Below are positions 1 through 64,000 of a DNA stretch of 64,000 nt, piece by piece; positions within the stretch are counted from its first letter, which is position 1, and each line of letters begins with the position of its first letter. Where the stretch lies: IMG/VR virus record IMGVR_UViG_3300030109_003951, positions 1 to 64,000 of that record; one strand, 5' to 3'. The notes under the pieces were generated by a model that made no database searches, was not told the DNA's origin, and saw nothing but the letters and a program-made list of their open reading frames with translations. A program made the translations under genes and the position numbers. Source of the DNA: a virus.

Positions 1-20
1 AAGACAAGAAAGGTGATAAC

Positions 21-317
21 ATGGCGTGGGAAGATATATTGAAAGATGATGTTGATACATTCAATAAGTTGCTTAAAGATATTAAAGAAACTCAGAAAAA
101 ATTAAAGGATGTTCATAGAGTTATAAGTAGATTGATTTACGATGATATAATGGAATATTCACAAGTTTATGGTGGGTTTTTACCTAAATCTTTGGTGGGC
201 GAGGCTATGAGTATTGTAGACGAATATGAAATGACTGATGATAAACTTGAAAAACTTATGAAGAAAGTTGCCGAGATGATGGCGATATATGCAAAAAAAG
301 ACAATCCAATGTTATAG
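21..317 (+). CDS. Hypothetical helical protein with W-x-x-I-L-K leader
   Basis: Begins MAWEDILK; AGGTGA SD 4 nt upstream. Confidence 0.75.
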   Translation: MAWEDILKDDVDTFNKLLKDIKETQKKLKDVHRVISRLIYDDIMEYSQVYGGFLPKSLVGEAMSIVDEYEMTDDKLEKLMKKVAEMMAIYAKKDNPML

Positions 318-326
318 GTGATTAAC

Positions 327-647
327 ATGACGTGGGAAGATATAATCAAACAAGATGATTTAGGAATTCTTAAAGTTGGAGATTATATTGAAGAATTTTC
401 ACCGAATCGCCGTAGAGATGGTGTTGTTATCAGCATTAGCATAGCAATGGAAGAAAATGATGCTGCTGGTGAATATTCTTCTGCGGTAGATGTTAAAAAA
501 TATGATACTAGTTTAAAATATCAAGGTTCTGTAGTTTTCGGGCCAAGTTGGAGAGGTGGTAATTATTGGACTTATTTAGAGCGTATAACTAAAATAGTTC
601 CACAAGGCACTCCCGAATTTAAAAAATTAACAGAAGGAAGTGAATAA
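327..647 (+). CDS. Hypothetical protein with leader (MTWEDIIK)
   Basis: ORF track starts at 318; ATG at 327 follows GGTGA SD. Confidence 0.75.
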   Translation: MTWEDIIKQDDLGILKVGDYIEEFSPNRRRDGVVISISIAMEENDAAGEYSSAVDVKKYDTSLKYQGSVVFGPSWRGGNYWTYLERITKIVPQGTPEFKKLTEGSE

Positions 648-648
648 T

Positions 649-942
649 ATGAGTTGGCAAGATATATTAAAACAAGATGTTATAAGTCAATTAGAAGAAC
701 TTAAAGACTTTGCAAATTTTAAGGGCAGATTTGAAGGTAAGTTACGTGCTGATGCACACCCGCAAGAAATTGCTGGCAAACTTAACGATAATTTTATCCA
801 ATTAAAAGGTAAAATAGATGATAAACTTTTTAGAGATTTACAAAAACAAATTCGTAATATTTCGAATAAATCTAATGATTTGGGTGTTGCCTTTGGCGTG
901 TTTGCTGATATTATAGATGATTATTTAGAGAAAAGTAGGTGA
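649..942 (+). CDS. Hypothetical protein with leader (MSWQDILK)
   Basis: ORF 640..942; ATG at 649 starts the leader. Confidence 0.75.
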   Translation: MSWQDILKQDVISQLEELKDFANFKGRFEGKLRADAHPQEIAGKLNDNFIQLKGKIDDKLFRDLQKQIRNISNKSNDLGVAFGVFADIIDDYLEKSR

Positions 943-947
943 ATAAT

Positions 948-1613
948 ATGACATGGAAAGACATCCTAAAAGCAAAGAAGCCAGATTTCCTAGACCTTGA
1001 TGGTGATGGAAATAAAAAAGAGCCAATGTCTGAGGCTGCTAAAGATGTGGAGAAGCAAACTGGTAAAGGGTTAGAATCCATAGCACACGATGAGCAAGAT
1101 TTGAAATATTTAATGTCACTCAATCCTCAAAAATTAAAACAAGTATTAGAGGCTAGGAAAAGAGTTTCACAAGGCATTCCTTCTGATGCGGGTCAAAGAC
1201 CAAGGATTCCTCAATTTAAAAAAATTTTAAAAATAAGCATGGACGAAGCCCGTAGTCTTGGAGATAAATATGCTCCAGAAGATATGAAGGAACCTGTAGA
1301 GGATGAAATAGATAGAAAACAAATCATAGCAGAAGTTCAAGGTTGGATAAATAAATATGATTGGAGTGGTTGGAATAGAGATAATAAATTATTACCTCCT
1401 AGAATTTATTTTGGAAAAAACAATCGAGGTGGGGCCATACTAAAAGATGGTAAAAGAATTTACTATACCTTCGGTAGAAATCAATTGACTCTTGGTGAAT
1501 TAACTGGGACTAAAGATTTAAAAATCGGCCCATCTTTTAAAAATGCAATAGGCACAGCAGAAGAAACACTTAGAAAATTACATTCGGATTTAAAGGGGGA
1601 TAACCAAATATGA
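948..1613 (+). CDS. Leader-bearing multi-segment protein with EF-hand-like DLDGDG loop
   Basis: MTWKDILK; PDFLDLDGDGNKKEPM; internal KKILKI. Confidence 0.7.
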   Translation: MTWKDILKAKKPDFLDLDGDGNKKEPMSEAAKDVEKQTGKGLESIAHDEQDLKYLMSLNPQKLKQVLEARKRVSQGIPSDAGQRPRIPQFKKILKISMDEARSLGDKYAPEDMKEPVEDEIDRKQIIAEVQGWINKYDWSGWNRDNKLLPPRIYFGKNNRGGAILKDGKRIYYTFGRNQLTLGELTGTKDLKIGPSFKNAIGTAEETLRKLHSDLKGDNQI

Positions 1614-1864
1614 CATGGAAACAAGTACTTCAAAAGCCTCTAGGTAAGCAGTTACAATCTGATATTCTAAAATATGTAGAATATAATCCTAATACAACAG
1701 TTAACAAAATCATTAAAGGTTTAAACAAAAATAATCTCAAAAAGAATAGACTAAAATATTTTTTAGATAATCATTCCAACATTGCAAAAGAAGAAAAATT
1801 ATCAAAGTATGTTAACGCAAATGCATTAGCAGTAAAAGAAACTACATATAAGGTGATTAAATGA
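1610..1864 (+). CDS. Small basic, possibly winged-helix protein with leader (MTWKQVLQK)
   Basis: ATGA overlap; ILKYVEYNPNTTVNKI resembles a wHTH start. Confidence 0.6.
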   Translation: MTWKQVLQKPLGKQLQSDILKYVEYNPNTTVNKIIKGLNKNNLKKNRLKYFLDNHSNIAKEEKLSKYVNANALAVKETTYKVIK

Positions 1865-2331
1865 GTTGGCAAGATATATTAAAAAATAGAAAAACCTATA
1901 CAGAAAATGATATGGAGAGATTAGCCCCTTATTGGTGGTCAGACCTTGTTAGAGAGATGGCAAAAGAACCCGAGTTTGAATTATTCGGCTTCGGGACTTC
2001 TCAAGAGGATGATGTTTACCAAGACACATGGGATAAATTTACTAGTGATAAAAATTGGCTTAACAATATAAAATGGTGGAAGCCTTGGTTTGATGTAAGT
2101 GATACTGAAAAAGAAATGAGAGAAAAGGTATTGCGTTTTGAACCTAATAGTTTCGAAGATTATAATTGGAGTGATAAAACTTTGGATTTTTTTGCTAATA
2201 ATTTTTCTGCAACTGGTGGTTATACGATTAGTTCTGGTAAAGATTATAACAAACGTCTTGGCTATATTCCGTCTAAGGGTAGATTAACTGAAAGGTTCTT
2301 TCAACAATCCAAGAAAAACAAAGGTGATTAA
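1861..2331 (+). CDS. Trp-rich hypothetical protein with leader (MSWQDILK)
   Basis: ORF, AGGTGA SD, leader. Confidence 0.75.
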   Translation: MSWQDILKNRKTYTENDMERLAPYWWSDLVREMAKEPEFELFGFGTSQEDDVYQDTWDKFTSDKNWLNNIKWWKPWFDVSDTEKEMREKVLRFEPNSFEDYNWSDKTLDFFANNFSATGGYTISSGKDYNKRLGYIPSKGRLTERFFQQSKKNKGD

Positions 2332-2526
2332 ATGACAACAGAAAAGTGGTTCCAACAACTCAAAGCAACAGGGTCAGTTACCTCAAGCAGTGCTGCTGGT
2401 GGAGGCCCATCAAACTCAGCAACTACAGAAGGGATTTCTTTTATTGATTCACAAGGAAATCCTAGTCTAAGATTTGGCAAAAAGAAAAGGAGGAAAAAAC
2501 ATGGTAAAAACAAAGAAAGATGCTAA
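2332..2526 (+). CDS. Small Gly/Ser-rich protein with basic tail and variant leader (EKWFQQLK)
   Basis: ORF with AGGTGA SD. Confidence 0.6.
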   Translation: MTTEKWFQQLKATGSVTSSSAAGGGPSNSATTEGISFIDSQGNPSLRFGKKKRRKKHGKNKERC

Positions 2527-3589
2527 TGATGCCTTCAATAAATATGTAAGAGAACTTAAAGCGGCTGATAGTGCTACTATAGGTATGGCAAAAGGAAATC
2601 TTTATAGATTTTTAAGTGGACATGGCACTGCGAGTAGACCTGCTGCTAGAGGAGGCAAAAGAAAAGCCTCTGGGCTTTATAGGTTTTTTACTCAAATGCA
2701 AAATATTTTCAAAGGGGAAGCAGATTTAACTAATCAACAATTAAAATTAATTAGAGAAACGATTAGAAAATTAAAAGGTGTTGGGGATAATAGTATTAAT
2801 AATCCAAGAAATATACCTTTTACTTATCCTACTGGAGAAGATGGTAGTGGTCGAGCCATACAATATGGCCACCCTAATAGTAAAGAATATGTTCAAGGAA
2901 TGAAGAATAAAAAGAAGGCAAGGGGAGAAACTTATGAAGTTCAATCATACATGAATAACATTCCTGATGCTTGGACTAGTCAAACTTTAGGGACTGCTAG
3001 AAATCCTTTGTGGCAAGCATTTTTTGTTGGTGAGAATGAGTCTTTCAAGGGTAAAATCATTTCTATTGGTTTACTTCCGTTGTTAGAAAAAATAGAAAAA
3101 GGTTTGGCTGGAGAAAGTGTGGCGTTAACTATTCCTGCTAGAACATTACAAAAAGATTCTACGCTTGAGCAATTAGTAGATATTAAAGATGTTAGAAAGA
3201 GATTAAACGAAATCATGAGAACTAACAACCTATGGTCTAAAACTAAATCTACAGATAAAGAAGATAAGGAAATAAATGTTGTTAGAATCAAATTTACAGA
3301 CATGAATCGTAGACTAACAGGTTTACCATACAAAGTTACTCCAGAAGAACTCAACACTGTCAAAACATTATCGGGTAATAAAGATGCAGCAGGAGGGGTT
3401 AGTGAATTCAATTTACTTTCAATGACTGCTAATCAAATAGAGAAATTATTGCTTGCTGCTTTTGGAGCAGATGCAAAAGTTGGTGGGGTTCCAGTTCAAT
3501 GGTTTAACTTGTGGAAGACATCCCCAAGGATGGCAGAAACTAGAGATTTGCAAAAAATGCATTGGCGAGATTATTTACAGGTGAGGTGA
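2501..3589 (+). CDS. Basic hypothetical protein; ends in leader-like helix (KMHWRDYLQVR)
   Basis: ORF 2474..3589; likely ATG at 2501 after AGGAGG. Confidence 0.75.
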   Translation: MVKTKKDANDAFNKYVRELKAADSATIGMAKGNLYRFLSGHGTASRPAARGGKRKASGLYRFFTQMQNIFKGEADLTNQQLKLIRETIRKLKGVGDNSINNPRNIPFTYPTGEDGSGRAIQYGHPNSKEYVQGMKNKKKARGETYEVQSYMNNIPDAWTSQTLGTARNPLWQAFFVGENESFKGKIISIGLLPLLEKIEKGLAGESVALTIPARTLQKDSTLEQLVDIKDVRKRLNEIMRTNNLWSKTKSTDKEDKEINVVRIKFTDMNRRLTGLPYKVTPEELNTVKTLSGNKDAAGGVSEFNLLSMTANQIEKLLLAAFGADAKVGGVPVQWFNLWKTSPRMAETRDLQKMHWRDYLQVR

Positions 3590-3593
3590 TACC

Positions 3594-3980
3594 ATCGGTT
3601 GGGAAATAATCTTAAAACAATTGGCTTGTCCTACTGCCACAAAGGATTTAAAACTCAACACTAAAAATAGAGATAGTGCAATCAAAGCCAAACACATTCA
3701 ATATGGCCCCCTTAACTTAGAAGATGAAGATTATTGGGTTAGGGCAGCAGACCATTGGAACACATCAGTTGAAGTTGCTAAAAAATCAAAATGCTCTAAT
3801 TGTATTGCTTTTGATATTAGTGATAGAATGATGGATTGTATGCCTCTTGAGGGAGACTTAGGTTATTGCTGGATGCACCATTTCAAATGTCACAAAGACA
3901 GAACTTGTTACACTTGGGCTGCTGGAGGCCCGATAGATGATGATAAAACATCAAAAGAAAATCAAATGAAGGGGGAGTAA
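3594..3980 (+). CDS. Cys-rich viral protein; probable ATC start giving leader (I/M)GWEIILK
   Basis: ORF track starts at TTG 3621. The in-frame extension to ATC 3594 lies 4 nt after GAGGTGA and encodes the leader. CxNC, GYCW, FKC and RTC motifs. Confidence 0.7.
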   Translation: MGWEIILKQLACPTATKDLKLNTKNRDSAIKAKHIQYGPLNLEDEDYWVRAADHWNTSVEVAKKSKCSNCIAFDISDRMMDCMPLEGDLGYCWMHHFKCHKDRTCYTWAAGGPIDDDKTSKENQMKGE

Positions 3981-3981
3981 T

Positions 3982-4365
3982 ATGTGGCAAGAAATCCTCA
4001 AGAAGAAAAAAGATGCCTGTTATCATAAGGTAAGAAGTCGTTACAAGAAATGGCCTTCTGCTTATGCTAGTGGCGCATTAGTTCAATGTCGAAAAGTTGG
4101 TGCGGCTAATTGGGGAGAATCTGAAAAGAAATCTGAAATTGAAAAGGGTAAAATAAAAGATACTCTTTATAGATGGTTTAAAAGGAGAGGCGGTAAAGAA
4201 ACTAAAGATGGTAAAACACAATCTGGATGGATTGCTTGTGGAACATGTGATGATAAAAACGGCCCTAAACCATGTGGAAGAGAAGATGCTGATAAAGGAA
4301 GAAAAAGAAGATGTAGGCCAACTTGTGCAGCATGTAAAACTTACAAAAGGAGGAGAGGCACATGA
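3982..4365 (+). CDS. Highly basic Cys-containing two-domain protein with leader (MWQEILK)
   Basis: DACYHKV...WPSAYASGALVQCRK; second domain RWFK...CGTC...PCGR...CRPTCAAC. Confidence 0.75.
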   Translation: MWQEILKKKKDACYHKVRSRYKKWPSAYASGALVQCRKVGAANWGESEKKSEIEKGKIKDTLYRWFKRRGGKETKDGKTQSGWIACGTCDDKNGPKPCGREDADKGRKRRCRPTCAACKTYKRRRGT

Positions 4366-4715
4366 GTTGGTTTGATGTTCTGAAAAAAAAGAAAGAAAGC
4401 CCAAGGCAGAAGGCTACAGAAAGAGCAAAAAAGAAAGGACTCAAAGGGGTAAATAAACCACAGGGATTAAAAAAAGACCCAGAAAAATCTCATCATGTTA
4501 TGGCTTTTGAAAATAATAAAGCAAAATATATGAAATTTGGCCAAAAAGGAGTAAAAACTAACCAAACTGCTGGACAAAGAGAGGCTTTCAAGGCTCGACA
4601 TGCTAAGAATATCAAGCGTGGAAAGATGTCTCGTGCTTATTGGGCGGATAAAGTAAAATGGAGTCCAAGTAAAACTAAAGAAAAGAAAAATAAAAATTGG
4701 AGAAAGGGTTCATAA
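4362..4715 (+). CDS. Highly basic protein with leader (MSWFDVLK), probably nucleic-acid binding
   Basis: KFGQKG...AFKARH...AYWA..VKW; very Lys/Arg-rich. Confidence 0.75.
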   Translation: MSWFDVLKKKKESPRQKATERAKKKGLKGVNKPQGLKKDPEKSHHVMAFENNKAKYMKFGQKGVKTNQTAGQREAFKARHAKNIKRGKMSRAYWADKVKWSPSKTKEKKNKNWRKGS

Positions 4716-5101
4716 TGTGGTTTGATTTGTTAAAAAGCATTAGTTATTCTGCTATTGTTCTTGATGACCCGTCCAAAAAAAAATTATTACCACTTGTTCC
4801 AAAGGGTTGGAAACCATACGCTCACCACATGACTATTAAACTCGGCCCATTAAAAGAAGATTCACAGTATAAAGTTGGTGATAAAGTATCAATGAATATT
4901 ACTGATGTTGGTATGGATGATAGAGCAATGGCTGTTAAAGTAGATGCTAAAAGAGATGACAGTAGAGGATTCCCTCATGTTACTGTTGCAACTAGTCCCG
5001 ATGGTGGAAAACCATTTCATTCTAATCAAATACCAGAAGAAAATTTTAAACCTTTTAGTGGCACCTTAACTGGGGTAGTAGAAGAAGTCCCCAACAGGTG
5101 A
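4715..5101 (+). CDS. 2H phosphoesterase (2',3'-cyclic phosphodiesterase-like) with leader (MWFDLLK)
   Basis: Two HxT motifs (HHMTI, PHVTV); ATG at 4715 overlaps the upstream TAA. Confidence 0.8.
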   Translation: MWFDLLKSISYSAIVLDDPSKKKLLPLVPKGWKPYAHHMTIKLGPLKEDSQYKVGDKVSMNITDVGMDDRAMAVKVDAKRDDSRGFPHVTVATSPDGGKPFHSNQIPEENFKPFSGTLTGVVEEVPNR

Positions 5102-5105
5102 TATT

Positions 5106-5609
5106 ATGAGTTGGATGGACATTCTTAAAGCAATTAACAAAATTGTTATTATTGATTTTGACCAAACACTATTTTATACTCCTACTCCAGAAGAAGGTAA
5201 AAAAAAATATCAAGAAGTTACTGGTGAGGAATATCCCCACATTGGTTGGTGGAGTAAACCAGAAAGTTTAGATACAGATATTTTTGATATTCCAGTCAAT
5301 AAAGAAATACTTAGCAAGTATAGAGAGTGTGAAAGTGATTCCACTTGCATGACCGTTTTGTGTACGGGTAGAGTTCCAAAAGTAGAAAAGGAAGTTAAGG
5401 CTTTATTTAAAGAACATGGCATTAATTTTGACAGAGAATATTTTGCTAAACTGCAAACCTTGAGACATAAATTAAAAACTTTTGAAGATTTATACCGAGA
5501 ATATCCAAACGCACAAATTACTGCTTATGATGATAGAGATGACCATTTACCCGAATTCCAAAAGTGGGCGGAAGATAAAGACAATGTAGACATTGTGCAT
5601 GTGAAGTGA
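5106..5609 (+). CDS. HAD-superfamily phosphatase (RNA-repair/PNKP-like) with leader (MSWMDILK)
   Basis: Motif I DFDQTLF, motif II CTGR, motif III K, motif IV YDDRDDH. Confidence 0.85.
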   Translation: MSWMDILKAINKIVIIDFDQTLFYTPTPEEGKKKYQEVTGEEYPHIGWWSKPESLDTDIFDIPVNKEILSKYRECESDSTCMTVLCTGRVPKVEKEVKALFKEHGINFDREYFAKLQTLRHKLKTFEDLYREYPNAQITAYDDRDDHLPEFQKWAEDKDNVDIVHVK

Positions 5610-5613
5610 TATT

Positions 5614-6855
5614 ATGAGTTGGATGGATATTCTCAAAGTTTCGTTAGATATTCTCACTGATGAGTTGCGTAGAGACATCAAATCAAAAGGTGGTAAAATT
5701 TACCAGATTGGTGGTGCAGTTCGAGATGAGTTTTTAGGTAAAGTGTCTAAAGATTTAGATTTGATAATTGCAGGAATAGACATTGACGATTTGCAAAAAA
5801 TTCTAAATCAACATGGTAAGGTAAATTTAGTCGGTAAAAGTTTTGGTGTGTTGAAGTTTAATCCTTTTGGTCAAGAAGGAGAACCAGTAGATATTGTTGT
5901 TCCTAGAATAGAAGTTAGCACAGGAGAAGGTCACAAAGATTTCGAGGTCAGATTAGGTAAAGACATCACGTTAGAAGAAGAACAGTTGCGTAGAGATTTT
6001 TGGATGAATGCAATCGCCAAAGATATTGAAACTGGAGAAATTATCGACATTGGTGGAAAAGGCCAACTCGATATAAAAAATAAACAGATTTCTGTAATCA
6101 ATCCAAAAGCATTTGAGGATGACCCGTTAAGAATGTTAAGAGCAGTACAATTCGCATCTAGATTTAATTTTAAAATAGAAAACGAAACCATGAAAGAAAT
6201 AAAGAAAAACGCTGCAAAAATTAAGACGGTTTCCAATGACAGGTATCAAGAAGAGTTTAGAAAAATGTTCGAGAAGTCTAGTAAGCCAACTGTAGGTGTT
6301 AAACTTTTGATAGAAACAGGGTTAATGAATCATATATTTAGTAAAGGGGAAGTTAATCCTTTGATGGATAAATTAAGTAAAGATGCCTTTCCAACTTTTT
6401 TAGCATTATTTGGTGAAGGGTCAAGTGGCTCAGAAATACAAAGTGTAATGAAGTTGTCTAACAAAGATGCCAACATCGTTCAAGCAGTTATGGATTTCCA
6501 AAAAATAAATTTAGATGATTTAAATGTGGTTAAATTTTTATCTAAAGTCAAGGATAAGAAAGATGTTATTCGCAATATTGATGCTTTGCAAAAAGCCAAA
6601 GGACAAACAACATTAAGTGAGCAATTAAAATCAATGAAAGGAAAACCAACAAGTCTCAAAGAATTAGCAGTTACAGGTAAGGATTTGTTAGATGAGGGAA
6701 TCAGTGGAAGAAAAATTGGTGAGATTTTGAATTATTTGTTAGAATTAGCAGTCAAAACTGGTAAAAATGATAAAGAGTTTTTACTTAGCAGGGCTAAGTC
6801 GGAGTTCAATGAAGAACTATGGAAAAGCATATTAAGGAGAAATACTCGTTGGTGA
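5614..6855 (+). CDS. cca: Class II (bacterial-type) tRNA nucleotidyltransferase / CCA-adding enzyme without HD domain, with leader (MSWMDILK)
   Basis: GGAVRD..DLD, RRDF..NA, EDDPLRMLRAVQFASRF, RxE flexible loop, C-terminal GKDL...GRKIG. Confidence 0.88.
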   Translation: MSWMDILKVSLDILTDELRRDIKSKGGKIYQIGGAVRDEFLGKVSKDLDLIIAGIDIDDLQKILNQHGKVNLVGKSFGVLKFNPFGQEGEPVDIVVPRIEVSTGEGHKDFEVRLGKDITLEEEQLRRDFWMNAIAKDIETGEIIDIGGKGQLDIKNKQISVINPKAFEDDPLRMLRAVQFASRFNFKIENETMKEIKKNAAKIKTVSNDRYQEEFRKMFEKSSKPTVGVKLLIETGLMNHIFSKGEVNPLMDKLSKDAFPTFLALFGEGSSGSEIQSVMKLSNKDANIVQAVMDFQKINLDDLNVVKFLSKVKDKKDVIRNIDALQKAKGQTTLSEQLKSMKGKPTSLKELAVTGKDLLDEGISGRKIGEILNYLLELAVKTGKNDKEFLLSRAKSEFNEELWKSILRRNTRW

Positions 6856-6860
6856 TACAA

Positions 6861-7517
6861 ATGGTAACTAGAAGAAGATGTAAAGTCTGTCAACATGAAG
6901 ACAGGACACAAATAGAAGAGATGGTCAATTCAATGACTAAAACTTGTGATGATTTAGATATAGAATTCGATTGGGCAAGTGGTACAACAGCCCGTCACAT
7001 GAGAAACCATACTCAAGGATATGATGATGCCTCTAATCCTCAATGTGCTGTTTGTACTCATCCAGAAAGGGCTAAAATAGAAACAGACATCACAGAAGGT
7101 ACGATTCCTGCTAGTGAAGTAGCAGCACAATTGGGAACAACAGATGCTCAAATTAGAAAACATATGAGGTCACATTTACAACCTCTTGTGCAAAAATCTG
7201 CTGCAACTCAAATTGCTCGTAGAGAAATTGATGAGATAGATATGCTTAGTGCAAACTTACAAAGATTAGATGGTAAATTAGATGAGTTATTTGACATGCC
7301 TACTCACACTACGAGAGAATTAGATTCACTGACTAAACTCGCAAAAGAGATTCGTGAGTCTTTGAAATACCTTATGGAGTTCAAGGGCAAACTTATTCAC
7401 CGAAGGCAGGACACCATCATCGTAGCGCAGATGCAGATTGTCCAAGAAGTGTTGGCGCAAAATCATCCTCAAGTGTGGTTAGACGTTAAAGAAAAGATGA
7501 AGGAGAAGTTACAGTGA
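6861..7517 (+). CDS. Tandem CxxC...HxxxH zinc-finger/HTH protein with coiled coil; candidate terminase small subunit
   Basis: CKVCQH...HMRNH and CAVCTH...HMRSH; lies upstream of TerL; function inferred from position. Confidence 0.5.
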   Translation: MVTRRRCKVCQHEDRTQIEEMVNSMTKTCDDLDIEFDWASGTTARHMRNHTQGYDDASNPQCAVCTHPERAKIETDITEGTIPASEVAAQLGTTDAQIRKHMRSHLQPLVQKSAATQIARREIDEIDMLSANLQRLDGKLDELFDMPTHTTRELDSLTKLAKEIRESLKYLMEFKGKLIHRRQDTIIVAQMQIVQEVLAQNHPQVWLDVKEKMKEKLQ

Positions 7518-7741
7518 GTTGGAGAAGTCTGCTAAAGATTGCTATGGAAGGTTCTAGAAAAACCTTCGATAATTACGAAAGGGCTAAACGCCTTGCTCGT
7601 ACATGGTCTTTTGCAGAACCTCACGTTATCAGAGAAAAAAATGGTAAATTTACAGTCATGATGAAAAAAGACACTAAAGGTTTTCCAGAAGCAGATTTTG
7701 GCCCAGTTGTTCATGAACAAAAAGCGAGGTTTTCAAGATGA
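7514..7741 (+). CDS. Small protein with leader (MSWRSLLK, GTG start)
   Basis: ORF overlaps both neighbours. Confidence 0.65.
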   Translation: MSWRSLLKIAMEGSRKTFDNYERAKRLARTWSFAEPHVIREKNGKFTVMMKKDTKGFPEADFGPVVHEQKARFSR

Positions 7742-8946
7742 CATGGCAAGATATTCTCCTCAAACAAACTAAGTTTGAAGACGACATAGATGATTGGACA
7801 GAGGTTTTTGAATCTCAAAAAAATCTAACACAATTCAAGGAGAGTATCAATTCACTAGATGAAAGAACAATTGCTTCTGTTAAGAATACACTTAGGAACA
7901 AAGAATACGGCCAAAATATAGTAAATAATGCTGACCTAGATAATAAAAAAATTTTTGACCAACCAATACCAGAAAGACTATCTCAACAAAAAAGACTATC
8001 TAAACTAGTTCAAAGAGAACTAAATGAAATCAATGAACTCATACTTGATGCTGGTGGTTTAGATATTGATGATTTAATTGAAAGGATAGTTCCAAGATTA
8101 AAAGTTAGCGAGCCAGACTTTTTAAGTATAGAAAAAGAAATTAATAATTATTTGAAAGGTGGCACCAGAGTCACCCAAATAAGAGATAGGTTGTTCCCAA
8201 AACTTAGAGGTAAAGTTCAACAAATCAGTTCTAAGATAGAATCTTTCGCAGAACCAAATACTATCAAAAGACTTGCTACAATTTTTAAGATTACAAAGGG
8301 CAACCATATAATTAAAAGACCAGAATTAGAAAAGAAATTAGAATCTTTTTATGAAACAATAATACAAAAAGGCGACCCTAGAAAAATCCAAAAGTCATTA
8401 AAAGCAAAAACAGGAAATATTTACGACCATTTATATTTACCAAATAAATCACTTACACTAGAGTTTTCTAAAGCCCTAAAAAAAGAAAAGCCAACATTAG
8501 AAGGTTTTGAAGAATTCATGTATGTTAAAGTCCCTGCTAAATCTGTAAATGAAAACTTCTTTACAGATAAAATAAAAGATAAAAATGATTTGTATATTCC
8601 TTTTGAAGATGCACAAGAATTTTTAGATGATGAGGCACCAAATGGATTAGGTGGAGTTGTAGACAATATCGGTTCTGGGCAAAGAATAGTAGTTAATGGT
8701 AAGTCTATACTCACAGGTAATAAATTACCATTAGAGAAAAATAAAGTGCTGGACGATTTCAACAAAAAAGATAAAGACTTAAGTGAGAGTTTGAGATATT
8801 GGGCTTTTAGTAAAACATCTAAAGTTAAAGATTGGGAACAATTAGCATTTGACATTTTAAGTGAGTTCTTAAAAGACTTAAGAAAAAATAAAAATCTTTT
8901 AGGTGAACTCATAAAAATGGGAATAGTAGAGGAGGTTGAGTCATGA
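7738..8946 (+). CDS. Hypothetical helical protein with leader (MTWQDILLK)
   Basis: 402-aa ORF. Confidence 0.75.
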   Translation: MTWQDILLKQTKFEDDIDDWTEVFESQKNLTQFKESINSLDERTIASVKNTLRNKEYGQNIVNNADLDNKKIFDQPIPERLSQQKRLSKLVQRELNEINELILDAGGLDIDDLIERIVPRLKVSEPDFLSIEKEINNYLKGGTRVTQIRDRLFPKLRGKVQQISSKIESFAEPNTIKRLATIFKITKGNHIIKRPELEKKLESFYETIIQKGDPRKIQKSLKAKTGNIYDHLYLPNKSLTLEFSKALKKEKPTLEGFEEFMYVKVPAKSVNENFFTDKIKDKNDLYIPFEDAQEFLDDEAPNGLGGVVDNIGSGQRIVVNGKSILTGNKLPLEKNKVLDDFNKKDKDLSESLRYWAFSKTSKVKDWEQLAFDILSEFLKDLRKNKNLLGELIKMGIVEEVES

Positions 8947-10871
8947 TTAAACAAGAAATAATTACAGATGCTTTAACTAAAATAACTAATCAGAAAAAAA
9001 CAATTAAAGAAGTTGTTCCTAATCCAACTTTAGACGGTAAGAAAAATATAACTGTTGCATTAAGAAAGCAGTTAAAAAAAATAATTACTGATGCTCTATC
9101 AAAAGCCCTTGTTAATTATTCCGATTCAAATACATTAAAATGGACAAAAGAATGGAATCCCCACTCTACAAAAAAAGGTTTGACATCAGACGATATAGAA
9201 TCTGTTGAAGTAGAAATCAAAGGAGTTCCAAACATTACAGTTGGAAACTTAATTCATGCAAACGATAACATTCAAAACAAATTAGAAAAATTCATTGCTG
9301 AGTTTGAAAAGCCAACAGAAGAAACAAAGAAAACAATAGCCAAAGATTCTTTCCCAGAAAAAGTTGGTGTTTTAAAATGGCGTTCTGCAAATTCTAGAAA
9401 GAAAGTTTATGATTATTGGGAAGGCATATCCAAAATGTTTGACGATTTAGAATCCCAAACAAGAAAATGGGCAGAAACATTAACTGATAAAAATAAAGGT
9501 AATGTTGTTGATAGTTTAGAAAACTTAGAAAACTATGTCATAAAAATAAATGATGTTCAACAAATACCAGTTGGGACACACTTAGATATTTTTGCAGATA
9601 TGTTAGAGGAAATAAAAGCCTCTCTTTTATCAGATGATGGAGTTGTAAAGTTCACTGAAAATAAAATATTAGCAGCAAAAACAGGAGATGCAGCAGACGA
9701 CATGGATGATGTTGACCCTCTTTTAGCAGTGTCCATTTCAAAAGGTTTGACTAAGTTAGGATATAGTAAAGAGACTCTATTAAGAGAAAAAGAAAACTTG
9801 TTAGAGCAAAGCAAAAAACTAGATGAAAAGCCAAGAACAATGTTTGAAAAAATGTTAGATAGTCTAATTGATGAAGCAGAGGCAATAGATGCGCCTTTCT
9901 ATCTACCCGATACAGAGTTTACCTCAACTGATGAGCAAGCAAGACAAAGGAGAGAAGACAATCACAAAAAATATCTTGAAATGATTGCGCTCGCAGCAGA
10001 CGAAAAAGAAATCGACCCTGTGCTACTAACCACACTCAAAAAATATTATGGCCCTATATCAAAAACTAATATGAATCTAATGGGAAGTCCCCCTAAGTTT
10101 ATGGAGTCCTCTACTTGGGATAACATCATGTCTTTAGATAGTGAGTCCACTTTAGATTATGATGATACTTTAGTTTCTGCAAAACAAATGGAGGCTTTAG
10201 CAGAATTCATAGGTAAATATCGTAAAGGTGCATTGGAAGTGTATGATGATAACACTAAAGATTTAGCCTTCAAAGTTTTTGGAGTTTTAGATGAATTATT
10301 TAAAGGTGAACATCGCAAAGCAAATCAAGAAACTCTTGGTTGGTTCTTAAATAAAAACAACCCTCCTGCTGGAGAAAGATTCATGGGTGAATCCATCGAA
10401 GAACTTGCTGATAGATACGATGAACAAAAAGAATCATCTTATCCATTATTAGATATGGAAGGTTTAATCAATAGTCCTAAATTTATTAGTTTATTTGAAC
10501 CAACAGACCCAGATGCAAAATTAGAAAATGTAAAACCTACAGTAAAGAAAAAATTATTTGAGCAAGTTAAAAAATTAAACAACAATTACAAAAAATTAGC
10601 AAAGAAGAAAAAAGACATTAATTCACAAATTTTAGAAACTCACGATGTTATTAGGAAATCTTTTGGTAAACCAATTTATTATGGTATGAATGATTTGACA
10701 GACATAGAAGATACCAGTTATGTTTTGAAAAGATTATCCTCAAAAGGGTATGATTTGACTGCTGTAGAATTAACTGCTATAGTTGATTCGATAAGTTCTC
10801 TTGACAGAATTGCTAAGTCTTTTGGAGTAAATGAAGAAATAGTATATCTGGCAAAGGGGCTATGTAGATGA
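8943..10871 (+). CDS. Large hypothetical helical protein, possible C-terminal HTH
   Basis: 642-aa ORF coupled to TerL. Confidence 0.75.
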   Translation: MIKQEIITDALTKITNQKKTIKEVVPNPTLDGKKNITVALRKQLKKIITDALSKALVNYSDSNTLKWTKEWNPHSTKKGLTSDDIESVEVEIKGVPNITVGNLIHANDNIQNKLEKFIAEFEKPTEETKKTIAKDSFPEKVGVLKWRSANSRKKVYDYWEGISKMFDDLESQTRKWAETLTDKNKGNVVDSLENLENYVIKINDVQQIPVGTHLDIFADMLEEIKASLLSDDGVVKFTENKILAAKTGDAADDMDDVDPLLAVSISKGLTKLGYSKETLLREKENLLEQSKKLDEKPRTMFEKMLDSLIDEAEAIDAPFYLPDTEFTSTDEQARQRREDNHKKYLEMIALAADEKEIDPVLLTTLKKYYGPISKTNMNLMGSPPKFMESSTWDNIMSLDSESTLDYDDTLVSAKQMEALAEFIGKYRKGALEVYDDNTKDLAFKVFGVLDELFKGEHRKANQETLGWFLNKNNPPAGERFMGESIEELADRYDEQKESSYPLLDMEGLINSPKFISLFEPTDPDAKLENVKPTVKKKLFEQVKKLNNNYKKLAKKKKDINSQILETHDVIRKSFGKPIYYGMNDLTDIEDTSYVLKRLSSKGYDLTAVELTAIVDSISSLDRIAKSFGVNEEIVYLAKGLCR

Positions 10872-12304
10872 CAGAAATAGGAATGTTAGATTTTGAAACT
10901 AAAATGGATATGGAATTATCCAAAACATCTTTTCCTTATTTTTTTCAGAATGTATTAGGTTGGGAATTTACTCATTTCCATCAAGAGTGGCTAGAACTTA
11001 TGGAATCAACAGACCGTACTGTTATCATTTGTAGTCGTGACCACGGTAAATCTGTATTTATGCATTCATGGGTAGTTTGGAATTTATGTTTTCAACCACC
11101 ACCATTTCAAATGTTATACATTTCATCTAACCATAAACAGACTATGGTTCACATGAGAGATATTGACAAGATGTTTAATCATAAATCGTTAGCACAATTT
11201 AGACCAAGTAGAGGTTGGGCCATAGGAAACATTACACTTACTAATGGTAATTCAATTCTTGAGCGTTCAGTAGGCTCTCAGATTCGTGGTCTTCATCCTC
11301 AAGAGATAATTATTGACGACCCTTTGAAAGAGTTCTCTATGTCTGCAATTAACAAAGTTACTGATTGGTTTTTCGGAGATATGATACCAACACTTCACCA
11401 CACTGCTAGTCTTAGAATGATTGGCACTCCTTTTTCTTACACTGATATTTTTACACAGTTAGAAGAGAACGAAGCCTACACTGTTAGAAAATATCCTTGT
11501 TTCAACCAACTCAATGAACCACTTTGGCCAGAGAGATGGGATTATGATGCCCTAATGCAAAGAAAGACAGAAGTTGGCTCATTAAAATTCACAAGAGAAT
11601 ATATGTGTATTCCTATCTCAACTGGAACATCACTGTTCAATGTAGAACACGTTCAACAATGTATTAGTAAAGAAGACATTCTTAGAATGAGAAATAGAGA
11701 AGGTTACAAATATTTTGTAGGTGTTGACCCTGCTATATCAACAGATGGTGACTACAATGTTATTGTCGTATTAGAAGTTGATGAAGAAAAAAATAAACGA
11801 GTGGTGTTTGTAGATAGACAAAAGAATGTTCAGTTTAGGGAAAACATAAACAAACTAAAATTAGTTGGTCAATTATTTCAACCAGAAGTAATCTTATTTG
11901 AAACTAATACTTTTGCTAAATCATTTACACAAGAATTGCGTAATGAAACCGATTTGAATGTTAGAGATTTCAATACAACTAGAAAAAAGAAACAAGAGAT
12001 AATTCTTAACTTACAAATGAATATAGAGAATCACAAAATAGTTTTACCTAAAGGAAATGAAGAGTCCAAAAGAATGACTGATTTAATTGTAGATGAACTT
12101 AGTATGTTCAGTATATTAGATAATGGTAGGTTTGCGGGAGTTGGGGCGCATGATGATTTAGTGATGGGATTGGCCCTCGCTAACTCTGCAACCCACACTT
12201 TGAACGAATCTTTTGTTTTATTAGATGATATTGATATATTTGATTCTCCCGTCACTACACAGGTGGGACAAATGGGAGGTGGTGTATTTGGCCTTAATAT
12301 CTAA
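10868..12304 (+). CDS. terL: Terminase large subunit
   Basis: Walker A SRDHGKS, Walker B IIIDD, motif III IGTP, RNase H-like nuclease VGVDPA...HDDLVMGLALA. Confidence 0.93.
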   Translation: MTEIGMLDFETKMDMELSKTSFPYFFQNVLGWEFTHFHQEWLELMESTDRTVIICSRDHGKSVFMHSWVVWNLCFQPPPFQMLYISSNHKQTMVHMRDIDKMFNHKSLAQFRPSRGWAIGNITLTNGNSILERSVGSQIRGLHPQEIIIDDPLKEFSMSAINKVTDWFFGDMIPTLHHTASLRMIGTPFSYTDIFTQLEENEAYTVRKYPCFNQLNEPLWPERWDYDALMQRKTEVGSLKFTREYMCIPISTGTSLFNVEHVQQCISKEDILRMRNREGYKYFVGVDPAISTDGDYNVIVVLEVDEEKNKRVVFVDRQKNVQFRENINKLKLVGQLFQPEVILFETNTFAKSFTQELRNETDLNVRDFNTTRKKKQEIILNLQMNIENHKIVLPKGNEESKRMTDLIVDELSMFSILDNGRFAGVGAHDDLVMGLALANSATHTLNESFVLLDDIDIFDSPVTTQVGQMGGGVFGLNI

Positions 12305-13628
12305 GCAACCGATGAGTTCTGAAGAGTTACGACAAGGTGCTGTAGCGTTAGATGAACTTGCTAGTGCCACACAAGATTTTGAGGAGCAATATTTGAAATG
12401 GATTTCTTCTCAACCCCTTGATGATGAATACAATGTTATCAAAAATGCTGCTAAAGAATTCAATCTTAATTTATCTCAAGCAAGAGAACAAGTTGAAAAG
12501 TTTCCTTCTGAATATAAGATAGAAGGGGAAGGGATAGTTGATGTGGTAAAAAGATTGAGAGATTATAGAACTACACTTAAAGGTGACATTAAAAAAGATT
12601 TTACTAAATCTATTGTTAATGTTATTAATGGATATTCTTCACATTTAGACGATTGTATAAAATCTATTTATTGGTTGAGTGATTATCAAAAACCACTTAA
12701 GTCAATGTCTTTTAAAGAAAGCGATTTAAGAAAAATATACGAAATAAAAGATTATTCTACAAGAGCGCAACTAGTAGATATTTTATGTAAATATTGGGAA
12801 GCAGATTTAGAACGTAAAAGTTTACAAGGCACAGAATATTTCAAATCAGAACATTCACTAACCAAATGTAAAAAAGAATTTAGGGGTTTTATGAAATCAT
12901 TACCTAATAGGTATGATTGGACTGATAAATTGAATACCCACATTTTGAAATGTGTTTCTGATGACCAAGGAATTACTTGTAGGTCAATCATGGATAAGAT
13001 GGATTCGTCTTTACAAAAAAGGAGCAGCCCACAAATTATTGCAAAACATGCTAAGAAGATTGGCGTAACAATAGTTGAAGAACAATATTACAAATTAAAT
13101 GACACATTCAAAAAAGACATCAGTGCATATACTGCGGCTTTCATAGATTCAGATGGTTATATCACTTTAGATAAAAATCTAAATCCTAGAGTTGGTCTTA
13201 TTGCTACTGGTGATAGGGGCAAAGCATTCATGATAGAAATGCACAAAGCATTAGGTAATGGTAAATTACATCTTGACCAAAAGTCACCACAAAATACTAG
13301 AGCAGTAAACAGACTTAATTTTTATTCTCAAGATGATGTCCATAAAGTGTTAACTCAATGTCGCCCACATTTTAGAATGAAAGGGCCACAAGCAGATTTA
13401 TTATTAGAAATAGTTAGAATTAAAAAATATCATAAAAAACAAGATTGGGCTAAAGACCGTATGCAAGAAATATACAAATTAATGAAATGGTATAATCATT
13501 CAGATAACAAAAGTTATGATTGGTTAAAATATAATGTTGATATTTTTGCTATTGATAAATTAGAAGGTAATTGCAAAATGAATCTGATGGATGAATTAGA
13601 TTCAATTAGTAAAGGAGAGGAAGAATAA
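12225..13628 (+). CDS. Protein with long helical N-terminus and C-terminal LAGLIDADG domain
   Basis: AYTAAFIDSDGYI plus a typical LAGLIDADG beta/alpha tail (..RPHFRMK..QA.L); real start probably 12288 (TTG) or 12312. Confidence 0.75.
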   Translation: MILIYLILPSLHRWDKWEVVYLALISKQPMSSEELRQGAVALDELASATQDFEEQYLKWISSQPLDDEYNVIKNAAKEFNLNLSQAREQVEKFPSEYKIEGEGIVDVVKRLRDYRTTLKGDIKKDFTKSIVNVINGYSSHLDDCIKSIYWLSDYQKPLKSMSFKESDLRKIYEIKDYSTRAQLVDILCKYWEADLERKSLQGTEYFKSEHSLTKCKKEFRGFMKSLPNRYDWTDKLNTHILKCVSDDQGITCRSIMDKMDSSLQKRSSPQIIAKHAKKIGVTIVEEQYYKLNDTFKKDISAYTAAFIDSDGYITLDKNLNPRVGLIATGDRGKAFMIEMHKALGNGKLHLDQKSPQNTRAVNRLNFYSQDDVHKVLTQCRPHFRMKGPQADLLLEIVRIKKYHKKQDWAKDRMQEIYKLMKWYNHSDNKSYDWLKYNVDIFAIDKLEGNCKMNLMDELDSISKGEEE

Positions 13629-15229
13629 TGGCAGAAGGAAATATATTTAGTAGGTTGTTTAGAAAAAGAACACCTATACCGTCAGATAGAAAAGTTTTCA
13701 ATATTGGAATACAAGAAAGAGACAACTCTTTTTTCTTGTCTATACCATTATTGTATCATATTGCAAATTCTTCTGTAATTTGTAGAACTTGTACTACTCA
13801 ATTAAAAAATGAAGTATTTAGGAGAGGTTTTACTTTTGCTAAAAAATTCACTATGAAGTGTAGACAGTGTGATAAAGAATTTGAACAACAAGTAGGAGAA
13901 TGTGCTAAATGTGGTTCTATGGAGTTTGATGTTCCAGACGAAGAACAATTGAAATATGCTAAGAAATTGTTAACAGGTTATGTCAATGGTGCAAATCAAA
14001 TGTTTGTTGATGTGCTAAGAGAGTTAGAAGATGACTTAAATATCATAGATGATGCATATATTGTTTTAGTCAAAGAGTATTTTTGTGATGCTAAAGGAAA
14101 TATCAAACTACATAAGATAAAAGAAGTCTTTAGAGGCGACCCTGCATCTATGACTATCTATGCAGATGAAGTTGGTGAAAGAGGACAAAAAGGATTTATT
14201 GATATTCAAAATAGAGATTTTATTTCTGAAAATGCATATGATACTCATCCCGAATCTGGTAATGTTTTACAACCAGTGCATTACGTTAATAGGGCTACTG
14301 GGGAAGAAGAATATTTCATTGAAGGTGAGGTTTTACATTTTAGTAAATATGCCCCTTCGAGATTATATGGTTCAAGTCCAGTTATGACATTGTTTAGCCA
14401 TTTGACTACATTGATAGCAATGGAAAATTATGTCAACGCATCTTATACTAAATCTAGAATGCCTAGAGGTATTCTCGCAGTTCAAACTAGAAACATGGAT
14501 TCCATGAGGCAGTTTTGGAGAAGTGTCAAAGAAAAGATGGAAAGTGACCCACACTTTATCCCAGTCATGGGAATTGAAGCAGAAGGTAGAGGTGCTGTGG
14601 AATGGGTCAAATTTATGGACAGTCTAAAAGAAATGGATTATGTTGCAGTTAAAGAAGATTTAAGAGATAGGGTTGCTGCTTTCTATGGGGTTAGTAAAAT
14701 ATTCATGGCTGACAATACTGCTAGTGGTGGATTAAATAATGAAGGTATGCAAATTCTTGTTACTAATCGTGCAGTAGAAATGGCACAGAATGTTTACAAT
14801 CATTATGTGTTCCCTTGGTTAATGGAAGAGTTCGGGGTTACTGATTGGGAATTGGTGTTGCCACCGTCAGAAGAAGAAGATGAGATTGCCTCTTTAAGAA
14901 AAAGAGAAATTGAAATCGGTCTTGCTTCACAAATGCAAGGTTTAGGGTTTGAAGTTGATTTAGATGATGAGAACAATTTTGTTTACAGTAAACCTCCACC
15001 AGCACCAGAAATGAAGATGGAAGATGAGGTGATGTTAGGTGATACTGCTATGGGTGGGCCTCCTATGGAAGAAGTTCCTATGGAGGAACAAGTTGAAGAA
15101 GTTGAAGAAACTCCGACAGATACACCCGATGTCCGTATGAGCGTAGGGCCACCACAAAGATTCAGTGGTTTACCAGAAGAAGCAGCGAACAATAATGTCG
15201 ATAGAAGAACAGAGAGGCGAGTAGGATGA
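13628..15229 (+). CDS. Portal protein with zinc-ribbon insertion
   Basis: Position after TerL; EVLHF...LYGSSP, PRGIL, RVAAFYGV portal-like motifs; CRQC...CAKC. Confidence 0.85.
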   Translation: MAEGNIFSRLFRKRTPIPSDRKVFNIGIQERDNSFFLSIPLLYHIANSSVICRTCTTQLKNEVFRRGFTFAKKFTMKCRQCDKEFEQQVGECAKCGSMEFDVPDEEQLKYAKKLLTGYVNGANQMFVDVLRELEDDLNIIDDAYIVLVKEYFCDAKGNIKLHKIKEVFRGDPASMTIYADEVGERGQKGFIDIQNRDFISENAYDTHPESGNVLQPVHYVNRATGEEEYFIEGEVLHFSKYAPSRLYGSSPVMTLFSHLTTLIAMENYVNASYTKSRMPRGILAVQTRNMDSMRQFWRSVKEKMESDPHFIPVMGIEAEGRGAVEWVKFMDSLKEMDYVAVKEDLRDRVAAFYGVSKIFMADNTASGGLNNEGMQILVTNRAVEMAQNVYNHYVFPWLMEEFGVTDWELVLPPSEEEDEIASLRKREIEIGLASQMQGLGFEVDLDDENNFVYSKPPPAPEMKMEDEVMLGDTAMGGPPMEEVPMEEQVEEVEETPTDTPDVRMSVGPPQRFSGLPEEAANNNVDRRTERRVG

Positions 15230-15621
15230 GTTGGCGAAATATATTAAAACAAGATGATAAAGACGATATTGAAAATAAGTTAATTAGGTTATTAGATAGT
15301 TGGCTTGATAGGAATGCTAATTTTGAAGATTTACAATATATGGCCCAAAGACCAGTTGATATTGATAATAATGAAGATTTAGTTGCTGATGTCGAATTTG
15401 AGAATAATTCTGAGCGAGATTTAGATGATGAACAAGCATTTGAAGAAGGTGAAGGTTTTTTTATTATTCAAATTAGAACAGATGGGAATGAGCAAAGTCG
15501 TCAAGGAAACCCATACAAAATAGCAAGATATAATTTTTTACATGATGAAGGGATAGTAGATATAGAGCCAGTATCAATTGGTTTTATGCCCATTGAATAT
15601 GCAAGGAGGTTAGTGGAATGA
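15226..15621 (+). CDS. Acidic protein with leader (MSWRNILK)
   Basis: ORF overlapping the portal stop. Confidence 0.7.
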   Translation: MSWRNILKQDDKDDIENKLIRLLDSWLDRNANFEDLQYMAQRPVDIDNNEDLVADVEFENNSERDLDDEQAFEEGEGFFIIQIRTDGNEQSRQGNPYKIARYNFLHDEGIVDIEPVSIGFMPIEYARRLVE

Positions 15622-15824
15622 CAACAAGAGAAGAAGTAATAAAATTGAAAAAAGAATTAGCAAGAAAACAGGCTGCGTTAGCACATAGAGATAGAAGAGT
15701 AGAAGTACAAAGAGATTTTACTCCTAGTCAACCTAAAGCACTTAAAGAAAGAAAAATGCCTAACTCAGTGCCTAATGTGATACAGTATAAGAAAACTCCC
15801 AAAAGAACAGAAAACAAGTGGTAA
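15618..15824 (+). CDS. Small basic hypothetical protein
   Basis: ORF with GGAGG SD. Confidence 0.6.
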   Translation: MTTREEVIKLKKELARKQAALAHRDRRVEVQRDFTPSQPKALKERKMPNSVPNVIQYKKTPKRTENKW

Positions 15825-15826
15825 AC

Positions 15827-16189
15827 GTGAATTGGCAATTAATACTTAAGGCTCCGCTTGAAAAAGCACTTAATCCTAAACTAGCATCTTTACCAGATGA
15901 GCCTAGAAAAAGATTAAAGAAAACACTTCAAGCAGCAGAGCCTTCTGAGTATTTTGGTCAAGATTATACTAGACTTGGGGAACTTATAGATTTAATTCAA
16001 GAAATGGATTTCACTAAAGAAGATAGTGAGTTAGATGAAAAGATAAAGTCAATCAGTGAACAAAACATAGATATGGTGGCTACTGCTGCGAGGTTGCGTA
16101 AGACTTATGAAACATTGTACTTACAGGTTAGAAAAATAGTATATCCAGATGCCAGTGAAGGAAGTTTAAGAGAGGAGGAAGAAGTATGA
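15827..16189 (+). CDS. Helical protein with leader (MNWQLILK, GTG start)
   Basis: ORF 15818..16189; GTG at 15827 places the leader at the N-terminus. Confidence 0.65.
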   Translation: MNWQLILKAPLEKALNPKLASLPDEPRKRLKKTLQAAEPSEYFGQDYTRLGELIDLIQEMDFTKEDSELDEKIKSISEQNIDMVATAARLRKTYETLYLQVRKIVYPDASEGSLREEEEV

Positions 16190-16470
16190 CATGGGAAGAA
16201 ATAGTAAAGGTAAAATTTCAAGGGCCACCACAAGACCCAAGTGGAATAAGACAATCTCCTCATTATAGAATAGGGGCTTTTACACAAACAATGAAAACTG
16301 CACTGGAGAATTTGAAAAATTTAGTAAAAGAACATCCAGATATGAAAAACAATTACCATATTAAAGATACTATAACACAACTTGAACGTGGATTAAAGAT
16401 GCAAGATGAGATTGATAGGTATAAGACGTATAATAGAAAAGATTACCCCGAAGAACATTTTAAGAGATGA
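16186..16470 (+). CDS. Small protein with leader (MTWEEIVK)
   Basis: ORF with GAGGAGG SD. Confidence 0.7.
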   Translation: MTWEEIVKVKFQGPPQDPSGIRQSPHYRIGAFTQTMKTALENLKNLVKEHPDMKNNYHIKDTITQLERGLKMQDEIDRYKTYNRKDYPEEHFKR

Positions 16471-16476
16471 TATAAA

Positions 16477-16710
16477 ATGAGTGAAGAAAATGAAGTATTA
16501 GATATTTTAAAACAATTAGTTGATAGAATTAAAACATTAGAAAAACACGTTTACAATGAAGATAACGTGTTAATGAAATCTGGTTGGGTGCAAACAAAGT
16601 CACCTTCACCATCAGTAGATAATGATAGAACAGGAATGCCTAAGAATATTGGGGATAAATCTTGGGGCGAATTACATGATATAATTTCAAAAATGGAGGG
16701 TCGACAATGA
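16477..16710 (+). CDS. Mini scaffold-like protein (coiled coil plus KSWGELH C-terminal helix)
   Basis: C-terminus resembles the protease-scaffold C-terminus KMSWDELHQVI. Confidence 0.6.
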   Translation: MSEENEVLDILKQLVDRIKTLEKHVYNEDNVLMKSGWVQTKSPSPSVDNDRTGMPKNIGDKSWGELHDIISKMEGRQ

Positions 16711-17069
16711 CACGATACATAAAACCTAGAAAAGTAGTAAACATAAGAACAGATATGGAGCCATACTTCAAGAAAAAAGAAGAACATGTGGCAGATGATG
16801 AGAAAGGCCCAATGTCTTTCTTTGGTAGAAAACCCCCAACAACCTCATTAGCCTATGAAGATTTATTTGAAGGTAAAACTGGTGAAGATGTTAAAGGAAA
16901 AAAACCAACAGCAGAAAAAGATAAGCCTAGAGGAGAGGATGGTAAATCCAACCAAAGTAGAACTACACCAATGGATGGTAAAAAATATTCTAATTTAGAT
17001 GTGACCACTGTTGATGTTAGCAAACAGGTCATGAGTAAAATCAATGAAATTAAAAGTATGTTAGAGTGA
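16707..17069 (+). CDS. Hypothetical, largely disordered protein
   Basis: ORF. Confidence 0.65.
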   Translation: MTRYIKPRKVVNIRTDMEPYFKKKEEHVADDEKGPMSFFGRKPPTTSLAYEDLFEGKTGEDVKGKKPTAEKDKPRGEDGKSNQSRTTPMDGKKYSNLDVTTVDVSKQVMSKINEIKSMLE

Positions 17070-17075
17070 TGTAAT

Positions 17076-19538
17076 GTGCCTCAATTACTTTTCCAAAAAG
17101 AAAGTGACCCTGCTAGACTAGTTCGCACTTTATTTGAAAAGGTCAGAATTGGTTACTTACTAGGAAAAGATGACCCTAAACATTATGCCGAGCGTTGGAC
17201 ATCTGTTATAGATGAACTAAAAGACTTACATGACGATACCAGCAATTTCGCAGCATTAATTAAAAGAACATTGAATGAAAAAGATTTGTTCTCAGACGAG
17301 GTTAAAAATCCAGAGTCACACGAAGCGGGTAGAATTTTTGCAGCAATTAAGAAACTGCGCTATTCTAAAATTACTAAAGACCCATTTATCGAAGAATTCG
17401 GGGAAGAAGTAGTTGATGCTCTTTTATCAGATGAACATGTTTATGTCAAATTTTTGCACTGGGCATTAAGAAACGATGATGATGTTTTAGAGTCAGAACT
17501 ATATGAGAATCAAGATTTAGACCCCGATGAAATCACTGGTGGTTTTGCAGGACTAGATTTAAAAGAAAAAGAAATCATTCCTTTTATCATAGAACATTAT
17601 GGTGACGATAAAGATTTATCAAGATTAGAATCTAAATATAAAGGGGCAATTAGTACTCTAAATAGAATTATAGACAATAAGGAACAAATGAAAAATCTAG
17701 TAGATTTAGATTTACAAAAAGCAGAAAAGTCATTATCTTTTATTGTTCCTAACAAACCAATGTATCGTATTTTTGATATTGAAGATTTAAAAGAATTAAG
17801 AGGTTTCACTGGTAAATGGGTAGTTCAAGAAAAGTATGATGGGATGAGAATACAAATCCACAAGTCAGAAGGTAAGGTCAAAATATATTCTTTTAATAAA
17901 AAAGACATCACAGATAAATGTCCAGAACAAGTTAAAATGATAAGTGAGAAAAAATTTGCAGATTGTATTTTAGATGCAGAATTGATGTTATTTGATGGTG
18001 ACGAACCATTACATCGAGCAGAAGTTGTTGCTAGAATTTTCAAAGATAAAAAATCAGATACAATTTTGAGAGCGCATGTATTTGACATCATGCAATATGA
18101 TGATAGAGATTTAACAGATTCACCATTAGAAGAAAGAATAAAAATATTATTCCAAAACTTTAGTCAACATTCAGATATTGAATTAGCATTCCCATCTAAA
18201 AAAGATACAAGGATTGCAGATTCAATGAAAGACATAGAAGTATATTCTAAAGAGATATTTAAAATTCCAACAGCAGAGGGTGTAGTGTTAAAAGATTTAA
18301 CCTCAACTTATTTCTTAGCCAATAGGAAAAATCCTAAATGGGTTAAATGGAAAAAGTTTGTCGACATTGATGTAGTAGTATTAGATATGAAGAAAACCAA
18401 ATCAGATTTATTTTCATATACTATTGGTGTGGGGCCAGTAGAAGAAGGTGTGGAAGTAAATGGTGTAAAATATCTAAGTGTTGGCAAAGCACTTAACACT
18501 AAAATTAGAGTAGACATTGGGGATATTATTAGAGTCAAGGTTGATGAAGTCAGACAAACACCAGATGGTTTTGCTTTACAATCTGCTAAAGTTATAGAAG
18601 TTCCCGAAGTTGAACAACCAGACAAAGTAGTAACTTTAGAATTTTTAGCAAAAGATACTAAAAAATCTTTGAACTATGATATTGAAGCATTTACTAAAGG
18701 ATATGAAATAACTGACCATGTTCATGGTCATGCTACCATTATTGCTAAATCAGATATGGATGGCTTTACAGTATATGGTTTTCAAGAAGATAACCTCATG
18801 GCTAAAAACGCTTTAGCAAATATGGAAGTTTGGAGAGAACAATTAGGTAAAGCACTTGATGAAGATAGGTCAGTTTTAGAAACAGCAATCATAAATGAAA
18901 TTAAAAGAACTAATAAACCTATGGATATTAATTCAATTGTAAGGTTTTTCAATAGAGATAAAGAACTAAAGAGAATATACGAAAGTGTATTCAACAGTAA
19001 TAAAAATGAATTGTTTAGAAGTCTTAAGAATAAATCAAAAGACCACCTCACATATGAAAAACAAAAATTTAATTTAAACATGGAAGTAGGAGAACCACTA
19101 AGAAAAGAATATTCTACTCCAGAAGAATATCGTAAAGGCACATTCAAAGTTTACATTACTGAAAATGAAAATATTCAAATTGTTATGGATTTAAATGATG
19201 AAAAGATTTCATGGATTATTAAGTTAGATAGTGAAGATGACATATTCAACTTATTCGGCAAATCTAAAAAATTTATGGCGCAAGTTGCAACAACAATGAC
19301 CAAAGGAAAGGTTATTGATTCTGGAGAAGTAGAATTAGGAGTTCAAAGACATGGTTATCATGAATACATGTTAAATGGAAATAAATTTGATACTCGTTTA
19401 CATTTCAGAGTTGTTCCTATTGATGATAAAGAGAACTGGGTAGCATTCACTAGTGTTAAACCAGAGAAGGTTGATTCTAATACTGATGATGGCATATGGG
19501 ATATACGGCAAGATAAGTATAATAAATTAACCCTTTAA
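17076..19538 (+). CDS. Multidomain ATP-dependent ligase in the head module
   Basis: Motif I EKYDG, III ILDAE, IIIa VFDIM, IV EGVVLK, V WVKWK, OB domain; about 220-aa N-terminal and 290-aa C-terminal extensions. Confidence 0.85.
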   Translation: MPQLLFQKESDPARLVRTLFEKVRIGYLLGKDDPKHYAERWTSVIDELKDLHDDTSNFAALIKRTLNEKDLFSDEVKNPESHEAGRIFAAIKKLRYSKITKDPFIEEFGEEVVDALLSDEHVYVKFLHWALRNDDDVLESELYENQDLDPDEITGGFAGLDLKEKEIIPFIIEHYGDDKDLSRLESKYKGAISTLNRIIDNKEQMKNLVDLDLQKAEKSLSFIVPNKPMYRIFDIEDLKELRGFTGKWVVQEKYDGMRIQIHKSEGKVKIYSFNKKDITDKCPEQVKMISEKKFADCILDAELMLFDGDEPLHRAEVVARIFKDKKSDTILRAHVFDIMQYDDRDLTDSPLEERIKILFQNFSQHSDIELAFPSKKDTRIADSMKDIEVYSKEIFKIPTAEGVVLKDLTSTYFLANRKNPKWVKWKKFVDIDVVVLDMKKTKSDLFSYTIGVGPVEEGVEVNGVKYLSVGKALNTKIRVDIGDIIRVKVDEVRQTPDGFALQSAKVIEVPEVEQPDKVVTLEFLAKDTKKSLNYDIEAFTKGYEITDHVHGHATIIAKSDMDGFTVYGFQEDNLMAKNALANMEVWREQLGKALDEDRSVLETAIINEIKRTNKPMDINSIVRFFNRDKELKRIYESVFNSNKNELFRSLKNKSKDHLTYEKQKFNLNMEVGEPLRKEYSTPEEYRKGTFKVYITENENIQIVMDLNDEKISWIIKLDSEDDIFNLFGKSKKFMAQVATTMTKGKVIDSGEVELGVQRHGYHEYMLNGNKFDTRLHFRVVPIDDKENWVAFTSVKPEKVDSNTDDGIWDIRQDKYNKLTL

Positions 19539-19575
19539 CATTGCTCTTTAAATAGTAGAACAGAAAATCGACATC

Positions 19576-20823
19576 GTGTTAGGAGGAGTTGTAACAACAA
19601 AATCAAATACGTTTGATATACTGAAGTCACAAGATGATTTAATAATTGCAGGATATGCTTCAATAGAAATGGTAGACAAACAAAATGATTTAATTACACT
19701 CAAAGCGTTGGAGGAAGCAGTACAAAAATTCATGGATAAAAATGAATATAGAAACGTAATGACTAACCATTCAAATGTTCAAGTAGGAGAAGTAGTAAAT
19801 AAATATAGAGATTCAAAAGGACAGATATATAAAACACAAGTAGATGATGTAGGATTTTTTGTAGTAATAAAATTAAGGGATGATATAGAAAAAGCAAAGG
19901 AAGTATCAAGAGACATAAGGCAGGGAACATTAAGGAGTTTTAGTATCGGGGGACAAGCACTAGAAAAAAGAACTGTTAGAGATAAAGAAGTAGGGGAATA
20001 CAACGAAATCAGCAAATTAGAATTACATGAGGTTACAATCTGTGAAAAAGGAATAAATCCAGAAGCAAAATTCGATATACTGAAACAAGATAAAAATAAG
20101 GTGAAAAAAATGAATGAATTAGAAAAAGCACTTGGCGAATTAAATGAACTAGTTAAGAACATGAATTTGTCCAAGGAAGAAGAAGAAGAAAAAGGACATG
20201 GTAGAGACATGGAAATGGGTCACGAAGAAGGCCATGAAGAAGAAAAAATGGGCTATGGTCATGATGAAAAGGCTGATGAAGAAGATGATGTAGAAGACAT
20301 GTCTTACAAGGCTGATGAAGAAGATGACGAAAAGAAAGCAGAAAAAGATGAGGATGATGAAAAGAAAGCATTAGAACTCAACACTTATTCTGAGGCTGGA
20401 GAAGTTGTCTTTGAGAATGGTAGAACAAAAGACCATCCTCAAGAATCAGAATTTAAGATGCAACCTCCTACACTAGATTTGAGTGCTGCTAACTTAGAAA
20501 AAGCATATGAAGCATTTAGAGCAGAAAAATTAGAAGCAATGGCTTATGAGAATCTATCCAAAACATTTGGTGACAGATTTAACTCTGAATTAAAAGCACA
20601 AGATGAAGCAATTGCAAAAGCAAACTACAATGCTAAAGCAGAAGTAGCAGAACTAAGAGAGCAATTTGCATCATTGAAGAAATCATTAACAGAAGAAAAA
20701 CAACAAGTAATTGCAAAACAAGAACAAGTTGTAAGTAATTTAAATATTCCAAGTACTGACGATATTGTAAAAATGAGTTGGGATGAATTACATCAAGTAA
20801 TTGATAATTTGGAGAACAGGTGA
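19576..20823 (+). CDS. HK97-type prohead protease fused to acidic/coiled-coil scaffold
   Basis: IAGYAS..VDKQND, NH, SFSIGG, LHEVTIC...NPEA; immediately upstream of the capsid gene. Confidence 0.9.
   Translation: MLGGVVTTKSNTFDILKSQDDLIIAGYASIEMVDKQNDLITLKALEEAVQKFMDKNEYRNVMTNHSNVQVGEVVNKYRDSKGQIYKTQVDDVGFFVVIKLRDDIEKAKEVSRDIRQGTLRSFSIGGQALEKRTVRDKEVGEYNEISKLELHEVTICEKGINPEAKFDILKQDKNKVKKMNELEKALGELNELVKNMNLSKEEEEEKGHGRDMEMGHEEGHEEEKMGYGHDEKADEEDDVEDMSYKADEEDDEKKAEKDEDDEKKALELNTYSEAGEVVFENGRTKDHPQESEFKMQPPTLDLSAANLEKAYEAFRAEKLEAMAYENLSKTFGDRFNSELKAQDEAIAKANYNAKAEVAELREQFASLKKSLTEEKQQVIAKQEQVVSNLNIPSTDDIVKMSWDELHQVIDNLENR
20110..20823 (+). CDS. Putative nested scaffolding protein from an internal in-frame start
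   Basis: AGGTGA at 20099-20104 then in-frame ATG 20110 (MNELEKA), directly after the protease domain. Confidence 0.6.
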   Translation: MNELEKALGELNELVKNMNLSKEEEEEKGHGRDMEMGHEEGHEEEKMGYGHDEKADEEDDVEDMSYKADEEDDEKKAEKDEDDEKKALELNTYSEAGEVVFENGRTKDHPQESEFKMQPPTLDLSAANLEKAYEAFRAEKLEAMAYENLSKTFGDRFNSELKAQDEAIAKANYNAKAEVAELREQFASLKKSLTEEKQQVIAKQEQVVSNLNIPSTDDIVKMSWDELHQVIDNLENR

Positions 20824-20828
20824 TTAAA

Positions 20829-22262
20829 ATGGTAAGAACAATAAACACAATAAGAGATTTAGAAGCGGCTACATACGGCTTCCAAAACAACTCAATTCTA
20901 AAAGGTACTGGAGTAGTTGGTGCAGCAGGAATTGGTGTAACTGGACACGATGCAGCAATAGGAATAAATGGAACAGCAGCCACAGCAATGACTGATTTAT
21001 ACAATGTAGTATATGGTCAAAAAGTTTGGTCAATGTTGAACCAAGAAATAAATCCACTAGCAATTCTTCCAAAAAGACCGTACACAACAAGCGGTTGGAG
21101 AATTCTAAAAGCAAGACCATTTGGTGGAGCAGATGCGAAATTCGGTTTAGCACATGAATTTTCTGACAACTCTACTGGTGATGCTTTAACAGCAGGTAGA
21201 AGTGGAACACAAGTTGACAGGCCAATGCCAGATGAAATTGGTGGTGTTAGAGAAAATGCAGGAATAGGTGGAGCAGCAGCAGACGGTGATATTACACCAG
21301 TTGCACCAGAATACACAAAACTATTCATGACTCCTAAAACAATTGCTCACATGTTTGAATTCAGTGAATTAGCATCTGAAATGGCAAAGATTGATGATGG
21401 TATCGGTGACTTAAGAGCATTGATTCGTGAAGATATGGGTAAATTCCATGCAGAAGTTCAATCAAAAATGTTAGTAATGCCTCTAGAAGCATATGACTTA
21501 GATGCTGGATTAGCAGCAGGTAGTTCCGCTAGTGGTGCTGCTGCATTTGCAGATATGGAAAGAAACTTAACATCATTAATGAAAATTGTTTCTTCCTCAG
21601 CAGAAGTTCATGAAATGGGTGCGCAAAGTATAGTAGCAGCAAATGATGGTGCTAACAGTGTAGACACAGTTAAACTATATGGTAACACAGATAGAGCAGC
21701 AGACACAGCATTAGGTTCCTCAGTAGGATTTATGGATGCAGAAGTTAACATTGGAGATGGATATGCAGCAGCAGAACAAAGAGTATTAACACTTTCAATC
21801 ATGAATAGTTTAATCCAAAGTTTAAGAACAAATGGAGCAAGTCCAAAAGTTATTATGACTGGATATGATACAATTCAAGCAATTGCTGACTTATTACAAA
21901 GCCAAGAAAGATTCATGGATGCTAAACACATTGTACCAACACATAATGGTGTAAAAGGTGTTGCTGGTGCAGAAGTTGGATTCAGAGTTGCAACATACTA
22001 TGACATCCCACTAATTCCAGCAAAAGACATGCCAAGCACATGCCACTTATCATTATCAACAGGATTAAGTGATATGTTATTCTTAGACACTGACCACTTA
22101 TGGTACTCCGTACTAAAACCAACTCAATACTTTGAAGATGGTATTAATCATGGAAACCCATTCGGCATTGGTAAACTAGGGAATCAAGGAATGTACCGAA
22201 CTATTGGTGAAGTAGGCTGTTCTTTCTTCAAAGGACAAGGTAAAATCACCAACCTAAAGTAA
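20829..22262 (+). CDS. Major capsid protein (HK97 fold inferred)
   Basis: Follows protease-scaffold; about 477 aa; VYGQKVWSMLNQE and YYDIPLIP..D..FLDT segments typical of archaeal tailed-virus capsids; ATG 20829 after AGGTGA. Confidence 0.85.
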   Translation: MVRTINTIRDLEAATYGFQNNSILKGTGVVGAAGIGVTGHDAAIGINGTAATAMTDLYNVVYGQKVWSMLNQEINPLAILPKRPYTTSGWRILKARPFGGADAKFGLAHEFSDNSTGDALTAGRSGTQVDRPMPDEIGGVRENAGIGGAAADGDITPVAPEYTKLFMTPKTIAHMFEFSELASEMAKIDDGIGDLRALIREDMGKFHAEVQSKMLVMPLEAYDLDAGLAAGSSASGAAAFADMERNLTSLMKIVSSSAEVHEMGAQSIVAANDGANSVDTVKLYGNTDRAADTALGSSVGFMDAEVNIGDGYAAAEQRVLTLSIMNSLIQSLRTNGASPKVIMTGYDTIQAIADLLQSQERFMDAKHIVPTHNGVKGVAGAEVGFRVATYYDIPLIPAKDMPSTCHLSLSTGLSDMLFLDTDHLWYSVLKPTQYFEDGINHGNPFGIGKLGNQGMYRTIGEVGCSFFKGQGKITNLK

Positions 22263-22272
22263 GGTGATTTGA

Positions 22273-22626
22273 TTGGCTTTAGCATTTACAGTAACAATAT
22301 TGGCAGACCACAAAGGTTACACAGCACCAAGAGTATCTGGTGATGAGTACTTTGTAGATGCATTAGTTGATGTGAGTTCAATTGTTGCAGCAGGTTCAGT
22401 TATCCCTGCTGCTCAATTTGGACTAGAAACAATCACTGCTGCTTTTATTACAGGACATGATAATGCAAACGCATTACAACCACAAATTGAATGTTCTGCA
22501 ACAGGCGCATATGAATCAACAAGTTCAATTGCTCTTATGTTTACAAGTTTAGACGGAACAAACGCTACTCTCGCAGATGATGGGAATGGCGGCTCAGTCC
22601 GAATGAGAGTATATGGTTTAATCTAA
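22273..22626 (+). CDS. Putative head decoration/minor capsid protein
   Basis: Small beta-rich protein right after the capsid gene; TTG start after AGGTGA. Confidence 0.5.
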   Translation: MALAFTVTILADHKGYTAPRVSGDEYFVDALVDVSSIVAAGSVIPAAQFGLETITAAFITGHDNANALQPQIECSATGAYESTSSIALMFTSLDGTNATLADDGNGGSVRMRVYGLI

Positions 22627-22627
22627 G

Positions 22628-22972
22628 GTGGTTTACTTGGTTAAAGTTACCAACTATAGTGGGCGAAGATTCAGAACTAGAAATATGACTCTGATGCCAG
22701 AAGAAACTAAATCCATAGATGTTGAAACAGGAATTCAACTTATGGGTTTATCTGGTGTTAAAGTTATTTTTGAGGCTGGCGACAACCTATCCAACATAAC
22801 TGAGTACCGCTTAATAAAAGCAGCAAAGTTCGTAGGATTAACTGCTACATCTAAAGATGATGCAATCAAACAACTAGTACCTAAGAGAACAAGAACCAAG
22901 CAATTAAAGTCAGTAGTGACCAAAGCAAAAGAAGCAGTATTACCTGCGGAAGAAGAAACTACTGAGGAATAA
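22628..22972 (+). CDS. Hypothetical protein
   Basis: ORF. Confidence 0.6.
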   Translation: MVYLVKVTNYSGRRFRTRNMTLMPEETKSIDVETGIQLMGLSGVKVIFEAGDNLSNITEYRLIKAAKFVGLTATSKDDAIKQLVPKRTRTKQLKSVVTKAKEAVLPAEEETTEE

Positions 22973-22974
22973 CT

Positions 22975-23268
22975 TTGTCTTGGGAAGATATACTCAAAGT
23001 AAGAGTTCCAGTAGGCAGAGCGCAAGGCTCTGATGAACGACCAGATATTACAATGGATGTATCTGAAAAAGTATTAGCGGGTGCTGATATTTTATATGCT
23101 GTTGAGAAAGCAAACTTGAGAGATAAAACTGGTAAAGGTATAGGAGAAACACTTTTAGAAATGTTAGATTTTACATCTAAAGAAATGACTTTAGCCAATG
23201 CATTATATCGTGATAAATCAGTACCAAGTCTTTATATTGACTATAAATTTCAAGAAATGTATGAATGA
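22975..23268 (+). CDS. Small protein with leader (MSWEDILK, TTG start)
   Basis: ORF and leader. Confidence 0.7.
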   Translation: MSWEDILKVRVPVGRAQGSDERPDITMDVSEKVLAGADILYAVEKANLRDKTGKGIGETLLEMLDFTSKEMTLANALYRDKSVPSLYIDYKFQEMYE

Positions 23269-23317
23269 CCGATATTATTAATAGACAGGTGTATTTTGGG
23301 GTAAATGAGGAGATACT

Positions 23318-23593
23318 ATGCCAGCATGTAGAAGTAGTGGAAAATTAACAGCAGATGCTTTAGTCGTGACTGGGAAAGTTAGGGTTGCTAGTCTTTTTGT
23401 ACAAGAAACTGGCGGAAGCACAGCAGAGATTGCAATATATGATAATACTGCGGCAAGTGGTGATGAAATAGCAAGAGTAAAATTAAGTGCGGGTTTAGGC
23501 CACGATGTTGATTTACATGGTGTTATGGTTACTAATGGTGTCTACTTTAAAAAAGTTAGTGGGGCTGCAACATGCTTCATTAATTATTACTAA
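23318..23593 (+). CDS. Small beta-sandwich-like structural protein
   Basis: GAGGAG SD; IYDNTAASG...GVYF pattern seen in virion proteins. Confidence 0.55.
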   Translation: MPACRSSGKLTADALVVTGKVRVASLFVQETGGSTAEIAIYDNTAASGDEIARVKLSAGLGHDVDLHGVMVTNGVYFKKVSGAATCFINYY

Positions 23594-23604
23594 GAGGCGT
23601 TAAG

Positions 23605-23991
23605 ATGGCAGCAATGGATAAAGACACAAGGCTTGTAATGACGATACTGTTCGTAGGGGCGGTATCTGGAACGAATGTATATTTTTATAGTGCGTATGGT
23701 TCAGAATTACCATTTACAAATTTTGCACACGCAGTACTATTTGGATTTTTAACTGTTGGAGGAATCATGGGACTAAAAGCATGTTTTGATTTAGCAGTTA
23801 ATGATAGAATGGAACTTTGGTTATTAGACCGTAAGATTAAAATTTACTGGGAAAAGAAACAAAGAGAAACTCAACAAAAACAAAAAATTAGAGAGTCGAT
23901 GAATACTTATGGTTCATATATTCCCCCACAAAAACAAACTACCCAAGATAATGAGGTTCCAAACACATTCCTAGCATCAATAGAGCAGTAG
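23605..23991 (+). CDS. Membrane protein (2 predicted TM helices plus basic/Gln cytoplasmic tail)
   Basis: Hydrophobic LVMTILFVGAVSG and FAHAVLFGFLTVGGIMGL. Confidence 0.7.
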   Translation: MAAMDKDTRLVMTILFVGAVSGTNVYFYSAYGSELPFTNFAHAVLFGFLTVGGIMGLKACFDLAVNDRMELWLLDRKIKIYWEKKQRETQQKQKIRESMNTYGSYIPPQKQTTQDNEVPNTFLASIEQ

Positions 23992-24000
23992 GTGTGTTAG

Positions 24001-24207
24001 ATGCCTTTTCTCCCATCAATTACTGGCAACGAACAAGTAGCCTATGATATGAGTAGAGCGCATTCTGCTGATTTATTTTTTATCAAGATGAGAGCATGGT
24101 TTTGGGGAGTAACTGCTAGTGTTGCTTGTTTCTTATTAGGTCATATGATTGGCGTACTTGGTATCAATCTATATGAAATGGTGTGGGGTTGGTTTGGTGG
24201 TCATTAA
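24001..24207 (+). CDS. Small membrane protein
   Basis: AWFWGVTASVACFLLGHMIGVLGI hydrophobic segment. Confidence 0.7.
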   Translation: MPFLPSITGNEQVAYDMSRAHSADLFFIKMRAWFWGVTASVACFLLGHMIGVLGINLYEMVWGWFGGH

Positions 24208-24872
24208 TGTCATTAATGGCTGGATTTGCCGTAGTCGCTGCTGATATTGCTTTAGGGATATATCATAAATTAAACACTATACCTTTTGGTGTATATGGTG
24301 CTACTAGAGTTGGTAAAACAACACTACACAATCAATTAAGAACAAGGGGCGAGGTTGCCGAAATTAAAAAAAGAACAGTGGGTTTACAACGGGCTACTAG
24401 AAAATCAGTTAAGATAGATGGCGATGCTAGAACTTTAAAAACTGCCGATATAGGTGGAGAGTCAAAGTATTGGGATTTATGGAAAAAAGATATGAAAGAT
24501 AGAAAAGTAGATTATATTATTTTTGTAATTGATGATAGGCACTTAGAACAAACTTACAATTTAGAAAATCAATTAGCATGGACTTATCTTGTAGATTTAG
24601 TTTGTGACGATTATTGGCACATAGGTAAAAAAAGAAAAAAGAAAAAAAAGTTTCCTAAAGCAGTTGGCTTGTGGGCAAACAAATATGATAAGTGGGGAAA
24701 GGAACATAATTACGAAGGGCCAATAGAAGAACACCCTATATTTCAGTCATTTAAGTATGGGATGCAGCGATTACATGATAAAGGAATACCCACTCACAAG
24801 TACATCGTGAGTGCAAAATCCGACCCAGAAATGGTATATCGTGGAGTAATGACAATGATAAAAGACTATTGA
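24207..24872 (+). CDS. Ras-superfamily small GTPase, Arf-like
   Basis: G1 GATRVGKT, G2 RTVG, G3 DIGGE..W, IIFVID, G4 ANKYD, G5 SAK; hydrophobic N-terminal helix; ATG 24207 overlaps the upstream TAA. Confidence 0.85.
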   Translation: MSLMAGFAVVAADIALGIYHKLNTIPFGVYGATRVGKTTLHNQLRTRGEVAEIKKRTVGLQRATRKSVKIDGDARTLKTADIGGESKYWDLWKKDMKDRKVDYIIFVIDDRHLEQTYNLENQLAWTYLVDLVCDDYWHIGKKRKKKKKFPKAVGLWANKYDKWGKEHNYEGPIEEHPIFQSFKYGMQRLHDKGIPTHKYIVSAKSDPEMVYRGVMTMIKDY

Positions 24873-24873
24873 G

Positions 24874-25518
24874 ATGATAAAAATGATGCAAGGAAATTAT
24901 AATGGAGGGTTAATTGGTAATACACAACATAACCCATTTGACAAACCTAGTAAAATCGCAAGATTAGCAGGGCCGATGATGGAATATAAATTTGAAAATA
25001 CAGCCCCCAAAAAAAAGTTAAAAGAATTAAGAAAAGTTTTGTTACCAGAAAAAAGAAAATTTTTACTTTTGAAGTTTGGCTACAAGTATAACATCCGTAA
25101 TAGATGTTTAGTGTGTGGCTCATGGCATGAGTGGGAAGCATCTGACCCATTAAGGGCTGGTATCATATTATCAGAAGTAACTAAAGGAAGACCGCTCCAA
25201 GGAACTTATTGTCCTAGACATGCTAACATGTATAAACAATTTGAAATGCTTCAAGATGAAGTTTTGGCTGACAAACATGGCTTAGAATTTAAAAGATATA
25301 TCCCTAAACCGAGAATCCCGTTAATGTCACAAGGGCCAATGACTAACCTAAATCAAGCGCAAGTTTCAAGTCTGATAGCCGCAGGGTGGTTAATACAGCC
25401 GCCCAAAGGCACCAAGGAGATTCCGAAAGAACAATACGTTAGATTGATGTCGGAGATACAAGGCAAACTAAAACAAATAGAAAATTTAGTAGGAGTGATA
25501 GACAATGGTGAGGAGTAG
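24874..25518 (+). CDS. Hypothetical protein with CxxC...CxxH zinc site
   Basis: RCLVCG ... YCPRH. Confidence 0.7.
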   Translation: MIKMMQGNYNGGLIGNTQHNPFDKPSKIARLAGPMMEYKFENTAPKKKLKELRKVLLPEKRKFLLLKFGYKYNIRNRCLVCGSWHEWEASDPLRAGIILSEVTKGRPLQGTYCPRHANMYKQFEMLQDEVLADKHGLEFKRYIPKPRIPLMSQGPMTNLNQAQVSSLIAAGWLIQPPKGTKEIPKEQYVRLMSEIQGKLKQIENLVGVIDNGEE

Positions 25519-26194
25519 TACATTAAATACAGCGTTACAAGGTCAACAAACAAACACATTCAAAACAATGAATAATCTGTTAACATTACAAGATAATCAT
25601 GTTGAAGAATTTTTACAGTATCACGGTCATGAATTTTTCTTAGGTATAGAGAAGTTCTTAGAAGATATTGTAGAGAGAGTCATGAGTCAAATGTTATCTA
25701 AGTTAGAATTCAATGTAGATAATACCAGTGGCTCAATGAAATTAAATGAATATTGTCTAAAGGAATATGAACGAATTACACAAGAAAATATCGAACTAGA
25801 TATTCAAACCATTCTTGCTGCTTCTCTAAACATGGAAGTAGTTAATCAAAGAAGGTTAGCAAAAAACAGTTATTTAGAATCTCAAGGATTTAATCCTCAA
25901 AGCCCTGCTTCTCCAGCAGGACAAGGAATGCCAGCAAATCAAGGAATGATGCAAGGCCAGATACAAGGTCAACCAATGGGCGGTCAAATGAATCAACAAA
26001 TGGCTATGCAACAAAATAATCAATCTGGTTATCCTGTTCCGCCAGCAGGTTACGATAATTACGGCAATCCATACTGGGTAGACCCTAATAATGGACAAGT
26101 CACTTACACTGCCCCATCTAGTGGGTTAGGTATTGGTCGTGCGGCTATGCAAGGAATTGGTAAAGCGGCTGCATGGGCCAAGTGGTTAGCATGA
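25505..26194 (+). CDS. Protein with helical N-domain, Q/M/G-rich linker, WW-like motif and C-terminal amphipathic helix
   Basis: PPAGYDNYGNPYWVDPNNGQVTYTAP; ends GIGKAAAWAKWLA. Confidence 0.7.
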   Translation: MVRSSTLNTALQGQQTNTFKTMNNLLTLQDNHVEEFLQYHGHEFFLGIEKFLEDIVERVMSQMLSKLEFNVDNTSGSMKLNEYCLKEYERITQENIELDIQTILAASLNMEVVNQRRLAKNSYLESQGFNPQSPASPAGQGMPANQGMMQGQIQGQPMGGQMNQQMAMQQNNQSGYPVPPAGYDNYGNPYWVDPNNGQVTYTAPSSGLGIGRAAMQGIGKAAAWAKWLA

Positions 26195-27159
26195 GTATAA
26201 CAATAAACATCCCGTTCCCAGATAAAAAGGGGTTCGTTGAAAGTAAATTAAATGTAGATGATATTACAAATCATTTCTTAGATTGGCTTATTGGGTGTTA
26301 TGATGGTGGAGAAGAAATATGTGGTCTGTTACCATATTATATGTCAAACATTGAAGAAGTTTTTTCAGATAAAGAAAATACTAATTTAGATATGACTCAA
26401 GATTATTTTAAAAAGGCACTTGATGAATTAAGAAATACTAGAATTGATGAAGCAGTTCAAGAAAGAATAAATAATAAAAAATTAAATTTAGACCTTAATT
26501 TAGAAAATCCTAATTTAGAAAATTGGACTTTCCAAGATGTAGATAGTTACAAAGAAGAATTCGTAGGGGCAAAAGATGATGGTGGCCAAATTTTTAATGA
26601 ACATAGATTTGATAAATCTTTATGGTCTAATGTAGAATATACTAACTCTGATTCTAAATATGAAGATGGTATTTTTTCATACACTGCACAAGCAAAAAGT
26701 TCAACTAAAAATTTCTTAACAAAACAAATAGAAAACTCAAAATCTTATTCGAGAGTTAAGTGGGTAAGGACACAAGAAAAACCAGTTATACTAACTATGA
26801 AAAAATTATCTAAAGACTTTCTTAAAGATTTAGGTGAGGCCACACTAGATACTGATACCCTTGATGATGTGTTTAGAGGAATTAGTTGGTTTGAAAAAAT
26901 GGACGATAGTTTTTGGAAATCTAAAGCAGGGTTTAGGTCTAACTCAGATTATTTATTGAACCCTAATATTCTTCTTGAATATGATATAAAGATACCAATT
27001 ACTAAAAACTCAATAGGAAAACCCACAATTGTAGCAAAACCAATACAAGAAGTTTCTTTACAAGGCGAACAACGTAAAGGAGTAAAAGATGATTTGTGGC
27101 GACACCTAAAAGGTAAAATGAAAGTATTAGAAAGATATGTTACGGAGGCAACTACATGA
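26191..27159 (+). CDS. Hypothetical protein
   Basis: ORF 26173..27159; ATGA overlap at 26191. Confidence 0.7.
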   Translation: MSITINIPFPDKKGFVESKLNVDDITNHFLDWLIGCYDGGEEICGLLPYYMSNIEEVFSDKENTNLDMTQDYFKKALDELRNTRIDEAVQERINNKKLNLDLNLENPNLENWTFQDVDSYKEEFVGAKDDGGQIFNEHRFDKSLWSNVEYTNSDSKYEDGIFSYTAQAKSSTKNFLTKQIENSKSYSRVKWVRTQEKPVILTMKKLSKDFLKDLGEATLDTDTLDDVFRGISWFEKMDDSFWKSKAGFRSNSDYLLNPNILLEYDIKIPITKNSIGKPTIVAKPIQEVSLQGEQRKGVKDDLWRHLKGKMKVLERYVTEATT

Positions 27160-28274
27160 AATATATATCACCATCAGATAGAACAGCAATAGCCCCTAAT
27201 TACACTAATGGGGATGGTTATTACACAACAGATACTCTCATAGCCTCGATGTTACAAATACCTGCCTTTAGTTCTTCTACTAACCCCACATCAGCAGAAG
27301 TGGGCACAATAATAAGAAATGTAGAAGATAGAATAGATAGCATCACAGGAACATCTTGGCGACCTATAATTTACAGAGACGAGTACCACAACTTTTCATT
27401 CACAAGTAATGTAGTTGCGATACCCACTGATTTTGTAGATTATGTTGGGTTTGTTCAGTTAGATAATCCACACATTCGTAAACTCATAAGATTAGAAATC
27501 TATCAAGGAAATAATTATTTAGATTTAGCATCTGCTACTGCCACAGTTAACTTTGATGATTTTACTGCTATTCAAAGTAATACCACACAAATCAATCTTA
27601 AATTGCCTAACAGTGGTTTAGTGTTTAATTTATTAGCAGGAACTACTGATTCTAGATTTGACTCAACTTATGGTAATCAAACTGCGGCAGAAGAACTTGT
27701 AGCATTAATCAATGAAACATTCCCTGCTAACACATCTACACTAACTGGTGCAACTCAAGCAAAAGCACAAACTGATAGTACAGGTGCTAAACAAGTATCA
27801 GACTTTTTCTATGCAACATTAGATTCTGAAAATAATAATAAAGTAATAATATCATCTTTATTGCCTAGTGATGATGGGGCTAATTGTTCAATTTATCTTA
27901 ATGGCAGTTCATCTACAACAACTGCTCATGGTATAACAGTTACAGGTTTTACAGATAAAGAACAGTTAGGTAGGTTAAGTAACTTCTGGACAATAGGGCA
28001 TGAAGGAAGAATCTTCTTTAGAAAACAATTCCCATATTCATTATCTAATTCAATAAGAGTAACTTATATCGCAGGTAATCAAAGAGTGCCAGCAAGTATT
28101 GCAGAAGCCGCTACAAAATTAGCGTGTTGTGAAATATTGCGTCATGATGATTCAACAGTGTTGATTGGCGAAAGTGGCAATCAAATTAGTCCTAGAGAAA
28201 AATATGATTTATTAACTTTAGAAGCAAATGAAACATTGAATGCATACAAGAGTACGGTGGTGTTGGTAGATTGA
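27156..28274 (+). CDS. Head-tail adaptor (neck) protein with inserted beta domain
   Basis: IRNVEDRIDSITG...IRVTYIAG...VPASIAEAATKLA pattern typical of adaptor proteins; position. Confidence 0.65.
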   Translation: MKYISPSDRTAIAPNYTNGDGYYTTDTLIASMLQIPAFSSSTNPTSAEVGTIIRNVEDRIDSITGTSWRPIIYRDEYHNFSFTSNVVAIPTDFVDYVGFVQLDNPHIRKLIRLEIYQGNNYLDLASATATVNFDDFTAIQSNTTQINLKLPNSGLVFNLLAGTTDSRFDSTYGNQTAAEELVALINETFPANTSTLTGATQAKAQTDSTGAKQVSDFFYATLDSENNNKVIISSLLPSDDGANCSIYLNGSSSTTTAHGITVTGFTDKEQLGRLSNFWTIGHEGRIFFRKQFPYSLSNSIRVTYIAGNQRVPASIAEAATKLACCEILRHDDSTVLIGESGNQISPREKYDLLTLEANETLNAYKSTVVLVD

Positions 28275-28426
28275 AGTCTTTGAAACAATACATGAAAGAT
28301 GTCCAAGATTTAGAGGCTATGTTTGCTGAGGCAGGTTTTGGCGCATTTGCTAGAAGATTAAGCCAAGAAGATATACTATCTGAGGCATTAGATTTATGGG
28401 CTAAAGATTTGAAGGAAGGTAAGTAA
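28271..28426 (+). CDS. Small 51-aa protein (not in ORF track)
   Basis: TTG start, MKSLKQYMKDVQDLEAMF...EGK; fills the gap between neck genes. Confidence 0.5.
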   Translation: MKSLKQYMKDVQDLEAMFAEAGFGAFARRLSQEDILSEALDLWAKDLKEGK

Positions 28427-28427
28427 T

Positions 28428-28991
28428 ATGGATGAAGTGACTTATGTAGTTGAGTTGTTAAAAGGCACTAATATTGCCACTAGTCAATATGGTGGGACTA
28501 ATACATGGGCAGGTTCAATTTCTTCATTGTCTATACCTGCGGCACATCAAGTAACTCCAACAATCATAGACATTCGCAACATGACAAAAAATAAAGGTAG
28601 GGCTTACGATTTATCTACTGCGGCTTCTGGAGAATCTTCTTCTGACCTTATAGTAGTTTTTGAGGATTCTCAAACAATAACACATCCTACAGTAGCCTAT
28701 GATGTTAGGAATGAAACCTACACATTAACATTACATATTCGCACAATACAAGACGATAGGGGGGCAAGTGATGCAAATTTCGCTAGAGATAGATTAGAAA
28801 ATTTGTATAAAATTGTCCGTCATAGACTTGAAGCGAACCGTAAAGGAGCAAAGGTGACAGTTAGTGGTGACTCTAATTCTTTCGACCTTATATATTTAAG
28901 GGGTAGAACGGAGTCGAATGACCGAGCCAAAAGGCTGTTTGGGTACAAAGTTCAGATAGAATTACAAAAGTATGCAGTGGCCTTACCGTAA
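28428..28991 (+). CDS. Putative tail terminator/completion protein
   Basis: Position before the tail tube; size and beta-strand pattern. Confidence 0.55.
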   Translation: MDEVTYVVELLKGTNIATSQYGGTNTWAGSISSLSIPAAHQVTPTIIDIRNMTKNKGRAYDLSTAASGESSSDLIVVFEDSQTITHPTVAYDVRNETYTLTLHIRTIQDDRGASDANFARDRLENLYKIVRHRLEANRKGAKVTVSGDSNSFDLIYLRGRTESNDRAKRLFGYKVQIELQKYAVALP

Positions 28992-29013
28992 GTAAGTAAG
29001 TAGGTGAAAAGAA

Positions 29014-30771
29014 ATGGTAACGAATAGTGAAGTATGGATGGGGTCTGGTGCATCAGTAACATTAGTCCCAGAGAGTGATTTATTTTTAGGATTTAAAGAT
29101 GGTGCATTTAGCAGTTCAACCACGTCCACAGATAAAACTAGAGGACAATATGAAATTGATTTAGCCAACCTTAAATCTCAATTTAATAACAGTGGAGATG
29201 CATTTACTGATAAATATTTGTTAACAGATAGTGTCTATAGCGGTTGTATTGCTGATTTTATTAAAGATGATGGAACTCTCGTACACAGTAGAGTTATTTC
29301 TGGTAACAGTTATAATAAACTTTATTTCAATGAAGAATACCATAGTGGAACTGGTGATAATACTTATATCATTATAAGAAAGTTTGGTGCGCCAGTTTTC
29401 GGCCCTAAAACAAATGATGCTGGTGGTCAAGCCCAACCTACATTGCTCGCAGATAATTGGTTAGGAATAGTAAACACTATTACTTTCCCTAATCCATCAG
29501 TAGAAGTATTACAAAAGAATCTTGCTCTTGGAGGAAGTAGAAATTTTACTCTTCAATTCAAGGGATTGGAAAATGCCGAAGGTGGAACTTTTGAAGTTAG
29601 TGCTAATCAAGGAACATGGTTGTATTATGCGTTAGGTAAATGTACTAATATAAATGCTACATTTACAGATGTTGATAATTATACTGATATGTTCACTACC
29701 ACAACTACCACTGGATTTTACTTAGATGATGGTTCTACTGGAAATAATTCTGGGATGTTAGAACAAGGCCCATTCTTTTACCGAAGCGTTGTTAATGTTT
29801 CATGTCCACCACCAATACCTTCTGATTTAGGGATAACTGCGGAAGCACATGTAGCAAGTGCAACCGCAACTTTAGAAAAGTTAACACATTCAACTGTTGG
29901 GGCAGATGGTGAAATAGATGATGCAATCACCTATACTTTTGGAGAAGCCAATGGTAGCGATTTACCTTCCTTCACATTAGAACATGTAATCAACAAAGGT
30001 TCACCTACACAATCAATGTTATCAGACGGTACAAATAAAAATTATTCTACTACTGCCAATGATGGAGAATCAAAAACATTAACAGTGAGTGATGAAGTTT
30101 TTACAAGAATAGCAACAGGTAATACAGTCAACACTTTAACTTTAATGGCTAATGAAGGTGAAGAACTTAAAATGAGCATGGATTTAATGACAAAGCAAAT
30201 TATAAAACCACAAGGTAATGATACATCTTCTGTCGCTGCGGCTTATTTGGCAAGAAGAGGAGTAACAGATGATAGAAGTTTAATCAACTTCGGTTCTGGT
30301 GCTGGAGGGGCAAATGCTAGTGTAGAAGAGTTCCTAAAACCATTCTTTTTCCATGATGGTAGTTTAAGTATATTTGGCCAACAATTTTTGAAAATATCAA
30401 ACTTTACATTAACAATAAATAATAACTTACAGGAAAAAAGATTTGTTGGTAATTACAAGAAAGGCTCAAAATCAATTTTACCAGCACAAAGAATGTATGA
30501 GATTACATTAAGTGGTTTAGTTACAGATTCATTATTGTTTGACCAATTATTGAATGATGCAGAAAATCCAAGTACAAGCGCACAAATGATTGAGTTAACA
30601 TTTACTAAAGAAAATGGTGAAAACATTACATTGAAATTTACAGATTATTTTGTTAGTGTGGCTAACTTCCCAATACCAGAAGATAACAGTCCTTTCATTG
30701 TAGATGCTACAATTATGCCAAGAACTTTGAATACATGTACAGTGAAAACACACTGGGTATTACAAGGGTGA
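29014..30771 (+). CDS. Major tail tube protein with insertions
   Basis: WLYYALG, YTF.E...LPSFTLE, FTLTINNNL, R.YEITLSG motifs of siphoviral tail tube proteins. Confidence 0.75.
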   Translation: MVTNSEVWMGSGASVTLVPESDLFLGFKDGAFSSSTTSTDKTRGQYEIDLANLKSQFNNSGDAFTDKYLLTDSVYSGCIADFIKDDGTLVHSRVISGNSYNKLYFNEEYHSGTGDNTYIIIRKFGAPVFGPKTNDAGGQAQPTLLADNWLGIVNTITFPNPSVEVLQKNLALGGSRNFTLQFKGLENAEGGTFEVSANQGTWLYYALGKCTNINATFTDVDNYTDMFTTTTTTGFYLDDGSTGNNSGMLEQGPFFYRSVVNVSCPPPIPSDLGITAEAHVASATATLEKLTHSTVGADGEIDDAITYTFGEANGSDLPSFTLEHVINKGSPTQSMLSDGTNKNYSTTANDGESKTLTVSDEVFTRIATGNTVNTLTLMANEGEELKMSMDLMTKQIIKPQGNDTSSVAAAYLARRGVTDDRSLINFGSGAGGANASVEEFLKPFFFHDGSLSIFGQQFLKISNFTLTINNNLQEKRFVGNYKKGSKSILPAQRMYEITLSGLVTDSLLFDQLLNDAENPSTSAQMIELTFTKENGENITLKFTDYFVSVANFPIPEDNSPFIVDATIMPRTLNTCTVKTHWVLQG

Positions 30772-30776
30772 TTTAG

Positions 30777-30917
30777 ATGGAAAAAACAATTAATTTAAAA
30801 TCTCATCGTAGAGAAGCAATTCCTAAATTAAGAGCATTAGAGGTTAAGAAAAACCCTCCTAAGCCAAAGAAACAACGCAAACCTAGAAAGAAAAAAGTGG
30901 TAGAGGAAGATGAGTGA
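30777..30917 (+). CDS. Small basic peptide (46 aa, not in ORF track)
   Basis: GGGTGA SD, MEKTINLKSH...KKVVEEDE. Confidence 0.5.
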   Translation: MEKTINLKSHRREAIPKLRALEVKKNPPKPKKQRKPRKKKVVEEDE

Positions 30918-31695
30918 ATGGCAATCTGTGTTGAAATCTACTTCTATTGAAAAACAAACTTCTAATGAAGTAATGGATAAATTCGTAGAAAATTTAGGAA
31001 AAGTTATAGCAGATTACCAAAAAGAACAACAAACCAATCAATCCACAACAGCAACACAACCAACTCAACCAACTCAAGCACCCTCGGTTGCGGGTAGAGC
31101 AGATACTATAACTGTTGGAGGAAATAAACCAGCAAGTGGTTATAAAACTTATACTTCTGAAGAAATCCAAGCATTAAGAGGAGCAGGAGTTAGCACTAGC
31201 GAAATAAAACGATTAGATACTGCTAGAGCAAAAAATATGCAAAAACCACCATCATTAGCCGCACCAGCAGCAGGAGTGGCACCAACAAGCGTTGCGGGTA
31301 ATATAGCACCACAAAAACCACTTTCAGCAAGAACAACACCTCCAACATATACTGCTTCGCAAGCAAATATAGATAGAGCGATGCGCAGATTACCACCTTG
31401 GGCAGAGAAACTTAGAGAACGTCAAGCAACTGCTCAAGTGACTCAACAAGAAGGTCAACCTGCTACTTCTCAAGTGAGGCGGGACTCTTATGATAGAGGA
31501 GAAGACGACTCTAGAACAAGAGGACTTGGGCCAGCAAAGCCAGTTGGTGGTCAAGGTAGAGTTAAACGTACTCCAACACAAAAAGATAAAACTATGGCTC
31601 AACAAGGATTATCTCTAGCCCAGCAACGTGAGTTAGAAGTTGATACACTTCTAGGAGAAACACTACAGGATAGGAGAGAAAGACAACGAAAATAA
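30910..31695 (+). CDS. Q/T/P/A-rich disordered protein with leader (MSEWQSVLK)
   Basis: ORF inserted between the tail tube and chaperone genes. Confidence 0.7.
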   Translation: MSEWQSVLKSTSIEKQTSNEVMDKFVENLGKVIADYQKEQQTNQSTTATQPTQPTQAPSVAGRADTITVGGNKPASGYKTYTSEEIQALRGAGVSTSEIKRLDTARAKNMQKPPSLAAPAAGVAPTSVAGNIAPQKPLSARTTPPTYTASQANIDRAMRRLPPWAEKLRERQATAQVTQQEGQPATSQVRRDSYDRGEDDSRTRGLGPAKPVGGQGRVKRTPTQKDKTMAQQGLSLAQQRELEVDTLLGETLQDRRERQRK

Positions 31696-31738
31696 TATTC
31701 ACACCAAAACAATGTATGTAAGTAAAAAGGTGAAAAAA

Positions 31739-32107
31739 ATGAAAAAAGTAATAACAGATAAATCAGCATTATTTGCTGGTGGAGCAAGAGAGCATTATAT
31801 TCGAGTCGCTCCCGATTCGGATGAATACCTAAAAGTTTGGGTAAAACAACCAACATGGCTACAAGTAGAACAAGCAATGGCCTCTATTATGAAAATAGAT
31901 AATAGAACAGGAAACATGGATTTAGATTTAAATGCCATGTATAAATACATGCTTGAAAATTTTATTGAAAAAACTGAGCCGCAATTATCAGCAATTGATA
32001 TTATAAGATTAACACCTTATGTTGGAAACCAAATAAAAGAAATTCTTCCTAACCCAATGGATATGTCGGGGGATGAAGAAAAAAAAGGACTTTCCGAGAT
32101 GGTCTAA
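31739..32107 (+). CDS. Tail assembly chaperone (gpG-like)
   Basis: Between tail tube and tape measure; ATG 31739 after AGGTGA; slippery A-run near the 3' end. Confidence 0.75.
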   Translation: MKKVITDKSALFAGGAREHYIRVAPDSDEYLKVWVKQPTWLQVEQAMASIMKIDNRTGNMDLDLNAMYKYMLENFIEKTEPQLSAIDIIRLTPYVGNQIKEILPNPMDMSGDEEKKGLSEMV

Positions 32108-32295
32108 AGGGTAAGCAGGTAGATATAAAATCCATGTCTAGGATTATGGTCTACATGTTGTCCCAAGCACTATCTATAAGTCCATTAGAAGTTTACAATT
32201 TACCAAGTGATTTATTCAAAGATATGTTAATAATATATGGAGAAGTGGAAAAGATTAAAAGTGAAGAAATGGAGAAGGCGTTGAGGAAGAAATGA
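32080..32295 (+). CDS. -1 frameshift extension of the tail chaperone (gpGT-like)
   Basis: A AAA AAA at 32080-32086; -1 frame open to TGA 32293-32295 (RTFRDGLKG...LSISPLEVYNLP...ALRKK), overlapping the tape measure ATG. Confidence 0.8.
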   Translation, partial: KKRTFRDGLKGKQVDIKSMSRIMVYMLSQALSISPLEVYNLPSDLFKDMLIIYGEVEKIKSEEMEKALRKK

Positions 32296-33593
32296 GTTTT
32301 GTAGATTTTGAAAATACGGTTAAATCGCTTCGTGCTGAACTTCGAGGAGGTTCAGAAGACGCAGGAGGTTTTTTAAATAAACTTTCTGATAATAGGGCGA
32401 TTGCTGGTTTATCTCGTTTCGATAATAGTGTTGGTCAATTACTTTTTAAATTTAGAGGTCTTGTTGACACTTTTGCATCAGTCAAAGGTAGAATTGGAAG
32501 TGTAATCAATGCCTTCAATGTTTTTTCGAGTGCTAGTGCAAAAGAAAATAAAATAATCCAAGATAAACTTGGTGGTTATAAAAAATTAATACGTGATTTT
32601 AAAAATATAAAAAAAGCACATAAGGAAGGCACTGTTGGTGCGATGGAATATGCTGATGCTATTCAAGGGTTAAAAGATGCTGGAGTTTTAGATAGTAAAG
32701 GAAAACCTACGGGTGGTTTCTTTGGTAATTTAAAAGCATTCATTAAAACTGGATTAAAATTATTCAAGAACTTTTTGATATTTGGAAGTTTACTTGTTAT
32801 TGGGTTTGCTTTATTATTCCCAATACTAAAAGAAAATTTACCAAAAATAAAAGGTTTATTTGCAATAGTAAAAGAAAAATTCAATCAAGTTGTTGATACT
32901 CTCAGACCAGTGTTTGAGGCAATCAAAGTATTTTTCAAAGTGTTACTTGACCCTAACGCTACTTGGATAGAAAAGGTAGGTGCTTATGTTATTGTACTTG
33001 GTAAACTAGCAGAAGCGTTGATTAAATTAGCACTTGCTGCTTTAGCAGGTTTAGCCAAACTATTATTAGCAAGTGTAACAAAACTCTTAGTTCCAATGAT
33101 TGTTGAATTCTTTACAAATATACCTACCTTTTTAGGAAAATTTTATGAAGATTTTTTGAAACCAAAATTAGGCGAACTTCTAGAGGCTTTGAAGGGATTC
33201 GTAGATAAAAACAAAGGAAAAATTAAACAAGTAGGAGGAGGCGCACTTATTGGTGGAGCAGTAGGAGGTATAGTTGGCTCAATCGTCCCAATAATTGGAA
33301 CTGGTGCTGGTGCAGTAATAGGTGGTACTATTGGTGGAGCGATTGCTGCCAGAGCAGATGGTGGCCCAGTTATGGCTGGTAGACCTTACATGGTCGGAGA
33401 ACGAGGCCCAGAATTATTTATGCCAAACTCTAGTGGGATGATAATACCCAATGGTGCAGGAAATACAATCAATGTTCACGTTAATGGTAGAGTTGGTGCA
33501 AGTGACCACGAACTAAGAGACATTGCTAGAAGAGTAGGACAAATGGTTAGTAAAGAAATTAATAGAACTACTAGTTTTGGGGTGAGATTATGA
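32292..33593 (+). CDS. Tape measure protein (short)
   Basis: Amphipathic/hydrophobic helices, Gly-rich segment, RADGGPV..GRPYMVGERGPELFMP motif. Confidence 0.85.
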   Translation: MSFVDFENTVKSLRAELRGGSEDAGGFLNKLSDNRAIAGLSRFDNSVGQLLFKFRGLVDTFASVKGRIGSVINAFNVFSSASAKENKIIQDKLGGYKKLIRDFKNIKKAHKEGTVGAMEYADAIQGLKDAGVLDSKGKPTGGFFGNLKAFIKTGLKLFKNFLIFGSLLVIGFALLFPILKENLPKIKGLFAIVKEKFNQVVDTLRPVFEAIKVFFKVLLDPNATWIEKVGAYVIVLGKLAEALIKLALAALAGLAKLLLASVTKLLVPMIVEFFTNIPTFLGKFYEDFLKPKLGELLEALKGFVDKNKGKIKQVGGGALIGGAVGGIVGSIVPIIGTGAGAVIGGTIGGAIAARADGGPVMAGRPYMVGERGPELFMPNSSGMIIPNGAGNTINVHVNGRVGASDHELRDIARRVGQMVSKEINRTTSFGVRL

Positions 33594-34405
33594 GTACAGC
33601 AACACCAAGCGCAGGTCTAAGTGGCCACCATGTATTTTTACAGTTGGCCGCTAGAGAATCGGCTTTTGGTGGAGCAGTAGAAGCCATAGGTAGTGATATG
33701 CAAAACAGAATTGCACTTAAAGCAGATAACATTACAATATCTACTAGTAAAGTAGTTCCTTCTATGCCTATTCCATTTTCTGGTATTGTTACTGGTGAAT
33801 CAACTAATGTTGGTGTAGATTTAGGAATGTGTACAAAAACAATTAGTTTATCTGGGGTGATAACAGAACAAACTATCGTTAAGGCTTATCCATTAAATTC
33901 TATTGATACTGTTACTGCTTCATTAGCAACTGAATTAAATAGAAGTTCTACGCCAGAAAAAACTACATCTACAAATAATAATTTTGATGTTGTGACTGTT
34001 GACATGACAGCACATGAAGTCGCACAACTAATCCATTCTTATGTTGATTCTTCTATGGTTCAACGACAACAAAACCTTAATGAATTAATCATTTTGATTC
34101 CATCTTTTGTATCTAAATATTGGTTGTATCATAACGATACGATTGCAGCAGATGCTACTAGAAATGTCGATAGTGCTGTTATGGTTCCTTTTAGTTTTGC
34201 AGTTAGAGGTGAGGGAAAAGAGGGTGCTAGATTAGATAATTTTATGACCACAGGCACAACTGCTTTCCCAGACGAATTTTCATCTACTGGTAACTCTGCT
34301 GGTTTAACTGGTTTCATTAGAAATTTTTCTACTCCGTTTATAGGTGGACAACCACATGTAGAGTTCAGCATGGATTTTGAAGTGGCTTTTATTCCTATGG
34401 GGTGA
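33590..34405 (+). CDS. Putative distal tail/hub protein
   Basis: Position after the tape measure; VDLG...KTISLSGVI. Confidence 0.55.
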   Translation: MSTATPSAGLSGHHVFLQLAARESAFGGAVEAIGSDMQNRIALKADNITISTSKVVPSMPIPFSGIVTGESTNVGVDLGMCTKTISLSGVITEQTIVKAYPLNSIDTVTASLATELNRSSTPEKTTSTNNNFDVVTVDMTAHEVAQLIHSYVDSSMVQRQQNLNELIILIPSFVSKYWLYHNDTIAADATRNVDSAVMVPFSFAVRGEGKEGARLDNFMTTGTTAFPDEFSSTGNSAGLTGFIRNFSTPFIGGQPHVEFSMDFEVAFIPMG

Positions 34406-35597
34406 TATTATTCCAATAAACATGTACGTTTCAAATAGGAAAGCATTAGTATTTCCTGTGATGTGCAACGGACATATAAAAATTCCAGAAGTTTCTGGAG
34501 AAGGGTTTGGATTATTTGGACATGAAGGTAGTTTTACAATTGAAACTATTATTACCCCATATGATGTAAATGGTTGGGGGTTTGATTTTGAATTACAATC
34601 TAGTGGTATTGCATCTCCTGTGGGCGATGCTGGTGTTTTGTCTAGTAGAAGAACGATGCCTTCTAATTGTGATGGTACACATACCAATTTTGAAGATTTT
34701 TTATACTCTCCTTCTCATGGTGGGACTGGTAACATACAAGTTGGTGGAGTAGATTTACGCTATCTTCAAGAGATGACATTATTTTATAATGGGAATGTTA
34801 GTTTGAGTTTAGTTAACAACACAAACCATAACACAAATCAGCCCGCAGAATATCAAGTTAAATTCCAAGTACACAATAATGGCACAACCAAATCTATAAC
34901 TTCAGACTCAGTGATAACTGCTGACCACACCCATACTGGAACTAAGACCACAAGAGCATATGCAACAACTGATTATAATGAAAATGTGTATGAAGGGGAT
35001 AATAAAATAAGATATAGAAAAGCAGGAACTACAGTAAACGGGGCTACATCAAGTGCTGCTAATTTTACTGCTACTACACAATATAGAGTTTACAAAGGTC
35101 AAAGATTATACACTTTGAGTGGGACTACGTTCACTTCTATTGGAACTGTAACTGGGATAAGTGGCACAACAATTACTATGAGTCAATCTAACTCTTTATC
35201 AGATACAGCAGTTCTTTATACTGATGCTTACAAAGAAGCATTTTACATGTTTAACTCATTTCATATAGCAGCAGTTTACAATGATATGACTAAAGTTATG
35301 ACATTATATGTCAATGGCAAAAAAGTAAAAAGAGACGTTATTAATGTTAGTGGTGTTTTTTCATTTCAACAGGCAGATAGTTATATTGGACAAGTTCCTG
35401 CGACTGGATTAGGTAATCTTAACAACACTATTGGCCCAACTGGTTATCAATTTGGGACACCCACACAATTTATGGGAGAATTACATGAGTTTGCTATATT
35501 GAATGATTCTAAAGAACATTTTGATGTTGTTGATACTTTGGCTCCTAGTATTAGAAGTGTATTATTATATTATAGATTTGAGGAGGCGAACTTGTAA
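34377..35597 (+). CDS. Tail protein with split LamG/concanavalin-like domain
   Basis: FTIETII...FHIAAVYN...LYVNGK...YIG...FMGELHEFAI...YYRF. Confidence 0.7.
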   Translation: MKWLLFLWGDIIPINMYVSNRKALVFPVMCNGHIKIPEVSGEGFGLFGHEGSFTIETIITPYDVNGWGFDFELQSSGIASPVGDAGVLSSRRTMPSNCDGTHTNFEDFLYSPSHGGTGNIQVGGVDLRYLQEMTLFYNGNVSLSLVNNTNHNTNQPAEYQVKFQVHNNGTTKSITSDSVITADHTHTGTKTTRAYATTDYNENVYEGDNKIRYRKAGTTVNGATSSAANFTATTQYRVYKGQRLYTLSGTTFTSIGTVTGISGTTITMSQSNSLSDTAVLYTDAYKEAFYMFNSFHIAAVYNDMTKVMTLYVNGKKVKRDVINVSGVFSFQQADSYIGQVPATGLGNLNNTIGPTGYQFGTPTQFMGELHEFAILNDSKEHFDVVDTLAPSIRSVLLYYRFEEANL

Positions 35598-38500
35598 TGG
35601 CTGGTGTAGGGTTATATCAATTGACTGTTATGAAAGAAGGCTCAACTCCTATGACAACTATAACAGGGTCTAATATTCAATTTTCTGTTCCTACAAACCC
35701 ATTATTAAAAGATAAAAATAGTTTTGCTGTATCTAGTTTTAAATTAGTTTGTTATGAGATTTATAATAGTGCCACTGCACCTACTGCTTCTGGTACATCG
35801 TCTAGTGCTAATGGTGTTTCTAATTCCGATGGTTCGTCAGATGCGACTTTATCTGGTTTAGTAAACAAAGCATATCCAACAGGTATTACTGGTGTGGCAA
35901 TAAACAATGGTGGTGGCTATAGCACTAGCAATGACACTTTTACTGTCGATGGTAGAGATGCAACTTTATATTTTTCAGAAGGCGATGAGGTTTTTGATGA
36001 TGGTGGAAATCTAATAGGAACAATCAACGCTGTTACTTCTACCTCCATTGAACTTAAAGCCAACGCATTAGTTGCTGTTTCAGATGATGAAGTTCTTAGA
36101 AGTAATGCTTCTGATAGTTTTGATGATTATTTATCAAACTTAGGAAGAACAAAACCGTACAGGCTTAGGGTGTTTGATGCGGAACGAGCAATAGGGCAAG
36201 AAATGTCTACTCTAAATACTAACATTGCAACTAATGATTTTTTTGTTGTAATTCATGCAGATAATGCTAACTTACACCATGTAGCCAAAATAACAAATGT
36301 GATAGCCTCTGATGGTGGAACACATGATTTTATTGAGTTTGACCCGCCAATGGCAGCAGATATTCCTATTAATACTAAATTTTCAATTTACAAAGGCCCA
36401 CTAAAAACAAGAACGGATGCTGTTGCAGTTGCTTATGGGTTATTAAATACTGAAACTAATTTCGATAGTAGCGGAGATGGTTCTGATGATATTACTGTAA
36501 ATAAACACATTGAATATACTTATGTGGCTGCCCCTAATTTTTACTTTTATAATGATAGGTTGAGAAAAGATGACCAATTAGACCATGACACTAAATATGC
36601 GATAAGAAGAACTATTCTCAAAAGTGATAATAGTGAAGACCATAGTGTTTCTATTTTTACTACTAAATCGGAATTTGGTAAATTTATATCTGATACAGGA
36701 GAATATAATCATCATGGTCTTTTAGTGGATAATCTTAGGACAGCAGATGAAGTAACTTTAACTGTTGCGGGTCAAACAATTACACAAGATAATGTTACAG
36801 CATATAGAAGATATGTTGACGATAATGATGGTGACGCAACTCCTTTTGGTTTATCTAGCAAAACAGTTTCTTATGACCCAGATACTACTGTTTGGGCAGA
36901 TTTTGCTCTTAATATATCTAGGGAAAGAAGTGGTAAAATTACTACTGCTTTTGGAGATGGGCCAAAACGATATTTGTATTATGATGATAGCGCAATCAAA
37001 AATGAAATTATCCCAAGAGTCATGGATGTTCAATTTTCAGATTCAATTACGGATGCGGGTTCATACGCTGAAATTAAAATAGCAGATACTCAAAACATAA
37101 TGGCAAAAAAAATAAAAATATATGACCCTATAGAATTAAAACAACTTGTAAGTAGAGGAGAAATAACTCATTTAGAAAATTCTAAATTATTTGGTACTAT
37201 TACTTCTCAATCTTCTGGTGATACGGTTTTGGTTTTTGACGGTTTAGAAGAAGGGCAAGATTTGAGAACTTTACTTGCATTTGGTAGTCTGTTTGAAACA
37301 ATTAGAATAAATTCACATCGTTATAGAATAAGTGCCATTGGTGCCCCTTCTAATGGCTCGCAACAAGTTACAATTTCACATCATAGAGCATCCGATGCTT
37401 CTAGTTTTTCTTCTGGAGGACTTCAAGAAAATTTAACTTCTGCCGTAGCGCATAGAAGAACTTGGTCAAAATTAACCTCTACTCTCATGGTAGATTTCAC
37501 AATAGATACTCAAATAAGTTATAATTCACTTCCTTTATCTGCTGATATAGTTATAGGGAGTGATACGCTTTCATATAATGGTGTAGCACTTACTGACTTT
37601 TCTGAATCTAGAATTAATGGTTTAGAATTGACATTACTGGGCAACAATAATTTTAGGGGACAAAGAGTAAAAGTAAAATATGGAGATGCTAAAAATGGCT
37701 ATGTTAAGTTGCAAGATTTTACTAGAAGTCATTATTCTACCTTATCTCAAGGCACAGGCTTAACTACTAATAACATGGTACAAGGTTATTTTCCTGTAGA
37801 TGTTATGACTAATATTGCAGGAGTTACAACGTATCAATCAGCAGTAAATTTAACAGATACTTCACTAAAAACTCCTAGTTTATTAGATTATTTTTCTGGT
37901 GGTTTTGTAGTAGAAAAAACAATATTCAAAGGTAAAGTAGAAACTTTAGAAGAAAAAACAGAATTTGGTGGAAGTCAAATTTTAAATATAACTGGTAGAA
38001 GTGATATTTCTAAATTGTTAAATCCTGTATTAAATAAAGGTTTTAAGTTTTCAGAGGACTGGGTTTATTCTACTTTATCTCCTTACCAAGAAATAACCGA
38101 CAGTACTAAGAATACAGCAGAAACAGTAGAAATAGGTGAAGTGGCTATTGATGCAAGTGCAAGTGGTATTCTCACTGGAGATATTATTTTTAATAGTAGT
38201 GGGAGATTCATGGGTGTTTGCGGAGATAGTGGAAGCACTTTTAAATTAGAAGACGGTAGTTTATCTTATTCTGGTAATAGTAAAGATATATTTAAGTCAA
38301 CATATAATTTATTAGATTCTAATATTACTGGTTCTAGTGCTTCTAGTAGTTCAAATCATATACTATTTGGTAAAGCAATAACTTCTAATCCCTTATTAAT
38401 TAATACACCTACACCATTGAAAGGGGTATCAGATAAGGGATTTTTCTTCACTGGTGGTAATAGGTTAACATTTAAAATTACTTCTGAGTTATTGGATTCT

Positions 38501-41500
38501 ACAGAAGGCTCAACTCTTATTGGTACTAGTTCTTCCTCAGATGGTAGGGCTAGAGGATATTTCTTAGATGAAATTAGAGATGTTGGAGATTTAGATATTG
38601 GTTTTTATGCAAAGGCAAGAGATGAAGGAATACACACAATAAATTCTTTATCACATTACACTGTTGTAAATATAGAAAGTGGAGAAGGTGAAGTGGCTAT
38701 TGAATTAGCCCCTAATTGTCCTGCCATTCTAGCAAGAGTAGATAGGAATGCAAACGATATAAGATTTGAAACTGTAACTGTAACCACTACACAAATAGAT
38801 GCTGCTAGTGATGATGATAGTTCTCAAACTTTTTTTGATGGTACTACTTATGCAGTAGGGCATAGAAACTCAATAACAGTAGATACTGGTAGTCCTAACG
38901 TCAATATTGGTGAAGGAAACCCTGTTTACAAAAGTGATGGAACATTCGTAGGTATTATTTGGAAAATTCTTGCCGTCACTGGGGCCACTACTCCAAGTGA
39001 ATGGCAAGTTCTTTTTTATTCGGCTCTACCAGTTAGTTTAACTGAAAATGAACAATTGTATGTTTGTAATACTAAATATACACATGGAATGTATTTTATA
39101 AATACTCAAGGATTAAATGATGGGGGTTTATTAATGCACGTCCATCCAAGTTTAGGTAACAGTAGAAAACCAATAAGATTTACTGGTAATTTTACAACTG
39201 CATATAAATCCATAACCCCGACAATAGAAAATAAGTCAACCAGTGACAGATATGGTGAGCCAATATATCGTTATATTGATTTACAAAGAGGTACAAAAGG
39301 CGGTCTTAGGAGAACTACTAATAATAGAGTAACAGGTCAAAAACATTTAGAGTATAAAGTGCAAAGTGGAAATATTCATGCTTATGCTCCAGCGTTTAAA
39401 GCAAAACAAGGAATAGTTGGGACTTTCCACCAACCTGTCCCCATCACAAAAGATAGTAAATCTGACGACTTTAATGGTGGTGGGATAGGCAGACCAGAAT
39501 CTAGAGGAGTTGGGCCAGCACATGGTAGTAATACATTAGACGAATCTATAAAAAATAAAGGGTATTCCCATTTTAGTAGAATTGCAAAAATAGCAGCCGT
39601 TTCTGGAAATGCTTGGGCAATAGATGCTGCTACAGGAACAGGCTTTGGTGACGGTGCGTCACATGGAGCAAGTGTAACAAATATTTACGGCAAAGTAGAT
39701 AATTGGAGATGGGGAAATCCTTTAGAAAAATTAAAAAATATAGTAGAAAGATTAGACCCTAAAACTATAAGTTATCATTTATTTTCCCCTTGTGATTTAT
39801 TTCCAGAATCCATGTCTAGACCAAATCATTTAGGATATGCTGCTAGAGATTTAACTGATTATAATTTAGTATTACACGATAGGGGGGCTTATAGAAGGTC
39901 TGATGTATTACATGAAAGTTATGCAGGTTCATTATCTTCACATGAAATGACAGACGAATCTTTTGAAACTGTACCAATTACTTCATCTTCTATTACTGGC
40001 GACCAAATTAAAAGATTTGGTTTGATGAGATTAATTGAATTAACATTTGATTGGCATTTTAATGTAATTGATGCTGAGAACCCTCCCGAAGATGATACTA
40101 GTATAGATGGTGATGATGAATACCAATTTTTCCCATCAAGGGCTATGAATACTTATACTCCTGCTGGTTCTTATAAAATCACAAGTTGGGATAGTATCAC
40201 AGTTGCTAATGTTCAAAAATATACTAGTGGTTCTTGGGGTACTCCTAATGAAGCGACTATTGATGCTGATTTTGCAAATCAAACTAATGAAGCGGGCGCA
40301 GGTATTCTTTATACTGAGACTGGGGATTTAATTGGGTATGTTGGTAGCAGTGGGTCAGCATCTTCCGCAGACGGCAAATTGACAATAACAGGAGGAGGAA
40401 GTCCTGTAACTCAATTTCCAACAGGTTCAGATTCATTATATACTGGGGTTGTTTTTCAATTTAGACATATAAAAACTAATATAAATCAAGGTAAATTTAG
40501 TAATGTTCTAAGAGGGGTAGGAGAAGCAGACTCTACTGTAGCCACAAGTACATCCAAATATCATCAATTAAAAGGTGCAGTATTTTCTGGAAGATATTTT
40601 GGTGGTGCAAATTATGATGACAATGCCAAAGATACCACTCTCAATTTTAGTACGGCTTCTGGTTCTATTGGGTTTGCTAAAACAGGAGATAACGCAACCA
40701 CAATACAATCTGAATTTGCTACAGGTAGTTTCACTGGAAATCCTGCTTCAACAGGCAGTGGGGTAATAACAAATATTAGTATAAACACATCTAATTTAGC
40801 AGTAGGAGATTATGTTTTTAGTAGTGAAGTTTCTGGAGCAATCGCTAGTATAGATGCTTCTGACGAAATTACTCTTGATGTTAATAACACTGGAACTACT
40901 GCTGGCCAAACAATTTTTTATGTTAGAGATGATAATTTAGCACTATTAAGATTGCCTCCAGTATTTGATAATATAAGTGGCACTTGGACTGGAAATCCGT
41001 TTTTGTTTGAAGACCCAGACAGTGTATATGCAACTCAAACTCATCATGCTCAAGGAGATATGTTTTTTACTTCTAGAGTTATGTATTATTTATCACAAGG
41101 TCTTCATATTTATAGGGGAACTAAAGCCGTTGTTCTTGATAGATTTAGTATTGAAGATACTACCTCTGAAACATTATCTAAAGGGATGGTTTTCCCTGTC
41201 TCTGATATGTTTTACAAACATTATCAAAGTGGTTCAAGCAACCAACACGTAGAACTTTTTTTAAAAATGTCTAGTAAGAAATTCCAGTCTAATGCTTCTG
41301 ATGCTACAGAATATCCCACTACTGGCCCATACATACAATTCGCTAACAAAAATTCTAATGGAGTAGTTAATACTAATGTTACAACTGAAAATGCTGCTAA
41401 TAATGTTGGGGATGGGGCGAAAGTTGTATTCAAACCTTTATTACATTTAAATCAAGGAGGGTATAGTAGCGATACTCCTGTACAAAATGAATTTTGTGTT

Positions 41501-43486
41501 ATTGATTTTGGTGAAGACGATGGTGATGATATTCTACCAAGTGGGTATTCTACTTCTGCAAACACTGGCTCTGTAGGAAAAATTACTATCACTTTAGATG
41601 GTTCTACAGGGGATGCTGATGAAAACAGTTGGCTATTGTTCTCTCCCAATTTAACTGGGTATTACTTAGTTTCAACAGAAGGTTATGACCAAGACGGGAA
41701 TAGAAATTCCAATGATAATGCTGCTTACCCTACTGGTACTTGGAGTAATGGCACTGCTAATGCTGATAACGCTCATTTACCTTTTTTGGCAAGTCCAGAA
41801 GGATTAATCCCAAAACATATAATGCATGTTATCAGTCATGAAATTGTATTAGGTAATGAGTCTGATGGAGATGCAGGAACAGCAGGTAACGATGGTACGC
41901 CATATAACACAACACAAAAACACATATTGATAGTAGATAATTTAAACACAAGTTCTACTTTTATTTCTAATTATTATATGATTATGAGGCCAGCAGAAAC
42001 TTGTATATATCCTAATACCCCTCATAATAAAATTGATTTATACAAGTGTAGTTCTAAATATACAAAACAAGCATACAGTGACGAAATGTATTCGACTACT
42101 GCTCACATAAATATTTGGAACGGAGAAAATGTTGGAGGATTTAAAAACCGAATCGGATTTAATGAGGCAGTTCAATCTATGTACGTTTTAGTAAATACTG
42201 ATTCAACATCTAGTGATATTCAATTAGTTCCTAGAGGTGTCGAAAACATCGCTAATACAGGCTCAACATATGGAACATCTAGCCCGACCTTTAATTATTA
42301 TTCTACACTGTTTGGAAAAGACAAAAGATTTGAAGACGGTATTTCTTATGACGTGTTGTTAAATGATGGCGATGTTAATGAAAGAAAACAAATGGGTGTA
42401 TCTGTTAGTGCTATTGCTAATGAGTTAAAATGTAGATTAAATTTCGGTTCTAAATTTTCTAATAAAATGGCAGGTATAGTTTCTGTTGGGGAAATATTTA
42501 CAGTAAAAACCCCATTACCCTCTAAAATAAGAAACCCAGTCAAAGCAAATATTGCATCTACAGTTACTATTGCATCTGAGGCAGAAGATATAGTTAAAAA
42601 TATAATGAAAACACATGATATTGATTTTACAGAAACGGCTTTAGAATATCCTTATTTCACAGGGCCAGAATTTAATGGCACTGATTTATATAATTCTATA
42701 AAATATTTATTAGACTTTAAAGATAAAAGGTTGATTGTAAAGCCTAGCGGTATTACTTTAAGACCAGATACTTCTGATTTAGATTATTCTCCAATAAGAA
42801 TATCAGAAAAAGATAGCACAGTTCAAGTAATAGATGTCCATAAAGAAGATTCACGTTACGATTTTTATAACGAAATAATAGTATATGGTAGAGATGTAAA
42901 ATCAATTAGAAGATTAAATAGAAGTGTAAAAGAGATAGGAAGAAAAACATTAGAACATGTGGACGAAACCATAGTTACTCAAACCGAGGCGGATTCTAAA
43001 GCATTAAAATTATTAAATTTACATAGTAAAAGTACTTTTAGGATAACTGTAAAAATACCAATAACTAATGTCGAATTACTTAGAGTTGGTGACATTATTA
43101 CTATGCATTTCCCGAATAAAAATATACCCAATGGGGAATATTTAATTTTTGAAATAAGATATAATAATATGGGTATTATGGAATTAGAAGTTGGCGCATA
43201 CAATAAAGGTTTAACAGATAGCATCGCTGAACTTATGGTCAAAAATAAAAAGACTCTTTCGTTCTTGAGGTCAACCAGATTTAAGGCTGTAGACGAAAGT
43301 TCTAACTTTTTTGATACTGTTAAAATTAGAGATATTAAGTTAACAGTTAGTAAAACTGGGGTGTTTGGAACCCCATTTACCATTGGATTTAATTATGCAG
43401 TTAATGTAGCGAGTAACAGCGTGGGATTCAACCCAAGTTTAGGTTCAGTTGGTACAGAGATAATTTTAGAGGAGGAACTAGTATGA
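35597..43486 (+). CDS. Giant tail tip/central fibre protein (2629 aa)
   Basis: S/T/G/D/N-rich beta protein; C-terminal hub-like region (NEIIVYG...LRVGDII...EI). Confidence 0.75.
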   Translation: MAGVGLYQLTVMKEGSTPMTTITGSNIQFSVPTNPLLKDKNSFAVSSFKLVCYEIYNSATAPTASGTSSSANGVSNSDGSSDATLSGLVNKAYPTGITGVAINNGGGYSTSNDTFTVDGRDATLYFSEGDEVFDDGGNLIGTINAVTSTSIELKANALVAVSDDEVLRSNASDSFDDYLSNLGRTKPYRLRVFDAERAIGQEMSTLNTNIATNDFFVVIHADNANLHHVAKITNVIASDGGTHDFIEFDPPMAADIPINTKFSIYKGPLKTRTDAVAVAYGLLNTETNFDSSGDGSDDITVNKHIEYTYVAAPNFYFYNDRLRKDDQLDHDTKYAIRRTILKSDNSEDHSVSIFTTKSEFGKFISDTGEYNHHGLLVDNLRTADEVTLTVAGQTITQDNVTAYRRYVDDNDGDATPFGLSSKTVSYDPDTTVWADFALNISRERSGKITTAFGDGPKRYLYYDDSAIKNEIIPRVMDVQFSDSITDAGSYAEIKIADTQNIMAKKIKIYDPIELKQLVSRGEITHLENSKLFGTITSQSSGDTVLVFDGLEEGQDLRTLLAFGSLFETIRINSHRYRISAIGAPSNGSQQVTISHHRASDASSFSSGGLQENLTSAVAHRRTWSKLTSTLMVDFTIDTQISYNSLPLSADIVIGSDTLSYNGVALTDFSESRINGLELTLLGNNNFRGQRVKVKYGDAKNGYVKLQDFTRSHYSTLSQGTGLTTNNMVQGYFPVDVMTNIAGVTTYQSAVNLTDTSLKTPSLLDYFSGGFVVEKTIFKGKVETLEEKTEFGGSQILNITGRSDISKLLNPVLNKGFKFSEDWVYSTLSPYQEITDSTKNTAETVEIGEVAIDASASGILTGDIIFNSSGRFMGVCGDSGSTFKLEDGSLSYSGNSKDIFKSTYNLLDSNITGSSASSSSNHILFGKAITSNPLLINTPTPLKGVSDKGFFFTGGNRLTFKITSELLDSTEGSTLIGTSSSSDGRARGYFLDEIRDVGDLDIGFYAKARDEGIHTINSLSHYTVVNIESGEGEVAIELAPNCPAILARVDRNANDIRFETVTVTTTQIDAASDDDSSQTFFDGTTYAVGHRNSITVDTGSPNVNIGEGNPVYKSDGTFVGIIWKILAVTGATTPSEWQVLFYSALPVSLTENEQLYVCNTKYTHGMYFINTQGLNDGGLLMHVHPSLGNSRKPIRFTGNFTTAYKSITPTIENKSTSDRYGEPIYRYIDLQRGTKGGLRRTTNNRVTGQKHLEYKVQSGNIHAYAPAFKAKQGIVGTFHQPVPITKDSKSDDFNGGGIGRPESRGVGPAHGSNTLDESIKNKGYSHFSRIAKIAAVSGNAWAIDAATGTGFGDGASHGASVTNIYGKVDNWRWGNPLEKLKNIVERLDPKTISYHLFSPCDLFPESMSRPNHLGYAARDLTDYNLVLHDRGAYRRSDVLHESYAGSLSSHEMTDESFETVPITSSSITGDQIKRFGLMRLIELTFDWHFNVIDAENPPEDDTSIDGDDEYQFFPSRAMNTYTPAGSYKITSWDSITVANVQKYTSGSWGTPNEATIDADFANQTNEAGAGILYTETGDLIGYVGSSGSASSADGKLTITGGGSPVTQFPTGSDSLYTGVVFQFRHIKTNINQGKFSNVLRGVGEADSTVATSTSKYHQLKGAVFSGRYFGGANYDDNAKDTTLNFSTASGSIGFAKTGDNATTIQSEFATGSFTGNPASTGSGVITNISINTSNLAVGDYVFSSEVSGAIASIDASDEITLDVNNTGTTAGQTIFYVRDDNLALLRLPPVFDNISGTWTGNPFLFEDPDSVYATQTHHAQGDMFFTSRVMYYLSQGLHIYRGTKAVVLDRFSIEDTTSETLSKGMVFPVSDMFYKHYQSGSSNQHVELFLKMSSKKFQSNASDATEYPTTGPYIQFANKNSNGVVNTNVTTENAANNVGDGAKVVFKPLLHLNQGGYSSDTPVQNEFCVIDFGEDDGDDILPSGYSTSANTGSVGKITITLDGSTGDADENSWLLFSPNLTGYYLVSTEGYDQDGNRNSNDNAAYPTGTWSNGTANADNAHLPFLASPEGLIPKHIMHVISHEIVLGNESDGDAGTAGNDGTPYNTTQKHILIVDNLNTSSTFISNYYMIMRPAETCIYPNTPHNKIDLYKCSSKYTKQAYSDEMYSTTAHINIWNGENVGGFKNRIGFNEAVQSMYVLVNTDSTSSDIQLVPRGVENIANTGSTYGTSSPTFNYYSTLFGKDKRFEDGISYDVLLNDGDVNERKQMGVSVSAIANELKCRLNFGSKFSNKMAGIVSVGEIFTVKTPLPSKIRNPVKANIASTVTIASEAEDIVKNIMKTHDIDFTETALEYPYFTGPEFNGTDLYNSIKYLLDFKDKRLIVKPSGITLRPDTSDLDYSPIRISEKDSTVQVIDVHKEDSRYDFYNEIIVYGRDVKSIRRLNRSVKEIGRKTLEHVDETIVTQTEADSKALKLLNLHSKSTFRITVKIPITNVELLRVGDIITMHFPNKNIPNGEYLIFEIRYNNMGIMELEVGAYNKGLTDSIAELMVKNKKTLSFLRSTRFKAVDESSNFFDTVKIRDIKLTVSKTGVFGTPFTIGFNYAVNVASNSVGFNPSLGSVGTEIILEEELV

Positions 43487-43902
43487 TAACAGAAGAGGCA
43501 AAGAAAAAAATTAATTTGTTTTTACAAAATTTTTTTACAACGGGTAATGTAGGAACTGGTAGCGATTCAACTAATCCGAATTCAAATAGTTTAGATGTCC
43601 CTATATTAGCATCTAATAGTAGTTTGACGGTTACAAATACTGGTGATACTAGCACAGATTTTAAAATGGTAGTTTTAGGTAGTCAATTGTCAGCAAGTGT
43701 TGTTAGAGAGTTTGGTATATTTGGTACGTTGCCCCAAGATGATGCATTTGATGAAATGTATGGTGGTACTTCTAATCCTGCAACTGATGGTAGTAATTAT
43801 GCATCAGAAACTACTATGTTATCTAGATTATCTTTTGAAGGTTTAGGCCCATTTAATAATTCAGATGAAATAACATTTACACTTTCAGTGGAGGTAGAAT
43901 AA
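43483..43902 (+). CDS. Tail tip/baseplate accessory protein
   Basis: VREFGIF...MLSR..F...ITFTL pattern of fibre-attachment domains. Confidence 0.55.
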   Translation: MITEEAKKKINLFLQNFFTTGNVGTGSDSTNPNSNSLDVPILASNSSLTVTNTGDTSTDFKMVVLGSQLSASVVREFGIFGTLPQDDAFDEMYGGTSNPATDGSNYASETTMLSRLSFEGLGPFNNSDEITFTLSVEVE

Positions 43903-46451
43903 TGACATTAATAGTTAACAATGACGGAGTAGGAATAAGCCAATTGGTAACACCAGCAAATACTGGTGACGAAACAGCAAGTTTACAAATTAGAGATGGG
44001 CTAGATTTCCCACACTCTGGGGTTTTCAAAGCATTGTATTCTGCGGCTACAGGAAATTACGCATTGAAAAATGGTGCGGCTGGAAGTATGGGATTCAATT
44101 TCACTTATGCTGGTGGAACATCCCCAACAGTAGCAGTTGCAGCAGGTAAAATATTTAGAGACGGGAAATATGTTTCAATAAGTGCTTTAAGCGCACACGC
44201 ATTAACTAGACCAAGTTCTGGTCACTTCTACCATCTAGTAGTAGTCAAAGCAGATAATTCAATGGATGTTAGGGAATCTTCTGCTAATGATGACATCCCA
44301 GAATTAACAGATGGAGATATTCCTATTGGTTTAGTTAAAGTTGCTCACGATGCTAATACTGCAACTGCAAGTTTACCAACACAGTTTTTTACATCACACA
44401 AAACAGACAATAATTTATCAGTAGGTTATGTAAATTCAAATGCATATACTCCGATAGGTGAACTAAGTGCTAGTGCAAGTGGTTTAGCGATTGATGGAAC
44501 AACTGCTACTATAGTTACTACTCCATTTATGTCATTAGGAAATGGTGCTACAAATGCGGGAGCATTAAGATTATTAGAAGATACAGATAATGGCGCACAT
44601 TATACTGGTTTTCAAGCACCTGCGGCAGTTACCGCAAATACACTTTATACTTTACCTGCCGATTATCCAGCAAGTAACAAGGTATTACAATCTACAGATG
44701 CGGGTATCTTAAGTTGGGAAACTATGTCTAGTGGAGCGGCTTTAACTGGTTCAACTGATAATACAATAGTAACTGTTACTGGTGCAAACGCTATTGCTGG
44801 TGAAGCCAATTTAACTTTTGATGGAACAGATTTAAAATTATTAAAAGATGCTAACAACGCAGATGTTTCATTAACTTTAGGTACATCTGACACTGAGGCA
44901 CTTAATCTACAAGTTCTTAACGGCAGTTCTAACAAAACAGCAGAGGAAATTAGAATTACTACAAAAACTGCATCGGGTACAGCAAATCATTCTAAAATAT
45001 CTGTTTACATAGATGAAGTAGAAATCTTAGATATTGATGACGGTGGTATAGATTTAGCATCGGGCAAAACATTTGCAATTGATGGAACTGATTTAGTATC
45101 AAGTCCTATTACTGCATTAAATAATGCAACCGCAAATGAACTTGTTACTGTTGGCTCTACTACAACTGAGTTAGATGCTGAATCCAATTTAACTTTTGAT
45201 GGTAAATCTATGGTGGTTAACACAGATACTTCGGGGGATGGTGCAGAAGATTTAGTAGGGCTTCACGTTGATTTTGATAGAACAGTTGCGGGTTCTGGAA
45301 CAGCCGCACATAACGATATTGGAATTAACTTAGATGTTAACTCTGCTAGTTTAGGAACATCATCTGTTATAGGTATGGACATTGATGTTGTTGGGGCGAC
45401 CAGTGGAACTTCGACAGCAACAGGTCTTACGGTTAATGTGGGTTCAGCAGATACGAATTATGCAGCACTTTTGAATGGTGGTAATGTTGGTATTGGGACT
45501 AGTACTCCTACTGCTCCTTTACATGTATTTACAACTAGTACTGCTGATACATTAAGATTAGAGGTAGATGATGATGGTACTGATACTGCACCCGATTTAG
45601 TTTTCAAAAGAACTAGTGCCGACCCTGCATCGGGAGATACACTTGGTAATATTATTTGGCAAGGTATGAATGATAATGGTAGTGGAACAATAGCAGAACA
45701 TGAATACGCAGATATGTATGCTAGAATAAATACCACTACTGCTGGTTCTGAATCGGGAGAACTATACTTTAGAACTCTTTTATCTGGTACTAGTAGAAGA
45801 AGATTGGATATGTCTTTGACAAAAACTGTAATAAATGAAGACGGTCAAAACATTGATACTAGAATCGAAAGTACTGGTGATATTAATTGTTTTGTTGTTG
45901 ATGCTGGTTTAGATAAAGTAGGAATTGGTCTTGCTACACCTAAAACAAAGTTAACAGTTGAGGGTGCTTTCACACTAAAAGAACAAGCAGATGCCGATGG
46001 TGATACTGCGGCTTACGGTCAATTATGGGTTCATGATGACACACCTAATACATTATATTTTACAAATGATGCAGGTAATGATATACTATTATCAGAAGAA
46101 GTTTTCATAATTTCTTTATCTGATGAAACTACAGACTTAACAACTGGAAATGGTAAAGCAAGTTTCAATATGCCTTTTGCTATGACACTAACTGGTGTAA
46201 AAGCAACTGTTAATACTGCACCAGTAGGCTCAACTATTACAGTAGATATAAATGAAGCAGGGTCAACAATACTTTCTACTAAATTAACAATAGATGCTAG
46301 TGAACTTACTTCTTCATCTGCTGCTGCTGCGCCAGTAATCAGTGATGCTTCTTTAGCGAATGATGCTTTGATAACTTTTGACATAGACCAAATAGGTTCT
46401 TCTACTGCTGGTAAAGGATTAAAGGTTACACTTTATGGATATAGGACATGA
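43902..46451 (+). CDS. Tail fibre / receptor-binding protein
   Basis: GNVGIGTSTP and KVGIG..TP fibre motifs, repeated E.NLTFDG, YTLP..VL.TD.G.LSW. Confidence 0.8.
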   Translation: MTLIVNNDGVGISQLVTPANTGDETASLQIRDGLDFPHSGVFKALYSAATGNYALKNGAAGSMGFNFTYAGGTSPTVAVAAGKIFRDGKYVSISALSAHALTRPSSGHFYHLVVVKADNSMDVRESSANDDIPELTDGDIPIGLVKVAHDANTATASLPTQFFTSHKTDNNLSVGYVNSNAYTPIGELSASASGLAIDGTTATIVTTPFMSLGNGATNAGALRLLEDTDNGAHYTGFQAPAAVTANTLYTLPADYPASNKVLQSTDAGILSWETMSSGAALTGSTDNTIVTVTGANAIAGEANLTFDGTDLKLLKDANNADVSLTLGTSDTEALNLQVLNGSSNKTAEEIRITTKTASGTANHSKISVYIDEVEILDIDDGGIDLASGKTFAIDGTDLVSSPITALNNATANELVTVGSTTTELDAESNLTFDGKSMVVNTDTSGDGAEDLVGLHVDFDRTVAGSGTAAHNDIGINLDVNSASLGTSSVIGMDIDVVGATSGTSTATGLTVNVGSADTNYAALLNGGNVGIGTSTPTAPLHVFTTSTADTLRLEVDDDGTDTAPDLVFKRTSADPASGDTLGNIIWQGMNDNGSGTIAEHEYADMYARINTTTAGSESGELYFRTLLSGTSRRRLDMSLTKTVINEDGQNIDTRIESTGDINCFVVDAGLDKVGIGLATPKTKLTVEGAFTLKEQADADGDTAAYGQLWVHDDTPNTLYFTNDAGNDILLSEEVFIISLSDETTDLTTGNGKASFNMPFAMTLTGVKATVNTAPVGSTITVDINEAGSTILSTKLTIDASELTSSSAAAAPVISDASLANDALITFDIDQIGSSTAGKGLKVTLYGYRT
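44806..45202 (+). repeat. Internal direct repeat in the fibre gene (19 bp identical at 44806-44824 and 45184-45202)
   Basis: ccaatttaacttttgatgg occurs twice; the peptide repeat AL....N..VTV......E.NLTFDG extends further. Confidence 0.7.
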
Positions 46452-46948
46452 TTGATATGGGTATTATTGTTATTAATTCTTATGCTTTTGGTGCTGCTTC
46501 TGCTACTGCTGGAATTACTGCATCTATAGTATCTGATGATGGGGATGGGGATTTACAAGGGGTTTCTAGTAATAATTTTAATGATGGTGAAGTTCTACAA
46601 GTACAATATTCTGGTAGTGGAGGAAGTTCCGTAGCATACACATTTGCTAGAGGTTCTTCAGTAATGGATGTAGGAACTTTAAGTGATGGTCCCGCAGGTG
46701 GTAGACAATCAATGCAAGTTATAGCATGGAAAGGTAATGCTAACCCTGCCAGTGGTAGTGATGTCACTTTATCGGGAACTGGTAGTAGCAATTCTAATGT
46801 TCATACAACTGTTGAAGAAACAGGAACTATTTATGTTATGATTAAAGCCAACTATGGTTCTGATTTTACATTAACTATATCCCAAAACGTAGATAGTGGA
46901 ACTGCTACCGCTTCTGATACTTCCATAACCGTTTTAGATAATACATGA
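46448..46948 (+). CDS. S/G/T-rich beta protein, probable fibre-associated
   Basis: ORF overlapping the fibre stop. Confidence 0.6.
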   Translation: MIDMGIIVINSYAFGAASATAGITASIVSDDGDGDLQGVSSNNFNDGEVLQVQYSGSGGSSVAYTFARGSSVMDVGTLSDGPAGGRQSMQVIAWKGNANPASGSDVTLSGTGSSNSNVHTTVEETGTIYVMIKANYGSDFTLTISQNVDSGTATASDTSITVLDNT

Positions 46949-46955
46949 GGTAAAC

Positions 46956-47075
46956 ATGTCAGAAAAATTATCTCTTACCGTTTTAGAAACATGTGGTTTA
47001 TTTTTGATAGGAATATCTATGATTTCTAGTTTTTTTCTATTCATGTATGTTGTAGTTGAAAAACTGAAAAAGTAA
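46956..47075 (+). CDS. 39-aa single-TM peptide (not in ORF track)
   Basis: GAGGT SD; MSEKLSLTVLETCGLFLIGISMISSFFLFMYVVVEKLKK. Confidence 0.5.
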   Translation: MSEKLSLTVLETCGLFLIGISMISSFFLFMYVVVEKLKK

Positions 47076-47137
47076 AAGTGCAATTTTACCCAAACATACC
47101 CCTTCTACCCCTACCTTTGCGTTGCCACTTTTTTTAG

Positions 47138-47153
47138 TTGTAACATGTTACAA
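47138..47153. repeat. Perfect 16-bp palindrome in the strand-convergence region
   Basis: ttgtaacatgttacaa; gttacaaaaa recurs at 47189-47198. Confidence 0.75.
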
Positions 47154-47231
47154 AAATAAATTGTGTTCACTTTCATTTACAAATACACGTTACAAAAATT
47201 TAACAAAAGAATATTTTAAAAAAAATTAGTT

Positions 47232-47435
47232 TTATGTATTTTCAAACTTCTTCTCTATCTGGAACACTTCTGGTTTTGGCGGACTTCGAGGTTTGATGCT
47301 TACGATAGTTTTCGACTTGGAAGGCTTACTCACAATTAATCCAAAAATAAAAGTCCAAAAGTAAAAAGATAAAGTTAGCATCAAATCATACGACATGACG
47401 CAAGTAAGTTTAATCGAATTATATTTTTTTCCCAA
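47232..47435 (-). CDS. Possible small membrane protein
   Basis: ORF with hydrophobic LMLTLSFYFWTFIFGLIV; start uncertain. Confidence 0.4.
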   Translation of the reverse strand: MGKKYNSIKLTCVMSYDLMLTLSFYFWTFIFGLIVSKPSKSKTIVSIKPRSPPKPEVFQIEKKFENT

Positions 47436-47474
47436 AATCCCTCCGCCTAAGCATCATTGGGAGGGGGGAAATAG

Positions 47475-47615
47475 TTAAGCGTTATTCCAAAAGTAAGAAC
47501 ATTCACTACAGTTCCACAATTTTACATCTGGCCTATTTGATACATATTTTCCTATCAGTCTCAAAGGAATGATTGACTTTTTACAATTAGGACAGTATTG
47601 CCTAATTGAAGCCAT
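47475..47615 (-). CDS. 46-aa zinc-ribbon protein (not in ORF track)
   Basis: MASIRQYCPNCKK...LWNCSECSYFW. Confidence 0.65.
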   Translation of the reverse strand: MASIRQYCPNCKKSIIPLRLIGKYVSNRPDVKLWNCSECSYFWNNA

Positions 47616-47617
47616 CG

Positions 47618-47773
47618 TTACCGTCTTCCACCGTCTTTTTCTTGTTCCATTAATCTTGCCATATATTCTTCGATAGTTGCTTCATCAATATTGCTTGAGC
47701 CGAAGGCTGCGAAGAACAATATAGATATTACCACTAAGAAGAAAAACCAAGCCATTACTTCTGCTGTTTCCAT
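47618..47773 (-). CDS. 51-aa single-TM protein (not in ORF track)
   Basis: METAEVMAWFFFLVVISILFFAAFGSSNIDE... Confidence 0.6.
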   Translation of the reverse strand: METAEVMAWFFFLVVISILFFAAFGSSNIDEATIEEYMARLMEQEKDGGRR

Positions 47774-47792
47774 TCTTTTTCATCTCCTTTTT

Positions 47793-48080
47793 TTAATCGT
47801 GGGGCATTGCTTCTAAATAATTTTTTAATTGTATTAATAATTTTGTTATTTCTTGATACTCTTTTTCTTGTTTTGTGTCATATTGTTTATATTCGCTGCT
47901 GCTTTTATCTCTCGTAAAATATCCCTTCGTTGCCTGTGACGAACCAAAACTAATAATCTCTCCACCCAACTCACCAATTGCATTTATTGCATCTCTTTTA
48001 CTTTTGATTTGTTTAACAATATCTTCTTTTTTAATTTCCTCATTACTAAATCCTGTTCCTGTAAAATTTTGCATTACCAA
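47793..48080 (-). CDS. Hypothetical protein
   Basis: ORF. Confidence 0.55.
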   Translation of the reverse strand: MVMQNFTGTGFSNEEIKKEDIVKQIKSKRDAINAIGELGGEIISFGSSQATKGYFTRDKSSSEYKQYDTKQEKEYQEITKLLIQLKNYLEAMPHD

Positions 48081-48661
48081 TCAACCCCGATTTCAATTAC
48101 GCTATCTTGCACTTGACTATAAGCCTTTACCATGTTTTCTTTACCATGCTTCCACAAATCATATACTAATTTAGTATCTTTTGCACAATAATCCATAACA
48201 GTGTCATATTCTCCAGATTTCCACAATGCTGGTGCTTGGACACTTTCTAAAGATTTTTTCTCTCCTAAATTATAGTGAACTAGATTTTCTAAATGGAATC
48301 TTTCTCCTTGAGTCTTATTCAAGATAGTGCTAGTATCAATATATCTTTTTTCTGTTAAGTATTTGTGAATGCAACCAATGTGTGTCGTTGGTGAATCTCT
48401 TAATACTGGTAAATCAAATCCACGAATGTTATGGCCCAATAAGAAACCACCTTTCTCAAAATGGTCATCTAAATCAAACTTTAATTGTCTAAGAGGAAAT
48501 ACCCCTTCTTTTTGAATATCATTTTCATCTGCGTAAGTTTTCATTGTTGTGCCATCATATGTGCAAACTGTAGAAACTACAAACATGTGAGTGTTGCCCC
48601 AACCACCTATTTCATTGGAAAGATTTTTTGTTTCCAAATCTAAGGCCATTACATTACTCAA
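48074..48661 (-). CDS. DEDD/RNase H-like 3'-5' exonuclease (YprB-like)
   Basis: LDLET, GHNIRGFD, YCAKD. Confidence 0.82.
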   Translation of the reverse strand: MSNVMALDLETKNLSNEIGGWGNTHMFVVSTVCTYDGTTMKTYADENDIQKEGVFPLRQLKFDLDDHFEKGGFLLGHNIRGFDLPVLRDSPTTHIGCIHKYLTEKRYIDTSTILNKTQGERFHLENLVHYNLGEKKSLESVQAPALWKSGEYDTVMDYCAKDTKLVYDLWKHGKENMVKAYSQVQDSVIEIGVDW

Positions 48662-48717
48662 TTAATACCACCTACTACAAGACGCTATTTCATAAATCGA
48701 AAGCCAAGTAGTAGTGT

Positions 48718-48963
48718 TCATTGTTTATCGCTCCAAAGATTTAGTAGTTCTTTTTTCTTCTCATCTTCTTTGCCTTCTGGTTCTTCTGGCTCAACTGCTC
48801 TTTTCATATAAGCACATAATTTTACACCAGCAACAGGTAACAAGGAACACAATTCCCAACCATCTGCACCATGAGTATTCAAGACCTCTTGAATAATTTT
48901 TGGCCCCTTCTCTATATCAAATACTATGAAATCGTATTCCCAATTCATTCTTGTTTCCTCCAT
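48718..48963 (-). CDS. DUF4177-like small protein
   Basis: WEY...LNTHGADGWEL...YMKR. Confidence 0.6.
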   Translation of the reverse strand: MEETRMNWEYDFIVFDIEKGPKIIQEVLNTHGADGWELCSLLPVAGVKLCAYMKRAVEPEEPEGKEDEKKKELLNLWSDKQ

Positions 48964-50534
48964 TTTATGTAGTAAGTACGTCCTACTTGTTTCTCCTCAA
49001 AGTATTCTGATACTTTATCTTTATTCCAATATCGCCATATTGTGACTGTTCCTTTACCCATTTGGGATGCAACCTTGTCTAAACATGTCTTTTTGTGGAC
49101 AAATCCTTCTGAGTCCTTAGAGCATGAATCAAATGCCTCTTTGAAACATTTTAATCTAATAGATTGTTCCAATAATACATTTGCCCCATCTCCCCTTATA
49201 CTATTTTGTAACCATTCTATCAAATAATCATAACATGGTTCTACAATTTTTCTTGCTTGATGCATATTTTTAGCAGTGACTATAAATTTACCTTGTGTTC
49301 TGTTAACTGATTCAATAGCACAAATCAAAGTAGAAAATATCATTTCATATTGTATTAGATTGATTTGGAATGACCTTGCAAGTTTTCTTATTTTAGGTGA
49401 GTGGTGAATAATTGCATTTTCCATTTGATTGTAAGATATTCTCAACACTTCCTTAGCATTAGGGTCAAAATTAAAAACTCTAGATTTAACCTTAACATCA
49501 TTATATCTTTTTTCTACTTCTTCATAGATTCTAACCATAGCCTTTGCGAATCTCTCACAATCTGGGAAACCATCGAATTCTTCCCCTAACCCATCAATGA
49601 ATGTATCTCTTTGTAAATAAAGCATGTCTTCATCTACTTCTCTAACATAAACTAATGCCCTTTGCAATGCACCACTGTTAAACAATATTTCTAAAAAATT
49701 GTTAGGAACATATGTCGTTGCGTACATTGAACGCTGACAATCACAAACTATTTCCTTGTCCCCTCCTGCCAATCTTTTACGAATGACATTAGAAGAACTT
49801 TCTAAACCATTCATGAATTTTTGAAGATATACTAACACGTTGTCATTGTTTGCTTTTTTCTTGAATATACCACTTGATTCAAATTCATCCCATTGTGCAA
49901 GACCGCTCCCTTCTAAACCACCTTGTATGAAAATTTGTCTGTTTATTCTTACGTCATTTGGGCCTAAGAAGTCGTTTGGTAAAGTGGGTACATCGTCAAA
50001 CATTTGTGTCAAATCTTCATCAGATAGGTCTTCTAGTTCCATGTTGTTATTATCTAACCAATTCATTACTCTTTGTCTAAGGGTGTTGTCAAATGAACCA
50101 TTAGTCCCGAAAGAACCTATCATTGCAGCATCAGTTGCTTCAACTATTTCAAACACATCGAATTTACTTGCTTCATCGTTATCTTCATTTTTAGTGTTAA
50201 GGTCTTCAAATACCATATCACAAACAGACTCTAACATTTTCCATATTGCGGTTTTACCAGTCCTTGCTGTTTGAAACCAAGCAAAATGAACTCTGGGGTC
50301 GATACGTTGTGCTTTTACTGGAATGGTATAGAAGTCTTTCAAAATTTGCCCAAGTATCATAAAGAAAGATATTGTAGCAGGAAATTCATTTTGAATAGAA
50401 AACTGACTTGCCGTTTCTACATAATCCTTTACCAACTTAGGTAATTCGTAATCTTGTCCTTCTGGCATGGGTATGTTTAAATTTGGAACCTCGTCCATAA
50501 AGTCTCTAAAGTCATCTTCAAATCCGTCAATCAT
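48945..50534 (-). CDS. Divergent MCM-like AAA+ ATPase, putative replicative helicase
   Basis: Walker A ARTGKT, Walker B WDEFE, putative Arg finger ALQR, C-terminal winged-helix-like region. Confidence 0.6.
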   Translation of the reverse strand: MIDGFEDDFRDFMDEVPNLNIPMPEGQDYELPKLVKDYVETASQFSIQNEFPATISFFMILGQILKDFYTIPVKAQRIDPRVHFAWFQTARTGKTAIWKMLESVCDMVFEDLNTKNEDNDEASKFDVFEIVEATDAAMIGSFGTNGSFDNTLRQRVMNWLDNNNMELEDLSDEDLTQMFDDVPTLPNDFLGPNDVRINRQIFIQGGLEGSGLAQWDEFESSGIFKKKANNDNVLVYLQKFMNGLESSSNVIRKRLAGGDKEIVCDCQRSMYATTYVPNNFLEILFNSGALQRALVYVREVDEDMLYLQRDTFIDGLGEEFDGFPDCERFAKAMVRIYEEVEKRYNDVKVKSRVFNFDPNAKEVLRISYNQMENAIIHHSPKIRKLARSFQINLIQYEMIFSTLICAIESVNRTQGKFIVTAKNMHQARKIVEPCYDYLIEWLQNSIRGDGANVLLEQSIRLKCFKEAFDSCSKDSEGFVHKKTCLDKVASQMGKGTVTIWRYWNKDKVSEYFEEKQVGRTYYIKWRKQE

Positions 50535-51226
50535 TGTCTCACCTTTTCTTCTGAATTTAATATATTTAATAGTCTTTCGGCAGTTACTTTGCCTATGCCT
50601 TTGATTTTAAGAATATCCGAAACTTCGTTTTCCCCTATCTCCATAATACAACCAAAATGTTCTAACAACAATCTTGCTTTTGGCCTAGTAAGACCTTTTA
50701 ACATTGCCAACATATCTACTCTGATGTCCTCTGTTGTTATCTTTTTAATTATTGTGGGTTCAATGACCGCTCTTTTATTTGGAGCCATTTTTATAATAGT
50801 CATTAATTCATCAATAACATTTACTTCGCTATCTTTCCAAATAACATCTACATCATAATCTAGCCTTATCCTACCAACTGCACCCATAAATTTTTGTTTT
50901 AACCAAATAGATTTTGAGCGGTAATCAGAACTACCTCCTGTACTGTGAGTCATGAATTTATCTACTGCTTCTAATACTGTCCCATGAATAACAACAAAAT
51001 TTCTTTGATAGTTTCTATCCATGTTATCTATTTGATTCCAAATTCTTTTGTTTAATACAGACTGCAAAAAATCTTGAGAAGATTTTATTTCAAAACAGAT
51101 GTCACCAAATACATAGTCGCCAACCTTTAATCTTTTTCTCTCAGTTAATATTCCCATCTTACCCGCTTTCTCTTGCACTACATTTGTAAAGGAAGATTTT
51201 TCTCTATCATCAATAATTAAAGCCAC
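50531..51226 (-). CDS. ERCC4/XPF structure-specific endonuclease with HhH domain
   Basis: IIDDRE, GDY..., EIKS..DF..S, IKGIGKVTA. Confidence 0.88.
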   Translation of the reverse strand: MALIIDDREKSSFTNVVQEKAGKMGILTERKRLKVGDYVFGDICFEIKSSQDFLQSVLNKRIWNQIDNMDRNYQRNFVVIHGTVLEAVDKFMTHSTGGSSDYRSKSIWLKQKFMGAVGRIRLDYDVDVIWKDSEVNVIDELMTIIKMAPNKRAVIEPTIIKKITTEDIRVDMLAMLKGLTRPKARLLLEHFGCIMEIGENEVSDILKIKGIGKVTAERLLNILNSEEKVRQ

Positions 51227-51480
51227 TAATCTTCCCTCCTAAATAAAGTGTGTTGTTTCGGTTTATGATAAATATATACTGGATTACTCCTAAGATATTT
51301 ACTCAACCTAACCGATTGAGGTACATATAGAGTTCCCTTTCTAACAATGAGGTCTTCTATAATACCTTTCAAACTTCTTTCTTTCCCGTCTTTCATAATT
51401 TCATCTACCCAGTCTTGCCAATAAGACCTTCTTTTTCTCTCTATCCTTGGTGCTTTTTTCATTCTGGAAACCTCCAACAT
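51226..51480 (-). CDS. Small basic winged-helix-like protein
   Basis: ORF; helical pattern similar to 55089..55313. Confidence 0.55.
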   Translation of the reverse strand: MLEVSRMKKAPRIERKRRSYWQDWVDEIMKDGKERSLKGIIEDLIVRKGTLYVPQSVRLSKYLRSNPVYIYHKPKQHTLFRRED

Positions 51481-52472
51481 TTTCCGATACAGTAACCTTC
51501 TGGTATTAATATTTCAGAACAACTGGGCGCATTATAACCCTTCTTCACAATACCTGTTACATATTTTCTAGTAAGGGTTTCATTCCAATCTAGCCAAATA
51601 TTTTGACCTAAACCCTCTATTGATTTTAATTCATTCATAATTTTTTCAATGACTACTGGTTGGTCTTCCATTGCTATTTTAGCAGTAGTTGACCCACCAC
51701 CCAATATAGTTCTCCACCAAGATATAAGATATACTCTTGCAGCATGAGAGGGATTTTGAACCATAATTGCGTTATATAAACAAGGCAATACTGATAGTTT
51801 TCCCAACTTTCTCACTTCCGCAATTTCCTTCGGTGCTGCCGATAGTACTTGAACTTCTGGCCAATTAACTAATTTTTCACCATAAGTTTTTCTTGTGTGA
51901 CTTTTAGATTTAGCCATGTCCATTGTGAATTTTTCTAACTGCTCTGTAGTCAATGGAATACAATATAGTTGAGATGCCATGTTCATAGTATTAACAATTC
52001 TTCTATGCCTTCCTATTTGAACACCACAATCATCTAAAGTTTCATACTTCCATTGTTTGAACCAAGATTGTATTTGTCTAATATCTGTCGCTCTTTCACC
52101 ATACACATGAATGTGAAATCCTCGACCACTAAACACAATGTCATGTTTAATGTTGTTATTTAGCAACACCCTAGCACAATGCAAAGTGTCTTTTCTAGCC
52201 TGTTCAAGTTGGTCATCATGAGCATCAAAATCTAAAAACACCCTATCTAATATGACAGTTCTTTGTATAGGAACACCTGTCGTCCTACCCCAAGTATCTA
52301 CCTTATCTGTAAATTGTTCATAGTCATATACATTAGTGTAACAATTTCTCCTGCCACTATTTATCTTTACCAAGTCTGCATATTCTTCTTTATTCCAAAC
52401 AACAATCCTTGGTGATTGCCCATCAGTAGAAAGATGTGACCCAAACCAAACTTCTCTAGGAAACCTCATCAA
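51459..52472 (-). CDS. Archaeo-eukaryotic primase, PriS catalytic domain fused to PriL-like Fe-S domain
   Basis: FLDFD, SGRGFHIH; C-terminal LPCL...H..R...PSC...GYC..KC. Confidence 0.85.
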   Translation of the reverse strand: MMRFPREVWFGSHLSTDGQSPRIVVWNKEEYADLVKINSGRRNCYTNVYDYEQFTDKVDTWGRTTGVPIQRTVILDRVFLDFDAHDDQLEQARKDTLHCARVLLNNNIKHDIVFSGRGFHIHVYGERATDIRQIQSWFKQWKYETLDDCGVQIGRHRRIVNTMNMASQLYCIPLTTEQLEKFTMDMAKSKSHTRKTYGEKLVNWPEVQVLSAAPKEIAEVRKLGKLSVLPCLYNAIMVQNPSHAARVYLISWWRTILGGGSTTAKIAMEDQPVVIEKIMNELKSIEGLGQNIWLDWNETLTRKYVTGIVKKGYNAPSCSEILIPEGYCIGKCWRFPE

Positions 52473-52618
52473 AACACCAAAACAAATATTGTGATAATTG
52501 TTGCGATGTTGACACCATTAACCATCATCAATATTCGATTACTGAATTGTAAAGTTTTATGGATTTCTTCCAACGTCTCATTTAACTTATCTTGTCCCTC
52601 TATTATTTTATCATACAT
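52469..52618 (-). CDS. 49-aa coiled-coil plus C-terminal TM peptide (not in ORF track)
   Basis: MYDKIIEGQDKLNETL...IATIITIFVLVF. Confidence 0.5.
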   Translation of the reverse strand: MYDKIIEGQDKLNETLEEIHKTLQFSNRILMMVNGVNIATIITIFVLVF

Positions 52619-52619
52619 A

Positions 52620-53030
52620 TTATACCCTCTTTACTTTTACGTTACCGCCTCTTGTTTTTATCTCGCCTTCCTTTGGCGGCTCTGATTCCTTTATAGGTTC
52701 TTCTACTGGTTCTGGTGGTAGCGGTGGTATTTCTTCCACAACTGGAAACGACACATGGTCGCCAAAAGAAACAGTAGCCGACTCAAATTTATTTTGAAAT
52801 ACAACCATTATTTCCTTTGTTAACTGCCCTTTGACTAATGGTGGGAACACCATAGCAAAAGTTCCTTGTGGAATATTACATTCCCACACTAATTTTATTT
52901 TTTCAGTATTAGTCATTTCCATGTATAGTTCTTCTGCCAATTGGTTGGCGACCTCTTTTAATTTCAATAAGTCTGAAAACTTCCATTCTTGCTTTTCTAT
53001 TTTTTTTATTATTTTATCTTTCATTACCAA
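52620..53030 (-). CDS. Hypothetical protein with Pro/Glu-rich tail
   Basis: ORF. Confidence 0.65.
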   Translation of the reverse strand: MVMKDKIIKKIEKQEWKFSDLLKLKEVANQLAEELYMEMTNTEKIKLVWECNIPQGTFAMVFPPLVKGQLTKEIMVVFQNKFESATVSFGDHVSFPVVEEIPPLPPEPVEEPIKESEPPKEGEIKTRGGNVKVKRV

Positions 53031-53884
53031 TCCTCCAATCCTGTTTCTCCTGCTGTTTCACATAGTCCTAAGAAAGAGCAGTGTTGACATTTTTTATAAT
53101 AAAAAGATGCTGGAAACTGATTGTTCTCATAAGCCCATATCAACTTAGCAAATCTTTTCTTTAGTGCTGTCGAAGAAGAATTTTTGACCTCCTCTAAATA
53201 GCAGTAATTACTTTCTGGATAATACCAACCCCATTTTGTTATAGGGCCAAATAAATTTTCTCCGTTTTCATCTACGGCTAATTCCATTAGCAATTTGTAA
53301 AAAGCCATCTCCCCTCTCATGTGACTGAGTTTAGTATCTTTCCAAAGTCCTGTTTTTAATTCCATAGGAAAGCAGTGACCGTCTTCGATAAAAACCCTAT
53401 CAATGATTCCTTGTAAATGTACAATGTAACTTCTTTTTAATTCGTATTTAGGGTCAGCATCAAAAGGAATAAGTAATTGTGCATCTAATCGTATTTCATT
53501 TTCAACGGGGATAAAAGAACTTAGTGCATCGTTTTCTTTAGATTGTAAAAACCTTTGAGTTTCAAAAGCAACTACATTGTCATAGACATCACCATAATCA
53601 TCTATAGGAAATAATGCTGTAAAATAATCATACAATTCATCTTCATTCATATTTTCTGCTTTCTTAATATCGAATTCATCCCATAAATTTTCATAAGCAT
53701 TGTGTACAGTAGAACCTTTAATCATTGCAGGAGAAGAATCTTGAGGCAACCTTTCTATGTATTGGTGTAGATATTGTCTATTACACCATTTAAAAGTGCT
53801 TAAAGACGATTTAGTAACCTTCAATATAGGTTTAGTGTCATCATCAAAATTTTCTGGGTTCCATTGGTATGTGTATTCTTGCAT
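53024..53884 (-). CDS. Cas4-like / RecB-family PD-(D/E)xK nuclease
   Basis: WC..., GSTVH, GIIDR, ELKTG, C-terminal CQHC...C; no CRISPR context. Confidence 0.82.
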   Translation of the reverse strand: MQEYTYQWNPENFDDDTKPILKVTKSSLSTFKWCNRQYLHQYIERLPQDSSPAMIKGSTVHNAYENLWDEFDIKKAENMNEDELYDYFTALFPIDDYGDVYDNVVAFETQRFLQSKENDALSSFIPVENEIRLDAQLLIPFDADPKYELKRSYIVHLQGIIDRVFIEDGHCFPMELKTGLWKDTKLSHMRGEMAFYKLLMELAVDENGENLFGPITKWGWYYPESNYCYLEEVKNSSSTALKKRFAKLIWAYENNQFPASFYYKKCQHCSFLGLCETAGETGLEDW

Positions 53885-54051
53885 TATAATTCCTCCTTCC
53901 ATTCTTCAATTACTTGTTCTATTTTTGAAATTAAATTAATTATTTTTTTTTGATTGTTTGTTAAGACATTTACTTGTCCCTGTAAAGATTCTATTTTAAT
54001 TTGCATTCTAGTTACTTTTTTATCATCTCTAACTTCTTTCTTCCAAAACAT
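53884..54051 (-). CDS. 55-aa coiled-coil protein (not in ORF track)
   Basis: MFWKKEV...WKEEL; overlaps both neighbours by 1-3 nt. Confidence 0.5.
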   Translation of the reverse strand: MFWKKEVRDDKKVTRMQIKIESLQGQVNVLTNNQKKIINLISKIEQVIEEWKEEL

Positions 54052-54854
54052 CAAAACCAATCCTCCAATGTTTTTTGTTTAGGGTCAGCATAAATATGAT
54101 ACATATCCCAACCCATTGCTTTGTATATAGGTTCGGCTTTGTTTATACAGTAACCTGCGTAATATTCGTAATCTATTTCTATTTTACCTTCATCTAATAA
54201 AGGTAATAATTCATTTTTTTCTTTGACTGAAATATAAGTAGCAACTCTAGAAGTCCCATCATTTAATGGGATTGTCTTAGGGCCAGATAATATGTTACAT
54301 TTGATTGTGATAAAAGAATCAGTTATGGGGTCGGACGAGTTCAAGTGTGTGTTATAATAAACTGCACCAGCAACTCCACCCGCTAATGTTGCATAATCAT
54401 TAATAGATTTCCTAAGCCTTGACCTCTTAAGAAAACTATCCATTTCTATTTTACCTTTCTTAATATTTTGATATGCTTGTTTTAAATACTTAGTAACTTC
54501 TTTTTCAGTTTTACCATTAGCCCACATTTTTAAAACCATCTCTTGTATAATTTTTGCAATGTGTATTTCAGTAGATTTCTTTACTGCAAATCCTGTAACT
54601 ACAAATTCTGGTTCATCTAAATGTTCACCATCTTTCCAAGATATAAAACCAGCATTACGGTTTTTAGTAATACCTATACCGAGAGAAGAATAAAACTTTT
54701 CAAACTCTAAAGTTACAGGGTGTTGGTCTAACCCAAGTATATTAGGAAATATTTCCCTAACCTGTTGATTAAGATAATTACACGTATCTTTAGCATGGTC
54801 TATCGACTCAACAGGACAAAACAAAGAATCAGTATGAGCGTATATTACTTTCAT
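54051..54854 (-). CDS. polB: Family B DNA polymerase, C-terminal part (motif C, thumb)
   Basis: IYAHTDSLF, LEFEK, KNRNAG, VTGF; ends QKTLEDWF (PIP-box-like). Confidence 0.85.
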   Translation of the reverse strand: MKVIYAHTDSLFCPVESIDHAKDTCNYLNQQVREIFPNILGLDQHPVTLEFEKFYSSLGIGITKNRNAGFISWKDGEHLDEPEFVVTGFAVKKSTEIHIAKIIQEMVLKMWANGKTEKEVTKYLKQAYQNIKKGKIEMDSFLKRSRLRKSINDYATLAGGVAGAVYYNTHLNSSDPITDSFITIKCNILSGPKTIPLNDGTSRVATYISVKEKNELLPLLDEGKIEIDYEYYAGYCINKAEPIYKAMGWDMYHIYADPKQKTLEDWF

Positions 54855-55126
54855 AAATTCAACTCCTTCCAGCATTTTTTATGATATTTTCTAGATGCCC
54901 AATCCTTGTGTGGTGCGCCTCCTCTACGGGCGAAACCAATGGGTTGTAATGCCCCACGACAATGTAAACAATAACCATGTGGAACCCACTCATAATCACA
55001 TTCTACACACACAACTAATCCCTTACCTTTTATTACTGTTTTATAAGCCTCAGTTCCTTTACATCTTCTACATATGTGTGTGGCCTCGTCACTCATCCCA
55101 AACCCTCCATCTTGCAGGATAATCAT
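54851..55126 (-). CDS. Small multi-zinc-finger protein between the PolB halves
   Basis: CRRC, CVEC, CLHC, HKKC. Confidence 0.65.
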   Translation of the reverse strand: MIILQDGGFGMSDEATHICRRCKGTEAYKTVIKGKGLVVCVECDYEWVPHGYCLHCRGALQPIGFARRGGAPHKDWASRKYHKKCWKELNL

Positions 55127-55313
55127 ATTTATTTAATCTGACAAATTCTTTGTGTCTTTTTAGAATGTTACTCAATCCTTGAATTGTAGGGCATGTCCTA
55201 AAATGCCTATCAACATAAATATCATAAATTTCTCTGGTGGTCATTTCACCATCACCTAATATATTTATTGCTTGTTGAATAATTCTCTGATATTTATTTT
55301 TTGCACTGGGCAT
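55089..55313 (-). CDS. Small winged-helix protein between the PolB halves
   Basis: MTTREIYD...PTIQGLSNILKR..F. Confidence 0.65.
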   Translation of the reverse strand: MPSAKNKYQRIIQQAINILGDGEMTTREIYDIYVDRHFRTCPTIQGLSNILKRHKEFVRLNKYDYPARWRVWDE

Positions 55314-56962
55314 TATAATCCCTCCGCAACTTTAGCAGCATGTCTGATTGCTTCTCTAGCACTAGCAGTGATGCTGTTCGCTAAATCTGGGTCATACCAA
55401 CCAAACTTAGGAAACGCAGTTACCCCATAGAAACTCGCCATGAGTCTCTTTACAGCCATTTGATTGTTAAACCATTTTTGATGTTCTTCCTTAGTGTCTG
55501 CTTTTTTCATTTTAGACTTGTATTCATCTCTAAGTTGTTTAAGATTAAGAACAGACCTTGGTAATAAACCAAGTTTGTCTGTTTTGTAATATCGCATGTT
55601 CTTTTTAATTACAGGGCTAAAGTCCTGTGGTGTTGCCAAATTACAAGCAAACTCTGTAGGTGTGCGAGACTTAGTTTCCCAACTAATATTCCTAGCCATC
55701 ATCATAGAAGGATATAGTTGTGCAAAATCAAAAGCCGCAACATTACTATGCCTACCATGCGTTTTGTTTACTTCTGGGTCAAATATCATGGCCCCAGTAA
55801 CTTCTACTCTCTCAGCATCTTTATTACCTGTCGGCACTTTCCAATCAGCATGTCTCATGAAGTAAATGCCTCCCATGTGAGAAGCATAAAAACACGCACT
55901 AAATGGTGCAACTAGTAATCTTTGTAATGCTAATATAGATTCTGATATTGCATTATCTTCATCTATGCGTTTTAGTAAAGCAACATCTTGAATATTATAA
56001 TCTAAATAATTTTGAGTATCTTCTAACCAAGCCCTTCTAAAGAATTCGTTTTTGTCTGTGAATTTAGAATCTTTCTTTTTACCTTCCCCGAATAAAAGAT
56101 TACCAACAAAATCTAAAGCAGTAGATGGAAGTGTGCCACGTTGAGCATCGTTCCATTGTCTTTCAAATGCATGGTCTAAGTTTAAACACAATCTACCATA
56201 GATAGGTTGAGATATAGGTGATATTTGATTCCATGCCTTTTTGTTGGGTTTGACCAACCCTATAGGAGATAGTCTACTAATATCAATATTATTTTCTTCT
56301 AACCTTTCAAACAACTTAGGAATATCTGCTTGTAATCCAAACCATGCAATCAACATGTCTGGGTCTTGTTCTTCCATATCAGAAACGAAAGCCTCAAGCA
56401 TATCTTCTTCTGAATTAAAATGATATTCCGCAGCATCGACTACAATCATATCTAGTTTAGCATCTTTGGGAGTCCAATAGTATAAGTTTATGCAATCTGC
56501 ATAATTATCGTAAACTGCAATAGTTGTTATCGCCCCATCATATTTACCTGTGTTCATCCATTCCATATCCCAATACCACTTACGTAAATCATACTCTGGT
56601 ATTTCAGTCATTTTATCAATACAATAACGATGTGTAAAATTAACATCTGCTTCATACGTTTTGTCAAAGTATTTTCTAGCGGTTCTAATATCATTATATT
56701 TAGTAACCATAACTTTAGTCAAAGGTTGGTTTTCCAAATTAACATGGCTAGTTCTTTCATAAATAAACTCTTGAGGTAGTTTCATCTTTCTACCTTGAGA
56801 ATTAGTAACACTGATGTTATATGCTTGCGGCATTCTTTCGTCAGAACCAACATAAAAATACGGTCTAAAATCAGTGACTTCTTTTTCTAATCTATTACCA
56901 TTTTCATCACGCCATCTAAGATAAATAGTGTTATCTTTATGTGTGATAATCATGTGTCTCAA
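55313..56962 (-). CDS. polB: Family B DNA polymerase, N-terminal part (exonuclease, motifs A and B)
   Basis: FRPYFY, YEADV, ExoI DMEW, ExoIII YNIQD, motif A DFAQLYPS, motif B QMAVKRLMASFYG. Confidence 0.9.
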   Translation of the reverse strand: MRHMIITHKDNTIYLRWRDENGNRLEKEVTDFRPYFYVGSDERMPQAYNISVTNSQGRKMKLPQEFIYERTSHVNLENQPLTKVMVTKYNDIRTARKYFDKTYEADVNFTHRYCIDKMTEIPEYDLRKWYWDMEWMNTGKYDGAITTIAVYDNYADCINLYYWTPKDAKLDMIVVDAAEYHFNSEEDMLEAFVSDMEEQDPDMLIAWFGLQADIPKLFERLEENNIDISRLSPIGLVKPNKKAWNQISPISQPIYGRLCLNLDHAFERQWNDAQRGTLPSTALDFVGNLLFGEGKKKDSKFTDKNEFFRRAWLEDTQNYLDYNIQDVALLKRIDEDNAISESILALQRLLVAPFSACFYASHMGGIYFMRHADWKVPTGNKDAERVEVTGAMIFDPEVNKTHGRHSNVAAFDFAQLYPSMMMARNISWETKSRTPTEFACNLATPQDFSPVIKKNMRYYKTDKLGLLPRSVLNLKQLRDEYKSKMKKADTKEEHQKWFNNQMAVKRLMASFYGVTAFPKFGWYDPDLANSITASAREAIRHAAKVAEGL

Positions 56963-57714
56963 CTCATGTACGGTGCTACAACAATAGCAGCGAAATCTGT
57001 GCTTGCAAATAACGGCATGTCATCATGTAATCTCAAATTGATTCTATTATTCCATTCGTTTTCACTTTGAAATAAAACATGAATAGGTGCTGCAAAAGGA
57101 ACAGTAGCAGCATTACCACTATGTTCTCTCATTTGTAATTCGTTAGATATTTTTCTTTGGCCTTTAGATGCCTGTAAATATAGTCTTTCATTGGGGTGAA
57201 AGTTCAAAACATAATTAGATGCTCCCACTGTGTCACAAGCCTTAATAGATTGAGTTAAACTATCGACATCTAAATTTACTGTTAAGTCATATTTAGTTGA
57301 ACCGAATGTAAAGTCTGGCCCAAAACCCTCATCAATCCAATTAATCAACTTAGGGCTAAACCTATCAATAGCCGATTCATTTTCATGATGTGCAACTAAA
57401 GGAACTGTTGCAGAATCACTATCTTGTAATATTGTCAAAACACTACCAACCTCAAACTCAACTTCTCCAGAAAAGGTTTTCAACATCGGTAATATTTCTA
57501 AATCTAAAACAAACTGAACATCTTCTGCGTTGTCTAAAACTATCTTATATGCTACAGCGACAGAGTTTGCCCTATTAGCACTAAGTAAATATAAATTGTT
57601 ATCTTCAATTTTACAAGTTATTTGAGAAGACAACTCACCATTTTTATCGCCCCATTTACCTTTCATGGTACAATACTTGATTCCCTTTAGAAAACTATCC
57701 ATGTTTATTATCAT
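56959..57714 (-). CDS. Putative PCNA-like sliding clamp
   Basis: About 250 aa, two-domain beta/alpha pattern ending in ...VVAPY; adjacent to PolB, with RFC nearby. Confidence 0.6.
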   Translation of the reverse strand: MIINMDSFLKGIKYCTMKGKWGDKNGELSSQITCKIEDNNLYLLSANRANSVAVAYKIVLDNAEDVQFVLDLEILPMLKTFSGEVEFEVGSVLTILQDSDSATVPLVAHHENESAIDRFSPKLINWIDEGFGPDFTFGSTKYDLTVNLDVDSLTQSIKACDTVGASNYVLNFHPNERLYLQASKGQRKISNELQMREHSGNAATVPFAAPIHVLFQSENEWNNRINLRLHDDMPLFASTDFAAIVVAPYMS

Positions 57715-58547
57715 ATAGTCCCCTCCTTCAATGGCGGGATTCCTTCCCACTTAACTTCATTCTTTTGATGGTCAACTGCTAAAACTTTGAATGTTTTACC
57801 AACACTTAATGTATTAGATTTAGATGAAAGTATTTCTGCTGAATATTCTACACTGTTTAATTTTTTAGTTTTAGTCATCCTAATTTCGTGGCTAAATCTA
57901 GCAGGAGTGCTTTTATGCCAATCTGCTTCTTTACCAACTGGATTAGGATTGTTTATTCCTTCATATACATCTTTCATGTGTGTAATGAAAAACACATCAC
58001 ATTCTAAAGCATCAACCTTGTCTAATAATAAATTATAATGTCTGTTTCTTTTACCGTACAAAATAGGTAGAAACTTAAAGTCTGTTTCTTTTTTACCTTT
58101 AGTTAAAGTATCAAAACATCTGACTAACCATTTATCTACACCATCAAATACAAATTTGTATTTATCACCGAAGTCACCATTCTTAACTCTACGAACAAAA
58201 GCCTCAGCCAACTTTTCACTTTGAGCAAAATTTGGCGAGCCATCTTCATTAAAGCAATGGGGGTCAAACACAATTATGTGGTCACTAGAATCCCAGTTGT
58301 TTCTCCACGTAGGTTCACAACCATTATCCCAATCTAATGCTATTACTTTCCAACCATCTTTAATTTCTTGTTCTGTCAAACAATCCAAGGCTACACCAGA
58401 CTTTCCAGACTTAGGCTCACCGTGAATTCCAACTCTCAGAAAAGACCTGTTTCTTTTATTCATAGCCTTTAATCTTCTATCTATTTCATCACATTGTTTT
58501 TTAAATTCTTCTTCAGAATTAGTTCCTAATTTAAACGCACTTTGCAT
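57711..58547 (-). CDS. AAA_24/Sak4-like RecA-fold ATPase (recombinase)
   Basis: GEPKSGKS, LDWDNG, FVFDGV, FFITH; likely start 58547 after AGGAGA. Confidence 0.7.
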   Translation of the reverse strand: MQSAFKLGTNSEEEFKKQCDEIDRRLKAMNKRNRSFLRVGIHGEPKSGKSGVALDCLTEQEIKDGWKVIALDWDNGCEPTWRNNWDSSDHIIVFDPHCFNEDGSPNFAQSEKLAEAFVRRVKNGDFGDKYKFVFDGVDKWLVRCFDTLTKGKKETDFKFLPILYGKRNRHYNLLLDKVDALECDVFFITHMKDVYEGINNPNPVGKEADWHKSTPARFSHEIRMTKTKKLNSVEYSAEILSSKSNTLSVGKTFKVLAVDHQKNEVKWEGIPPLKEGTI

Positions 58548-58653
58548 ATTTATTTCTCCTGTAATTTTTGTCGAAGGAAACAAGTTCATGGGGTCGTAAT
58601 CCACTATTTCCGAAACGGAAGTGTTTTCTTGTTATTCACGGATAAACCTTCTA

Positions 58654-58685
58654 TCAAAGGGGTTGCGAGGGTGCCCCCCTTTTGA
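58654..58685 (-). promoter_or_regulatory. GC-rich hairpin just after the SSB-like gene stop
   Basis: tcaaagggg...ccccttttga inverted repeat; may be a terminator or RNA-stability element. Confidence 0.4.
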
Positions 58686-58692
58686 CTTTAAA

Positions 58693-60006
58693 TCACCACC
58701 AGTCATCATCAGTGCTTTCTACACTGACTACAATAGGTTCTCCCTTTCTTTCTTGTACTAATAATCCATAAACATTAATTGTTACTGGGTTGACAATAGT
58801 TTCACCTGTATCTTCATCAATAGTTTCTCTTTGTGATGTTCTACCAATAATTAAGATTTGACTGCCTACACCAAAGTCTAAATCAATGTGAGGCGGTAGC
58901 CAACAAACTGTGTCTTCATATTGATTAACATCATAATTATAATTGTCTAAAGATGCAAGCCAAATAGTTCTGTTACCAACTTTGTTTGGAGATGGTTGCA
59001 TATTTGTAACCATACCATCAGTGATAACCAATCTTTCAGCATAAGGTCTTGTTAAAGAATTATTATGATACATGTCTATATTCACTAAGTTTGTAGTCAT
59101 ACCACCCATACAATTTTGAATAAGTTCCATAACATTTGGAGTTACTGCAATTTTATCATCATGTTCATCTGGTAATTGGCTATTAATCATTAAAGAATCT
59201 AATGACCTAACTGTACCATAAACAACATTTCTTTCTTCATTCCAAACACCTGTAAAGTATAATGGTTCATACAACGGAACTTTTTCTGCAAATTCTGTTG
59301 CTACTAAACTACCACCTTTGTCTCTAAGTTGAACTGGCCAATATTTAGGGCTTTCATCATTTGGCCCTTGACCAATAAAGTGTGCTTTACGTGTATTGTC
59401 AGTTAATGGTAATGGTTTACAATATGATGGGTTTTTATCACCATTTTGGAATTTTTCTGTTAAATCAATTGGTGTAGCCCAACCAAGTTCAAATTCCCAA
59501 GATGCATCTTTAATTCTATTGAACCAATTCTCATCTAATGGTTTACCAGCAATCGTAGTGTTACGAACTGTTTCTTCACCATTTGCAATGTAACTGTTTT
59601 GATAACCTGCTTCTGTTTTAGTAGTAAGTGAAATACCATATGGTCTACTATTAACTTCTATACCATTACGATAAACACCTTCTAAATCATGCTCACAAGC
59701 AGCCTTAATCATATCTCTAGGATATTGCATGTTATTACGAACATCTTCCATACCTACAAATACACCAAAACCTCTTTTGATAAAAGAGCCACCTGTGTTT
59801 GAAACATTAACTGTGTTTCTTTGCATTGCCCTTCTACGCCCAGATACCCAATTTCTAAACAAGGCTCTTATTTGCAAAGAGTCTGTCTCTTTATTGAAAT
59901 TGTGTTTTTGCACTATCTCTTCTATTTTTTCTGTCACCGCACTAGCATCCATTTCAAACATTCGTGCTGTATTCTCTATCTCTTCTATATCGTTTTCCCA
60001 ATACAT
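58693..60006 (-). CDS. Putative RPA/SSB-like OB-fold protein
   Basis: OB-like C-terminal region (GMVTNM...IWL...ILIIGRT...INVYG), acidic end DDDWW; sits between clamp loader and recombinase. Confidence 0.55.
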   Translation of the reverse strand: MYWENDIEEIENTARMFEMDASAVTEKIEEIVQKHNFNKETDSLQIRALFRNWVSGRRRAMQRNTVNVSNTGGSFIKRGFGVFVGMEDVRNNMQYPRDMIKAACEHDLEGVYRNGIEVNSRPYGISLTTKTEAGYQNSYIANGEETVRNTTIAGKPLDENWFNRIKDASWEFELGWATPIDLTEKFQNGDKNPSYCKPLPLTDNTRKAHFIGQGPNDESPKYWPVQLRDKGGSLVATEFAEKVPLYEPLYFTGVWNEERNVVYGTVRSLDSLMINSQLPDEHDDKIAVTPNVMELIQNCMGGMTTNLVNIDMYHNNSLTRPYAERLVITDGMVTNMQPSPNKVGNRTIWLASLDNYNYDVNQYEDTVCWLPPHIDLDFGVGSQILIIGRTSQRETIDEDTGETIVNPVTINVYGLLVQERKGEPIVVSVESTDDDWW

Positions 60007-60018
60007 ATTTTTTCCTCC

Positions 60019-60939
60019 TTATATTTTTATTGATGCTACTAACCAAGACAACAAAACTCTTGGTGTCATGTTAGTGCTTCTCCATTCTGCTTCACCTATG
60101 GCTCGCAAGAAAATGAATTTCTTATTGTAATCAATCTCATCTCTCATCACAACTTCATGTAAACCAGAGCAAATCTCTTGTAGAGATTGACCTTCTCTAT
60201 TCATGTCCGATAATAGTTCTAACGCATCAATCCTATTACCGTCAATTATCTTGTGTACTACTTCTGAATATCCTTTCAGACTTTGAACAACTTGAACCCC
60301 TAAAGGTCTACCAGAAATCAAAGCCGCTTGCAATTCAGTCAACACCCTACGGACATCCCCATTGTACGCACTTATAAAGTGGAACAAAACTTTTTCCTCA
60401 ATGTTTGGAATTTGCTCGTTTTTCAAACATCGCATAACTAAGTCAAAAATTCTCTGGTCAGTTAATCTTTGGAAAAAGTAGTTAGCACATCTTGATTGAA
60501 TCGGGTGAATAATTTTGTTTCTGTCATTACAGGTAATAATAAATCTAACATTGTTAGAGTATCTTTCCATGACTCTCTTCAATGCATTCTGAGCATCTGT
60601 TGTCATACCATCCATTTCATCTAAATGTATAATCTTAAAAGGAACATCACCAATCTTCATAGTTTGTGCAAACTCTCTTATTTGAGTTCTAACAACTTCT
60701 AACTTTCTATCGTCACTAGCGTTGATTTCTAAAAAGTTATCCATGTATTCCCCTAACAACTCTTTTCCTAACACCATCGCTGCTGCTGTTTTACCAACAC
60801 CTGCTGGCCCAAACAACAAAAGGTGTGGCATGTCTTTATGCTCAATCCACCCTTCGGCATCTAGTCTAAAACTATCTTGTCCTATGATGTCTCCTAATCT
60901 TTCTGGTCTGTATTTTTCTGCCCATAATTCACTTCTCAT
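60019..60939 (-). CDS. rfcS: Replication factor C small subunit (clamp loader)
   Basis: WAEKYRP, GPAGVGKT, EINASD, LDEMD, AQNAL, IQSRC, GDVR. Confidence 0.93.
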   Translation of the reverse strand: MRSELWAEKYRPERLGDIIGQDSFRLDAEGWIEHKDMPHLLLFGPAGVGKTAAAMVLGKELLGEYMDNFLEINASDDRKLEVVRTQIREFAQTMKIGDVPFKIIHLDEMDGMTTDAQNALKRVMERYSNNVRFIITCNDRNKIIHPIQSRCANYFFQRLTDQRIFDLVMRCLKNEQIPNIEEKVLFHFISAYNGDVRRVLTELQAALISGRPLGVQVVQSLKGYSEVVHKIIDGNRIDALELLSDMNREGQSLQEICSGLHEVVMRDEIDYNKKFIFLRAIGEAEWRSTNMTPRVLLSWLVASIKI

Positions 60940-61772
60940 ATATAATCCTCCAATGTTTTCTTGCTTTTCTTTCGTATTTTCTTTCTAGTAATTGGCTTTT
61001 CACCAATCCCTAATAATCTATATTCTTGATTGTTTAATCTTTTTTGAGTGTAATATTTGAATTCCTCTGACCCTTTTACAATATCCATTAGTAAATGCCA
61101 TTCATTAGTTTTGAACCCTAGCCTTCTTAGTATTCTACGTCTTTCTTTATCTTGGGCAAACTTAGGGAATCTTAACATTCCCGCATGTCCACCATCAAAA
61201 GCATAAGCCAACATTTCATAAAAGTAAGGATATTTCCATCTCCGCTTAACTTTAGCATCCACAAATAATAATCTATTAAAGTGAACATGGTCAGATAATG
61301 CATTCATGAGAAACACATCTGGTGGTCGATTGCTCTTTAAGATTCTGGCAACTTCATCTCTATCACGATTTTTTAAGAACAACTTTACCATCTCGAAAAC
61401 ATCAACCTTTGGATTTAATGCTGGCACACTTCTAGGTGCAATATCTGCAAAAGGTAAATGCACCGTAGCACCAGCCAATTTTATTCTACATAATTTTTTG
61501 ATTGCTGCTGGTATTGATTTTTTATCAACAGAAGTTAAAACAACTTTGGCTTTTGCTTTACGCAAATGTTCAACTATCTCGTCTGTGTTGGCTTTATAGT
61601 GAACATCCTCAATTAACAATTGTAAATCTTTAGGCACTCCTCCCTCAAACTCATTAGCAAAAAATACCAACGGGTCATCTAACAAAGAAAGAGCCATTGT
61701 CGTTTTACCAGTAGATGGTTTACCAACCACAATAATTGGTTGTTCTTTTTTTGACATGCTGGCCCAACTCAT
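60936..61772 (-). CDS. Degenerate AAA+ protein, putative RFC large-subunit analogue
   Basis: GKPSTGKT, LIEDV; ends KKTLEDYI (PIP-like); adjacent to RFC small subunit. Confidence 0.55.
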   Translation of the reverse strand: MSWASMSKKEQPIIVVGKPSTGKTTMALSLLDDPLVFFANEFEGGVPKDLQLLIEDVHYKANTDEIVEHLRKAKAKVVLTSVDKKSIPAAIKKLCRIKLAGATVHLPFADIAPRSVPALNPKVDVFEMVKLFLKNRDRDEVARILKSNRPPDVFLMNALSDHVHFNRLLFVDAKVKRRWKYPYFYEMLAYAFDGGHAGMLRFPKFAQDKERRRILRRLGFKTNEWHLLMDIVKGSEEFKYYTQKRLNNQEYRLLGIGEKPITRKKIRKKSKKTLEDYI

Positions 61773-62170
61773 TTATTTCCCTCCTTCAAGTCTATGATGT
61801 CCTGTATTCCATCTTGATTCAAATGTTCACCAAATTCTACTATTTCTAAAGCCTGTAAGAAATTGTCCCACTGACCTAAAGCATCTGGAATAACAGGAAT
61901 TAAATCACCTAACTTTAACAACGATTCAAGTTTTCTAACAGACAATATTGGTTGCTTTCTAGTTTTACTTTCATGTAATCTTAGATTACTTTCTATTTGA
62001 TATTGTAAAAATGTTCTTTGCAACGCCTCAATAAATTCAAGATTCTTCGCTCGAAAATGAACGGCTAACCTCACAGCAAAACCTACATCCCTACTTTCTT
62101 GACGTTGGACAGTGATTTCAGTTTTAGCCAATGATAATAATATCCCTTGTAATTGCTCTTTAGTAAACAT
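61769..62170 (-). CDS. Degenerate single-domain LAGLIDADG-like protein
   Basis: LQGILLSLAKTEI in place of the LAGLIDADG helix; ..VRLAVHF..FIEAL.. and HLNQDGIQDIIDLK tail. Confidence 0.55.
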   Translation of the reverse strand: MFTKEQLQGILLSLAKTEITVQRQESRDVGFAVRLAVHFRAKNLEFIEALQRTFLQYQIESNLRLHESKTRKQPILSVRKLESLLKLGDLIPVIPDALGQWDNFLQALEIVEFGEHLNQDGIQDIIDLKEGNK

Positions 62171-62174
62171 AGTA

Positions 62175-63605
62175 TCATCTCACATAACTTATAACATCTT
62201 CAAGTGTGCTAATATCTGCAACTGGTTTATCATATCTTATTGCTACCATTCTAGGAAATCTTAGTGTCCAACCATATTCTGTTTTGGTGATTAAATCTGC
62301 ACACACAGATAATACAATTCTTGGTAAAAATTCATATGTACCATTATGGAATTTGATAACAGTTCTTTTTAATTTGTTAGTTATTAACTTGCGTTCTTCA
62401 TTACTAAACCCAACACCAACTGAACCTACATTGGCAAAACCACCTTCATCTTTAACAGAAATATCAAATGAAGTAAAGACAGATTGGTGTTTTCCTTTGC
62501 CATGTCTAGCAGAAGTAATCACAACATCCAAGTCTATCTTAGCAGGTTTGAATTTTAACCATGACCTTTTTGCAGGTTCGTATATTCCGTTAGCATCTTT
62601 TAACATGATTCCTTCAAAACCATCAGAAATCGCTTGAGCATAAAATAAATTTTTGTGCTTTTCAAATGAATTATAATCTGGGAAGTTCGTATATTTTATT
62701 GACCTGTATTCTTCTGGGACAATATCTTCTATAAATTTTAATCTCTCACGCAACGGTGTATTTTCAAAAAGATAATCAAACACTGCTAACTTCACAGGAC
62801 ATTTTTCTATAGCCTGTTTTATATCATTAGAATGTATTCTAGAATTTATATTTTTGAGAGGGGCTGGTTTACCTTTCTCTACTGGATAAATCTCACCGTC
62901 TAAAATATAATTACCGTTGTCCCAATTCTTTATTATGTCAACAACATCTGGAAACTTTTTAGTTATGTCTTTACCTATCCTATTGAATAATAATACGATG
63001 TCACCTTGCCTATGTATTTGTACTCTAACCCCATTATACTTGTATTCCATAATCAAGGGCCAAGTATCTGGTATTCCCTTGAGAGGTTTTGCTAACTGTG
63101 GTGGGACGGCAACACCCACTTGAAATTTTATTTTAAGTTCTCCAAACATTTTTCTCACAACACCATCATCTATTCCATTTCTAGGTTTTCGCAACCAGTA
63201 ACGAATAAACCATTTGATTTCATTATTCTTCATTTTATGAAAAGCCTCTTTAATTAAAACAAACGCATTAGATTCTGTTTTGCTACAATCTAATTCTAAA
63301 AGGTGTTTTATTTGTTTTACCGTATAATCTGATTCATTACTATTTTCAACATACCATTTTATGCCTTCACCAATATCACCATGTATTTTTATTTGTTGAG
63401 ATATATCATCTTCCAACACTTCATAAATTTTAGCAAGCCAAACAATTGCTTTTTTCTCTCCCATAAAATTAGCATCTAAATTAAGGCCGAGTATTTCTTT
63501 GGCCTCATTTGTCAAATTAGATGTTTTAACTATACCTTCTTTTTCATTGAGAGATTTTCTATTTTGAATTGCTTCGCACATTCTGGCGAAATCAGACCAG
63601 AGCAA
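62175..63605 (-). CDS. lig: ATP-dependent DNA ligase
   Basis: EYKYNG, ILDGE, VFDYL, EGIMLK, WLKFK, LRFPRM..IRYDK. Confidence 0.92.
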   Translation of the reverse strand: MLWSDFARMCEAIQNRKSLNEKEGIVKTSNLTNEAKEILGLNLDANFMGEKKAIVWLAKIYEVLEDDISQQIKIHGDIGEGIKWYVENSNESDYTVKQIKHLLELDCSKTESNAFVLIKEAFHKMKNNEIKWFIRYWLRKPRNGIDDGVVRKMFGELKIKFQVGVAVPPQLAKPLKGIPDTWPLIMEYKYNGVRVQIHRQGDIVLLFNRIGKDITKKFPDVVDIIKNWDNGNYILDGEIYPVEKGKPAPLKNINSRIHSNDIKQAIEKCPVKLAVFDYLFENTPLRERLKFIEDIVPEEYRSIKYTNFPDYNSFEKHKNLFYAQAISDGFEGIMLKDANGIYEPAKRSWLKFKPAKIDLDVVITSARHGKGKHQSVFTSFDISVKDEGGFANVGSVGVGFSNEERKLITNKLKRTVIKFHNGTYEFLPRIVLSVCADLITKTEYGWTLRFPRMVAIRYDKPVADISTLEDVISYVR

Positions 63606-63609
63606 AAAA

Positions 63610-63774
63610 TCACCTAAATTTAAATTCGGGTTCTCCTGTTAAATCACTAAGGACTTTCACCATAGCATCCAAATCATAATCATATTTTTTCTTTAACCAA
63701 TCAAACCTTTCTTCCAACTCTTGCACTCTTGATTCTAGTTCTTTCATTTTATCTATTTCTTCTTCATCTTCCAT
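63610..63774 (-). CDS. 54-aa coiled-coil protein (not in ORF track)
   Basis: GAGGAGG SD; MEDEEEIDKMKELESRVQELEERF... Confidence 0.5.
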   Translation of the reverse strand: MEDEEEIDKMKELESRVQELEERFDWLKKKYDYDLDAMVKVLSDLTGEPEFKFR

Positions 63775-63776
63775 TT

Positions 63777-63986
63777 TTATTCCTCCTCTAATAAGTCTGG
63801 GAATAAAGTTATAAGTTGTTCTGCAACCATACTCATCCCTAAAAACACACCCACTTGAAATTCTTTTGTTCCCATATTAGTATCAGTGATTAAATCTTCA
63901 ACTTCACCATATAGAGTTTCTACTTGGTCCCTAAACTGTTGTATTCTTACTAATATTAATTTAATTCCTAAATCCATTTTCATCAC
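63777..63986 (-). CDS. Hypothetical protein
   Basis: ORF with AGGTGA SD. Confidence 0.55.
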   Translation of the reverse strand: MMKMDLGIKLILVRIQQFRDQVETLYGEVEDLITDTNMGTKEFQVGVFLGMSMVAEQLITLFPDLLEEE

Positions 63987-64000
63987 CTTCTATTCTTTTC

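Follow-up and report, generated by a model that had tools for sequence, protein, structure and literature searches.

A shared N-terminal peptide on unrelated magrovirus proteins resembles the scaffold tail and may address cargo to the capsid

Results

A short peptide heads 19 genes of the morphogenesis strand

The window analyzed here is a stretch of 64,000 nucleotides, positions 1 to 64,000 of IMG/VR record IMGVR_UViG_3300030109_003951. Its MCP is nearest to those of haloarchaeal tailed viruses, and the replication arm carries split PolB, RFC, XPF and ATP-dependent ligase; magroviruses, the tailed viruses of marine group II archaea, have been described with such replication genes. The MCP kinship and the replication-arm gene set together support the assignment of this ocean virus to an archaeal host, as a preliminary description of the sequence had assumed. 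We searched the window and the whole 86.6-kb record with a six-frame regex scan and found 19 plus-strand ORFs with the N-terminal pattern W-x-x-[ILVM]-[ILVM]-(x)-K, their W codons lying at 27, 333, 655, 954, 1616, 1867, 3600, 3985, 4368, 4718, 5112, 5620, 7520, 7744, 15232, 15833, 16192, 22981 and 30919. Across the record, a single match fell inside a real gene (the MCP, at 22101), and none in the replication arm (minus strand, 47-86.6 kb). The tagged ORFs, with one doubtful member, are:

21-317, plus strand: MAWEDILK, 98 aa, acidic (motif scan; weak Pfam MCM_WH_arc match)
327-647, plus: MTWEDIIK, 106 aa (motif scan)
649-942, plus: MSWQDILK, 97 aa (motif scan)
948-1613, plus: MTWKDILK, 221 aa, basic (3/3 homologues in relatives tagged)
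1610-1864, plus: MTWKQVLQK, 84 aa, basic (one extra residue before K)
1861-2331, plus: MSWQDILK, 156 aa (motif scan)
2332-2526, plus: weak variant MTTEKWFQQLK, 64 aa (doubtful member)
3594-3980, plus: W-E-I-I-L-K, 128 aa, Cys-rich body (no canonical start codon)
3982-4365, plus: MWQEILK, 127 aa, basic, 8 Cys (weak DUF5872 match)
4362-4715, plus: MSWFDVLK, 117 aa, pI 10.7 (motif scan)
4715-5101, plus: MWFDLLK, 2H/cyclic phosphodiesterase-like enzyme (Pfam tRNA_lig_CPD, 1.1e-8)
5106-5609, plus: MSWMDILK, HAD phosphatase, RNA-repair type (Pfam HAD_SAK_1, 2.4e-12)
5614-6855, plus: MSWMDILK, class II CCA-adding/poly(A) polymerase-type nucleotidyltransferase (Pfam PolyA_pol and two partner domains)
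7514-7741, plus: MSWRSLLK, 75 aa, basic, GTG start (motif scan)
7738-8946, plus: MTWQDILLK, 402 aa, one extra residue before Lys (motif scan)
15226-15621, plus: MSWRNILK, 131 aa, pI 4.2, directly after the portal gene (motif scan)
15827-16189, plus: MNWQLILK, 120 aa, GTG start, between portal and protease (motif scan)
16186-16470, plus: MTWEEIVK, 94 aa (motif scan)
22975-23268, plus: MSWEDILK, 97 aa, TTG start (motif scan)
30910-31695, plus: MSEWQSVLK, 261 aa, basic, low-complexity, in the tail module (motif scan)

The N-terminal tag reported in the preliminary description is therefore real, and 19 of its roughly 20 members hold; the remaining one, at 2332, is only a weak variant, whose ORF overlaps another (2474-3589) in a different frame at an A-rich run. 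The octapeptide is shared as described, except that the members at 1610 and 7738 have an extra residue before the Lys, and the ORFs at 7514, 15827 and 22975 have GTG or TTG as start codon. At 3594 the tag is present but no ATG, GTG or TTG lies ahead of it: the sequence reads ACC ATC GGT TGG where the closest relative has ATG AGT TGG, and 13 of 14 homologues in relatives begin M-[SN]-W-E-I-I-L-K. The consensus is M-[STN]-W-x-[DE]-[IV]-L-K, with an invariant Trp, an N-cap pattern ([STND] before the W, [DE] three residues on) and, best kept after the Trp, the Lys (377/416); at the position following the Lys we found no conserved residue. The bodies downstream are unrelated, as had been claimed, since all-against-all BLASTP of the 19 gave no pair with E below 0.1. 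In the nucleotidyltransferase at 5614, likeness to solved CCA enzymes begins at residue 14-21, past the tag, and in several tagged enzymes the tag stands just 3-6 residues from the first core strand.

The tagged genes all belong to the morphogenesis strand, where some precede terL, some separate portal from protease and others follow the MCP (the one at 22975 stands directly 3' of the MCP and the head-completion genes); this strand and operon position suggest that their proteins are late. The gene at 15827 represents the most widely conserved tagged family (72 homologues), whose seemingly untagged members bear degenerate tags such as MEWENTLK.

The tag marks a clade and is selected as a peptide

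Among relatives, the tag marks the whole low-GC magrovirus clade, with 515 tagged ORFs in about 205 families at 81 loci. Tagged proteins have a median length of 99 aa, range from very acidic to very basic in pI, and contain a membrane-like segment in only 4 of the 205 families (2%); homologues of tagged genes remain tagged and core genes remain untagged. The proposed restriction to the virion-gene strand was borne out in four complete genomes, where 59 of 262 genes are tagged on the terminase strand and 1 of 212 on the opposite one (Fisher p = 1e-15). A strict tag DNA pattern gave 4-9 matches per genome on the terminase strand and none on the opposite strand, and its reversed-pattern control gave none. 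One exact tag codon pattern occurs in more than 120 IMG/VR stretches. Of these, 118 are new loci, with 552 tags in total, and proteins in common with this genome occur in 98 of them. Generic hydrophobic-hydrophobic-Lys N-termini showed no enrichment among untagged head-strand genes (p = 0.39).

Synonymous codon variation, likewise claimed earlier, is extensive: 354 distinct tag DNAs from relatives use all six Leu codons (10-30% each) and all three Ile codons, with only the usual 5'-end preference for A-ending codons. The use of all six Leu codons indicates selection at the peptide level, and the sequence data support an amphipathic, portable N-terminal label carried by unrelated soluble proteins.

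Both halves of the tag recur in head-assembly proteins

The following features lie in the protease-scaffold and MCP genes:

19576-20823, plus: prohead protease (S78, herpesvirus-protease fold) fused to a helical scaffold domain (Pfam Peptidase_S78, residues 19-177)
19612-19626, plus: F-D-I-L-K, residues 13-17, flexible leader before the first protease core strand (relatives, AF2)
20071-20085, plus: F-D-I-L-K, residues 166-170, last strand of the protease domain (relatives, AF2)
20773-20820, plus: scaffold C-terminal tail M-S-W-D-E-L-H-Q-V-I-D-N-L-E-N-R (tag front-half PSSM match)
20886-20903, plus: N-N-S-I-L-K, MCP residues 23-28, candidate maturation site before G29 (conservation)

The protease domain was predicted by AF2 at pLDDT 90, with EBV, HCMV and KSHV proteases as top Foldseek matches and with H65 and S123 invariant. 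A PSSM of the tag front half, trained without this genome, gave the scaffold tail as the top internal match among its real genes: the first six residues of the tail match M-S-W-x-D-I. A tail of the form M-[SD]-W-x-[DE]-[IL]-[HN] occurs at 89 loci (57 distinct tails) and is predicted to form a helix, residues 402-414 here. The tail has His or Asn at the tag's Leu position and lacks the Lys, so tag and tail are not identical; a Lys precedes the tail in some relatives only, and we found no co-variation of tail and tag at position -1.

D-I-L-K, the back half of the tag, is found again at either end of the protease domain, and an invariant L-L-K near the MCP N-terminus resembles it. The N-terminal copy lies within residues 1-22, which AF2 predicts with low confidence and no regular structure, and F-x-I-L-K-S is invariant there in close relatives. 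At the other end, K170 is kept in 119/132 representatives and F166 in 129/141, and AF2 places a strand at 165-170 followed by a dip in confidence. Beyond K170 homology to all relatives ends across 149 representatives, with alignment coverage falling through 132, 102, 85 and 58. This C-terminal motif forms a strand of the fold; a similar strand in a related halovirus does not carry the exact FDILK, and part of the match to the tag may be structural. In the MCP, N-x-[IL]-L-K is near-exceptionless in about 80 relatives within an otherwise variable Gly-rich stretch, and one relative has D-I-L-K at the site. The MCP of HK97, the S78 prototype, is cut at K103/S104, that is, after Lys (PMC10275583). 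The literature we searched held no mention of this tag, and its sequence links to the scaffold tail and to the protease and MCP motifs are new here.

Discussion

A proposed cargo address built like the scaffold tail

Because the tag copies the scaffold tail and ends like likely protease cut sites, it probably loads cargo: we give about one chance in two to its being a cargo address like the T4 capsid-targeting sequence (CTS), a mimic of the scaffold tail joined to a cleavage site. In other tailed phages and in herpesviruses, it is the C-terminal tail that anchors the scaffold to the inner surface of the capsid shell. The front half of the tag would be a free-standing copy of that conserved tail, so a tagged protein would dock at the scaffold's docking place and be enclosed during procapsid assembly, after which the S78 prohead protease would cut behind the tag Lys and release the cargo within the head. 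We infer this course of docking, enclosure, cleavage and later ejection. The preliminary reading, a portable label that would load proteins into the prohead for injection with the DNA, is partly supported: the label itself, its restriction to the morphogenesis strand and the analogy to T4 hold.

The T4 CTS, also named in the preliminary description, is the closest known analogue. Borne by IPI-III and Alt, it has 10 residues, the front part for targeting and the back part for processing; it carries foreign proteins into heads and is removed by the prohead protease gp21, whose own two ends may also be processed (PMC9026906). The tag is likewise a roughly 10-residue N-terminal peptide on unrelated, fast-evolving small proteins, with a proposed targeting front and processed back, a protease with matching sites at its ends, and genes beside head genes. 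T4 keeps prohead-core genes in the portal-to-protease slot. In contrast, the tag has no sequence relation to the CTS; gp21 cuts glutamyl bonds, but Lys is the candidate P1 in the magrovirus, whose protease is of the HK97/S78 family; the CTS binds the gp22 core, whereas the tag copies the scaffold's own tail; and the putative magrovirus system has an archaeal host, with tagged families numbering more than 200 and tagged genes about 20 in each genome.

The herpesvirus protease-scaffold precursor runs from assemblin through a release site, the scaffold and a maturation site to a C-terminal MCP-binding tail, and phage scaffolds such as P22 gp8 have C-terminal coat-binding tails. The product of 19576-20823 similarly combines a herpes-type protease fold, a conserved boundary motif, an acidic linker and a long helical scaffold ending in a short conserved C-terminal helix, although the magrovirus cleavage sites are putative. 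We know of no other system in which a copy of the scaffold tail serves to address other proteins. Encapsulin cargo-loading peptides, short and terminal on diverse enzymes, bind inside a shell of the HK97 fold, a likeness in general features; these peptides are usually C-terminal and uncleaved, in a shell without DNA. In the giant phages SPN3US and phiKZ, the prohead protease removes N-terminal propeptides from ejection or internal proteins (PMC10052503). Many non-structural proteins are thus loaded into heads and processed, as we propose for tagged proteins, but the propeptides are long (20-254 aa) with no single shared short motif. In the related halovirus HCTV-1, the portal-to-protease slot encodes a MuF-like protein together with a giant one bearing a zeta-toxin domain; such MuF-fused or polyvalent cargo proteins hold the slot of the tagged genes, yet HCTV-1 and the tag-less magrovirus lineages use giant multidomain proteins rather than many small tagged ones.

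Alternative roles for the tag

A less likely alternative is that the tag docks its proteins to a different shared partner, for instance a chaperone of virus or host, a host hub protein or a site of assembly. Late accessory proteins would thereby be co-localized or stabilized and not packaged. A hub-binding motif would be consistent with a short amphipathic helix that recurs on many unrelated soluble proteins; CCA-adding, HAD and 2H phosphoesterase enzymes act on cytoplasmic RNA, and we know of none that are packaged. This account leaves unexplained the match of the front half to the scaffold tail, that of the back half to the protease-domain boundaries and MCP site, and the interleaving of tagged genes with head genes.

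It is improbable that the tag is solely a propeptide, removed by the prohead or a host protease to activate or time proteins with no targeting role. The match of D-I-L-K to the protease boundaries and MCP L-L-K and the cleavage at Lys by the HK97 protease would fit, but eight residues are unlikely to inhibit folded enzymes, and the invariant Trp and N-cap pattern are unneeded for a Lys-directed cut yet common to the scaffold tail. Prohead proteases also work within proheads, so substrates must enter beforehand.

We think it very improbable that the Lys is the acceptor for a ubiquitin-like protein of the virus itself, with the tag as modification signal. Its conservation, second only to Trp, would suit this role, and ThiF/E1, encoded in this genome outside the window, occurs in 9/10 tag-bearing long genomes and 0/4 tag-less sister genomes. 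That contrast, however, amounts in essence to a single division between two clades, and tags persist both in a 96%-complete genome that lacks ThiF and in another whose ThiF is interrupted by two in-frame stops. Moreover, the scaffold tail has the motif without the Lys, and no hydrophobic-K-x-E consensus follows the tag Lys.

Equally slight is the chance of an action at the nucleic-acid or translation level (start-region enhancer, nascent-peptide signal or cassette-shuffling recombination linker): some tag DNAs are near-identical (24/24 nt for 649 and 1861, 31/33 nt for 5098-5130 and 5606-5638), SD-like GGTGAT precedes most tags and codon 2 of the tag helix is biased to A-ending codons, but every synonymous codon is used among the 354 tags and the same peptide stands at the scaffold C-terminus, where a start signal is impossible. 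Shuffling of cargo genes through recombination between tags is quite plausible, but as a by-product.

Several observations also count against the cargo address. The tagged gene at 30910 sits in the tail module, and RNA-repair enzymes would be unusual capsid cargo; the short spacing to the first core strand leaves little room for a protease. The unconserved residue after the Lys, the missing co-variation at -1, the lack of enrichment of hydrophobic-hydrophobic-Lys among untagged head-strand genes, the differences between tail and tag and the partly structural origin that the C-terminal FDILK match may have weigh on the same side.

The scaffold tail (M-S-W-D-E-V-H) and the protease end (F-[RS]-I-L-K) are both kept in sister lineages that have no tag, which suggests that the tag was put together from pre-existing elements. 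As a cargo address, it would load a changeable set of small, fast-evolving soluble proteins, here including three RNA-repair-type enzymes and several basic Zn-type proteins, which would leave the capsid with the DNA at the next infection.

A short N-terminal tag on unrelated proteins

The preliminary description proposed that about 20 unrelated late proteins open with one octapeptide, and this observation is confirmed and extended here. A six-frame regular-expression scan for W-x-x-[ILVM]-[ILVM]-(x)-K, applied to the window and then to the whole genome, found 19 plus-strand N-termini carrying the tag, M-[STN]-W-x-[DE]-[IV]-L-K (ORFs are named by start coordinate). Across the whole genome the same pattern had a single internal match in a real gene, that of the major capsid protein (MCP), and none in the minus arm, in line with the proposed restriction to the virion-gene strand. 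The MCP segment, W-[YLM]-[SA]-V-[LM]-K-P (22101-22118), is conserved near the C-terminus and scores highest among internal matches to the whole-tag profile. The ORF list drawn up earlier was right save for details: ORF 2332 has only a weak variant, ORFs 1610 and 7738 are tagged with one additional residue ahead of the Lys, and ORF 3594 has the tag but no canonical start codon. At this last locus (3585-3602) no ATG, GTG or TTG occurs from the upstream stop to the Trp codon (ACC ATC GGT TGG), and the closest relative reads ATG AGT TGG there; the start could be lost, non-canonical or a sequence error. Beyond the Lys, no pair among the 19 proteins is similar (all E > 0.1), so the bodies are as unrelated as first described.

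Selection on the peptide, earlier argued from synonymous codon variation, is borne out by 354 distinct tag DNAs of relatives, in which Leu uses all six codons and Ile all three. Codons for Asp, Asn, Ser and Val at tag position 3 and for Val at position 4 follow the usage of the rest of those genes, and the sole bias is for A-ending codons beside the start, the usual preference. An SD-like GGTGAT precedes most tags. Two pairs in this genome have near-identical tag DNA (649 with 1861, and 5106 with 5614), which fits a side effect of recent cassette duplication or recombination.

Genome organization and viral affiliation

The IMG/VR record measures 86.6 kb with a CheckV completeness of 92%, the window being its first 64 kb. 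Morphogenesis genes occupy the plus strand to about 47 kb, including the tail tube and the rest of the tail genes.

Core head genes of the plus strand
10868-12304, +, terminase large subunit (terL)
13628-15229, +, portal
17076-19538, +, ligase-domain protein of 820 aa, between portal and protease, conserved in 70 relatives
19576-20823, +, S78 prohead protease fused to scaffold
20820-22262, +, MCP

At 12225-13628 an ORF of 467 aa without a Pfam match overlaps terL at the latter's 3' end; it is matched somewhere by all 80 relatives and from its N-terminus by only 20, so the region is structurally variable. The minus arm encodes replication genes: a split PolB, an RFC-like clamp loader, an XPF/ERCC4 nuclease, a PD-(D/E)XK nuclease and an ATP-dependent ligase. 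PolB lies in two minus-strand ORFs separated by a gap of ~440 nt: 55313-56962 encodes the exonuclease and the first part of the polymerase domain, 54051-54875 the remainder of that domain.

Among known MCPs, the closest come from the haloarchaeal siphoviruses HCTV-1, HCTV-5 and HVTV-1. Magroviruses rank among the commonest archaeal viruses of the surface ocean, and to our knowledge none is in culture. In PMC5434244 they are described with genomes near 90-100 kb, a halovirus-like MCP and head module, and a replication module of their own (PolB, clamp loader, ligase). In size, head module and replication module the virus fits that description, and a marine group II archaeal host would be expected.

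Distribution of the tag among relatives

N-terminal tags number 501 at 80 loci whose terminase is 72-99% identical, and nearly all lie on the terminase strand; adding this genome brings the total to 515 tagged ORFs, which fall into about 205 sequence families. Counted over four complete genomes, the terminase strand has 59 tagged genes out of 262 and the other strand 1 out of 212 (p = 1e-15). Tagged genes concentrate in three places: upstream of terL, in the interval from portal to protease, and downstream of MCP. A search of IMG/VR with one exact codon pattern gave > 120 stretches among the matches listed; 118 of the loci so listed were new, with 552 tags between them, and 98 of these have proteins in common with this genome. 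One contig, L199 (IMGVR_UViG_3300021958_000021, 184,733 bases), is twice the usual magrovirus length and has eight tags in 12 kb beside homologues of terL and its neighbours; it may be a concatemer or a larger relative.

Over 416 distinct contexts the consensus reads M-[S>T,N]-W-[E/F/K/Q]-[D>E,N,S]-[I>V]-[L]-K, and nothing past the Lys is conserved. The Trp is preceded by a good helix N-cap residue (S, T, N, D), and three positions after that residue D or E predominates; from sequence alone we read the tag as a capped short amphipathic helix, predicted to present Trp, Ile and Leu on one face. Tagged families have a median length of 99 aa, range from very acidic to very basic, and are soluble by sequence, with only 4 of 205 showing a membrane-like segment; homologues of tagged genes keep the tag or a degenerate form of it (MLWEETLK, for example). 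No tag occurs on the core genes, namely terL, portal, ligase-domain protein, protease, MCP and the Zn/HTH protein at 6819. An untagged 77-aa protein at 16477-16710, kept in 70 relatives, contains the tag-like E-[VM]-L-[DM]-[IL]-L-K at residues 7-13, lacking the Trp.

Searches of the literature with the motif strings returned no relevant context, the tag is absent from all papers searched, and the passages of the magrovirus papers PMC5434244 and PMC11706807 reached by keyword do not mention a shared N-terminus.

The front of the tag recurs at the scaffold tail

A position-specific matrix of the tag front half (M-S-W-x-D-I), trained without this genome, was used to rank 34,536 internal positions. 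Residues 400-405 of the protease-scaffold fusion (K-M-S-W-D-E-L-H) ranked second, the sole better match lying in an antisense non-gene ORF. All 89 relatives with a readable end have this tail, M-[SD]-W-x-[DE]-[IL]-[HN], in 57 distinct versions. In the AF2 model the scaffold part is one long helix (304-388) followed by short helices, the final one (402-414) beginning at the Trp; conservation and prediction thus agree on a short conserved helix at the extreme C-terminus of a helical scaffold. Since scaffold elements sit under the capsomers in P22, T7, HK97 and herpesviruses (partly PMC10275583), the tail is likely, by analogy, a capsid-binding element. Tail and tag showed no co-variation at position -1.

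A candidate cleavage site at the lysine

The protease domain matches Pfam Peptidase_S78 (7.3e-11), and its catalytic H65 and S123 are invariant in 64 sequences. A first AF2 run on a 10-sequence alignment left the protease part unusable (pLDDT < 50); the 64-sequence alignment gave a model with pLDDT 90, which Foldseek matched to the EBV, HCMV and KSHV proteases (E = 3e-5). PDB sequence and profile searches with the protease gave no real match. By family profile and predicted fold we assign the gene to the HK97-family (S78) prohead proteases, with a herpesvirus-protease fold and a fused scaffold, the same layout as the herpesvirus protease-scaffold precursor.

F-D-I-L-K occurs twice in this protein, at residues 13-17 and 166-170, both copies being kept in close relatives. 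Conservation was counted over 149 representatives of 50%-identity clusters: 119 of 132 have K170 and 129 of 141 have F166. Alignments stop just past K170, coverage falling from 132 to 102, 85 and 58; the distant representatives P0012 and P0017 had no match in IMG/VR. In the AF2 model the N-terminal copy is part of a leader that lacks regular structure and comes ahead of the first core strand, and the C-terminal copy forms the last strand before a dip in confidence. Between a conserved segment at the MCP N-terminus and the Gly-rich stretch that opens the shell domain, N-x-[IL]-L-K is almost invariant in about 80 relatives, and the site reads D-I-L-K in one relative. HK97, the S78 prototype, cuts its MCP at K103/S104, that is, after Lys (PMC10275583). 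Because D-I-L-K or L-L-K stands at the ends of the protease domain and in MCP, and HK97 cuts after Lys, we infer cleavage after [IL]-L-K. Untagged head-strand genes show no N-terminal enrichment of a generic hydrophobic-hydrophobic-Lys motif (p = 0.39), on which ground a generic code was dropped beyond the specific sites, and a related halovirus has similar strands that lack the exact motif; for both reasons the site is treated as a candidate.

Tag-less sister lineages

Tags are absent from 80 loci that belong to more distant lineages (protease-scaffold 25-62% identical, GC 0.37-0.57), and the tag DNA pattern has 0 matches in four long tag-less genomes compared with 4-9 in each of five tagged-clade genomes. 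The scaffold tail nevertheless persists in these lineages as M-[SG]-W-D-E-V-H, and the end of the protease as N-P-E-A-x-F-[RS]-I-L-K. As both parts are kept where tags are absent, the tag looks, from these comparisons, like a clade-specific invention that would join the tail front to the cleavage end, overlapping on D-I.

In a tag-less sister lineage (locus L322, 3979-9915) the portal-to-protease slot contains a giant ligase-domain protein of 1979 aa with its ligase core at residues 1536-1651, and the corresponding slot of HCTV-1 contains MuF-like and zeta-toxin-domain giants. The idea that tagged proteins are split-off pieces of the giant was rejected, BLASTP finding no similarity outside the ligase core. 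HCTV-1 has no shared N-terminal tag, and its MCP N-terminus did not align.

Tagged genes include an RNA-repair-type trio

Three tagged genes of RNA-repair type stand adjacent in a row at 4715-6855.

Tagged RNA-repair-type genes
4715-5101, +, 2H/cyclic phosphodiesterase (CPD), RNA-repair type
5106-5609, +, HAD phosphatase (HAD_SAK_1, 'Swiss army knife' RNA-repair type)
5614-6855, +, class II CCA-adding/poly(A) polymerase-type enzyme

The trio is scarce in relatives, with 3, 0 and 1 homologues, respectively, in 80 loci. Similarity of the CCA-type enzyme to solved CCA enzymes begins only at residue 14-21, so the tag is an add-on. The remaining tagged proteins are small and basic (3982 Cys-rich, 4362 Cys-free), small and acidic, or near-neutral and Cys-rich (3594). 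ORF 2332, a 64-aa ORF with the weak tag MTTEKWFQQLK, overlaps in another frame the start of a 371-aa ORF (2474-3589) at an A-rich run, GGCAAAAAGAAAAGGAGGAAAAAAC; the 2332/2474 overlap may be a frameshift or a slippery site. The larger ORF has a tagged 423-aa homologue in one relative.

Interpretation

The tag was first put forward as a cargo loader resembling the capsid targeting sequence (CTS) of T4 internal proteins. As in T4, one short N-terminal peptide stands on unrelated proteins encoded near head genes. The T4 CTS comprises ten residues, with a targeting front and a processing back, and can carry foreign proteins; the T4 protease gp21, which cuts glutamyl bonds, may also be trimmed at each of its own ends (PMC9026906). 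The CTS is the closest analogue, and judged by sequence the present system is not a member of it, because the protease belongs to Peptidase_S78 and not to the gp21 type, the candidate P1 residue is Lys where T4 has a glutamyl bond, and the sequences are unrelated. Ejection proteins of giant phages have long, dissimilar propeptides (PMC10052503), unlike the short shared tag.

Cargo loading is a plausible interpretation that has become mechanistically sharper. The tag front would mimic the scaffold tail and so dock the protein, and the Lys site would permit its release; one magrovirus clade would have assembled the tag from older parts, the tail front and the protease end. At a rough probability of 0.35, this two-part code would load and inject more than 200 interchangeable soluble proteins, including three enzymes that would serve as a tRNA-repair kit and forestall host defences that cut RNA. 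That the tag is instead bound by some other common partner seems unlikely, though it deserves some weight. A pure propeptide would account for the Lys but leaves the Trp and the match to the scaffold tail unexplained. The invariant Lys might also be an acceptor for a ubiquitin-like protein of the virus, a reading considered because the genome carries ThiF/E1 (a ThiF/E1-like gene lies at 67501-67854 of the whole record, outside the window). ThiF/E1 is present in 9 of 10 long tag-bearing genomes and 0 of 4 long tag-less ones, a contrast that is essentially one phylogenetic split; the gene is absent from one 96%-complete tag-bearing genome and has two in-frame TGA stops in another. Strict coupling, 5 of 5 and 0 of 4 at first, was broken by the further sample, and we regard this reading as very improbable. 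A translation or DNA element is excluded as the main function by the codon data and by the C-terminal copy in the scaffold.

If the two-part code is true, about a fifth of head-strand genes would be virion cargo, which would give a function class to hundreds of orphan families and point to the proteins that magroviruses deliver at the onset of infection. Archaeal viruses would gain their first described cargo-addressing system, an address code that arose by copying the capsid-binding tail of the scaffold and joining to it a protease site, and the eight-residue tag would be a useful tool to load foreign proteins into an HK97-fold shell.

Follow-up and report, generated by a model that had tools for sequence, protein, structure and literature searches.

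A candidate split RNA 3'-end heal-and-retail pathway, with probable tagged virion cargo, in a marine archaeal virus

Three close-set genes in the late arm of a marine virus raise the question of what enzymes for RNA 3' ends are doing in a virus that has no tRNA genes of its own. They occupy positions 4715–6855, on the + strand and upstream of the terminase, of what we call the window, the whole 64,000-nucleotide stretch analysed here (positions 1–64,000 of IMG/VR record IMGVR_UViG_3300030109_003951). No tRNA genes were found across the 86.6-kb record, which makes the maturation of viral tRNAs an unlikely purpose. The initial annotation had described three adjoining genes with intact catalytic motifs, each opening with the same short leader, and ORF calling, Pfam searches and alignments confirm this observation. 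We favor, with somewhat better than even confidence, a split RNA 3'-end heal-and-retail pathway with probable tagged virion cargo. The first interpretation is upheld in part: the enzyme assignments, the absence of an HD domain and the linkage of the genes stand, but the idea of a fixed kit does not.

Judged by its gene content, the virus is of the magrovirus type, a tailed virus of the marine archaeal Poseidoniales. Its capsid protein matches archaeal tailed viruses only, its best PolB matches are haloviruses, and PolB, RFC, two ligases and a Cpn60_TCP1 chaperonin were found; the ORF at 12225–13628 has no Pfam match. The matched genes fit the published description of magroviruses (PMC5434244), which lists halovirus-like structural genes, PolB, RFC, a chaperonin and two ATP ligases; one ligase lies in the structural block, as does a LAGLIDADG gene.

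Three predicted RNA-end enzymes

The start codon of the first gene overlaps the stop codon of the preceding one (TAATG), and the two gaps within the trio measure 4 nt each. The same three-gene stretch is present in one contig of an independent marine assembly (run X3, record 9), and in another (run X6, record 19) the end of the first gene, the second and the third share one contig. As the initial annotation had noted, neither an RNA ligase nor a kinase adjoins the trio in Pfam and PHROG scans. Its three enzyme assignments are likewise borne out by Pfam matches above the curated cut-offs.

The first gene (4715–5101, +) encodes a mini 2H phosphoesterase of 128 residues, a predicted RNA 2',3'-cyclic phosphodiesterase, whose domain begins at SISYSA after the leader MWFDLLK. 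The protein matches Pfam tRNA_lig_CPD (PF08302) at 35.4 bits against a cut-off of 23 (1.1e-8), over profile positions 135–226 of 250 only, and represents a minimal domain. It carries both HxT motifs that define the 2H superfamily, H38-M-T40 and H88-V-T90; among 29 aligned homologues, H37, H38, T40 and H88 never vary, and T90 is kept in at least 90%. The AF2 model (pLDDT 92.7) has the 2H fold, and Foldseek aligns it to the catalytic domain of CNPase with a probability of 1.00 and a TMq of 0.62–0.71, at modest E-values from 3.7e-3, and to giant-virus Trl1-like proteins in BFVD (E 1.9e-6 and 8e-5). The domain also shares 40–50% identity with the CPD half of ~310-residue kinase+CPD fusion proteins, an abundant family whose layout is that of KIN-CPD healing in Trl1. 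The alignment, used as a profile against PDB sequences, gave no significant match, and no relatives were found in the phage GenBank collection. Sequence and model together predict a cyclic phosphodiesterase of the Trl1-CPD/CNPase type that hydrolyzes RNA 2',3'-cyclic phosphates.

The second gene (5106–5609, +) encodes a HAD_SAK_1 phosphatase of 167 residues, a predicted remover of terminal 2'/3'-phosphates with the leader MSWMDILK. The HAD_SAK name reportedly goes back to Burroughs and Aravind in 2016. The match to Pfam HAD_SAK_1 (PF10307) scores 47.5 bits against a cut-off of 25.6 (2.4e-12), and motifs I–IV (D17-x-D19-x-T21, T87, K122 and D142-D143) are all invariant in 18 aligned sequences. 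The protein matches PHROG 415, ‘polynucleotide kinase’, at 1.7e-5; its match to Pnkp1 in the PDB is weak and non-significant (E 0.23), and the alignment gave no significant match in a profile search of PDB sequences. Relatives in the phage GenBank collection come from huge phages only, and the genes next to the phosphatase in other phages encode IF3, an exoribonuclease with an RNB domain and a protein with a tRNA-binding domain. A CCA gene is lacking nearby in 78 of 80 viral HAD_SAK_1 loci. The PHROG match and these neighbors, together with the fusion to 2H seen in L133 and L134, hint indirectly at polynucleotide 2'/3'-phosphate ends as the predicted target of the enzyme.

The third gene (5614–6855, +) encodes an HD-less class II CCA-type tRNA nucleotidyltransferase of 413 residues (PF01743, PF12627 and PF13735), again with the leader MSWMDILK. 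Pfam recognizes a PolyA_pol head (59.2 bits), PolyA_pol_RNAbd (54.7 bits) and tRNA_NucTran2_2 (29.5 bits), and the match to the tRNA nucleotidyltransferase family phrog_2244 reaches 3.7e-59. The motifs GGAVRD, DLD, RRD and EDDPLR are intact and invariant among homologues, as are the individual residues G33, G34, V36, R37, D38, D47, D49, R126-R127-D128 and D170...R173. The best NCBIfam model, the CCA tRNA nucleotidyltransferase NF009814, is matched over its full length (14–384 of 396) at 128 bits, well below its equivalog cut-off of 290 bits. The best PDB sequences are bacterial CCA-adding enzymes (7otr/6ibp, 2e-21), aligned over the full length with the motifs in register (PDB residues 53–415). 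Closest of all are the enzymes of marine T4-like phages, at 51–58% identity; a scan of genome contigs revealed no close cellular relative, only one distant match in Bdellovibrionales. By these comparisons the gene is a divergent viral lineage, and the claim that it is a class II enzyme of viral or bacterial type holds. So does the claim that the HD domain is missing: neither Pfam nor NCBIfam detects one, and NF008137, the E. coli-type Cca model, covers only positions 2–208 of 409 (118.6 bits), the N-terminal 210 residues.

The enzyme could instead be a poly(A), poly(C) or mixed tailer that marks cleaved host or viral RNAs, once the 2H and HAD proteins have cleaned their ends, and steers them to decay. 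Sequence does not safely separate poly(A) polymerases from CCA enzymes of class II, and the score does not fix the specificity because the PcnB poly(A) polymerase model reaches 104 bits, only slightly less than the 128 bits of the best CCA model. That PcnB match is, however, confined to the N-terminal part, whereas the full-length match, body and tail included, is to CCA enzymes. The presence of tRNA_NucTran2_2 and the intact, invariant EDxxR template motif also argue against tailing, as does the loop between motifs A and B, whose gap-free alignment to a solved CCA-adding enzyme hints at CCA specificity. We regard general tailing as highly improbable.

Recurrence and exchange of the modules

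The initial annotation had made its reading depend on the co-occurrence of the three families elsewhere, and they do recur together in other viral and metagenomic loci. They appear in varying orders: 2H-HAD-CCA (L113–L115), 2H-CCA with HAD absent between them (L001–L005), 2H-HAD (L116–L123 and L130) and CCA-2H-x-HAD (L132 and L135). Fusions occur as well. In L133, a CCA gene is followed by a 2H-HAD fusion (Pfam HAD_SAK_1 1.9e-7 and tRNA_lig_CPD 9.5e-4), and L134 has the same fusion, truncated at the contig edge. In marine T4-like phages (L006–L015), the CCA enzyme is fused to, or followed by, a mini-domain with two HxT motifs. Structure modeling of the fused domain failed (pLDDT 44.7), and no PDB sequence was found with its profile; hhalign relates it weakly to the window 2H family (E 0.03), with both HxT motifs in register, and its Pfam matches to tRNA_lig_CPD (21.6 bits against 23) and LigT are sub-threshold. 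On these alignments it is probably a 2H domain, and the arrangement a probable CCA-2H fusion. A third lineage (L110–L112) has the 2H gene without CCA within 5 kb. A candidate RNA ligase and kinase beside 2H in L110 and L111 were rejected, Pfam returning a guanylate-kinase-like match for one and no match for the other, a protein of 735 residues.

The idea of the trio as a functional unit survives to the extent that trio, pairs and fusions recur; a fixed trio does not exist, and HAD and CCA are each missing from some relatives. Nearly all arrangements recovered include the 2H gene, which in this survey of loci is the constant core to which HAD and CCA are exchangeable add-ons, even within one sample. 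Gain or loss of HAD is seen within one marine run (X9), in which some contigs carry the HAD gene and another has an exact 508-nt deletion of it (5097 joined to 5606). The joint falls inside a repeated cassette made up of a ribosome-binding site, the ATG and the leader, and 22 letters fit either side of it. Copy 1 of the cassette (5098–5130, +) extends from upstream of HAD into the gene, copy 2 (5606–5638, +) likewise into CCA, and 31 of 33 nt are identical between the two. The HAD gene is in this sense an accessory cassette.

Enzymes of the 2H and HAD families are active on mononucleotides as well. The pair might clear small nucleotides (2',3'-cyclic NMPs, or cyclic-oligonucleotide or ring-nuclease products of host immune signaling, as in Acb1-like counter-defense), with the CCA enzyme as mere neighboring cargo. 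The 2H model does resemble the anti-CBASS protein Acb1 (E 1.6e-3, TMq 0.53), in L118–L122 the 2H-HAD pair stands without CCA in the flanks available, and the title of Yakunin et al. 2004, cited in PMC6961547, credits the HD domain of the E. coli Cca protein with activity as a 2'-nucleotidase and a phosphatase. Yet the best relatives of the window 2H protein are CPD domains that heal RNA ends, in CNPase and Trl1, giant-virus Trl1-like proteins and kinase+CPD fusions, and adjacency or fusion to CCA recurs in at least three virus lineages. A role in small-nucleotide clearance seems to us quite improbable.

The leader and the prohead protease

All three proteins open with a leader of 7–8 residues, consensus M(S)WxD(I/L)LK. 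It is shared by 14 ORFs, which all lie in the late arm at positions 21 to 31695 on the + strand, and by none in the replication arm, a frequency far beyond chance. Its codons vary synonymously, which shows that the peptide is under selection. Leaderless 2H and HAD homologues begin exactly after the position of the tag's lysine. Scans of seven other tagged proteins and of four more detected no enzyme domains in them, and hence no hidden kinase or ligase.

The tag shares its core, (D/S)-I-L-K, with the capsid protein, where it lies close to the N-terminus, and with the S78 protease, where it stands at the junctions between domains. The prohead protease (19576–20823, +) consists of a Peptidase_S78 domain (Pfam, residues 19–177) and a scaffold-like acidic C-terminal half, and contains FDILK|S at residues 13–17 and FDILK|Q at residues 166–170, at the end of the protease domain. 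Both sites are kept in five relatives (72% identity) despite divergence of the downstream half. The major capsid protein (20820–22262, +; Pfam SU10_MCP) has NSILK|G at residues 24–28, and its relatives keep (I/L)LK there within changed sequence; this is presumed to be the capsid maturation cut. The pattern [DENSQ][ILV]LK has 28 occurrences, compared with 11±3 in shuffled sequence, and 18 of the 28 sites lie at the N-termini of late ORFs or at the protease junction, capsid protein and protease included. From these motif positions, the leader is presumably cut by the S78 prohead protease; the literature available yielded no account of the cleavage specificity of HK97-type proteases.

The closest parallel is the capsid targeting sequence (CTS) of T4, carried by IPI–III and Alt and cut by gp21 at L/I-x-E (PMC9026906). 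Both are short N-terminal peptides common to many unrelated late proteins, with an end that matches capsid and protease sites. The T4 CTS, however, has 10–19 residues, ends in L/I-x-E and is cut by the S77 protease gp21, whereas the window tag has 7–8 residues, ends in I-L-K and is paired with an S78 HK97-type protease in an archaeal virus. By analogy, then, the tag may act in the manner of a CTS while standing outside the T4 system. The CCA homologues of T4-like phages carry their own leader, M-K-x-F-x-x-[FY]-[IL]-x-E, which fits the CTS layout and the L/I-x-E cut of PMC9026906, and gp23 and gp21 were found in one such phage. Independent support for the idea that the leader marks cargo comes from the presence of its motif at predicted cleavage sites in capsid protein and protease. 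The tag fits a protease-cut, T4-CTS-like cargo signal, and the enzymes may travel inside the particle.

The same chemistry could also serve without conflict, as housekeeping of the host tRNA pool by cell-made enzymes, the leader being a signal for processing, stability or expression and the damage arising spontaneously, through turnover of CCA ends or as collateral of virus-induced RNA decay. No host nuclease that makes such damage is known, and the position in the late arm upstream of the terminase fits cytoplasmic late enzymes equally well. E. coli Cca itself is seen as serving maintenance and repair, acting on ends that turn over in the ordinary way and on cyclic phosphates that form spontaneously (PMC6961547). 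Against this, a cytoplasmic enzyme made late could do little for the translation of earlier genes, the leader core matches the capsid and protease N-termini and the protease domain junction, and the T4-like phage homologues bear a CTS-like tag. Plain housekeeping is, on balance, rather unlikely.

A proposed pathway and its meaning

In the heal-and-retail pathway that we favor, the three genes together would supply the activity set that is combined in one E. coli Cca protein. As its family suggests, the 2H enzyme would act first, on ends at which a metal-independent RNase has left a 2',3'-cyclic phosphate; opening of the ring, as by Trl1-CPD and CNPase, would yield a free 3'-OH beside a 2'-phosphate. 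The HAD_SAK_1 phosphatase would then strip the remaining phosphomonoester, and the HD-less class II nucleotidyltransferase would restore the missing part of CCA, so that host tRNAs could be charged again. Because the record is without tRNA genes, the enzymes most likely work on host tRNAs whose acceptor ends are clipped during infection. The damage could come from a host defense or toxin RNase, or from ordinary end turnover; we know of no RNase in Poseidoniales that clips the tRNA acceptor end. The HAD and CCA genes would move by recombination between the repeated leader cassettes, and the 8-residue propeptide M-S-W-x-D-I-L-K on each protein would be cut off by the protease. Because the tag core stands at predicted maturation sites, the enzymes are probably protease substrates loaded in the procapsid and delivered with the DNA, by analogy with T4 and as the least certain step of the scheme.

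Comparison with known systems sets the module apart. The HD domain of E. coli Cca removes 2',3'-cyclic phosphates (PMC6961547), and that protein (class II with a C-terminal HD domain, NF008137) shares with the window genes the predicted chemistry and the class II head. In the window, by contrast, the healing steps would come from two unrelated folds, 2H and HAD, encoded by separate genes; the module is viral, lacks HD, and each of its proteins is tagged at the N-terminus. In Candida Trl1, CNPase is likewise the best structural match of the CPD domain (PMC7145591), and the window 2H protein has the two HxT motifs, the 2H fold and the top structural match in common with Trl1 KIN-CPD and CNPase. 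Unlike Trl1, it has no kinase or ligase partner; with a phosphatase and a CCA enzyme as its partners, it should lead to a clean 3'-OH ready for tailing, not to the 2'-phosphate that Trl1 leaves for ligation. Phage CCA enzymes have been predicted to restore tRNA ends in jumbo phages (PMC7824862), a paper whose accessible text, unlike the window trio, treats 2H and CCA separately. 2H domains have been predicted, in the available portion of PMC5512222, to process cyclic-phosphate RNA ends within presumably injected polyvalent proteins; the word ‘CCA’ does not occur in that portion, nor do ‘CCA’ or ‘nucleotidyltransferase’ in the accessible parts of the magrovirus papers.

A bolder reading, which we put forward tentatively and would not expect to hold in full, is that magroviruses have evolved their own 8-residue load-and-cut tag for an HK97-type protease, swap cargo by cassette recombination and inject a re-tagged tRNA 3'-end kit into archaeal cells, where translation restarts despite disabled tRNAs. 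MSWxDILK would then be to magroviruses, by convergence, what the capsid targeting sequence is to T4, and the CCA enzyme would be shared with marine T4-like bacteriophages and re-tagged to suit the protease of each lineage.

Poseidoniales belong to the most abundant archaeal groups of the surface ocean; to our knowledge, none of their defenses attacks tRNA 3' ends. If the predicted chemistry holds, three small portable genes can stand in for one HD-fused enzyme in a complete tRNA acceptor-end repair pathway, bacterial and archaeal viruses draw on the same parts, and tRNA 3'-end damage matters during infection of Poseidoniales. That HAD is naturally either present or absent at the tag repeats shows how sets of cargo could be rearranged, and the tag itself would allow the virion cargo of uncultured archaeal viruses to be predicted by a simple rule read from sequence.

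Domain content of the 2H, HAD and CCA genes

The genes for the 2H phosphoesterase (4715–5101, 128 aa), the HAD phosphatase (5106–5609, 167 aa) and the CCA-type nucleotidyltransferase (5614–6855, 413 aa) are separated by 4 nt each, and the start of the first overlaps the stop of the preceding gene. The initial annotation described all three as having intact catalytic motifs and the nucleotidyltransferase as devoid of an HD domain, and both descriptions were borne out.

The 2H protein matches the Pfam family tRNA_lig_CPD above its curated cut-off, and its two HxT motifs (residues 38–40 and 88–90) are invariant in 29 homologues. A structure model built from the alignment of these homologues is confident (pLDDT 92.7) and, compared with the PDB, resembles the catalytic domain of CNPase (TMq 0.62–0.71, probability 1.00) with modest E-values; CNPase is likewise the closest structural relative of the CPD domain of Trl1 (PMC7145591). 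In a comparison with viral models, the top matches are giant-virus proteins of 765–771 aa, one of them named RNA ligase, and the anti-CBASS Acb1 model ranks below them. The search for relatives among longer proteins returned 672, mostly of ~310 aa, in which an AAA_33 kinase is joined to a CPD domain with 40–50% identity to 2H, the same layout as the KIN-CPD healing unit of Trl1. This very large family (P0151–P0261 among the related proteins collected) has some members on contigs of up to 343 kb, which are therefore presumably cellular, and it resembles a prokaryotic version of Trl1 KIN-CPD.

The HAD protein exceeds the Pfam cut-off for HAD_SAK_1 and keeps all four HAD motifs, which are invariant across 18 homologues. 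The nucleotidyltransferase combines a PolyA_pol head with PolyA_pol_RNAbd and tRNA_NucTran2_2 domains and carries class II motifs; Pfam finds no HD domain in it. Solved CCA-adding enzymes align with it over the full length, and a CCA model gives the top NCBIfam score, at a level far below equivalog and with PcnB not far behind. Its C-terminus (6808–6852) reads ELWKSILRR..., a leader-like sequence replaced in relatives by ELWKSILKK or MSWEDLLWR (alignment of CCA homologues A5); this may be a relic of recombination within a downstream leader, or it may act as an additional propeptide at the C-terminus.

Linkage of the three families in other viruses

Whether the genes co-occur elsewhere had been set beforehand as a refutation test, and the trio recurs. 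In the IMG/VR collection, 2H lies directly upstream of CCA, without HAD, in five close relatives. Marine phages encode a CCA enzyme 51–58% identical to that of the window, and one of their contigs (L007) also carries T4 gp23 and gp21. The marine-phage enzyme ends in a C-terminal domain of ~140 aa with two HxT/S motifs, which at locus L015 is encoded by the gene after CCA rather than fused to it. This domain gave no usable structure model; from its motifs and sub-threshold matches, it is probably a 2H domain.

Further metagenome contigs, retrieved with the HAD protein as query, contain the order 2H-HAD-CCA (L113–L115), 2H-HAD (L116–L123 and L130) or, in a phage lineage that is quite distinct and lacks the leader, CCA-2H-x-HAD (L132, L135). 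At L133, CCA is followed by a single 2H-HAD fusion protein with both Pfam domains, and the same type of fusion is found on the short contig L134. The three families are thus found together in at least three lineages, where their order and fusions vary, with 2H as the constant member of the set. The link is not universal, since CCA is absent nearby at 78 of 80 viral HAD_SAK_1 loci and a separate lineage (L110–L112) has 2H with no CCA within 5 kb. At many of the CCA-less loci, HAD lies amid genes for IF3, an RNB-domain exoribonuclease and tRNA-binding proteins.

Several side observations concern the surroundings of these genes. HAD_SAK_1 sits in a conserved translation/RNA gene cluster at L021, L038, L043, L054–L056, L092 and L095; Pfam confirmed IF3 and the RNB-domain exoribonuclease at L056 and a tRNA-binding domain protein at L021, and an SmpB-like N-terminus was judged by eye at L043. 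In the leaderless lineage, an ORF of more than 905 aa (L135:2–2719) has an N-terminal GNAT acetyltransferase domain fused to CCA. A 963-aa protein without a Pfam match (L137:1099–3990) includes a 2H domain. In some close relatives, 2H forms the C-terminal part of ORFs of 298–545 aa (L114:102–1538, which encodes P0146, and P0147–P0150), which may be genuine fusions to the gene before them or the product of miscalled starts.

The N-terminal tag and its putative cleavage motif

Fourteen ORFs, all on the + strand between 21 and 31695, start with M-(S/T/A)-W-x-(D/E/N/S)-(I/V/L)-L-K. Within this tag, I, L, D, K and S are each encoded by freely varying codons, so it is the peptide that is conserved. 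Untagged homologues begin where the tag stops, as in MSISYS... versus ...LK|SISYS for 2H and MAEINK... versus ...LK|AINK for HAD, where the bar marks the presumed cut. The capsid protein also has the tag core close to its N-terminus (NSILK|G, residues 24–28), and the protease ORF has it twice, at residues 13–17 (FDILK|S) and at 166–170 (FDILK|Q), where the S78 domain ends ahead of an acidic, scaffold-like half. The capsid and protease sites are kept in five relatives despite changed surroundings. Overall, the motif [DENSQ][ILV]LK has 28 matches in the 127 ORFs, where shuffling gives 11±3; late-ORF N-termini or the protease junction account for 18 of the 28, and eight are scattered in the replication arm. 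Such recurrence and conservation are expected of a cleavage motif for the maturation protease, and by this sequence pattern the tagged enzymes are likely procapsid cargo. The earlier proposal that the tag mediates delivery in the virion gains from the recurrence of its core at conserved capsid and protease sites, but neither cleavage nor packaging is proven. Three late ORFs (1610–1864, 16477–16710 and 28428–28991) have (D/E)(I/L)LK in their first 21 residues with no Trp-containing start; these may be further protease substrates or have miscalled starts.

Other lineages carry different short leaders on their 2H and CCA domains. In T4-like loci, MKxFxx[FY][IL]xE precedes CCA and many of its neighbours, which fits the published T4 capsid targeting sequence (CTS), a propeptide of 10–19 aa with targeting residues 4 and 7 and processing residues 8 and 10, cut by gp21 after L/I-x-E (PMC9026906). 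Many consecutive small genes begin with MKSFKQY(I/L)xE in these marine T4-like loci (L017:731–5843, L006–L016). Another marine virus lineage has MKLLxENWRxYLxE on 2H; at L110:3590–7467, a leader of this third type, MKLL(L/F)ENW(R/K)xY..., begins seven consecutive genes, one of them of the 2H family. The sharing of a short N-terminal leader by successive genes seems widespread among marine viruses.

The leader repeat also bears on the HAD gene as a cassette, as the RBS-ATG-leader stretches of HAD and CCA are identical at 31 of 33 nt. Contigs of four marine sequencing runs were compared with positions 4362–6900. One contig of an independent study (run X3, record 9) spans the entire interval. In run X9, one contig joins 5097 to 5606, skipping exactly 508 nt, with 22 letters that fit either side, and other contigs of that run still have HAD with its two junctions, so the two forms occur side by side in nature. 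The deletion breakpoints lie within the leader repeat.

Genome plan and predicted purpose of the enzymes

The virus record is a single contig of 86.6 kb, and the window covers its left 64 kb. The + strand arm encodes the terminase (10868–12304), portal (13628–15229), S78 prohead protease (19576–20823), capsid protein (20820–22262) and a tail tube protein; the − strand arm encodes PolB, RFC, a PD-(D/E)xK nuclease and an ATP-dependent DNA ligase, with a Cpn60/TCP1 chaperonin beyond them. A second ATP ligase lies within the head block. In the phage collection, matches to the capsid protein are restricted to archaeal tailed viruses, and the top matches of PolB are haloviruses. This layout is the published magrovirus plan, with a chaperonin and two ligases, one of them in the structural block (PMC5434244). 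That structural-block ligase, already described for magroviruses (PMC5434244), is here an 820-aa protein between portal and protease (17076–19538), with an ATP-dependent DNA ligase core and large extra N- and C-terminal parts (dnl1 2.5e-33 versus RNA_ligase only 5e-5). The first tagged ORF (21–317, 98 aa) matches the archaeal MCM winged-helix domain with a score equal to the Pfam cut-off (26.1 bits).

Within the accessible text of the sources, two ideas are already in print, phage CCA enzymes as restorers of tRNA ends (PMC7824862) and polyvalent proteins, probably injected, that contain 2H domains (PMC5512222), and neither 'CCA' nor 'nucleotidyltransferase' occurs in that of the magrovirus papers. 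New here are the archaeal virus that carries the set and the arrangement as three separate genes with HAD as a polymorphic cassette, together with a different tag, apparently tied to an HK97-type protease.

Phage CCA enzymes are usually explained as completing tRNAs that the phage itself encodes. The 86.6-kb record yielded no tRNA or tmRNA gene, and the 64-kb window no Rfam family, so this explanation is inapplicable unless the record is incomplete. In E. coli, the HD domain of Cca removes the 2',3'-cyclic phosphate ahead of repair (PMC6961547). The predicted activities of 2H, HAD and CCA together amount to what this enzyme does with its HD domain. The damage might come from an RNase of a host defence or toxin system; we know of no such system in Poseidoniales. 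On the best reading, the trio would heal the acceptor ends of host tRNAs and then re-tail them.

Follow-up and report, generated by a model that had tools for sequence, protein, structure and literature searches.

Why should one viral protein carry the same five residues, FDILK, both near its start and at the far end of its protease domain? In the translation of the open reading frame at 19576-20823 the pentapeptide is encoded at 19612-19626 and again at 20071-20085, corresponding to residues 13-17 and 166-170 of a 415-residue product. The original prediction read the two copies as cleavage sites of a prohead protease, FDILK/S and FDILK/Q (a slash marks the bond that would be cut), and both translations match, the next residues being serine and glutamine. 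The window, meaning the whole 64-kb stretch of DNA analysed, forms the first part of an 86.6-kb contig and has a G+C content of 34%.

Judged by its gene content, the virus is a magrovirus, an oceanic virus with an archaeal host. Magroviruses rank among the most abundant archaeal viruses of the surface ocean. To our knowledge no magrovirus is in culture, so their assembly can be read only from sequence. The genes of the late arm (terminase, portal, ATP-dependent ligase, protease, capsid protein and tail) lie on the plus strand, and those of the replication arm, including a family B polymerase, a clamp-loader and ligase genes, on the minus strand. Marine metagenomes contain thousands of homologues of the protease, carried by contigs of ∼85-107 kb, and its nearest cultured relatives are haloarchaeal siphoviruses (∼31% identity). 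The original description of magroviruses agrees with both the gene content and the haloarchaeal siphovirus kinship seen here (PMC5434244). The protease of the halovirus HVTV-1 has PVFK/S and FGVVSK/A at the positions of the two sites and is accompanied by an unlike capsid leader; it is too distant to inform. When more distant viral contexts were searched, no viral loci were found for the representative P0133, and only two, both distant, for P0148. Within the head module the protease gene stands between those of the portal and of the major capsid protein:

13628-15229, plus strand: portal gene of the late arm.
17076-19538, plus strand: ATP-dependent ligase gene of the late arm.
19576-20823, plus strand: protease-scaffold fusion gene, 415 amino acids, assigned from the open reading frame, Pfam, PHROG, AlphaFold (AF2) and Foldseek.
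20829-22262, plus strand: major capsid protein gene (Pfam SU10_MCP; PHROG major head protein), probable start ATG 20829.

By sequence and predicted structure, the product of 19576-20823 is an HK97-type S78 serine protease of the assemblin fold fused to a scaffold, in the order leader, S78 protease, acidic linker, coiled-coil scaffold and C-terminal tail. The Pfam family Peptidase_S78 (PF04586) matches residues 19-177 with an E-value of 7.3e-11 and 42.9 bits against a cut-off of 21, the PHROG match is a head maturation protease (E=6e-18), and the best Foldseek matches of the predicted model are the proteases of EBV, HCMV and KSHV (probability 1.0, E-values down to 2.5e-5). A sequence search of the PDB with the protease found no match. 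The N-terminal part of the fusion comprises the following features:

19576-19626, plus strand: N-terminal leader, residues 1-17, ending in the first FDILK (19612-19626, the N-site), predicted cut K17/S18.
19627-20085, plus strand: S78 catalytic domain (residues 18-170), which includes the invariant residues H65 and S123.
19768-19770, plus strand: codon of the catalytic His65, invariant in alignments A1 and A2.
19942-19944, plus strand: codon of the catalytic Ser123, the second serine of SFSIGG, invariant in alignments A1 and A2.
20071-20085, plus strand: second FDILK (the C-site), residues 166-170, the last beta-strand, predicted release cut K170/Q171.
20194-20445, plus strand: acidic linker, residues 207-290, predicted disordered (pLDDT <50), 29% identity among homologues.

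The assignment of a prohead protease with its catalytic serine in SFSIGG proved sound. That residue is S123 of an S78/assemblin fold, and H65 and S123 are invariant in the 96 and in the 67 aligned homologues of A1 and A2 and align with 'FFNH' and 'GMSVG' of HK97 gp4. An AlphaFold model of the whole protein, built on 96 sequences, agrees with one of residues 1-205, built on 67. Disorder is predicted for residues 1-19 (pLDDT ∼40, and <50 in both models), a compact beta-rich domain extends from strand 23-30 through strand 165-170 with pLDDT >90, and model confidence falls directly after residue 170; a helix follows at 173-204 and long helices at 304-414. The second FDILK, originally placed just after the protease domain, is in both models that domain's last beta-strand and lies within the Pfam match.

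That the two pentapeptides are identical is, taken by itself, no more than mildly unusual and constitutes weak evidence. When the whole protein, which is rich in E, D and K, is shuffled, some repeated pentapeptide arises 15% of the time, and shuffling of residues 1-200 gives one in 2.6% of trials, so the case rests on context and not on identity. At the DNA level 13 of the 15 bases are identical and the two differences are both synonymous; there is no longer DNA repeat, the match around the copies being 14 nt, among many comparable short repeats. A DNA-level repeat or regulatory element was rejected on the shortness of this match and on the synonymous variation of the codons in the peptide tags described below.

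Conservation is informative about both sites. All of the 113 homologues compared have K17 and K170 (100% conservation), and their P2 and P3 are hydrophobic; in the 67 homologues of alignment A2 (31-99% identity) each Lys is still at least 90% conserved, as K170 is across the family. In a sister lineage of magroviruses (74 loci) the N-site reads I[ST]LLK[AGS]G and the C-site F[RSK]ILK[EQ]; the identical pentapeptides are thus lineage-specific, and [IL]-L-K at both positions is not. What stands of the claim of identical flanking sites is therefore the [IL]-L-K core, the full pentapeptide identity being confined to this lineage. A lack of conservation of the FDILK sites in homologous proteases had been named as the finding that would speak against the original prediction; both sites, and the capsid motif as well, turned out to be conserved. 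L-K is invariant between the lineages in tags, protease sites and capsid protein, which leaves no variation in which covariation of tag and site could appear.

The N-site is, in alignments and models alike, a conserved island in a disordered and otherwise variable leader. With the window's protein as reference, identity across 113 homologues is 36% for residues 1-12 and 81% for residues 13-17, and conservation of a disordered segment fits a linear motif for processing. Nearly all members of an 'AGYA' subfamily of S78 proteases carry h-x-h-(x)-K (h, hydrophobic) 5-12 residues ahead of the first strand. Just 4 of the 52 members of a 'GGPA' subfamily have the motif; since these proteases do without it, the N-site is not core structure. 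Its lysine is retained even where only 6-10 residues precede it, and so would not serve simply to excise an upstream domain.

The context of the C-site was examined in 150 representatives of 1,425 distant relatives. F-x-h-h-K is almost universal at this position, so the C-site motif is not peculiar to this virus: it sits within the fold and recurs throughout S78. Structure therefore accounts for some of its conservation, and the two pentapeptides may be identical through an accident of this lineage. P1 is K or R in 121 of the 135 representatives with >12 residues downstream; of the 14 exceptions, 9 place a K at the next residue. Where the protease domain stands at the protein end, K is found in one of eight cases, that one apparently a truncated longer copy (Fisher p=4e-6, or 6e-7 without the truncated case, for representatives that are not phylogenetically independent). 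The protein-terminal proteases keep the last strand without its lysine, as in FDVLY, FKVLV and FEILQ, so the C-site Lys is unnecessary for fold or catalysis. In these alignments it behaves like a release site, present when something follows to release, in agreement with the proposal of a self-excision site. Polyproteins with a terminal protease retain the N-site Lys, as expected if it is needed to excise the enzyme from the part upstream. As P5-P1 of the C-site form a confident strand, recognition in an extended groove would require that strand to peel away, unless recognition lies mainly at P1 and on the prime side.

Immediately beyond the C-site, a conserved start signal predicts a second, scaffold-only product:

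20100-20112, plus strand: internal GGTGA, 5 nt and ATG (Met179), the predicted start of a nested scaffold-only gene at 20110-20823.

The ATG of Met179 is in frame, nine codons past K170. Among related loci, 153 have an ATG 3-15 codons past the C-site Lys, and a Shine-Dalgarno-like element precedes it in 126 of these 153, compared with 11% of in-frame internal ATGs and 60% of the gene starts called in the window. The GGTGA-5nt-ATG signal also precedes many other genes of this virus, including the capsid gene, which has AGGTGA 5 nt ahead of ATG 20829. By eye, no GGTGA/GGAGG-type element was found in the bases preceding the called protease start, GTG 19576.

Cleavage within the scaffold body, which the original prediction derived from a 'hydrophobic-x-K' rule, finds less favour. 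Three of its six sites, K245, K381 and K399, are each retained by just 20-22% of homologues; the others, K184, K200 and K348, are conserved, yet lie in helices, where h-x-K is commonplace. The rule is too loose, and the scaffold sites are not supported. The end of the scaffold is a different matter:

20758-20820, plus strand: scaffold C-terminal tail, DDIVK followed by MSWDELHQVIDNLENR, the last 16 residues.

Homologous tails read AEMDWADIHKMVGG, AEMSWSDIHKAVGG and PST.DM..MSW[DE]EVH.LA, and those of distant representatives YKMSWDEVH, AKMSWQELE, SKMTWQEVE and HKMSWSEVE. In close and distant homologues alike, M[SD]Wx[DE][IVL] falls within the last ∼20 residues of the scaffold, and in the 86.6-kb genome the tail is the sole internal M[STD]W on the plus strand. 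A second protein, encoded at 2474-3589, has the C-terminal end LQKMHWRDYLQVR.

The M-[ST]-W-x-[DE]-h of the tail matches the start of a peptide that opens many late proteins:

21-31695, plus strand: ∼19 tagged late genes whose products begin with the shared N-terminal peptide M-[ST]-W-x-[DE]-I-L-K.
27, 333, 655, 954, 1616, 1867, 3600, 3985, 4368 and 4718, plus strand: tag Trp codons, first part.
5112, 5620, 7520, 7744, 15232, 15833, 16192, 22981 and 30919, plus strand: tag Trp codons, second part.

Six-frame matches to W..[ILVM][ILVM]K in the window stand at the starts of open reading frames in 17 of 18 cases. Every one of the six Leu codons and of the three Ile codons occurs in the tags, and this synonymous variation indicates selection on the peptide. 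A profile of positions P5-P1 from 16 tags, with the Trp excluded, was scanned over 78 genes (20,978 residues); its best non-tag matches are the two FDILK sites, at 14.6 vs 12.0 for the next, in agreement with the claim that flanking sites and tags have a site in common. ILK is seen 27 times in the 78 genes vs 8.7 expected. Further ILK tripeptides lie inside folded proteins, so the tripeptide in a sequence cannot alone define a cut site, and the position of the aromatic residue, P5 in the protease sites and P6 in the tags, counts against one shared signal. In this lineage the scaffold tail is without the tag's final Lys, and a Lys stands just before the tail. In other viruses the scaffold C-terminus binds the shell, as do the C-terminal 25 residues of herpesvirus UL26/UL26.5 (PMC12474303). 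Since the tag start copies the scaffold tail, and such tails bind the shell elsewhere, the tag is best read as a copy of a docking peptide joined to a cut site. No mention of the tags or of the protease/capsid motif system was found in the published magrovirus descriptions consulted.

The capsid protein carries a related motif behind its own leader:

20889-20903, plus strand: NSILK, closing the capsid leader (residues 1-25), predicted cut K25/G26.

The NSILK/G that had been noticed near the capsid start occupies residues 21-25 if translation begins at ATG 20829. After a variable leader, [IL]LK is present in all 141 homologues compared (74/74 in one lineage and 67/67 in another; 29-97% identity). 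The Lys of an internal capsid motif, GWR[IV]LK (here GWRILK), is freely swapped for Q, T or S in homologues.

Taken together, these patterns make it on balance probable that [IL]-L-K is the protease's lysine-specific cut signal at its own two ends, in the capsid leader and in the tags. We infer the Lys specificity from the conservation patterns and from HK97, whose capsid protein gp5 is, as the original prediction had stated, cut by its protease after K103, in TFNK/S (K103/S104; PMC10275583). The signal, mostly with an aromatic residue 4-5 positions upstream, would act inside the procapsid. A predicted cut after K17 would remove the variable, disordered leader, and one after K170, at the end of the last beta-strand, would free a 153-residue enzyme from the scaffold in the manner of the herpesvirus R site. 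Further putative cuts would fall after K25 of the capsid protein and after the Lys that closes the 8-residue M-S-W-x-D-I-L-K tag of the ∼19 late proteins, which would be packaged as cargo. The MSWx[DE]h part probably serves to dock cargo as well as scaffold to the inner shell; the Lys would then allow the protease to detach them.

Other readings of the two sites have to be weighed against this one. Chance repetition of five residues in a protein rich in Lys, Asp and Glu would suit the frequency of repeats in whole-protein shuffles and the shortness of the DNA match; it is extremely improbable and was rejected, since hundreds of homologues and two lineages keep both sites, which are besides the top two non-tag matches of the tag profile. 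A rather unlikely but more substantial reading takes both FDILK copies as structural or regulatory elements of S78 proteases that are never cut: the C-site would simply be the last strand, the N-site would dock either on the shell or, for instance as a pseudo-substrate, on the enzyme, and the likeness to the tags would reflect a shared amphipathic h-h-K. The confident strand at the C-site in both models, the occurrence of F-x-h-h-K in S78 proteases of very different viruses and the retention of the N-site Lys whatever the length upstream all favour it. Yet the C-site Lys is gone from terminal proteases that keep the strand, bar the one truncated-looking case, both models show the N-site as disordered and most of the 'GGPA' subfamily lacks it, and the nested scaffold start lies directly past the C-site.

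It is decidedly unlikely that the ILK motifs serve docking only, with tags, flanks and capsid leader binding one procapsid receptor and staying in place while the cuts fall elsewhere. The copying of the scaffold's C-terminal tail by the tag would agree with this, such tails being shell-binding in other viruses, as would the missing final Lys of this lineage's tail. However, Lys is the most invariant position in every class of site, the type S78 enzyme cuts after Lys, and docking leaves the loss of the C-site Lys when nothing follows unexplained. Cleavage at [IL]-L-K thus stays the preferred reading, and it may, as a tentative proposal, belong to a broader one in which a single Lys-ending code governs magrovirus head maturation. 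There the aromatic half, MSWx[DE]h, would dock (scaffold tail and tags) and the [IL]-L-K half would be cut (protease ends, capsid leader and tags); a family-wide S78 self-release Lys would stand at the end of the last strand and be lost when nothing is fused downstream; and the cargo would include a cyclic phosphodiesterase, a HAD phosphatase and a CCA-adding enzyme, delivered with the genome as an RNA-repair kit. As for the original prediction as a whole, its S78 protease, its conserved flanking and capsid motifs and the match to the tags have held up, and the h-x-K rule with its scaffold sites is not supported.

If the cut-site rule is right, it predicts mature ends for the protease (S18-K170) and the capsid protein (G26), together with a set of proteins likely carried inside the particle. 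The loss of the C-site Lys in terminal proteases may offer a general clue to the release of S78 enzymes, which form a very large family, from fused scaffolds and polyproteins. A tag that works like the capsid-targeting sequence (CTS) of T4 would open a route for loading foreign proteins into an archaeal virus capsid.

The closest parallel to the fusion is herpesvirus UL26/UL26.5, with which it shares the protease fold, a protease N-terminal to the scaffold and, as predicted here, a nested scaffold-only gene. In UL26, cleavage at site R, after residue 247, yields the protease and a scaffold almost the same as the product of the nested gene, and the M site follows residue 610 (PMC12474303). The predicted self-cut at the protease/scaffold boundary would correspond to R, and the Lys just before the C-terminal tail in this lineage to M. 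The magrovirus enzyme differs in its predicted P1, Lys and not Ala, in its catalytic domain of ∼153 residues and in an extra predicted N-terminal cut; its motif also occurs on many separate putative cargo proteins, and its host is archaeal. A nested protease-scaffold pair is likewise found in the lambda C/Nu3 type.

The tags, in turn, recall bacteriophage T4, where an N-terminal CTS of ∼10 residues sends unrelated proteins (IPI-III and Alt) into the prohead and is removed by gp21 at L/I-x-E; gp21 itself undergoes C-terminal processing and has a motif of its own, LIE-9, near the N-terminus, so that a motif lies near both ends (PMC9026906). In both viruses a short N-terminal peptide on unrelated proteins ends in a motif of the protease, here as read from the genes. 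The T4 enzyme belongs to family S77, cuts after Glu, works with a separate scaffold, gp22, and serves a handful of tagged proteins, whereas the magrovirus has an S78 enzyme, a predicted cut after Lys, a fused scaffold, a tag that copies the scaffold tail and ∼19 tagged genes.

HK97 is nearest in the enzyme itself, with the same Pfam family and catalytic His/Ser, and IAAMK/S of its gp4 aligns exactly with FDILK/Q. There, in contrast, the capsid protein's delta domain serves as scaffold, with no fusion to the protease, and we know of no cargo tags in HK97. Polyvalent proteins, which end in an assemblin-like peptidase, offer a further comparison, their S78 domain being expected to process the polyprotein in virion assembly (Iyer et al., 2017; PMC5512222). 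Relatives of this type are present among the S78 homologues (P0201, P0213 and P0268). In them the protease is the last domain and is without the C-site Lys, whereas the putative magrovirus cargo is encoded as separate tagged genes. Set beside these systems, the magrovirus design, as analogy and sequence present it, is one that joins the herpesvirus principle of fusion, nested scaffold and self-release with the T4 principle of a removable targeting peptide.

Nine codons downstream of the lysine that closes the FDILK site in the protease's last beta-strand, the protease-scaffold gene holds an internal start signal, kept in 126 of 153 related loci:

20100-20112, + strand: GGTGA, five nucleotides, then ATG

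Read from the sequence, this ATG is probably the start of a nested, scaffold-only gene encoding Met179-Arg415. The C-termini of the scaffold and of a 371-aa protein (2474-3589) both carry a copy of the aromatic half of the N-terminal tag (MSWx[DE]h), each with a lysine directly before it (here and below, a slash marks the bond that follows the lysine):

20758-20820, + strand: scaffold C-terminus, K/MSWDELHQVIDNLENR
3550-3589: C-terminus of the 371-aa protein, LQK/MHWRDYLQVR

The tag itself occurs in degenerate forms, and in several open reading frames its first codon is not ATG:

1610-1864: MTWKQVLQ, without the lysine
7738-8946: MTWQDILLK, with one leucine more
16477-16710: MSEENEVLDILKQ, without the tryptophan
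3594: tagged frame, putative first codon ATC
7514: tagged frame, first codon GTG
15818: tagged frame, first codon GTG
22975: tagged frame, first codon TTG

Three tagged genes in a row encode RNA-repair-type enzymes and, together with a ligase encoded in the head module, could constitute a virion-delivered tRNA repair kit:

4697-6855: tRNA-ligase-type cyclic phosphodiesterase (PF08302), 'Swiss Army Knife' RNA repair family HAD phosphatase (PF10307), and nucleotidyltransferase of the CCA-adding/poly(A) polymerase type (PF01743), all tagged
17076-19538: ATP-dependent ligase

For the capsid gene, ATG 20829 is a more likely start than GTG 20820. An AGGTGA lies 5 nt upstream of this ATG, overlapping the protease stop codon (region 20820-20831), and capsid homologues start at the equivalent methionine. 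Counted from ATG 20829, residues 89-94 form a conserved internal motif that resembles the tag:

21093-21110: GWR[IV]LK

Its lysine varies among homologues (K, Q, T or S), and the motif is probably structural rather than a cut site.

In distant S78 relatives whose protease ends the polypeptide (P0150, P0237, P0201, P0213, P0268, P0174 and P0183), the last strand is kept and its terminal lysine is missing; several of these are the C-terminal proteases of polyproteins of 550-940 aa. In the type S78 protease, gp4 of HK97 (genome L081, 3348-4025), IAAMK/S falls at the exact position of the magrovirus FDILK/Q, and its P1-P1' pair is identical to that of the known cut in the capsid protein gp5, TFNK/S. 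This match in both position and residue pair suggests that the type enzyme releases itself at IAAMK/S.

Follow-up and report, generated by a model that had tools for sequence, protein, structure and literature searches.

Why would a tailed virus of archaea encode a small GTPase next to membrane proteins, in the midst of its head and tail genes, and might these genes help new virions to leave the host? The DNA that we analysed (a stretch of 64,000 nt, hereafter the window) belongs to a magrovirus whose full record is 86.6 kb. In the surface ocean, magroviruses rank among the most abundant viruses of archaea, and this one is a tailed virus that infects abundant ocean archaea (Marine Group II). 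The window encodes TerL, portal, protease, MCP, tail tube, and a siphovirus-type tape measure with hydrophobic segments of its own, and there is a ligase gene within the head module. The locus in question (23605-26194) comprises five genes on the plus strand in a tight array, with gaps of 1-11 nt or overlaps between them. All five of the closely packed open reading frames that had been described from the sequence are present:

23605..23991, plus strand: protein A, 128 amino acids, with two hydrophobic helices and a charged C-terminal tail
24001..24207, plus strand: protein B, 68 amino acids, with one transmembrane helix at about 34-56
24207..24872, plus strand: small GTPase, 221 amino acids from the ATG at 24207
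24874..25518, plus strand: protein Z, 214 amino acids, a Cys/His protein
25505..26194, plus strand: protein Q, 229 amino acids, Q-rich with a Trp-rich tail

For the GTPase, the mechanical start is a GTG at 24183, and homologues start at the ATG at 24207, which overlaps the stop codon of protein B. The true start of protein Z is likely Met4, at 24883. We will refer to these five genes as the cassette. In this lineage, the cassette is flanked by head genes on one side and by connector and tail genes on the other, and nowhere else in the 86.6 kb genome do two or more membrane-protein genes cluster. An MSW.DILK leader marks about 17 accessory genes in the genome and is absent from all five cassette proteins.

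Related viruses retain the cassette. Among the 80 closest loci in IMG/VR, the gene order is kept in all 80, as far as the contigs reach. Proteins A and B are present in all 80 as well, and protein Q is present in 63, with the remaining loci ending at contig edges. Each of 16 near-complete relatives (chosen by TerL) has one intact copy of the GTPase. In comparisons to relatives that are 88-96% identical, dN/dS is 0.05 for the GTPase, 0.08-0.14 for protein B, and 0.05-0.06 for protein Q (0.05-0.14 overall). Judged by dN/dS and by the conserved order, the five open reading frames are confirmed not to be due to chance.

We also found the cassette in two divergent lineages, with a similar layout. 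In the second lineage, a homologue of protein Z adjoins the GTPase in 80/80 loci, analogous transmembrane and Q-rich genes flank this pair, and TerL is 8-9 kb downstream of the cassette. In the third lineage, the layout is the same as in the window, directly after a chaperonin gene, and one locus (L167) encodes a homologue of protein Q (E = 9.5e-10). Protein Z is the only partner with sequence homology to the window that is retained in all three lineages. In each of them it is downstream of the GTPase, either directly or past one to three inserted genes. More broadly, the constant companions of the GTPase are a protein with one or two transmembrane helices, a small protein (hydrophobic in this lineage), protein Z, and a Q-rich protein. 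In the two lineages that we checked, the cassette reads in the same direction as TerL and MCP. In some relatives, accessory "leader" genes are inserted within the cassette.

These comparisons establish the anatomy of the cassette and its conservation, and they show that the set moves between virus lineages as a unit. The original prediction placed the module inside the virion operon, which is correct for this lineage but not for the second (upstream of TerL) or the third (after the chaperonin gene). Because the genomic position differs between lineages, we consider the cassette to be portable rather than fixed within the virion operon. The same prediction was to be given up if the module genes did not co-occur. 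They do co-occur, and with membrane proteins, in the order and layouts just described, so it survives on that count.

Is the GTPase known from cells? A scan of genome contigs found it in no cellular genome, except for two contigs of one "Maricaulis sp." MAG. We considered these contigs as a source of a cellular homologue, but they encode the viral GTPase at 61-63% identity and are probably a mis-binned virus. Apart from those contigs, we know the cassette GTPase only from viruses of Poseidoniales. A tblastn search with the GTPase found nothing in 50,697 phage records. The closest isolate, by MCP match, is the halovirus HCTV-1, which has eight small non-membrane genes and no cassette between its MCP and tail tube genes. 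Supplements aside, none of the papers that we searched mentions a GTPase or the cassette in these viruses.

The GTPase has all five G motifs: GATRVGKTT (G1), KRT57VG (G2), D81IGGE85 (G3), NKYD (G4), and SAK (G5). Every stretch that had been quoted from it (KRTVGL, DIGGESKYWDLW, IIFVID, ANKYD, SAK, GKKRKKKKKFPK, and a hydrophobic N-terminal helix) is in the sequence. A Trp 11 residues after the G3 Asp (W92 in the window) is present in 181 of 182 GTPases from the close lineage and in 66 of 71 from the second lineage (motif count). The GKTT P-loop is in 182/182 and 69/71, respectively, and DxGG is invariant in both; NKxD and SAK are conserved as well. The next residue, at the catalytic position, is usually Glu in the close lineage (126 Glu and 55 Gln of 182) and usually Gln in the second lineage (52 Gln, 10 Glu, and 4 Asp of 71). 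So, the reported replacement of the catalytic Gln by Glu holds for the window virus but is not a rule for the family. The AlphaFold2 model, of a single conformation, is a Ras-superfamily G domain (pLDDT 89.7, pTM 0.85). Foldseek matched this model to Rab, Arl, and Ras structures at E values of about 1e-9 to 1e-10, and the best TM-score by target was 0.77, for Arl6 and Arl1. Given the model, the motifs, and the low dN/dS, this is a bona fide small G domain that is maintained by selection.

Two further features of the GTPase bear on membranes. The first is a hydrophobic helix at residues 2-22, with a conserved E/D13 and followed by Y[KR][KR].H. Its median Kyte-Doolittle hydropathy is 1.7 over 19 residues; in this lineage, the hydropathy is 1.7-1.9 and the hydrophobic moment is low (about 0.25-0.3). 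Because of the high hydrophobicity, the low moment, and the acidic residue in mid-helix, the helix of this lineage resembles a membrane anchor more than the classic amphipathic helix of Arf proteins; in some second-lineage GTPases, the helix is more amphipathic. An Arf-style helix had been proposed, and a hydrophobic helix is indeed there, but in this lineage it is anchor-like and not typically amphipathic. The second feature is a polybasic beta-hairpin (KKRKKKKK) between helix 3 and strand 5. Both lineages that we examined have such a patch, with 5-10 K/R per 14 residues.

How close is the GTPase to the Arf family? When we compared a profile of the GTPase family to the PDB, the best match was 8OUN (GerdArfR1, an Arf-related protein from Asgard archaea) at E = 7e-11, with Ras just 4 bits or so behind. 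The alignment spans the N-terminal helix: the 21-residue helix of the viral protein, just before strand 1, aligns with the helix of GerdArfR1. With a profile built from second-lineage GTPases alone, 8OUN was the sole match in the PDB. In printed alignments, the switch II segment of GerdArfR1 is DLGGQLHFRNLW, and its spacing from Asp to Trp equals that of the viral GTPase. Pfam scores were more mixed. For the GTPase in the window, MMR_HSR1 (E = 9e-7) ranks above Arf (3e-5), and the Arf model is unspecific (13 of the 14 control genomes, E. coli among them, also have matches to it). For five remote relatives (P0179, P0181, P0152, P0177, and P0178), Arf is the top Pfam family, over the full length; for example, P0179 scores 57 bits for Arf versus 35 for Ras. 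P0179 is the most Arf-like of the remote relatives, and it is a singleton without named kin. P0134 had no matching locus in IMG/VR. Overall, the signature motifs (GKTT, DxGG, and the Trp at D+11) and the profile matches support a real GTPase that is Arf-like rather than a generic P-loop protein, and they bear out what was first proposed. Membership in the Arf family proper would rest on motifs and modest profile scores, and is unproven.

Compared to Arf proteins of known structure (GerdArfR1, 8OUN/8OUM; HodArfR1, 8OUK/8OUL; and the eukaryotic Arl8, Arl6, Arl1, and Arl3), the viral GTPase shares the G-domain fold, the GKTT, DxGG[Q/E], and Trp motifs, and a likely association with membranes. An N-terminal amphipathic helix that is released upon GTP binding is the defining feature of the family (bioRxiv 10.1101/2024.02.28.582541), and the viral helix, in this lineage, is more anchor-like. 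Also, the viral GTPase is about 20% identical or less to the solved structures, it has the inserted polybasic hairpin, and its interswitch (the segment that in Arf proteins toggles by two residues of register between the GDP and GTP states) is about 5-7 residues longer than that of GerdArfR1 in a profile alignment. About 70% of close relatives have Glu at the catalytic position, and the GTPase is encoded by viruses of Poseidoniales and not by cells. SRbeta has a G domain with an N-terminal hydrophobic membrane anchor and recruits a soluble partner in its GTP state. SRbeta nests within the Arf family (bioRxiv 10.1101/2024.02.28.582541). The viral protein resembles it in its Arf-like G domain and in its putative anchor. 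The match of the GTPase to SRPRB in Pfam is 17.1 bits, which is below the cut-off of 25, and 20 of 58 family members match at E ≤ 0.01. In contrast to SRbeta, the GTPase is in a viral context and lacks an SRalpha-like partner: there is no FtsY/SRX-like gene among its neighbours.

Of the other four proteins, protein A has its two hydrophobic segments at residues 10-28 and 43-61 (approximately), followed by a strongly charged helix rich in K/R/E/Q and, in an alignment of 12 homologues, a conserved acidic motif at its C-terminus (EV..FLA.LE/Q). It has no family in Pfam, PHROGs, or NCBIfam. By published criteria for holins (PMC10791045), it is holin-like in its general build only (small, with two transmembrane helices and a charged C-terminal tail). 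Protein B has a conserved N-terminal motif, AYD.SRAHSAD.FF.K.RAW.WG, ahead of its transmembrane helix.

Protein Z has ten invariant residues (C78, G82, W87, G105, R106, T111, Y112, C113, P114, and H116) within the motif RC..[CD]G ... GR...GTYCP.H. The proposed zinc site is kept in part: C78, C113, and H116 do not vary, whereas many second-lineage members have Asp in place of C81. We found 685 relatives of protein Z, none of them named, and the contigs that encode them are of magrovirus size. Its AlphaFold2 model is poor (pLDDT 60.1), and with this model Foldseek returned nothing from the PDB at E ≤ 0.001. A profile of the family had just chance-level matches to PDB sequences, and the ESM Atlas had nothing over 0.85.

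Protein Q has a conserved helical domain at about 20-135, then a variable Q/G/M/P-rich linker, then a conserved mini-domain (SGYPVPPAGYD.YG.PYW[IV]DP..GQ.[ST]Y.[AP]P), and ends in a nearly invariant Trp-rich tail (AAWAKWL[AM]). Its only family matches are sub-threshold: WW in 4 of 12 members (best E = 0.015) and Mo25 at E of about 0.1. We treat "WW-like" as a faint lead.

What might these proteins do together? We infer their function from sequence. In the proposed mechanism, the five genes would be one portable magrovirus cassette whose products likely assemble into a GTP-switch complex that is bound to the host membrane from the cytoplasmic side. [quoted passage not shown] In its GTP state, the GTPase would recruit proteins Z and Q. 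Protein Z is a candidate effector or GAP because an invariant Arg adjoins its Cys/His motif, and the amphipathic, Trp-rich tail of protein Q may bring it to the membrane. Within Archaea, the closest precedent in function is, by analogy, ArvABC, the operon of a vesiculating GTPase in Haloferax volcanii; ArvB (DUF2073) is directly downstream of the ArvA GTPase and ArvC (a DUF2072 Zn-ribbon) is within two genes of it (PMC10927574). In both systems, the small GTPase has an N-terminal helix and shares its operon with a Zn-type protein, and ArvABC acts on the cytoplasmic membrane of Haloferax. However, ArvABC is cellular, and the partners in the viral cassette include integral membrane proteins. Proteins A, B, Z, and Q had no matches to DUF2073 or DUF2072 in Pfam, at E up to 0.1. 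Giant viruses also encode small GTPases of the same fold (such as the Rab of mimivirus, PDB 5XC5), but these Rab, Ras, and Ran proteins are close copies of the eukaryotic hosts' proteins, while the magrovirus family has no close cellular counterpart and belongs to a tailed virus of prokaryotes. Among the best 50 matches listed from BFVD, none was from a virus of prokaryotes.

Our best guess, which we hold tentatively, is that the cassette is egress machinery: it would time or perform the breach of the host's cytoplasmic membrane and so release the virions. Protein A would form holin-like lesions, with the GTPase as its switch or clock. The pointers to egress, from which we infer this role, are that this is the sole cluster of membrane genes, the holin build of protein A, the co-orientation with late genes, and the positions of the cassette. 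P2-like and lambda-like phages have their lysis cassettes in such places, either between the head and the tail genes or ahead of the terminase. Like those cassettes, the viral one is a compact late-strand set of small membrane proteins with a portable position. Unlike them, it has no muralytic enzyme and no family match: Pfam, PHROGs, and NCBIfam assigned none of the cassette proteins to a known family of holins, lysins, or spanins. The lack of a match does not exclude a holin, because holins are too diverse. Similarly, a muralytic enzyme would not be expected, because the presumed host has no murein wall. The earlier remark that no endolysin was recognised in the window was followed up in part, with about 25 of the larger proteins compared to Pfam or PHROGs. 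To our knowledge, no lysis cassette contains a GTPase. Two small open reading frames on the minus strand (47618-47773 and 52469-52618) encode a single transmembrane helix each; these could be real holins, which would count against protein A. Head-tailed archaeal viruses lyse their hosts in many cases (PMC10791045), and HCTV-1 lacks the cassette between its MCP and tail tube genes, so egress of these viruses probably does not require a GTPase in general.

The location of the cassette in this lineage would also fit a membrane-tethered platform for morphogenesis, in which the complex anchors or chaperones the assembly of procapsids or tails and the GTPase is an assembly checkpoint. T4 offers a parallel, as its prohead assembly begins at the membrane, with gp20 and the membrane chaperone gp40. 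This explanation draws on the cassette's place between head and connector/tail genes, its shared orientation with TerL and MCP, the chaperonin gene that directly precedes it in the third lineage, and its status as a single-copy core gene, as structural genes are. We think it unlikely, since its position relative to head and tail genes varies, which would be unusual for dedicated assembly factors; HCTV-1 does without it between MCP and tail tube; and no member matched a head, tail, or scaffold family in Pfam or PHROGs.

Another explanation, which we would not expect to be right either, is that the cassette takes over the host's membrane for something other than release: superinfection exclusion, blocking or hijacking of vesicles or division, or a membrane compartment for replication or assembly. 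Arf- and ArvA-type GTPases do deform or mark cell membranes (PMC10927574; bioRxiv 10.1101/2024.02.28.582541), and a portable, virus-specific cassette that tolerates accessory "leader" genes within it in some relatives would suit such a role. But genes for these functions are usually variable accessories, and the cassette is a universal single-copy core under strong purifying selection. It also lacks matches to ArvB and ArvC, and there is no cellular homologue for it to mimic closely.

It is quite improbable that proteins A and B and their partners are packaged into the virion as pilot or ejection proteins and form a channel for DNA delivery in the membrane of the next host. Podoviruses such as P22 and T7 do encode ejection proteins beside head and tail genes, much as the transmembrane proteins of this lineage are encoded between them. 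However, a cytoplasmic-type GTP switch would have no obvious supply of nucleotide in the virion or outside the cell, the usual channel former is a siphovirus-type tape measure with hydrophobic segments (which this virus has), and in other lineages the cassette is far from head and tail genes. The absence of the MSW.DILK leader from all five proteins is weak evidence on the same side, because the meaning of the leader is unproven.

Least probable of all, and by our estimate very far from likely, is that the protein resembles Arf only superficially and is a generic, though divergent, TRAFAC GTPase (Era/Der/Roc-like), or that the block has no coherent joint function: the rank of MMR_HSR1 over Arf, the unspecific Arf model, and the failure of Foldseek to separate Rab, Ras, and Arl point that way, but against it are the DxGG, Trp, and GKTT signature kept across two lineages, the Arf-related protein as sole PDB match of the second-lineage profile, the full-length Arf scores of the remote relatives, and the strict synteny and co-relocation of the partners.

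Returning to egress, a stronger form of this reading joins two claims: that the egress machine is a GTPase-gated membrane breach without a phage counterpart, and that the GTPase is a true Arf/ArfR protein outside of Asgard archaea, Korarchaeia, and eukaryotes. We consider it doubtful that both hold.

How tailed archaeal viruses exit from their hosts is an acknowledged open question, and the players in their egress are completely uncharacterised (PMC10791045). The cassette (universal, single-copy, constrained, and apparently membrane-directed and based on a GTP switch) gives this question a concrete target of five genes. That viruses of a Thermoplasmatota lineage encode an Arf-type GTPase together with membrane partners may also bear on the origin and spread of eukaryote-like trafficking GTPases. 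If the cassette does function in egress and its GTPase is a genuine Arf/ArfR protein, then Arf-type membrane switches would be circulating in the archaeal virosphere.

All five genes of the cassette (A, B, the GTPase, Z and Q) were found at exactly the positions that the original prediction assigned to them, and each of the motifs that it quoted is present in the window. The open reading frames are separated by just 1-11 nt or overlap:

23605-23991, + strand: protein A, with two hydrophobic helices and a strongly charged tail
24001-24207, + strand: protein B, with one TM helix
24183 (mechanical GTG start) or 24207 (ATG), + strand: start of the GTPase, which has an ATG start in all homologues
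24874-25518, + strand: Z, a Cys/His protein whose probable start is the fourth codon
25505-26194, + strand: Q, with the C-terminal end AAWAKWLA

The ATG of the GTPase at 24207 overlaps the stop of B. B, the GTPase and Q are constrained protein-coding genes, because their dN/dS against relatives of 88-96% identity is 0.05-0.14.

The window covers the initial 64 kb of a viral record in IMG/VR that is 86.6 kb long and 92% complete according to CheckV; the G+C content is about 34%. Its + strand carries a tailed-virus morphogenetic operon:

10868-12304, + strand: large terminase subunit (TerL)
13628-15229, + strand: portal
17076-19538, + strand: ATP-dependent DNA ligase, encoded amid the head genes
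19576-20823, + strand: prohead protease
20820-22262, + strand: major capsid protein (MCP)
29014-30771, + strand: tail tube
32292-33593, + strand: tape measure

This virus shares a trait that Philosof et al. described for groups A and B of the magroviruses (PMC5434244), namely a ligase gene within the structural module. By MCP, HCTV-1, HCTV-5 and HVTV-1, all siphoviruses of haloarchaea, are the nearest isolates (~24-28% identity), with HCTV-1 the nearest of all. The dN/dS of the MCP, relative to a locus with 97% identity (L003), is 0.30, which is higher than for the cassette genes; given the small number of substitutions, the difference could be noise. Downstream of the tape measure, a single ORF of 2629 amino acids (35597-43486) presumably encodes a giant tail or host-recognition protein. 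Just outside the window, the virus encodes a GroEL/thermosome-like chaperonin (64573-66099 of the record, minus strand).

About 17 ORFs on the + strand begin with a common leader peptide, M[ST]W.D[IV][LI]K:

21-317, 327-647, 649-942, 948-1613, 1861-2331 and 3594-3980, + strand
3982-4365, 4362-4715, 4712-5101, 5106-5609, 5614-6855 (a tRNA nucleotidyltransferase) and 7514-7741, + strand
15226-15621, 15827-16189, 16186-16470, 22975-23268 and 30910-31695, + strand

The leader is absent from all five cassette proteins. Leader-bearing genes do interrupt the cassette in six relatives (L031, L033, L036, L039, L051 and L067), where they separate the GTPase from B or from Z.

We used tblastn to compare the window's proteins to 80 IMG/VR loci that were found via the GTPase (60-100% identity). 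A, B and the GTPase were present in 80/80 loci, Z in 76/80 and Q in 63/80, and the gene order was identical as far as the contigs extend. In 16 near-complete relatives that were selected via TerL, independently of the GTPase, all 16 have exactly one intact copy of the GTPase. In this close lineage, the MCP and a 91-amino-acid protein lie upstream of the cassette, while a variable slot and then connector-region proteins of 372 and 187 amino acids lie downstream. In the window, the slot holds a gene for a 328-amino-acid protein directly after Q (26173-27159). The slot is hypervariable: just 3 of the 80 loci have a homologue of this gene, while the genes on either side are conserved, and other relatives have 1-2.5 kb of unrelated sequence instead.

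Two divergent viral lineages also have the cassette. The second lineage is represented by 280 IMG/VR loci on contigs of 100-118 kb, and homologues of the GTPase and Z adjoin in 80/80 loci. The flanking proteins cannot be aligned to the window's, yet they have the same build: upstream are a Q-rich protein of ~190 amino acids with one TM helix and a small protein (~80 amino acids), and downstream are a Q-rich protein of ~210 amino acids and a protein of ~85 amino acids with 1-2 TM helices. This cassette is on the same strand as TerL and 8-9 kb upstream of it, not beside the MCP. It adjoins a homologue of window gene 6819-7517. (This gene encodes a Cys-rich protein of 232 amino acids with weak matches to HTH_20 and to HNH-endonuclease/DNA-binding PHROGs; the homologue, L087:9856-10548, has ~35% identity and, going downstream from the second-lineage cassette, is the first gene that is conserved.) In the third lineage, the same five-part layout, including a Q-rich protein that is detectably homologous to Q, lies directly downstream of a chaperonin gene (L164:4250-5785 and L167:3820-5481). 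So, the predicted location within the virion operon holds for the window's lineage but not for the other two, and the differing positions imply that the cassette is one portable unit that is not fixed in the head-tail gene order. In HCTV-1, the interval from MCP to tail tube contains eight small non-membrane genes and no GTPase. The arrangement in the window's lineage looks as if the cassette had been inserted into the connector gene array.

An AlphaFold2 model of the GTPase, built with an alignment of 58 sequences, is confident (pLDDT 89.7, pTM 0.85). An N-terminal helix (residues 2-22) continues directly into strand 1 of the G domain, which has six strands, and the polybasic run is on an additional beta-hairpin (136-145). 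Foldseek matched the model to hundreds of small GTPases (E of about 1e-9 to 1e-10) and did not tell Rab, Ras and Arl apart; the top target-normalised TM-scores were for Arl6 and Arl1 (0.77). Pfam is ambiguous for the window's GTPase on its own (MMR_HSR1 9e-7, Arf 3e-5, Ras 1e-4), and passing the threshold says little, as, of 14 control genomes, 13 had matches to the Arf model, E. coli among them. Four other results are more informative. For the family profile, the best match in the PDB was 8OUN (E = 7e-11), with the alignment beginning in the N-terminal helix, and for a profile of the second lineage only (~31% identical), 8OUN was the sole match at E ≤ 0.001. The protein in this entry is GerdArfR1 (full length, with GDP), an Arf-related GTPase of Asgard archaea (bioRxiv 10.1101/2024.02.28.582541). 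When 1.8 billion representatives were scanned exhaustively, only 63 matched the GTPase at E ≤ 0.001, and for the most remote of these relatives, Arf is the top Pfam family (P0179, for instance, scores 57 bits along its full length). In the close and second lineages, there is essentially no variation in GKTT, in DxGG or in the Trp that follows the G3 Asp at a distance of 11 residues, and in printed alignments, GerdArfR1 has the same Asp-to-Trp spacing. Judging from these sequence comparisons, the GTPase probably belongs to the Arf/ArfR lineage; that the resemblance is superficial is very unlikely.

Some features differ from canonical Arf. The viral interswitch is 5-7 residues longer, and the polybasic hairpin distinguishes the viral protein. 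The window's virus does have Glu at the catalytic Gln position, as proposed; in the close lineage, 126 members have Glu and 55 have Gln, and in the second, 52 have Gln, 10 have Glu and 4 have Asp. The expected hydrophobic N-terminal helix is also present. In the window's lineage, its hydrophobicity is strong and its hydrophobic moment low, and it has a conserved mid-helix E/D and is followed by Y[KR][KR].H, so that it resembles a membrane anchor more than the classic amphipathic helix of Arf.

Ten residues of Z are invariant (C78, G82, W87, G105, R106, T111, Y112, C113, P114 and H116). Z was predicted to be a zinc-site protein, and C78, C113 and H116 are among its invariant residues, but many members of the second lineage have Asp in place of the second Cys of the CxxC, which means that a classical four-ligand site is not universal. 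Searches by sequence, fold or language-model features found no relatives of Z of known function. In Q, a conserved helical domain is followed by a variable linker of low complexity, then by a conserved mini-domain (Pro/Tyr/Trp) and an invariant Trp-rich tail; the matches of Q to WW and Mo25 are sub-threshold. The haloarchaeal vesiculation GTPase has the partners ArvB (DUF2073) and ArvC (DUF2072) (PMC10927574), whereas no cassette protein matches either one.

The GTPase family is specific to these marine archaeal viruses: it has no match in a collection of 50,697 phage and archaeal-virus genomes, and the best 50 BFVD matches listed are all from giant viruses of eukaryotes. Across genomes of 185,579 species, the viral type (61-63% identity) occurs on only two contigs, both from one alphaproteobacterial MAG ("MAG: Maricaulis sp. 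isolate IN14"; NZMJ01000101.1 and NZMJ01000024.1), which are most likely viral contigs that were mis-binned into a bacterial genome. Some automatic annotations from JGI label homologues as "GTPase SAR1 family protein," and the magrovirus and archaeal-virus literature that we searched nowhere mentions a GTPase.

Overall, the G domain is Arf-like and constrained, and it has two candidate membrane-binding elements. Its gene is always inherited along with those for integral membrane proteins, a Cys/His protein and an amphipathic-tail protein, and the cassette is co-oriented with late genes in the lineages checked. We suggest that a membrane-bound GTP switch would recruit Z and Q beside A and B. 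The cassette might instead be a membrane-tethered assembly platform, which we consider unlikely, and another kind of host-membrane takeover is improbable to the same degree. That these are virion pilot proteins is very doubtful. A role in egress is favoured because the cassette is the sole multi-gene cluster of membrane proteins in the 86.6 kb genome and because protein A has the generic build of a holin. Also, the two positions observed for the cassette are those that the lysis cassettes of P2-like and lambda-like phages occupy. Furthermore, the machinery by which tailed viruses of archaea leave their hosts is not known (PMC10791045). For these reasons, our tentative preference is that the cassette may time or execute the breach of the host's membrane for virion release.
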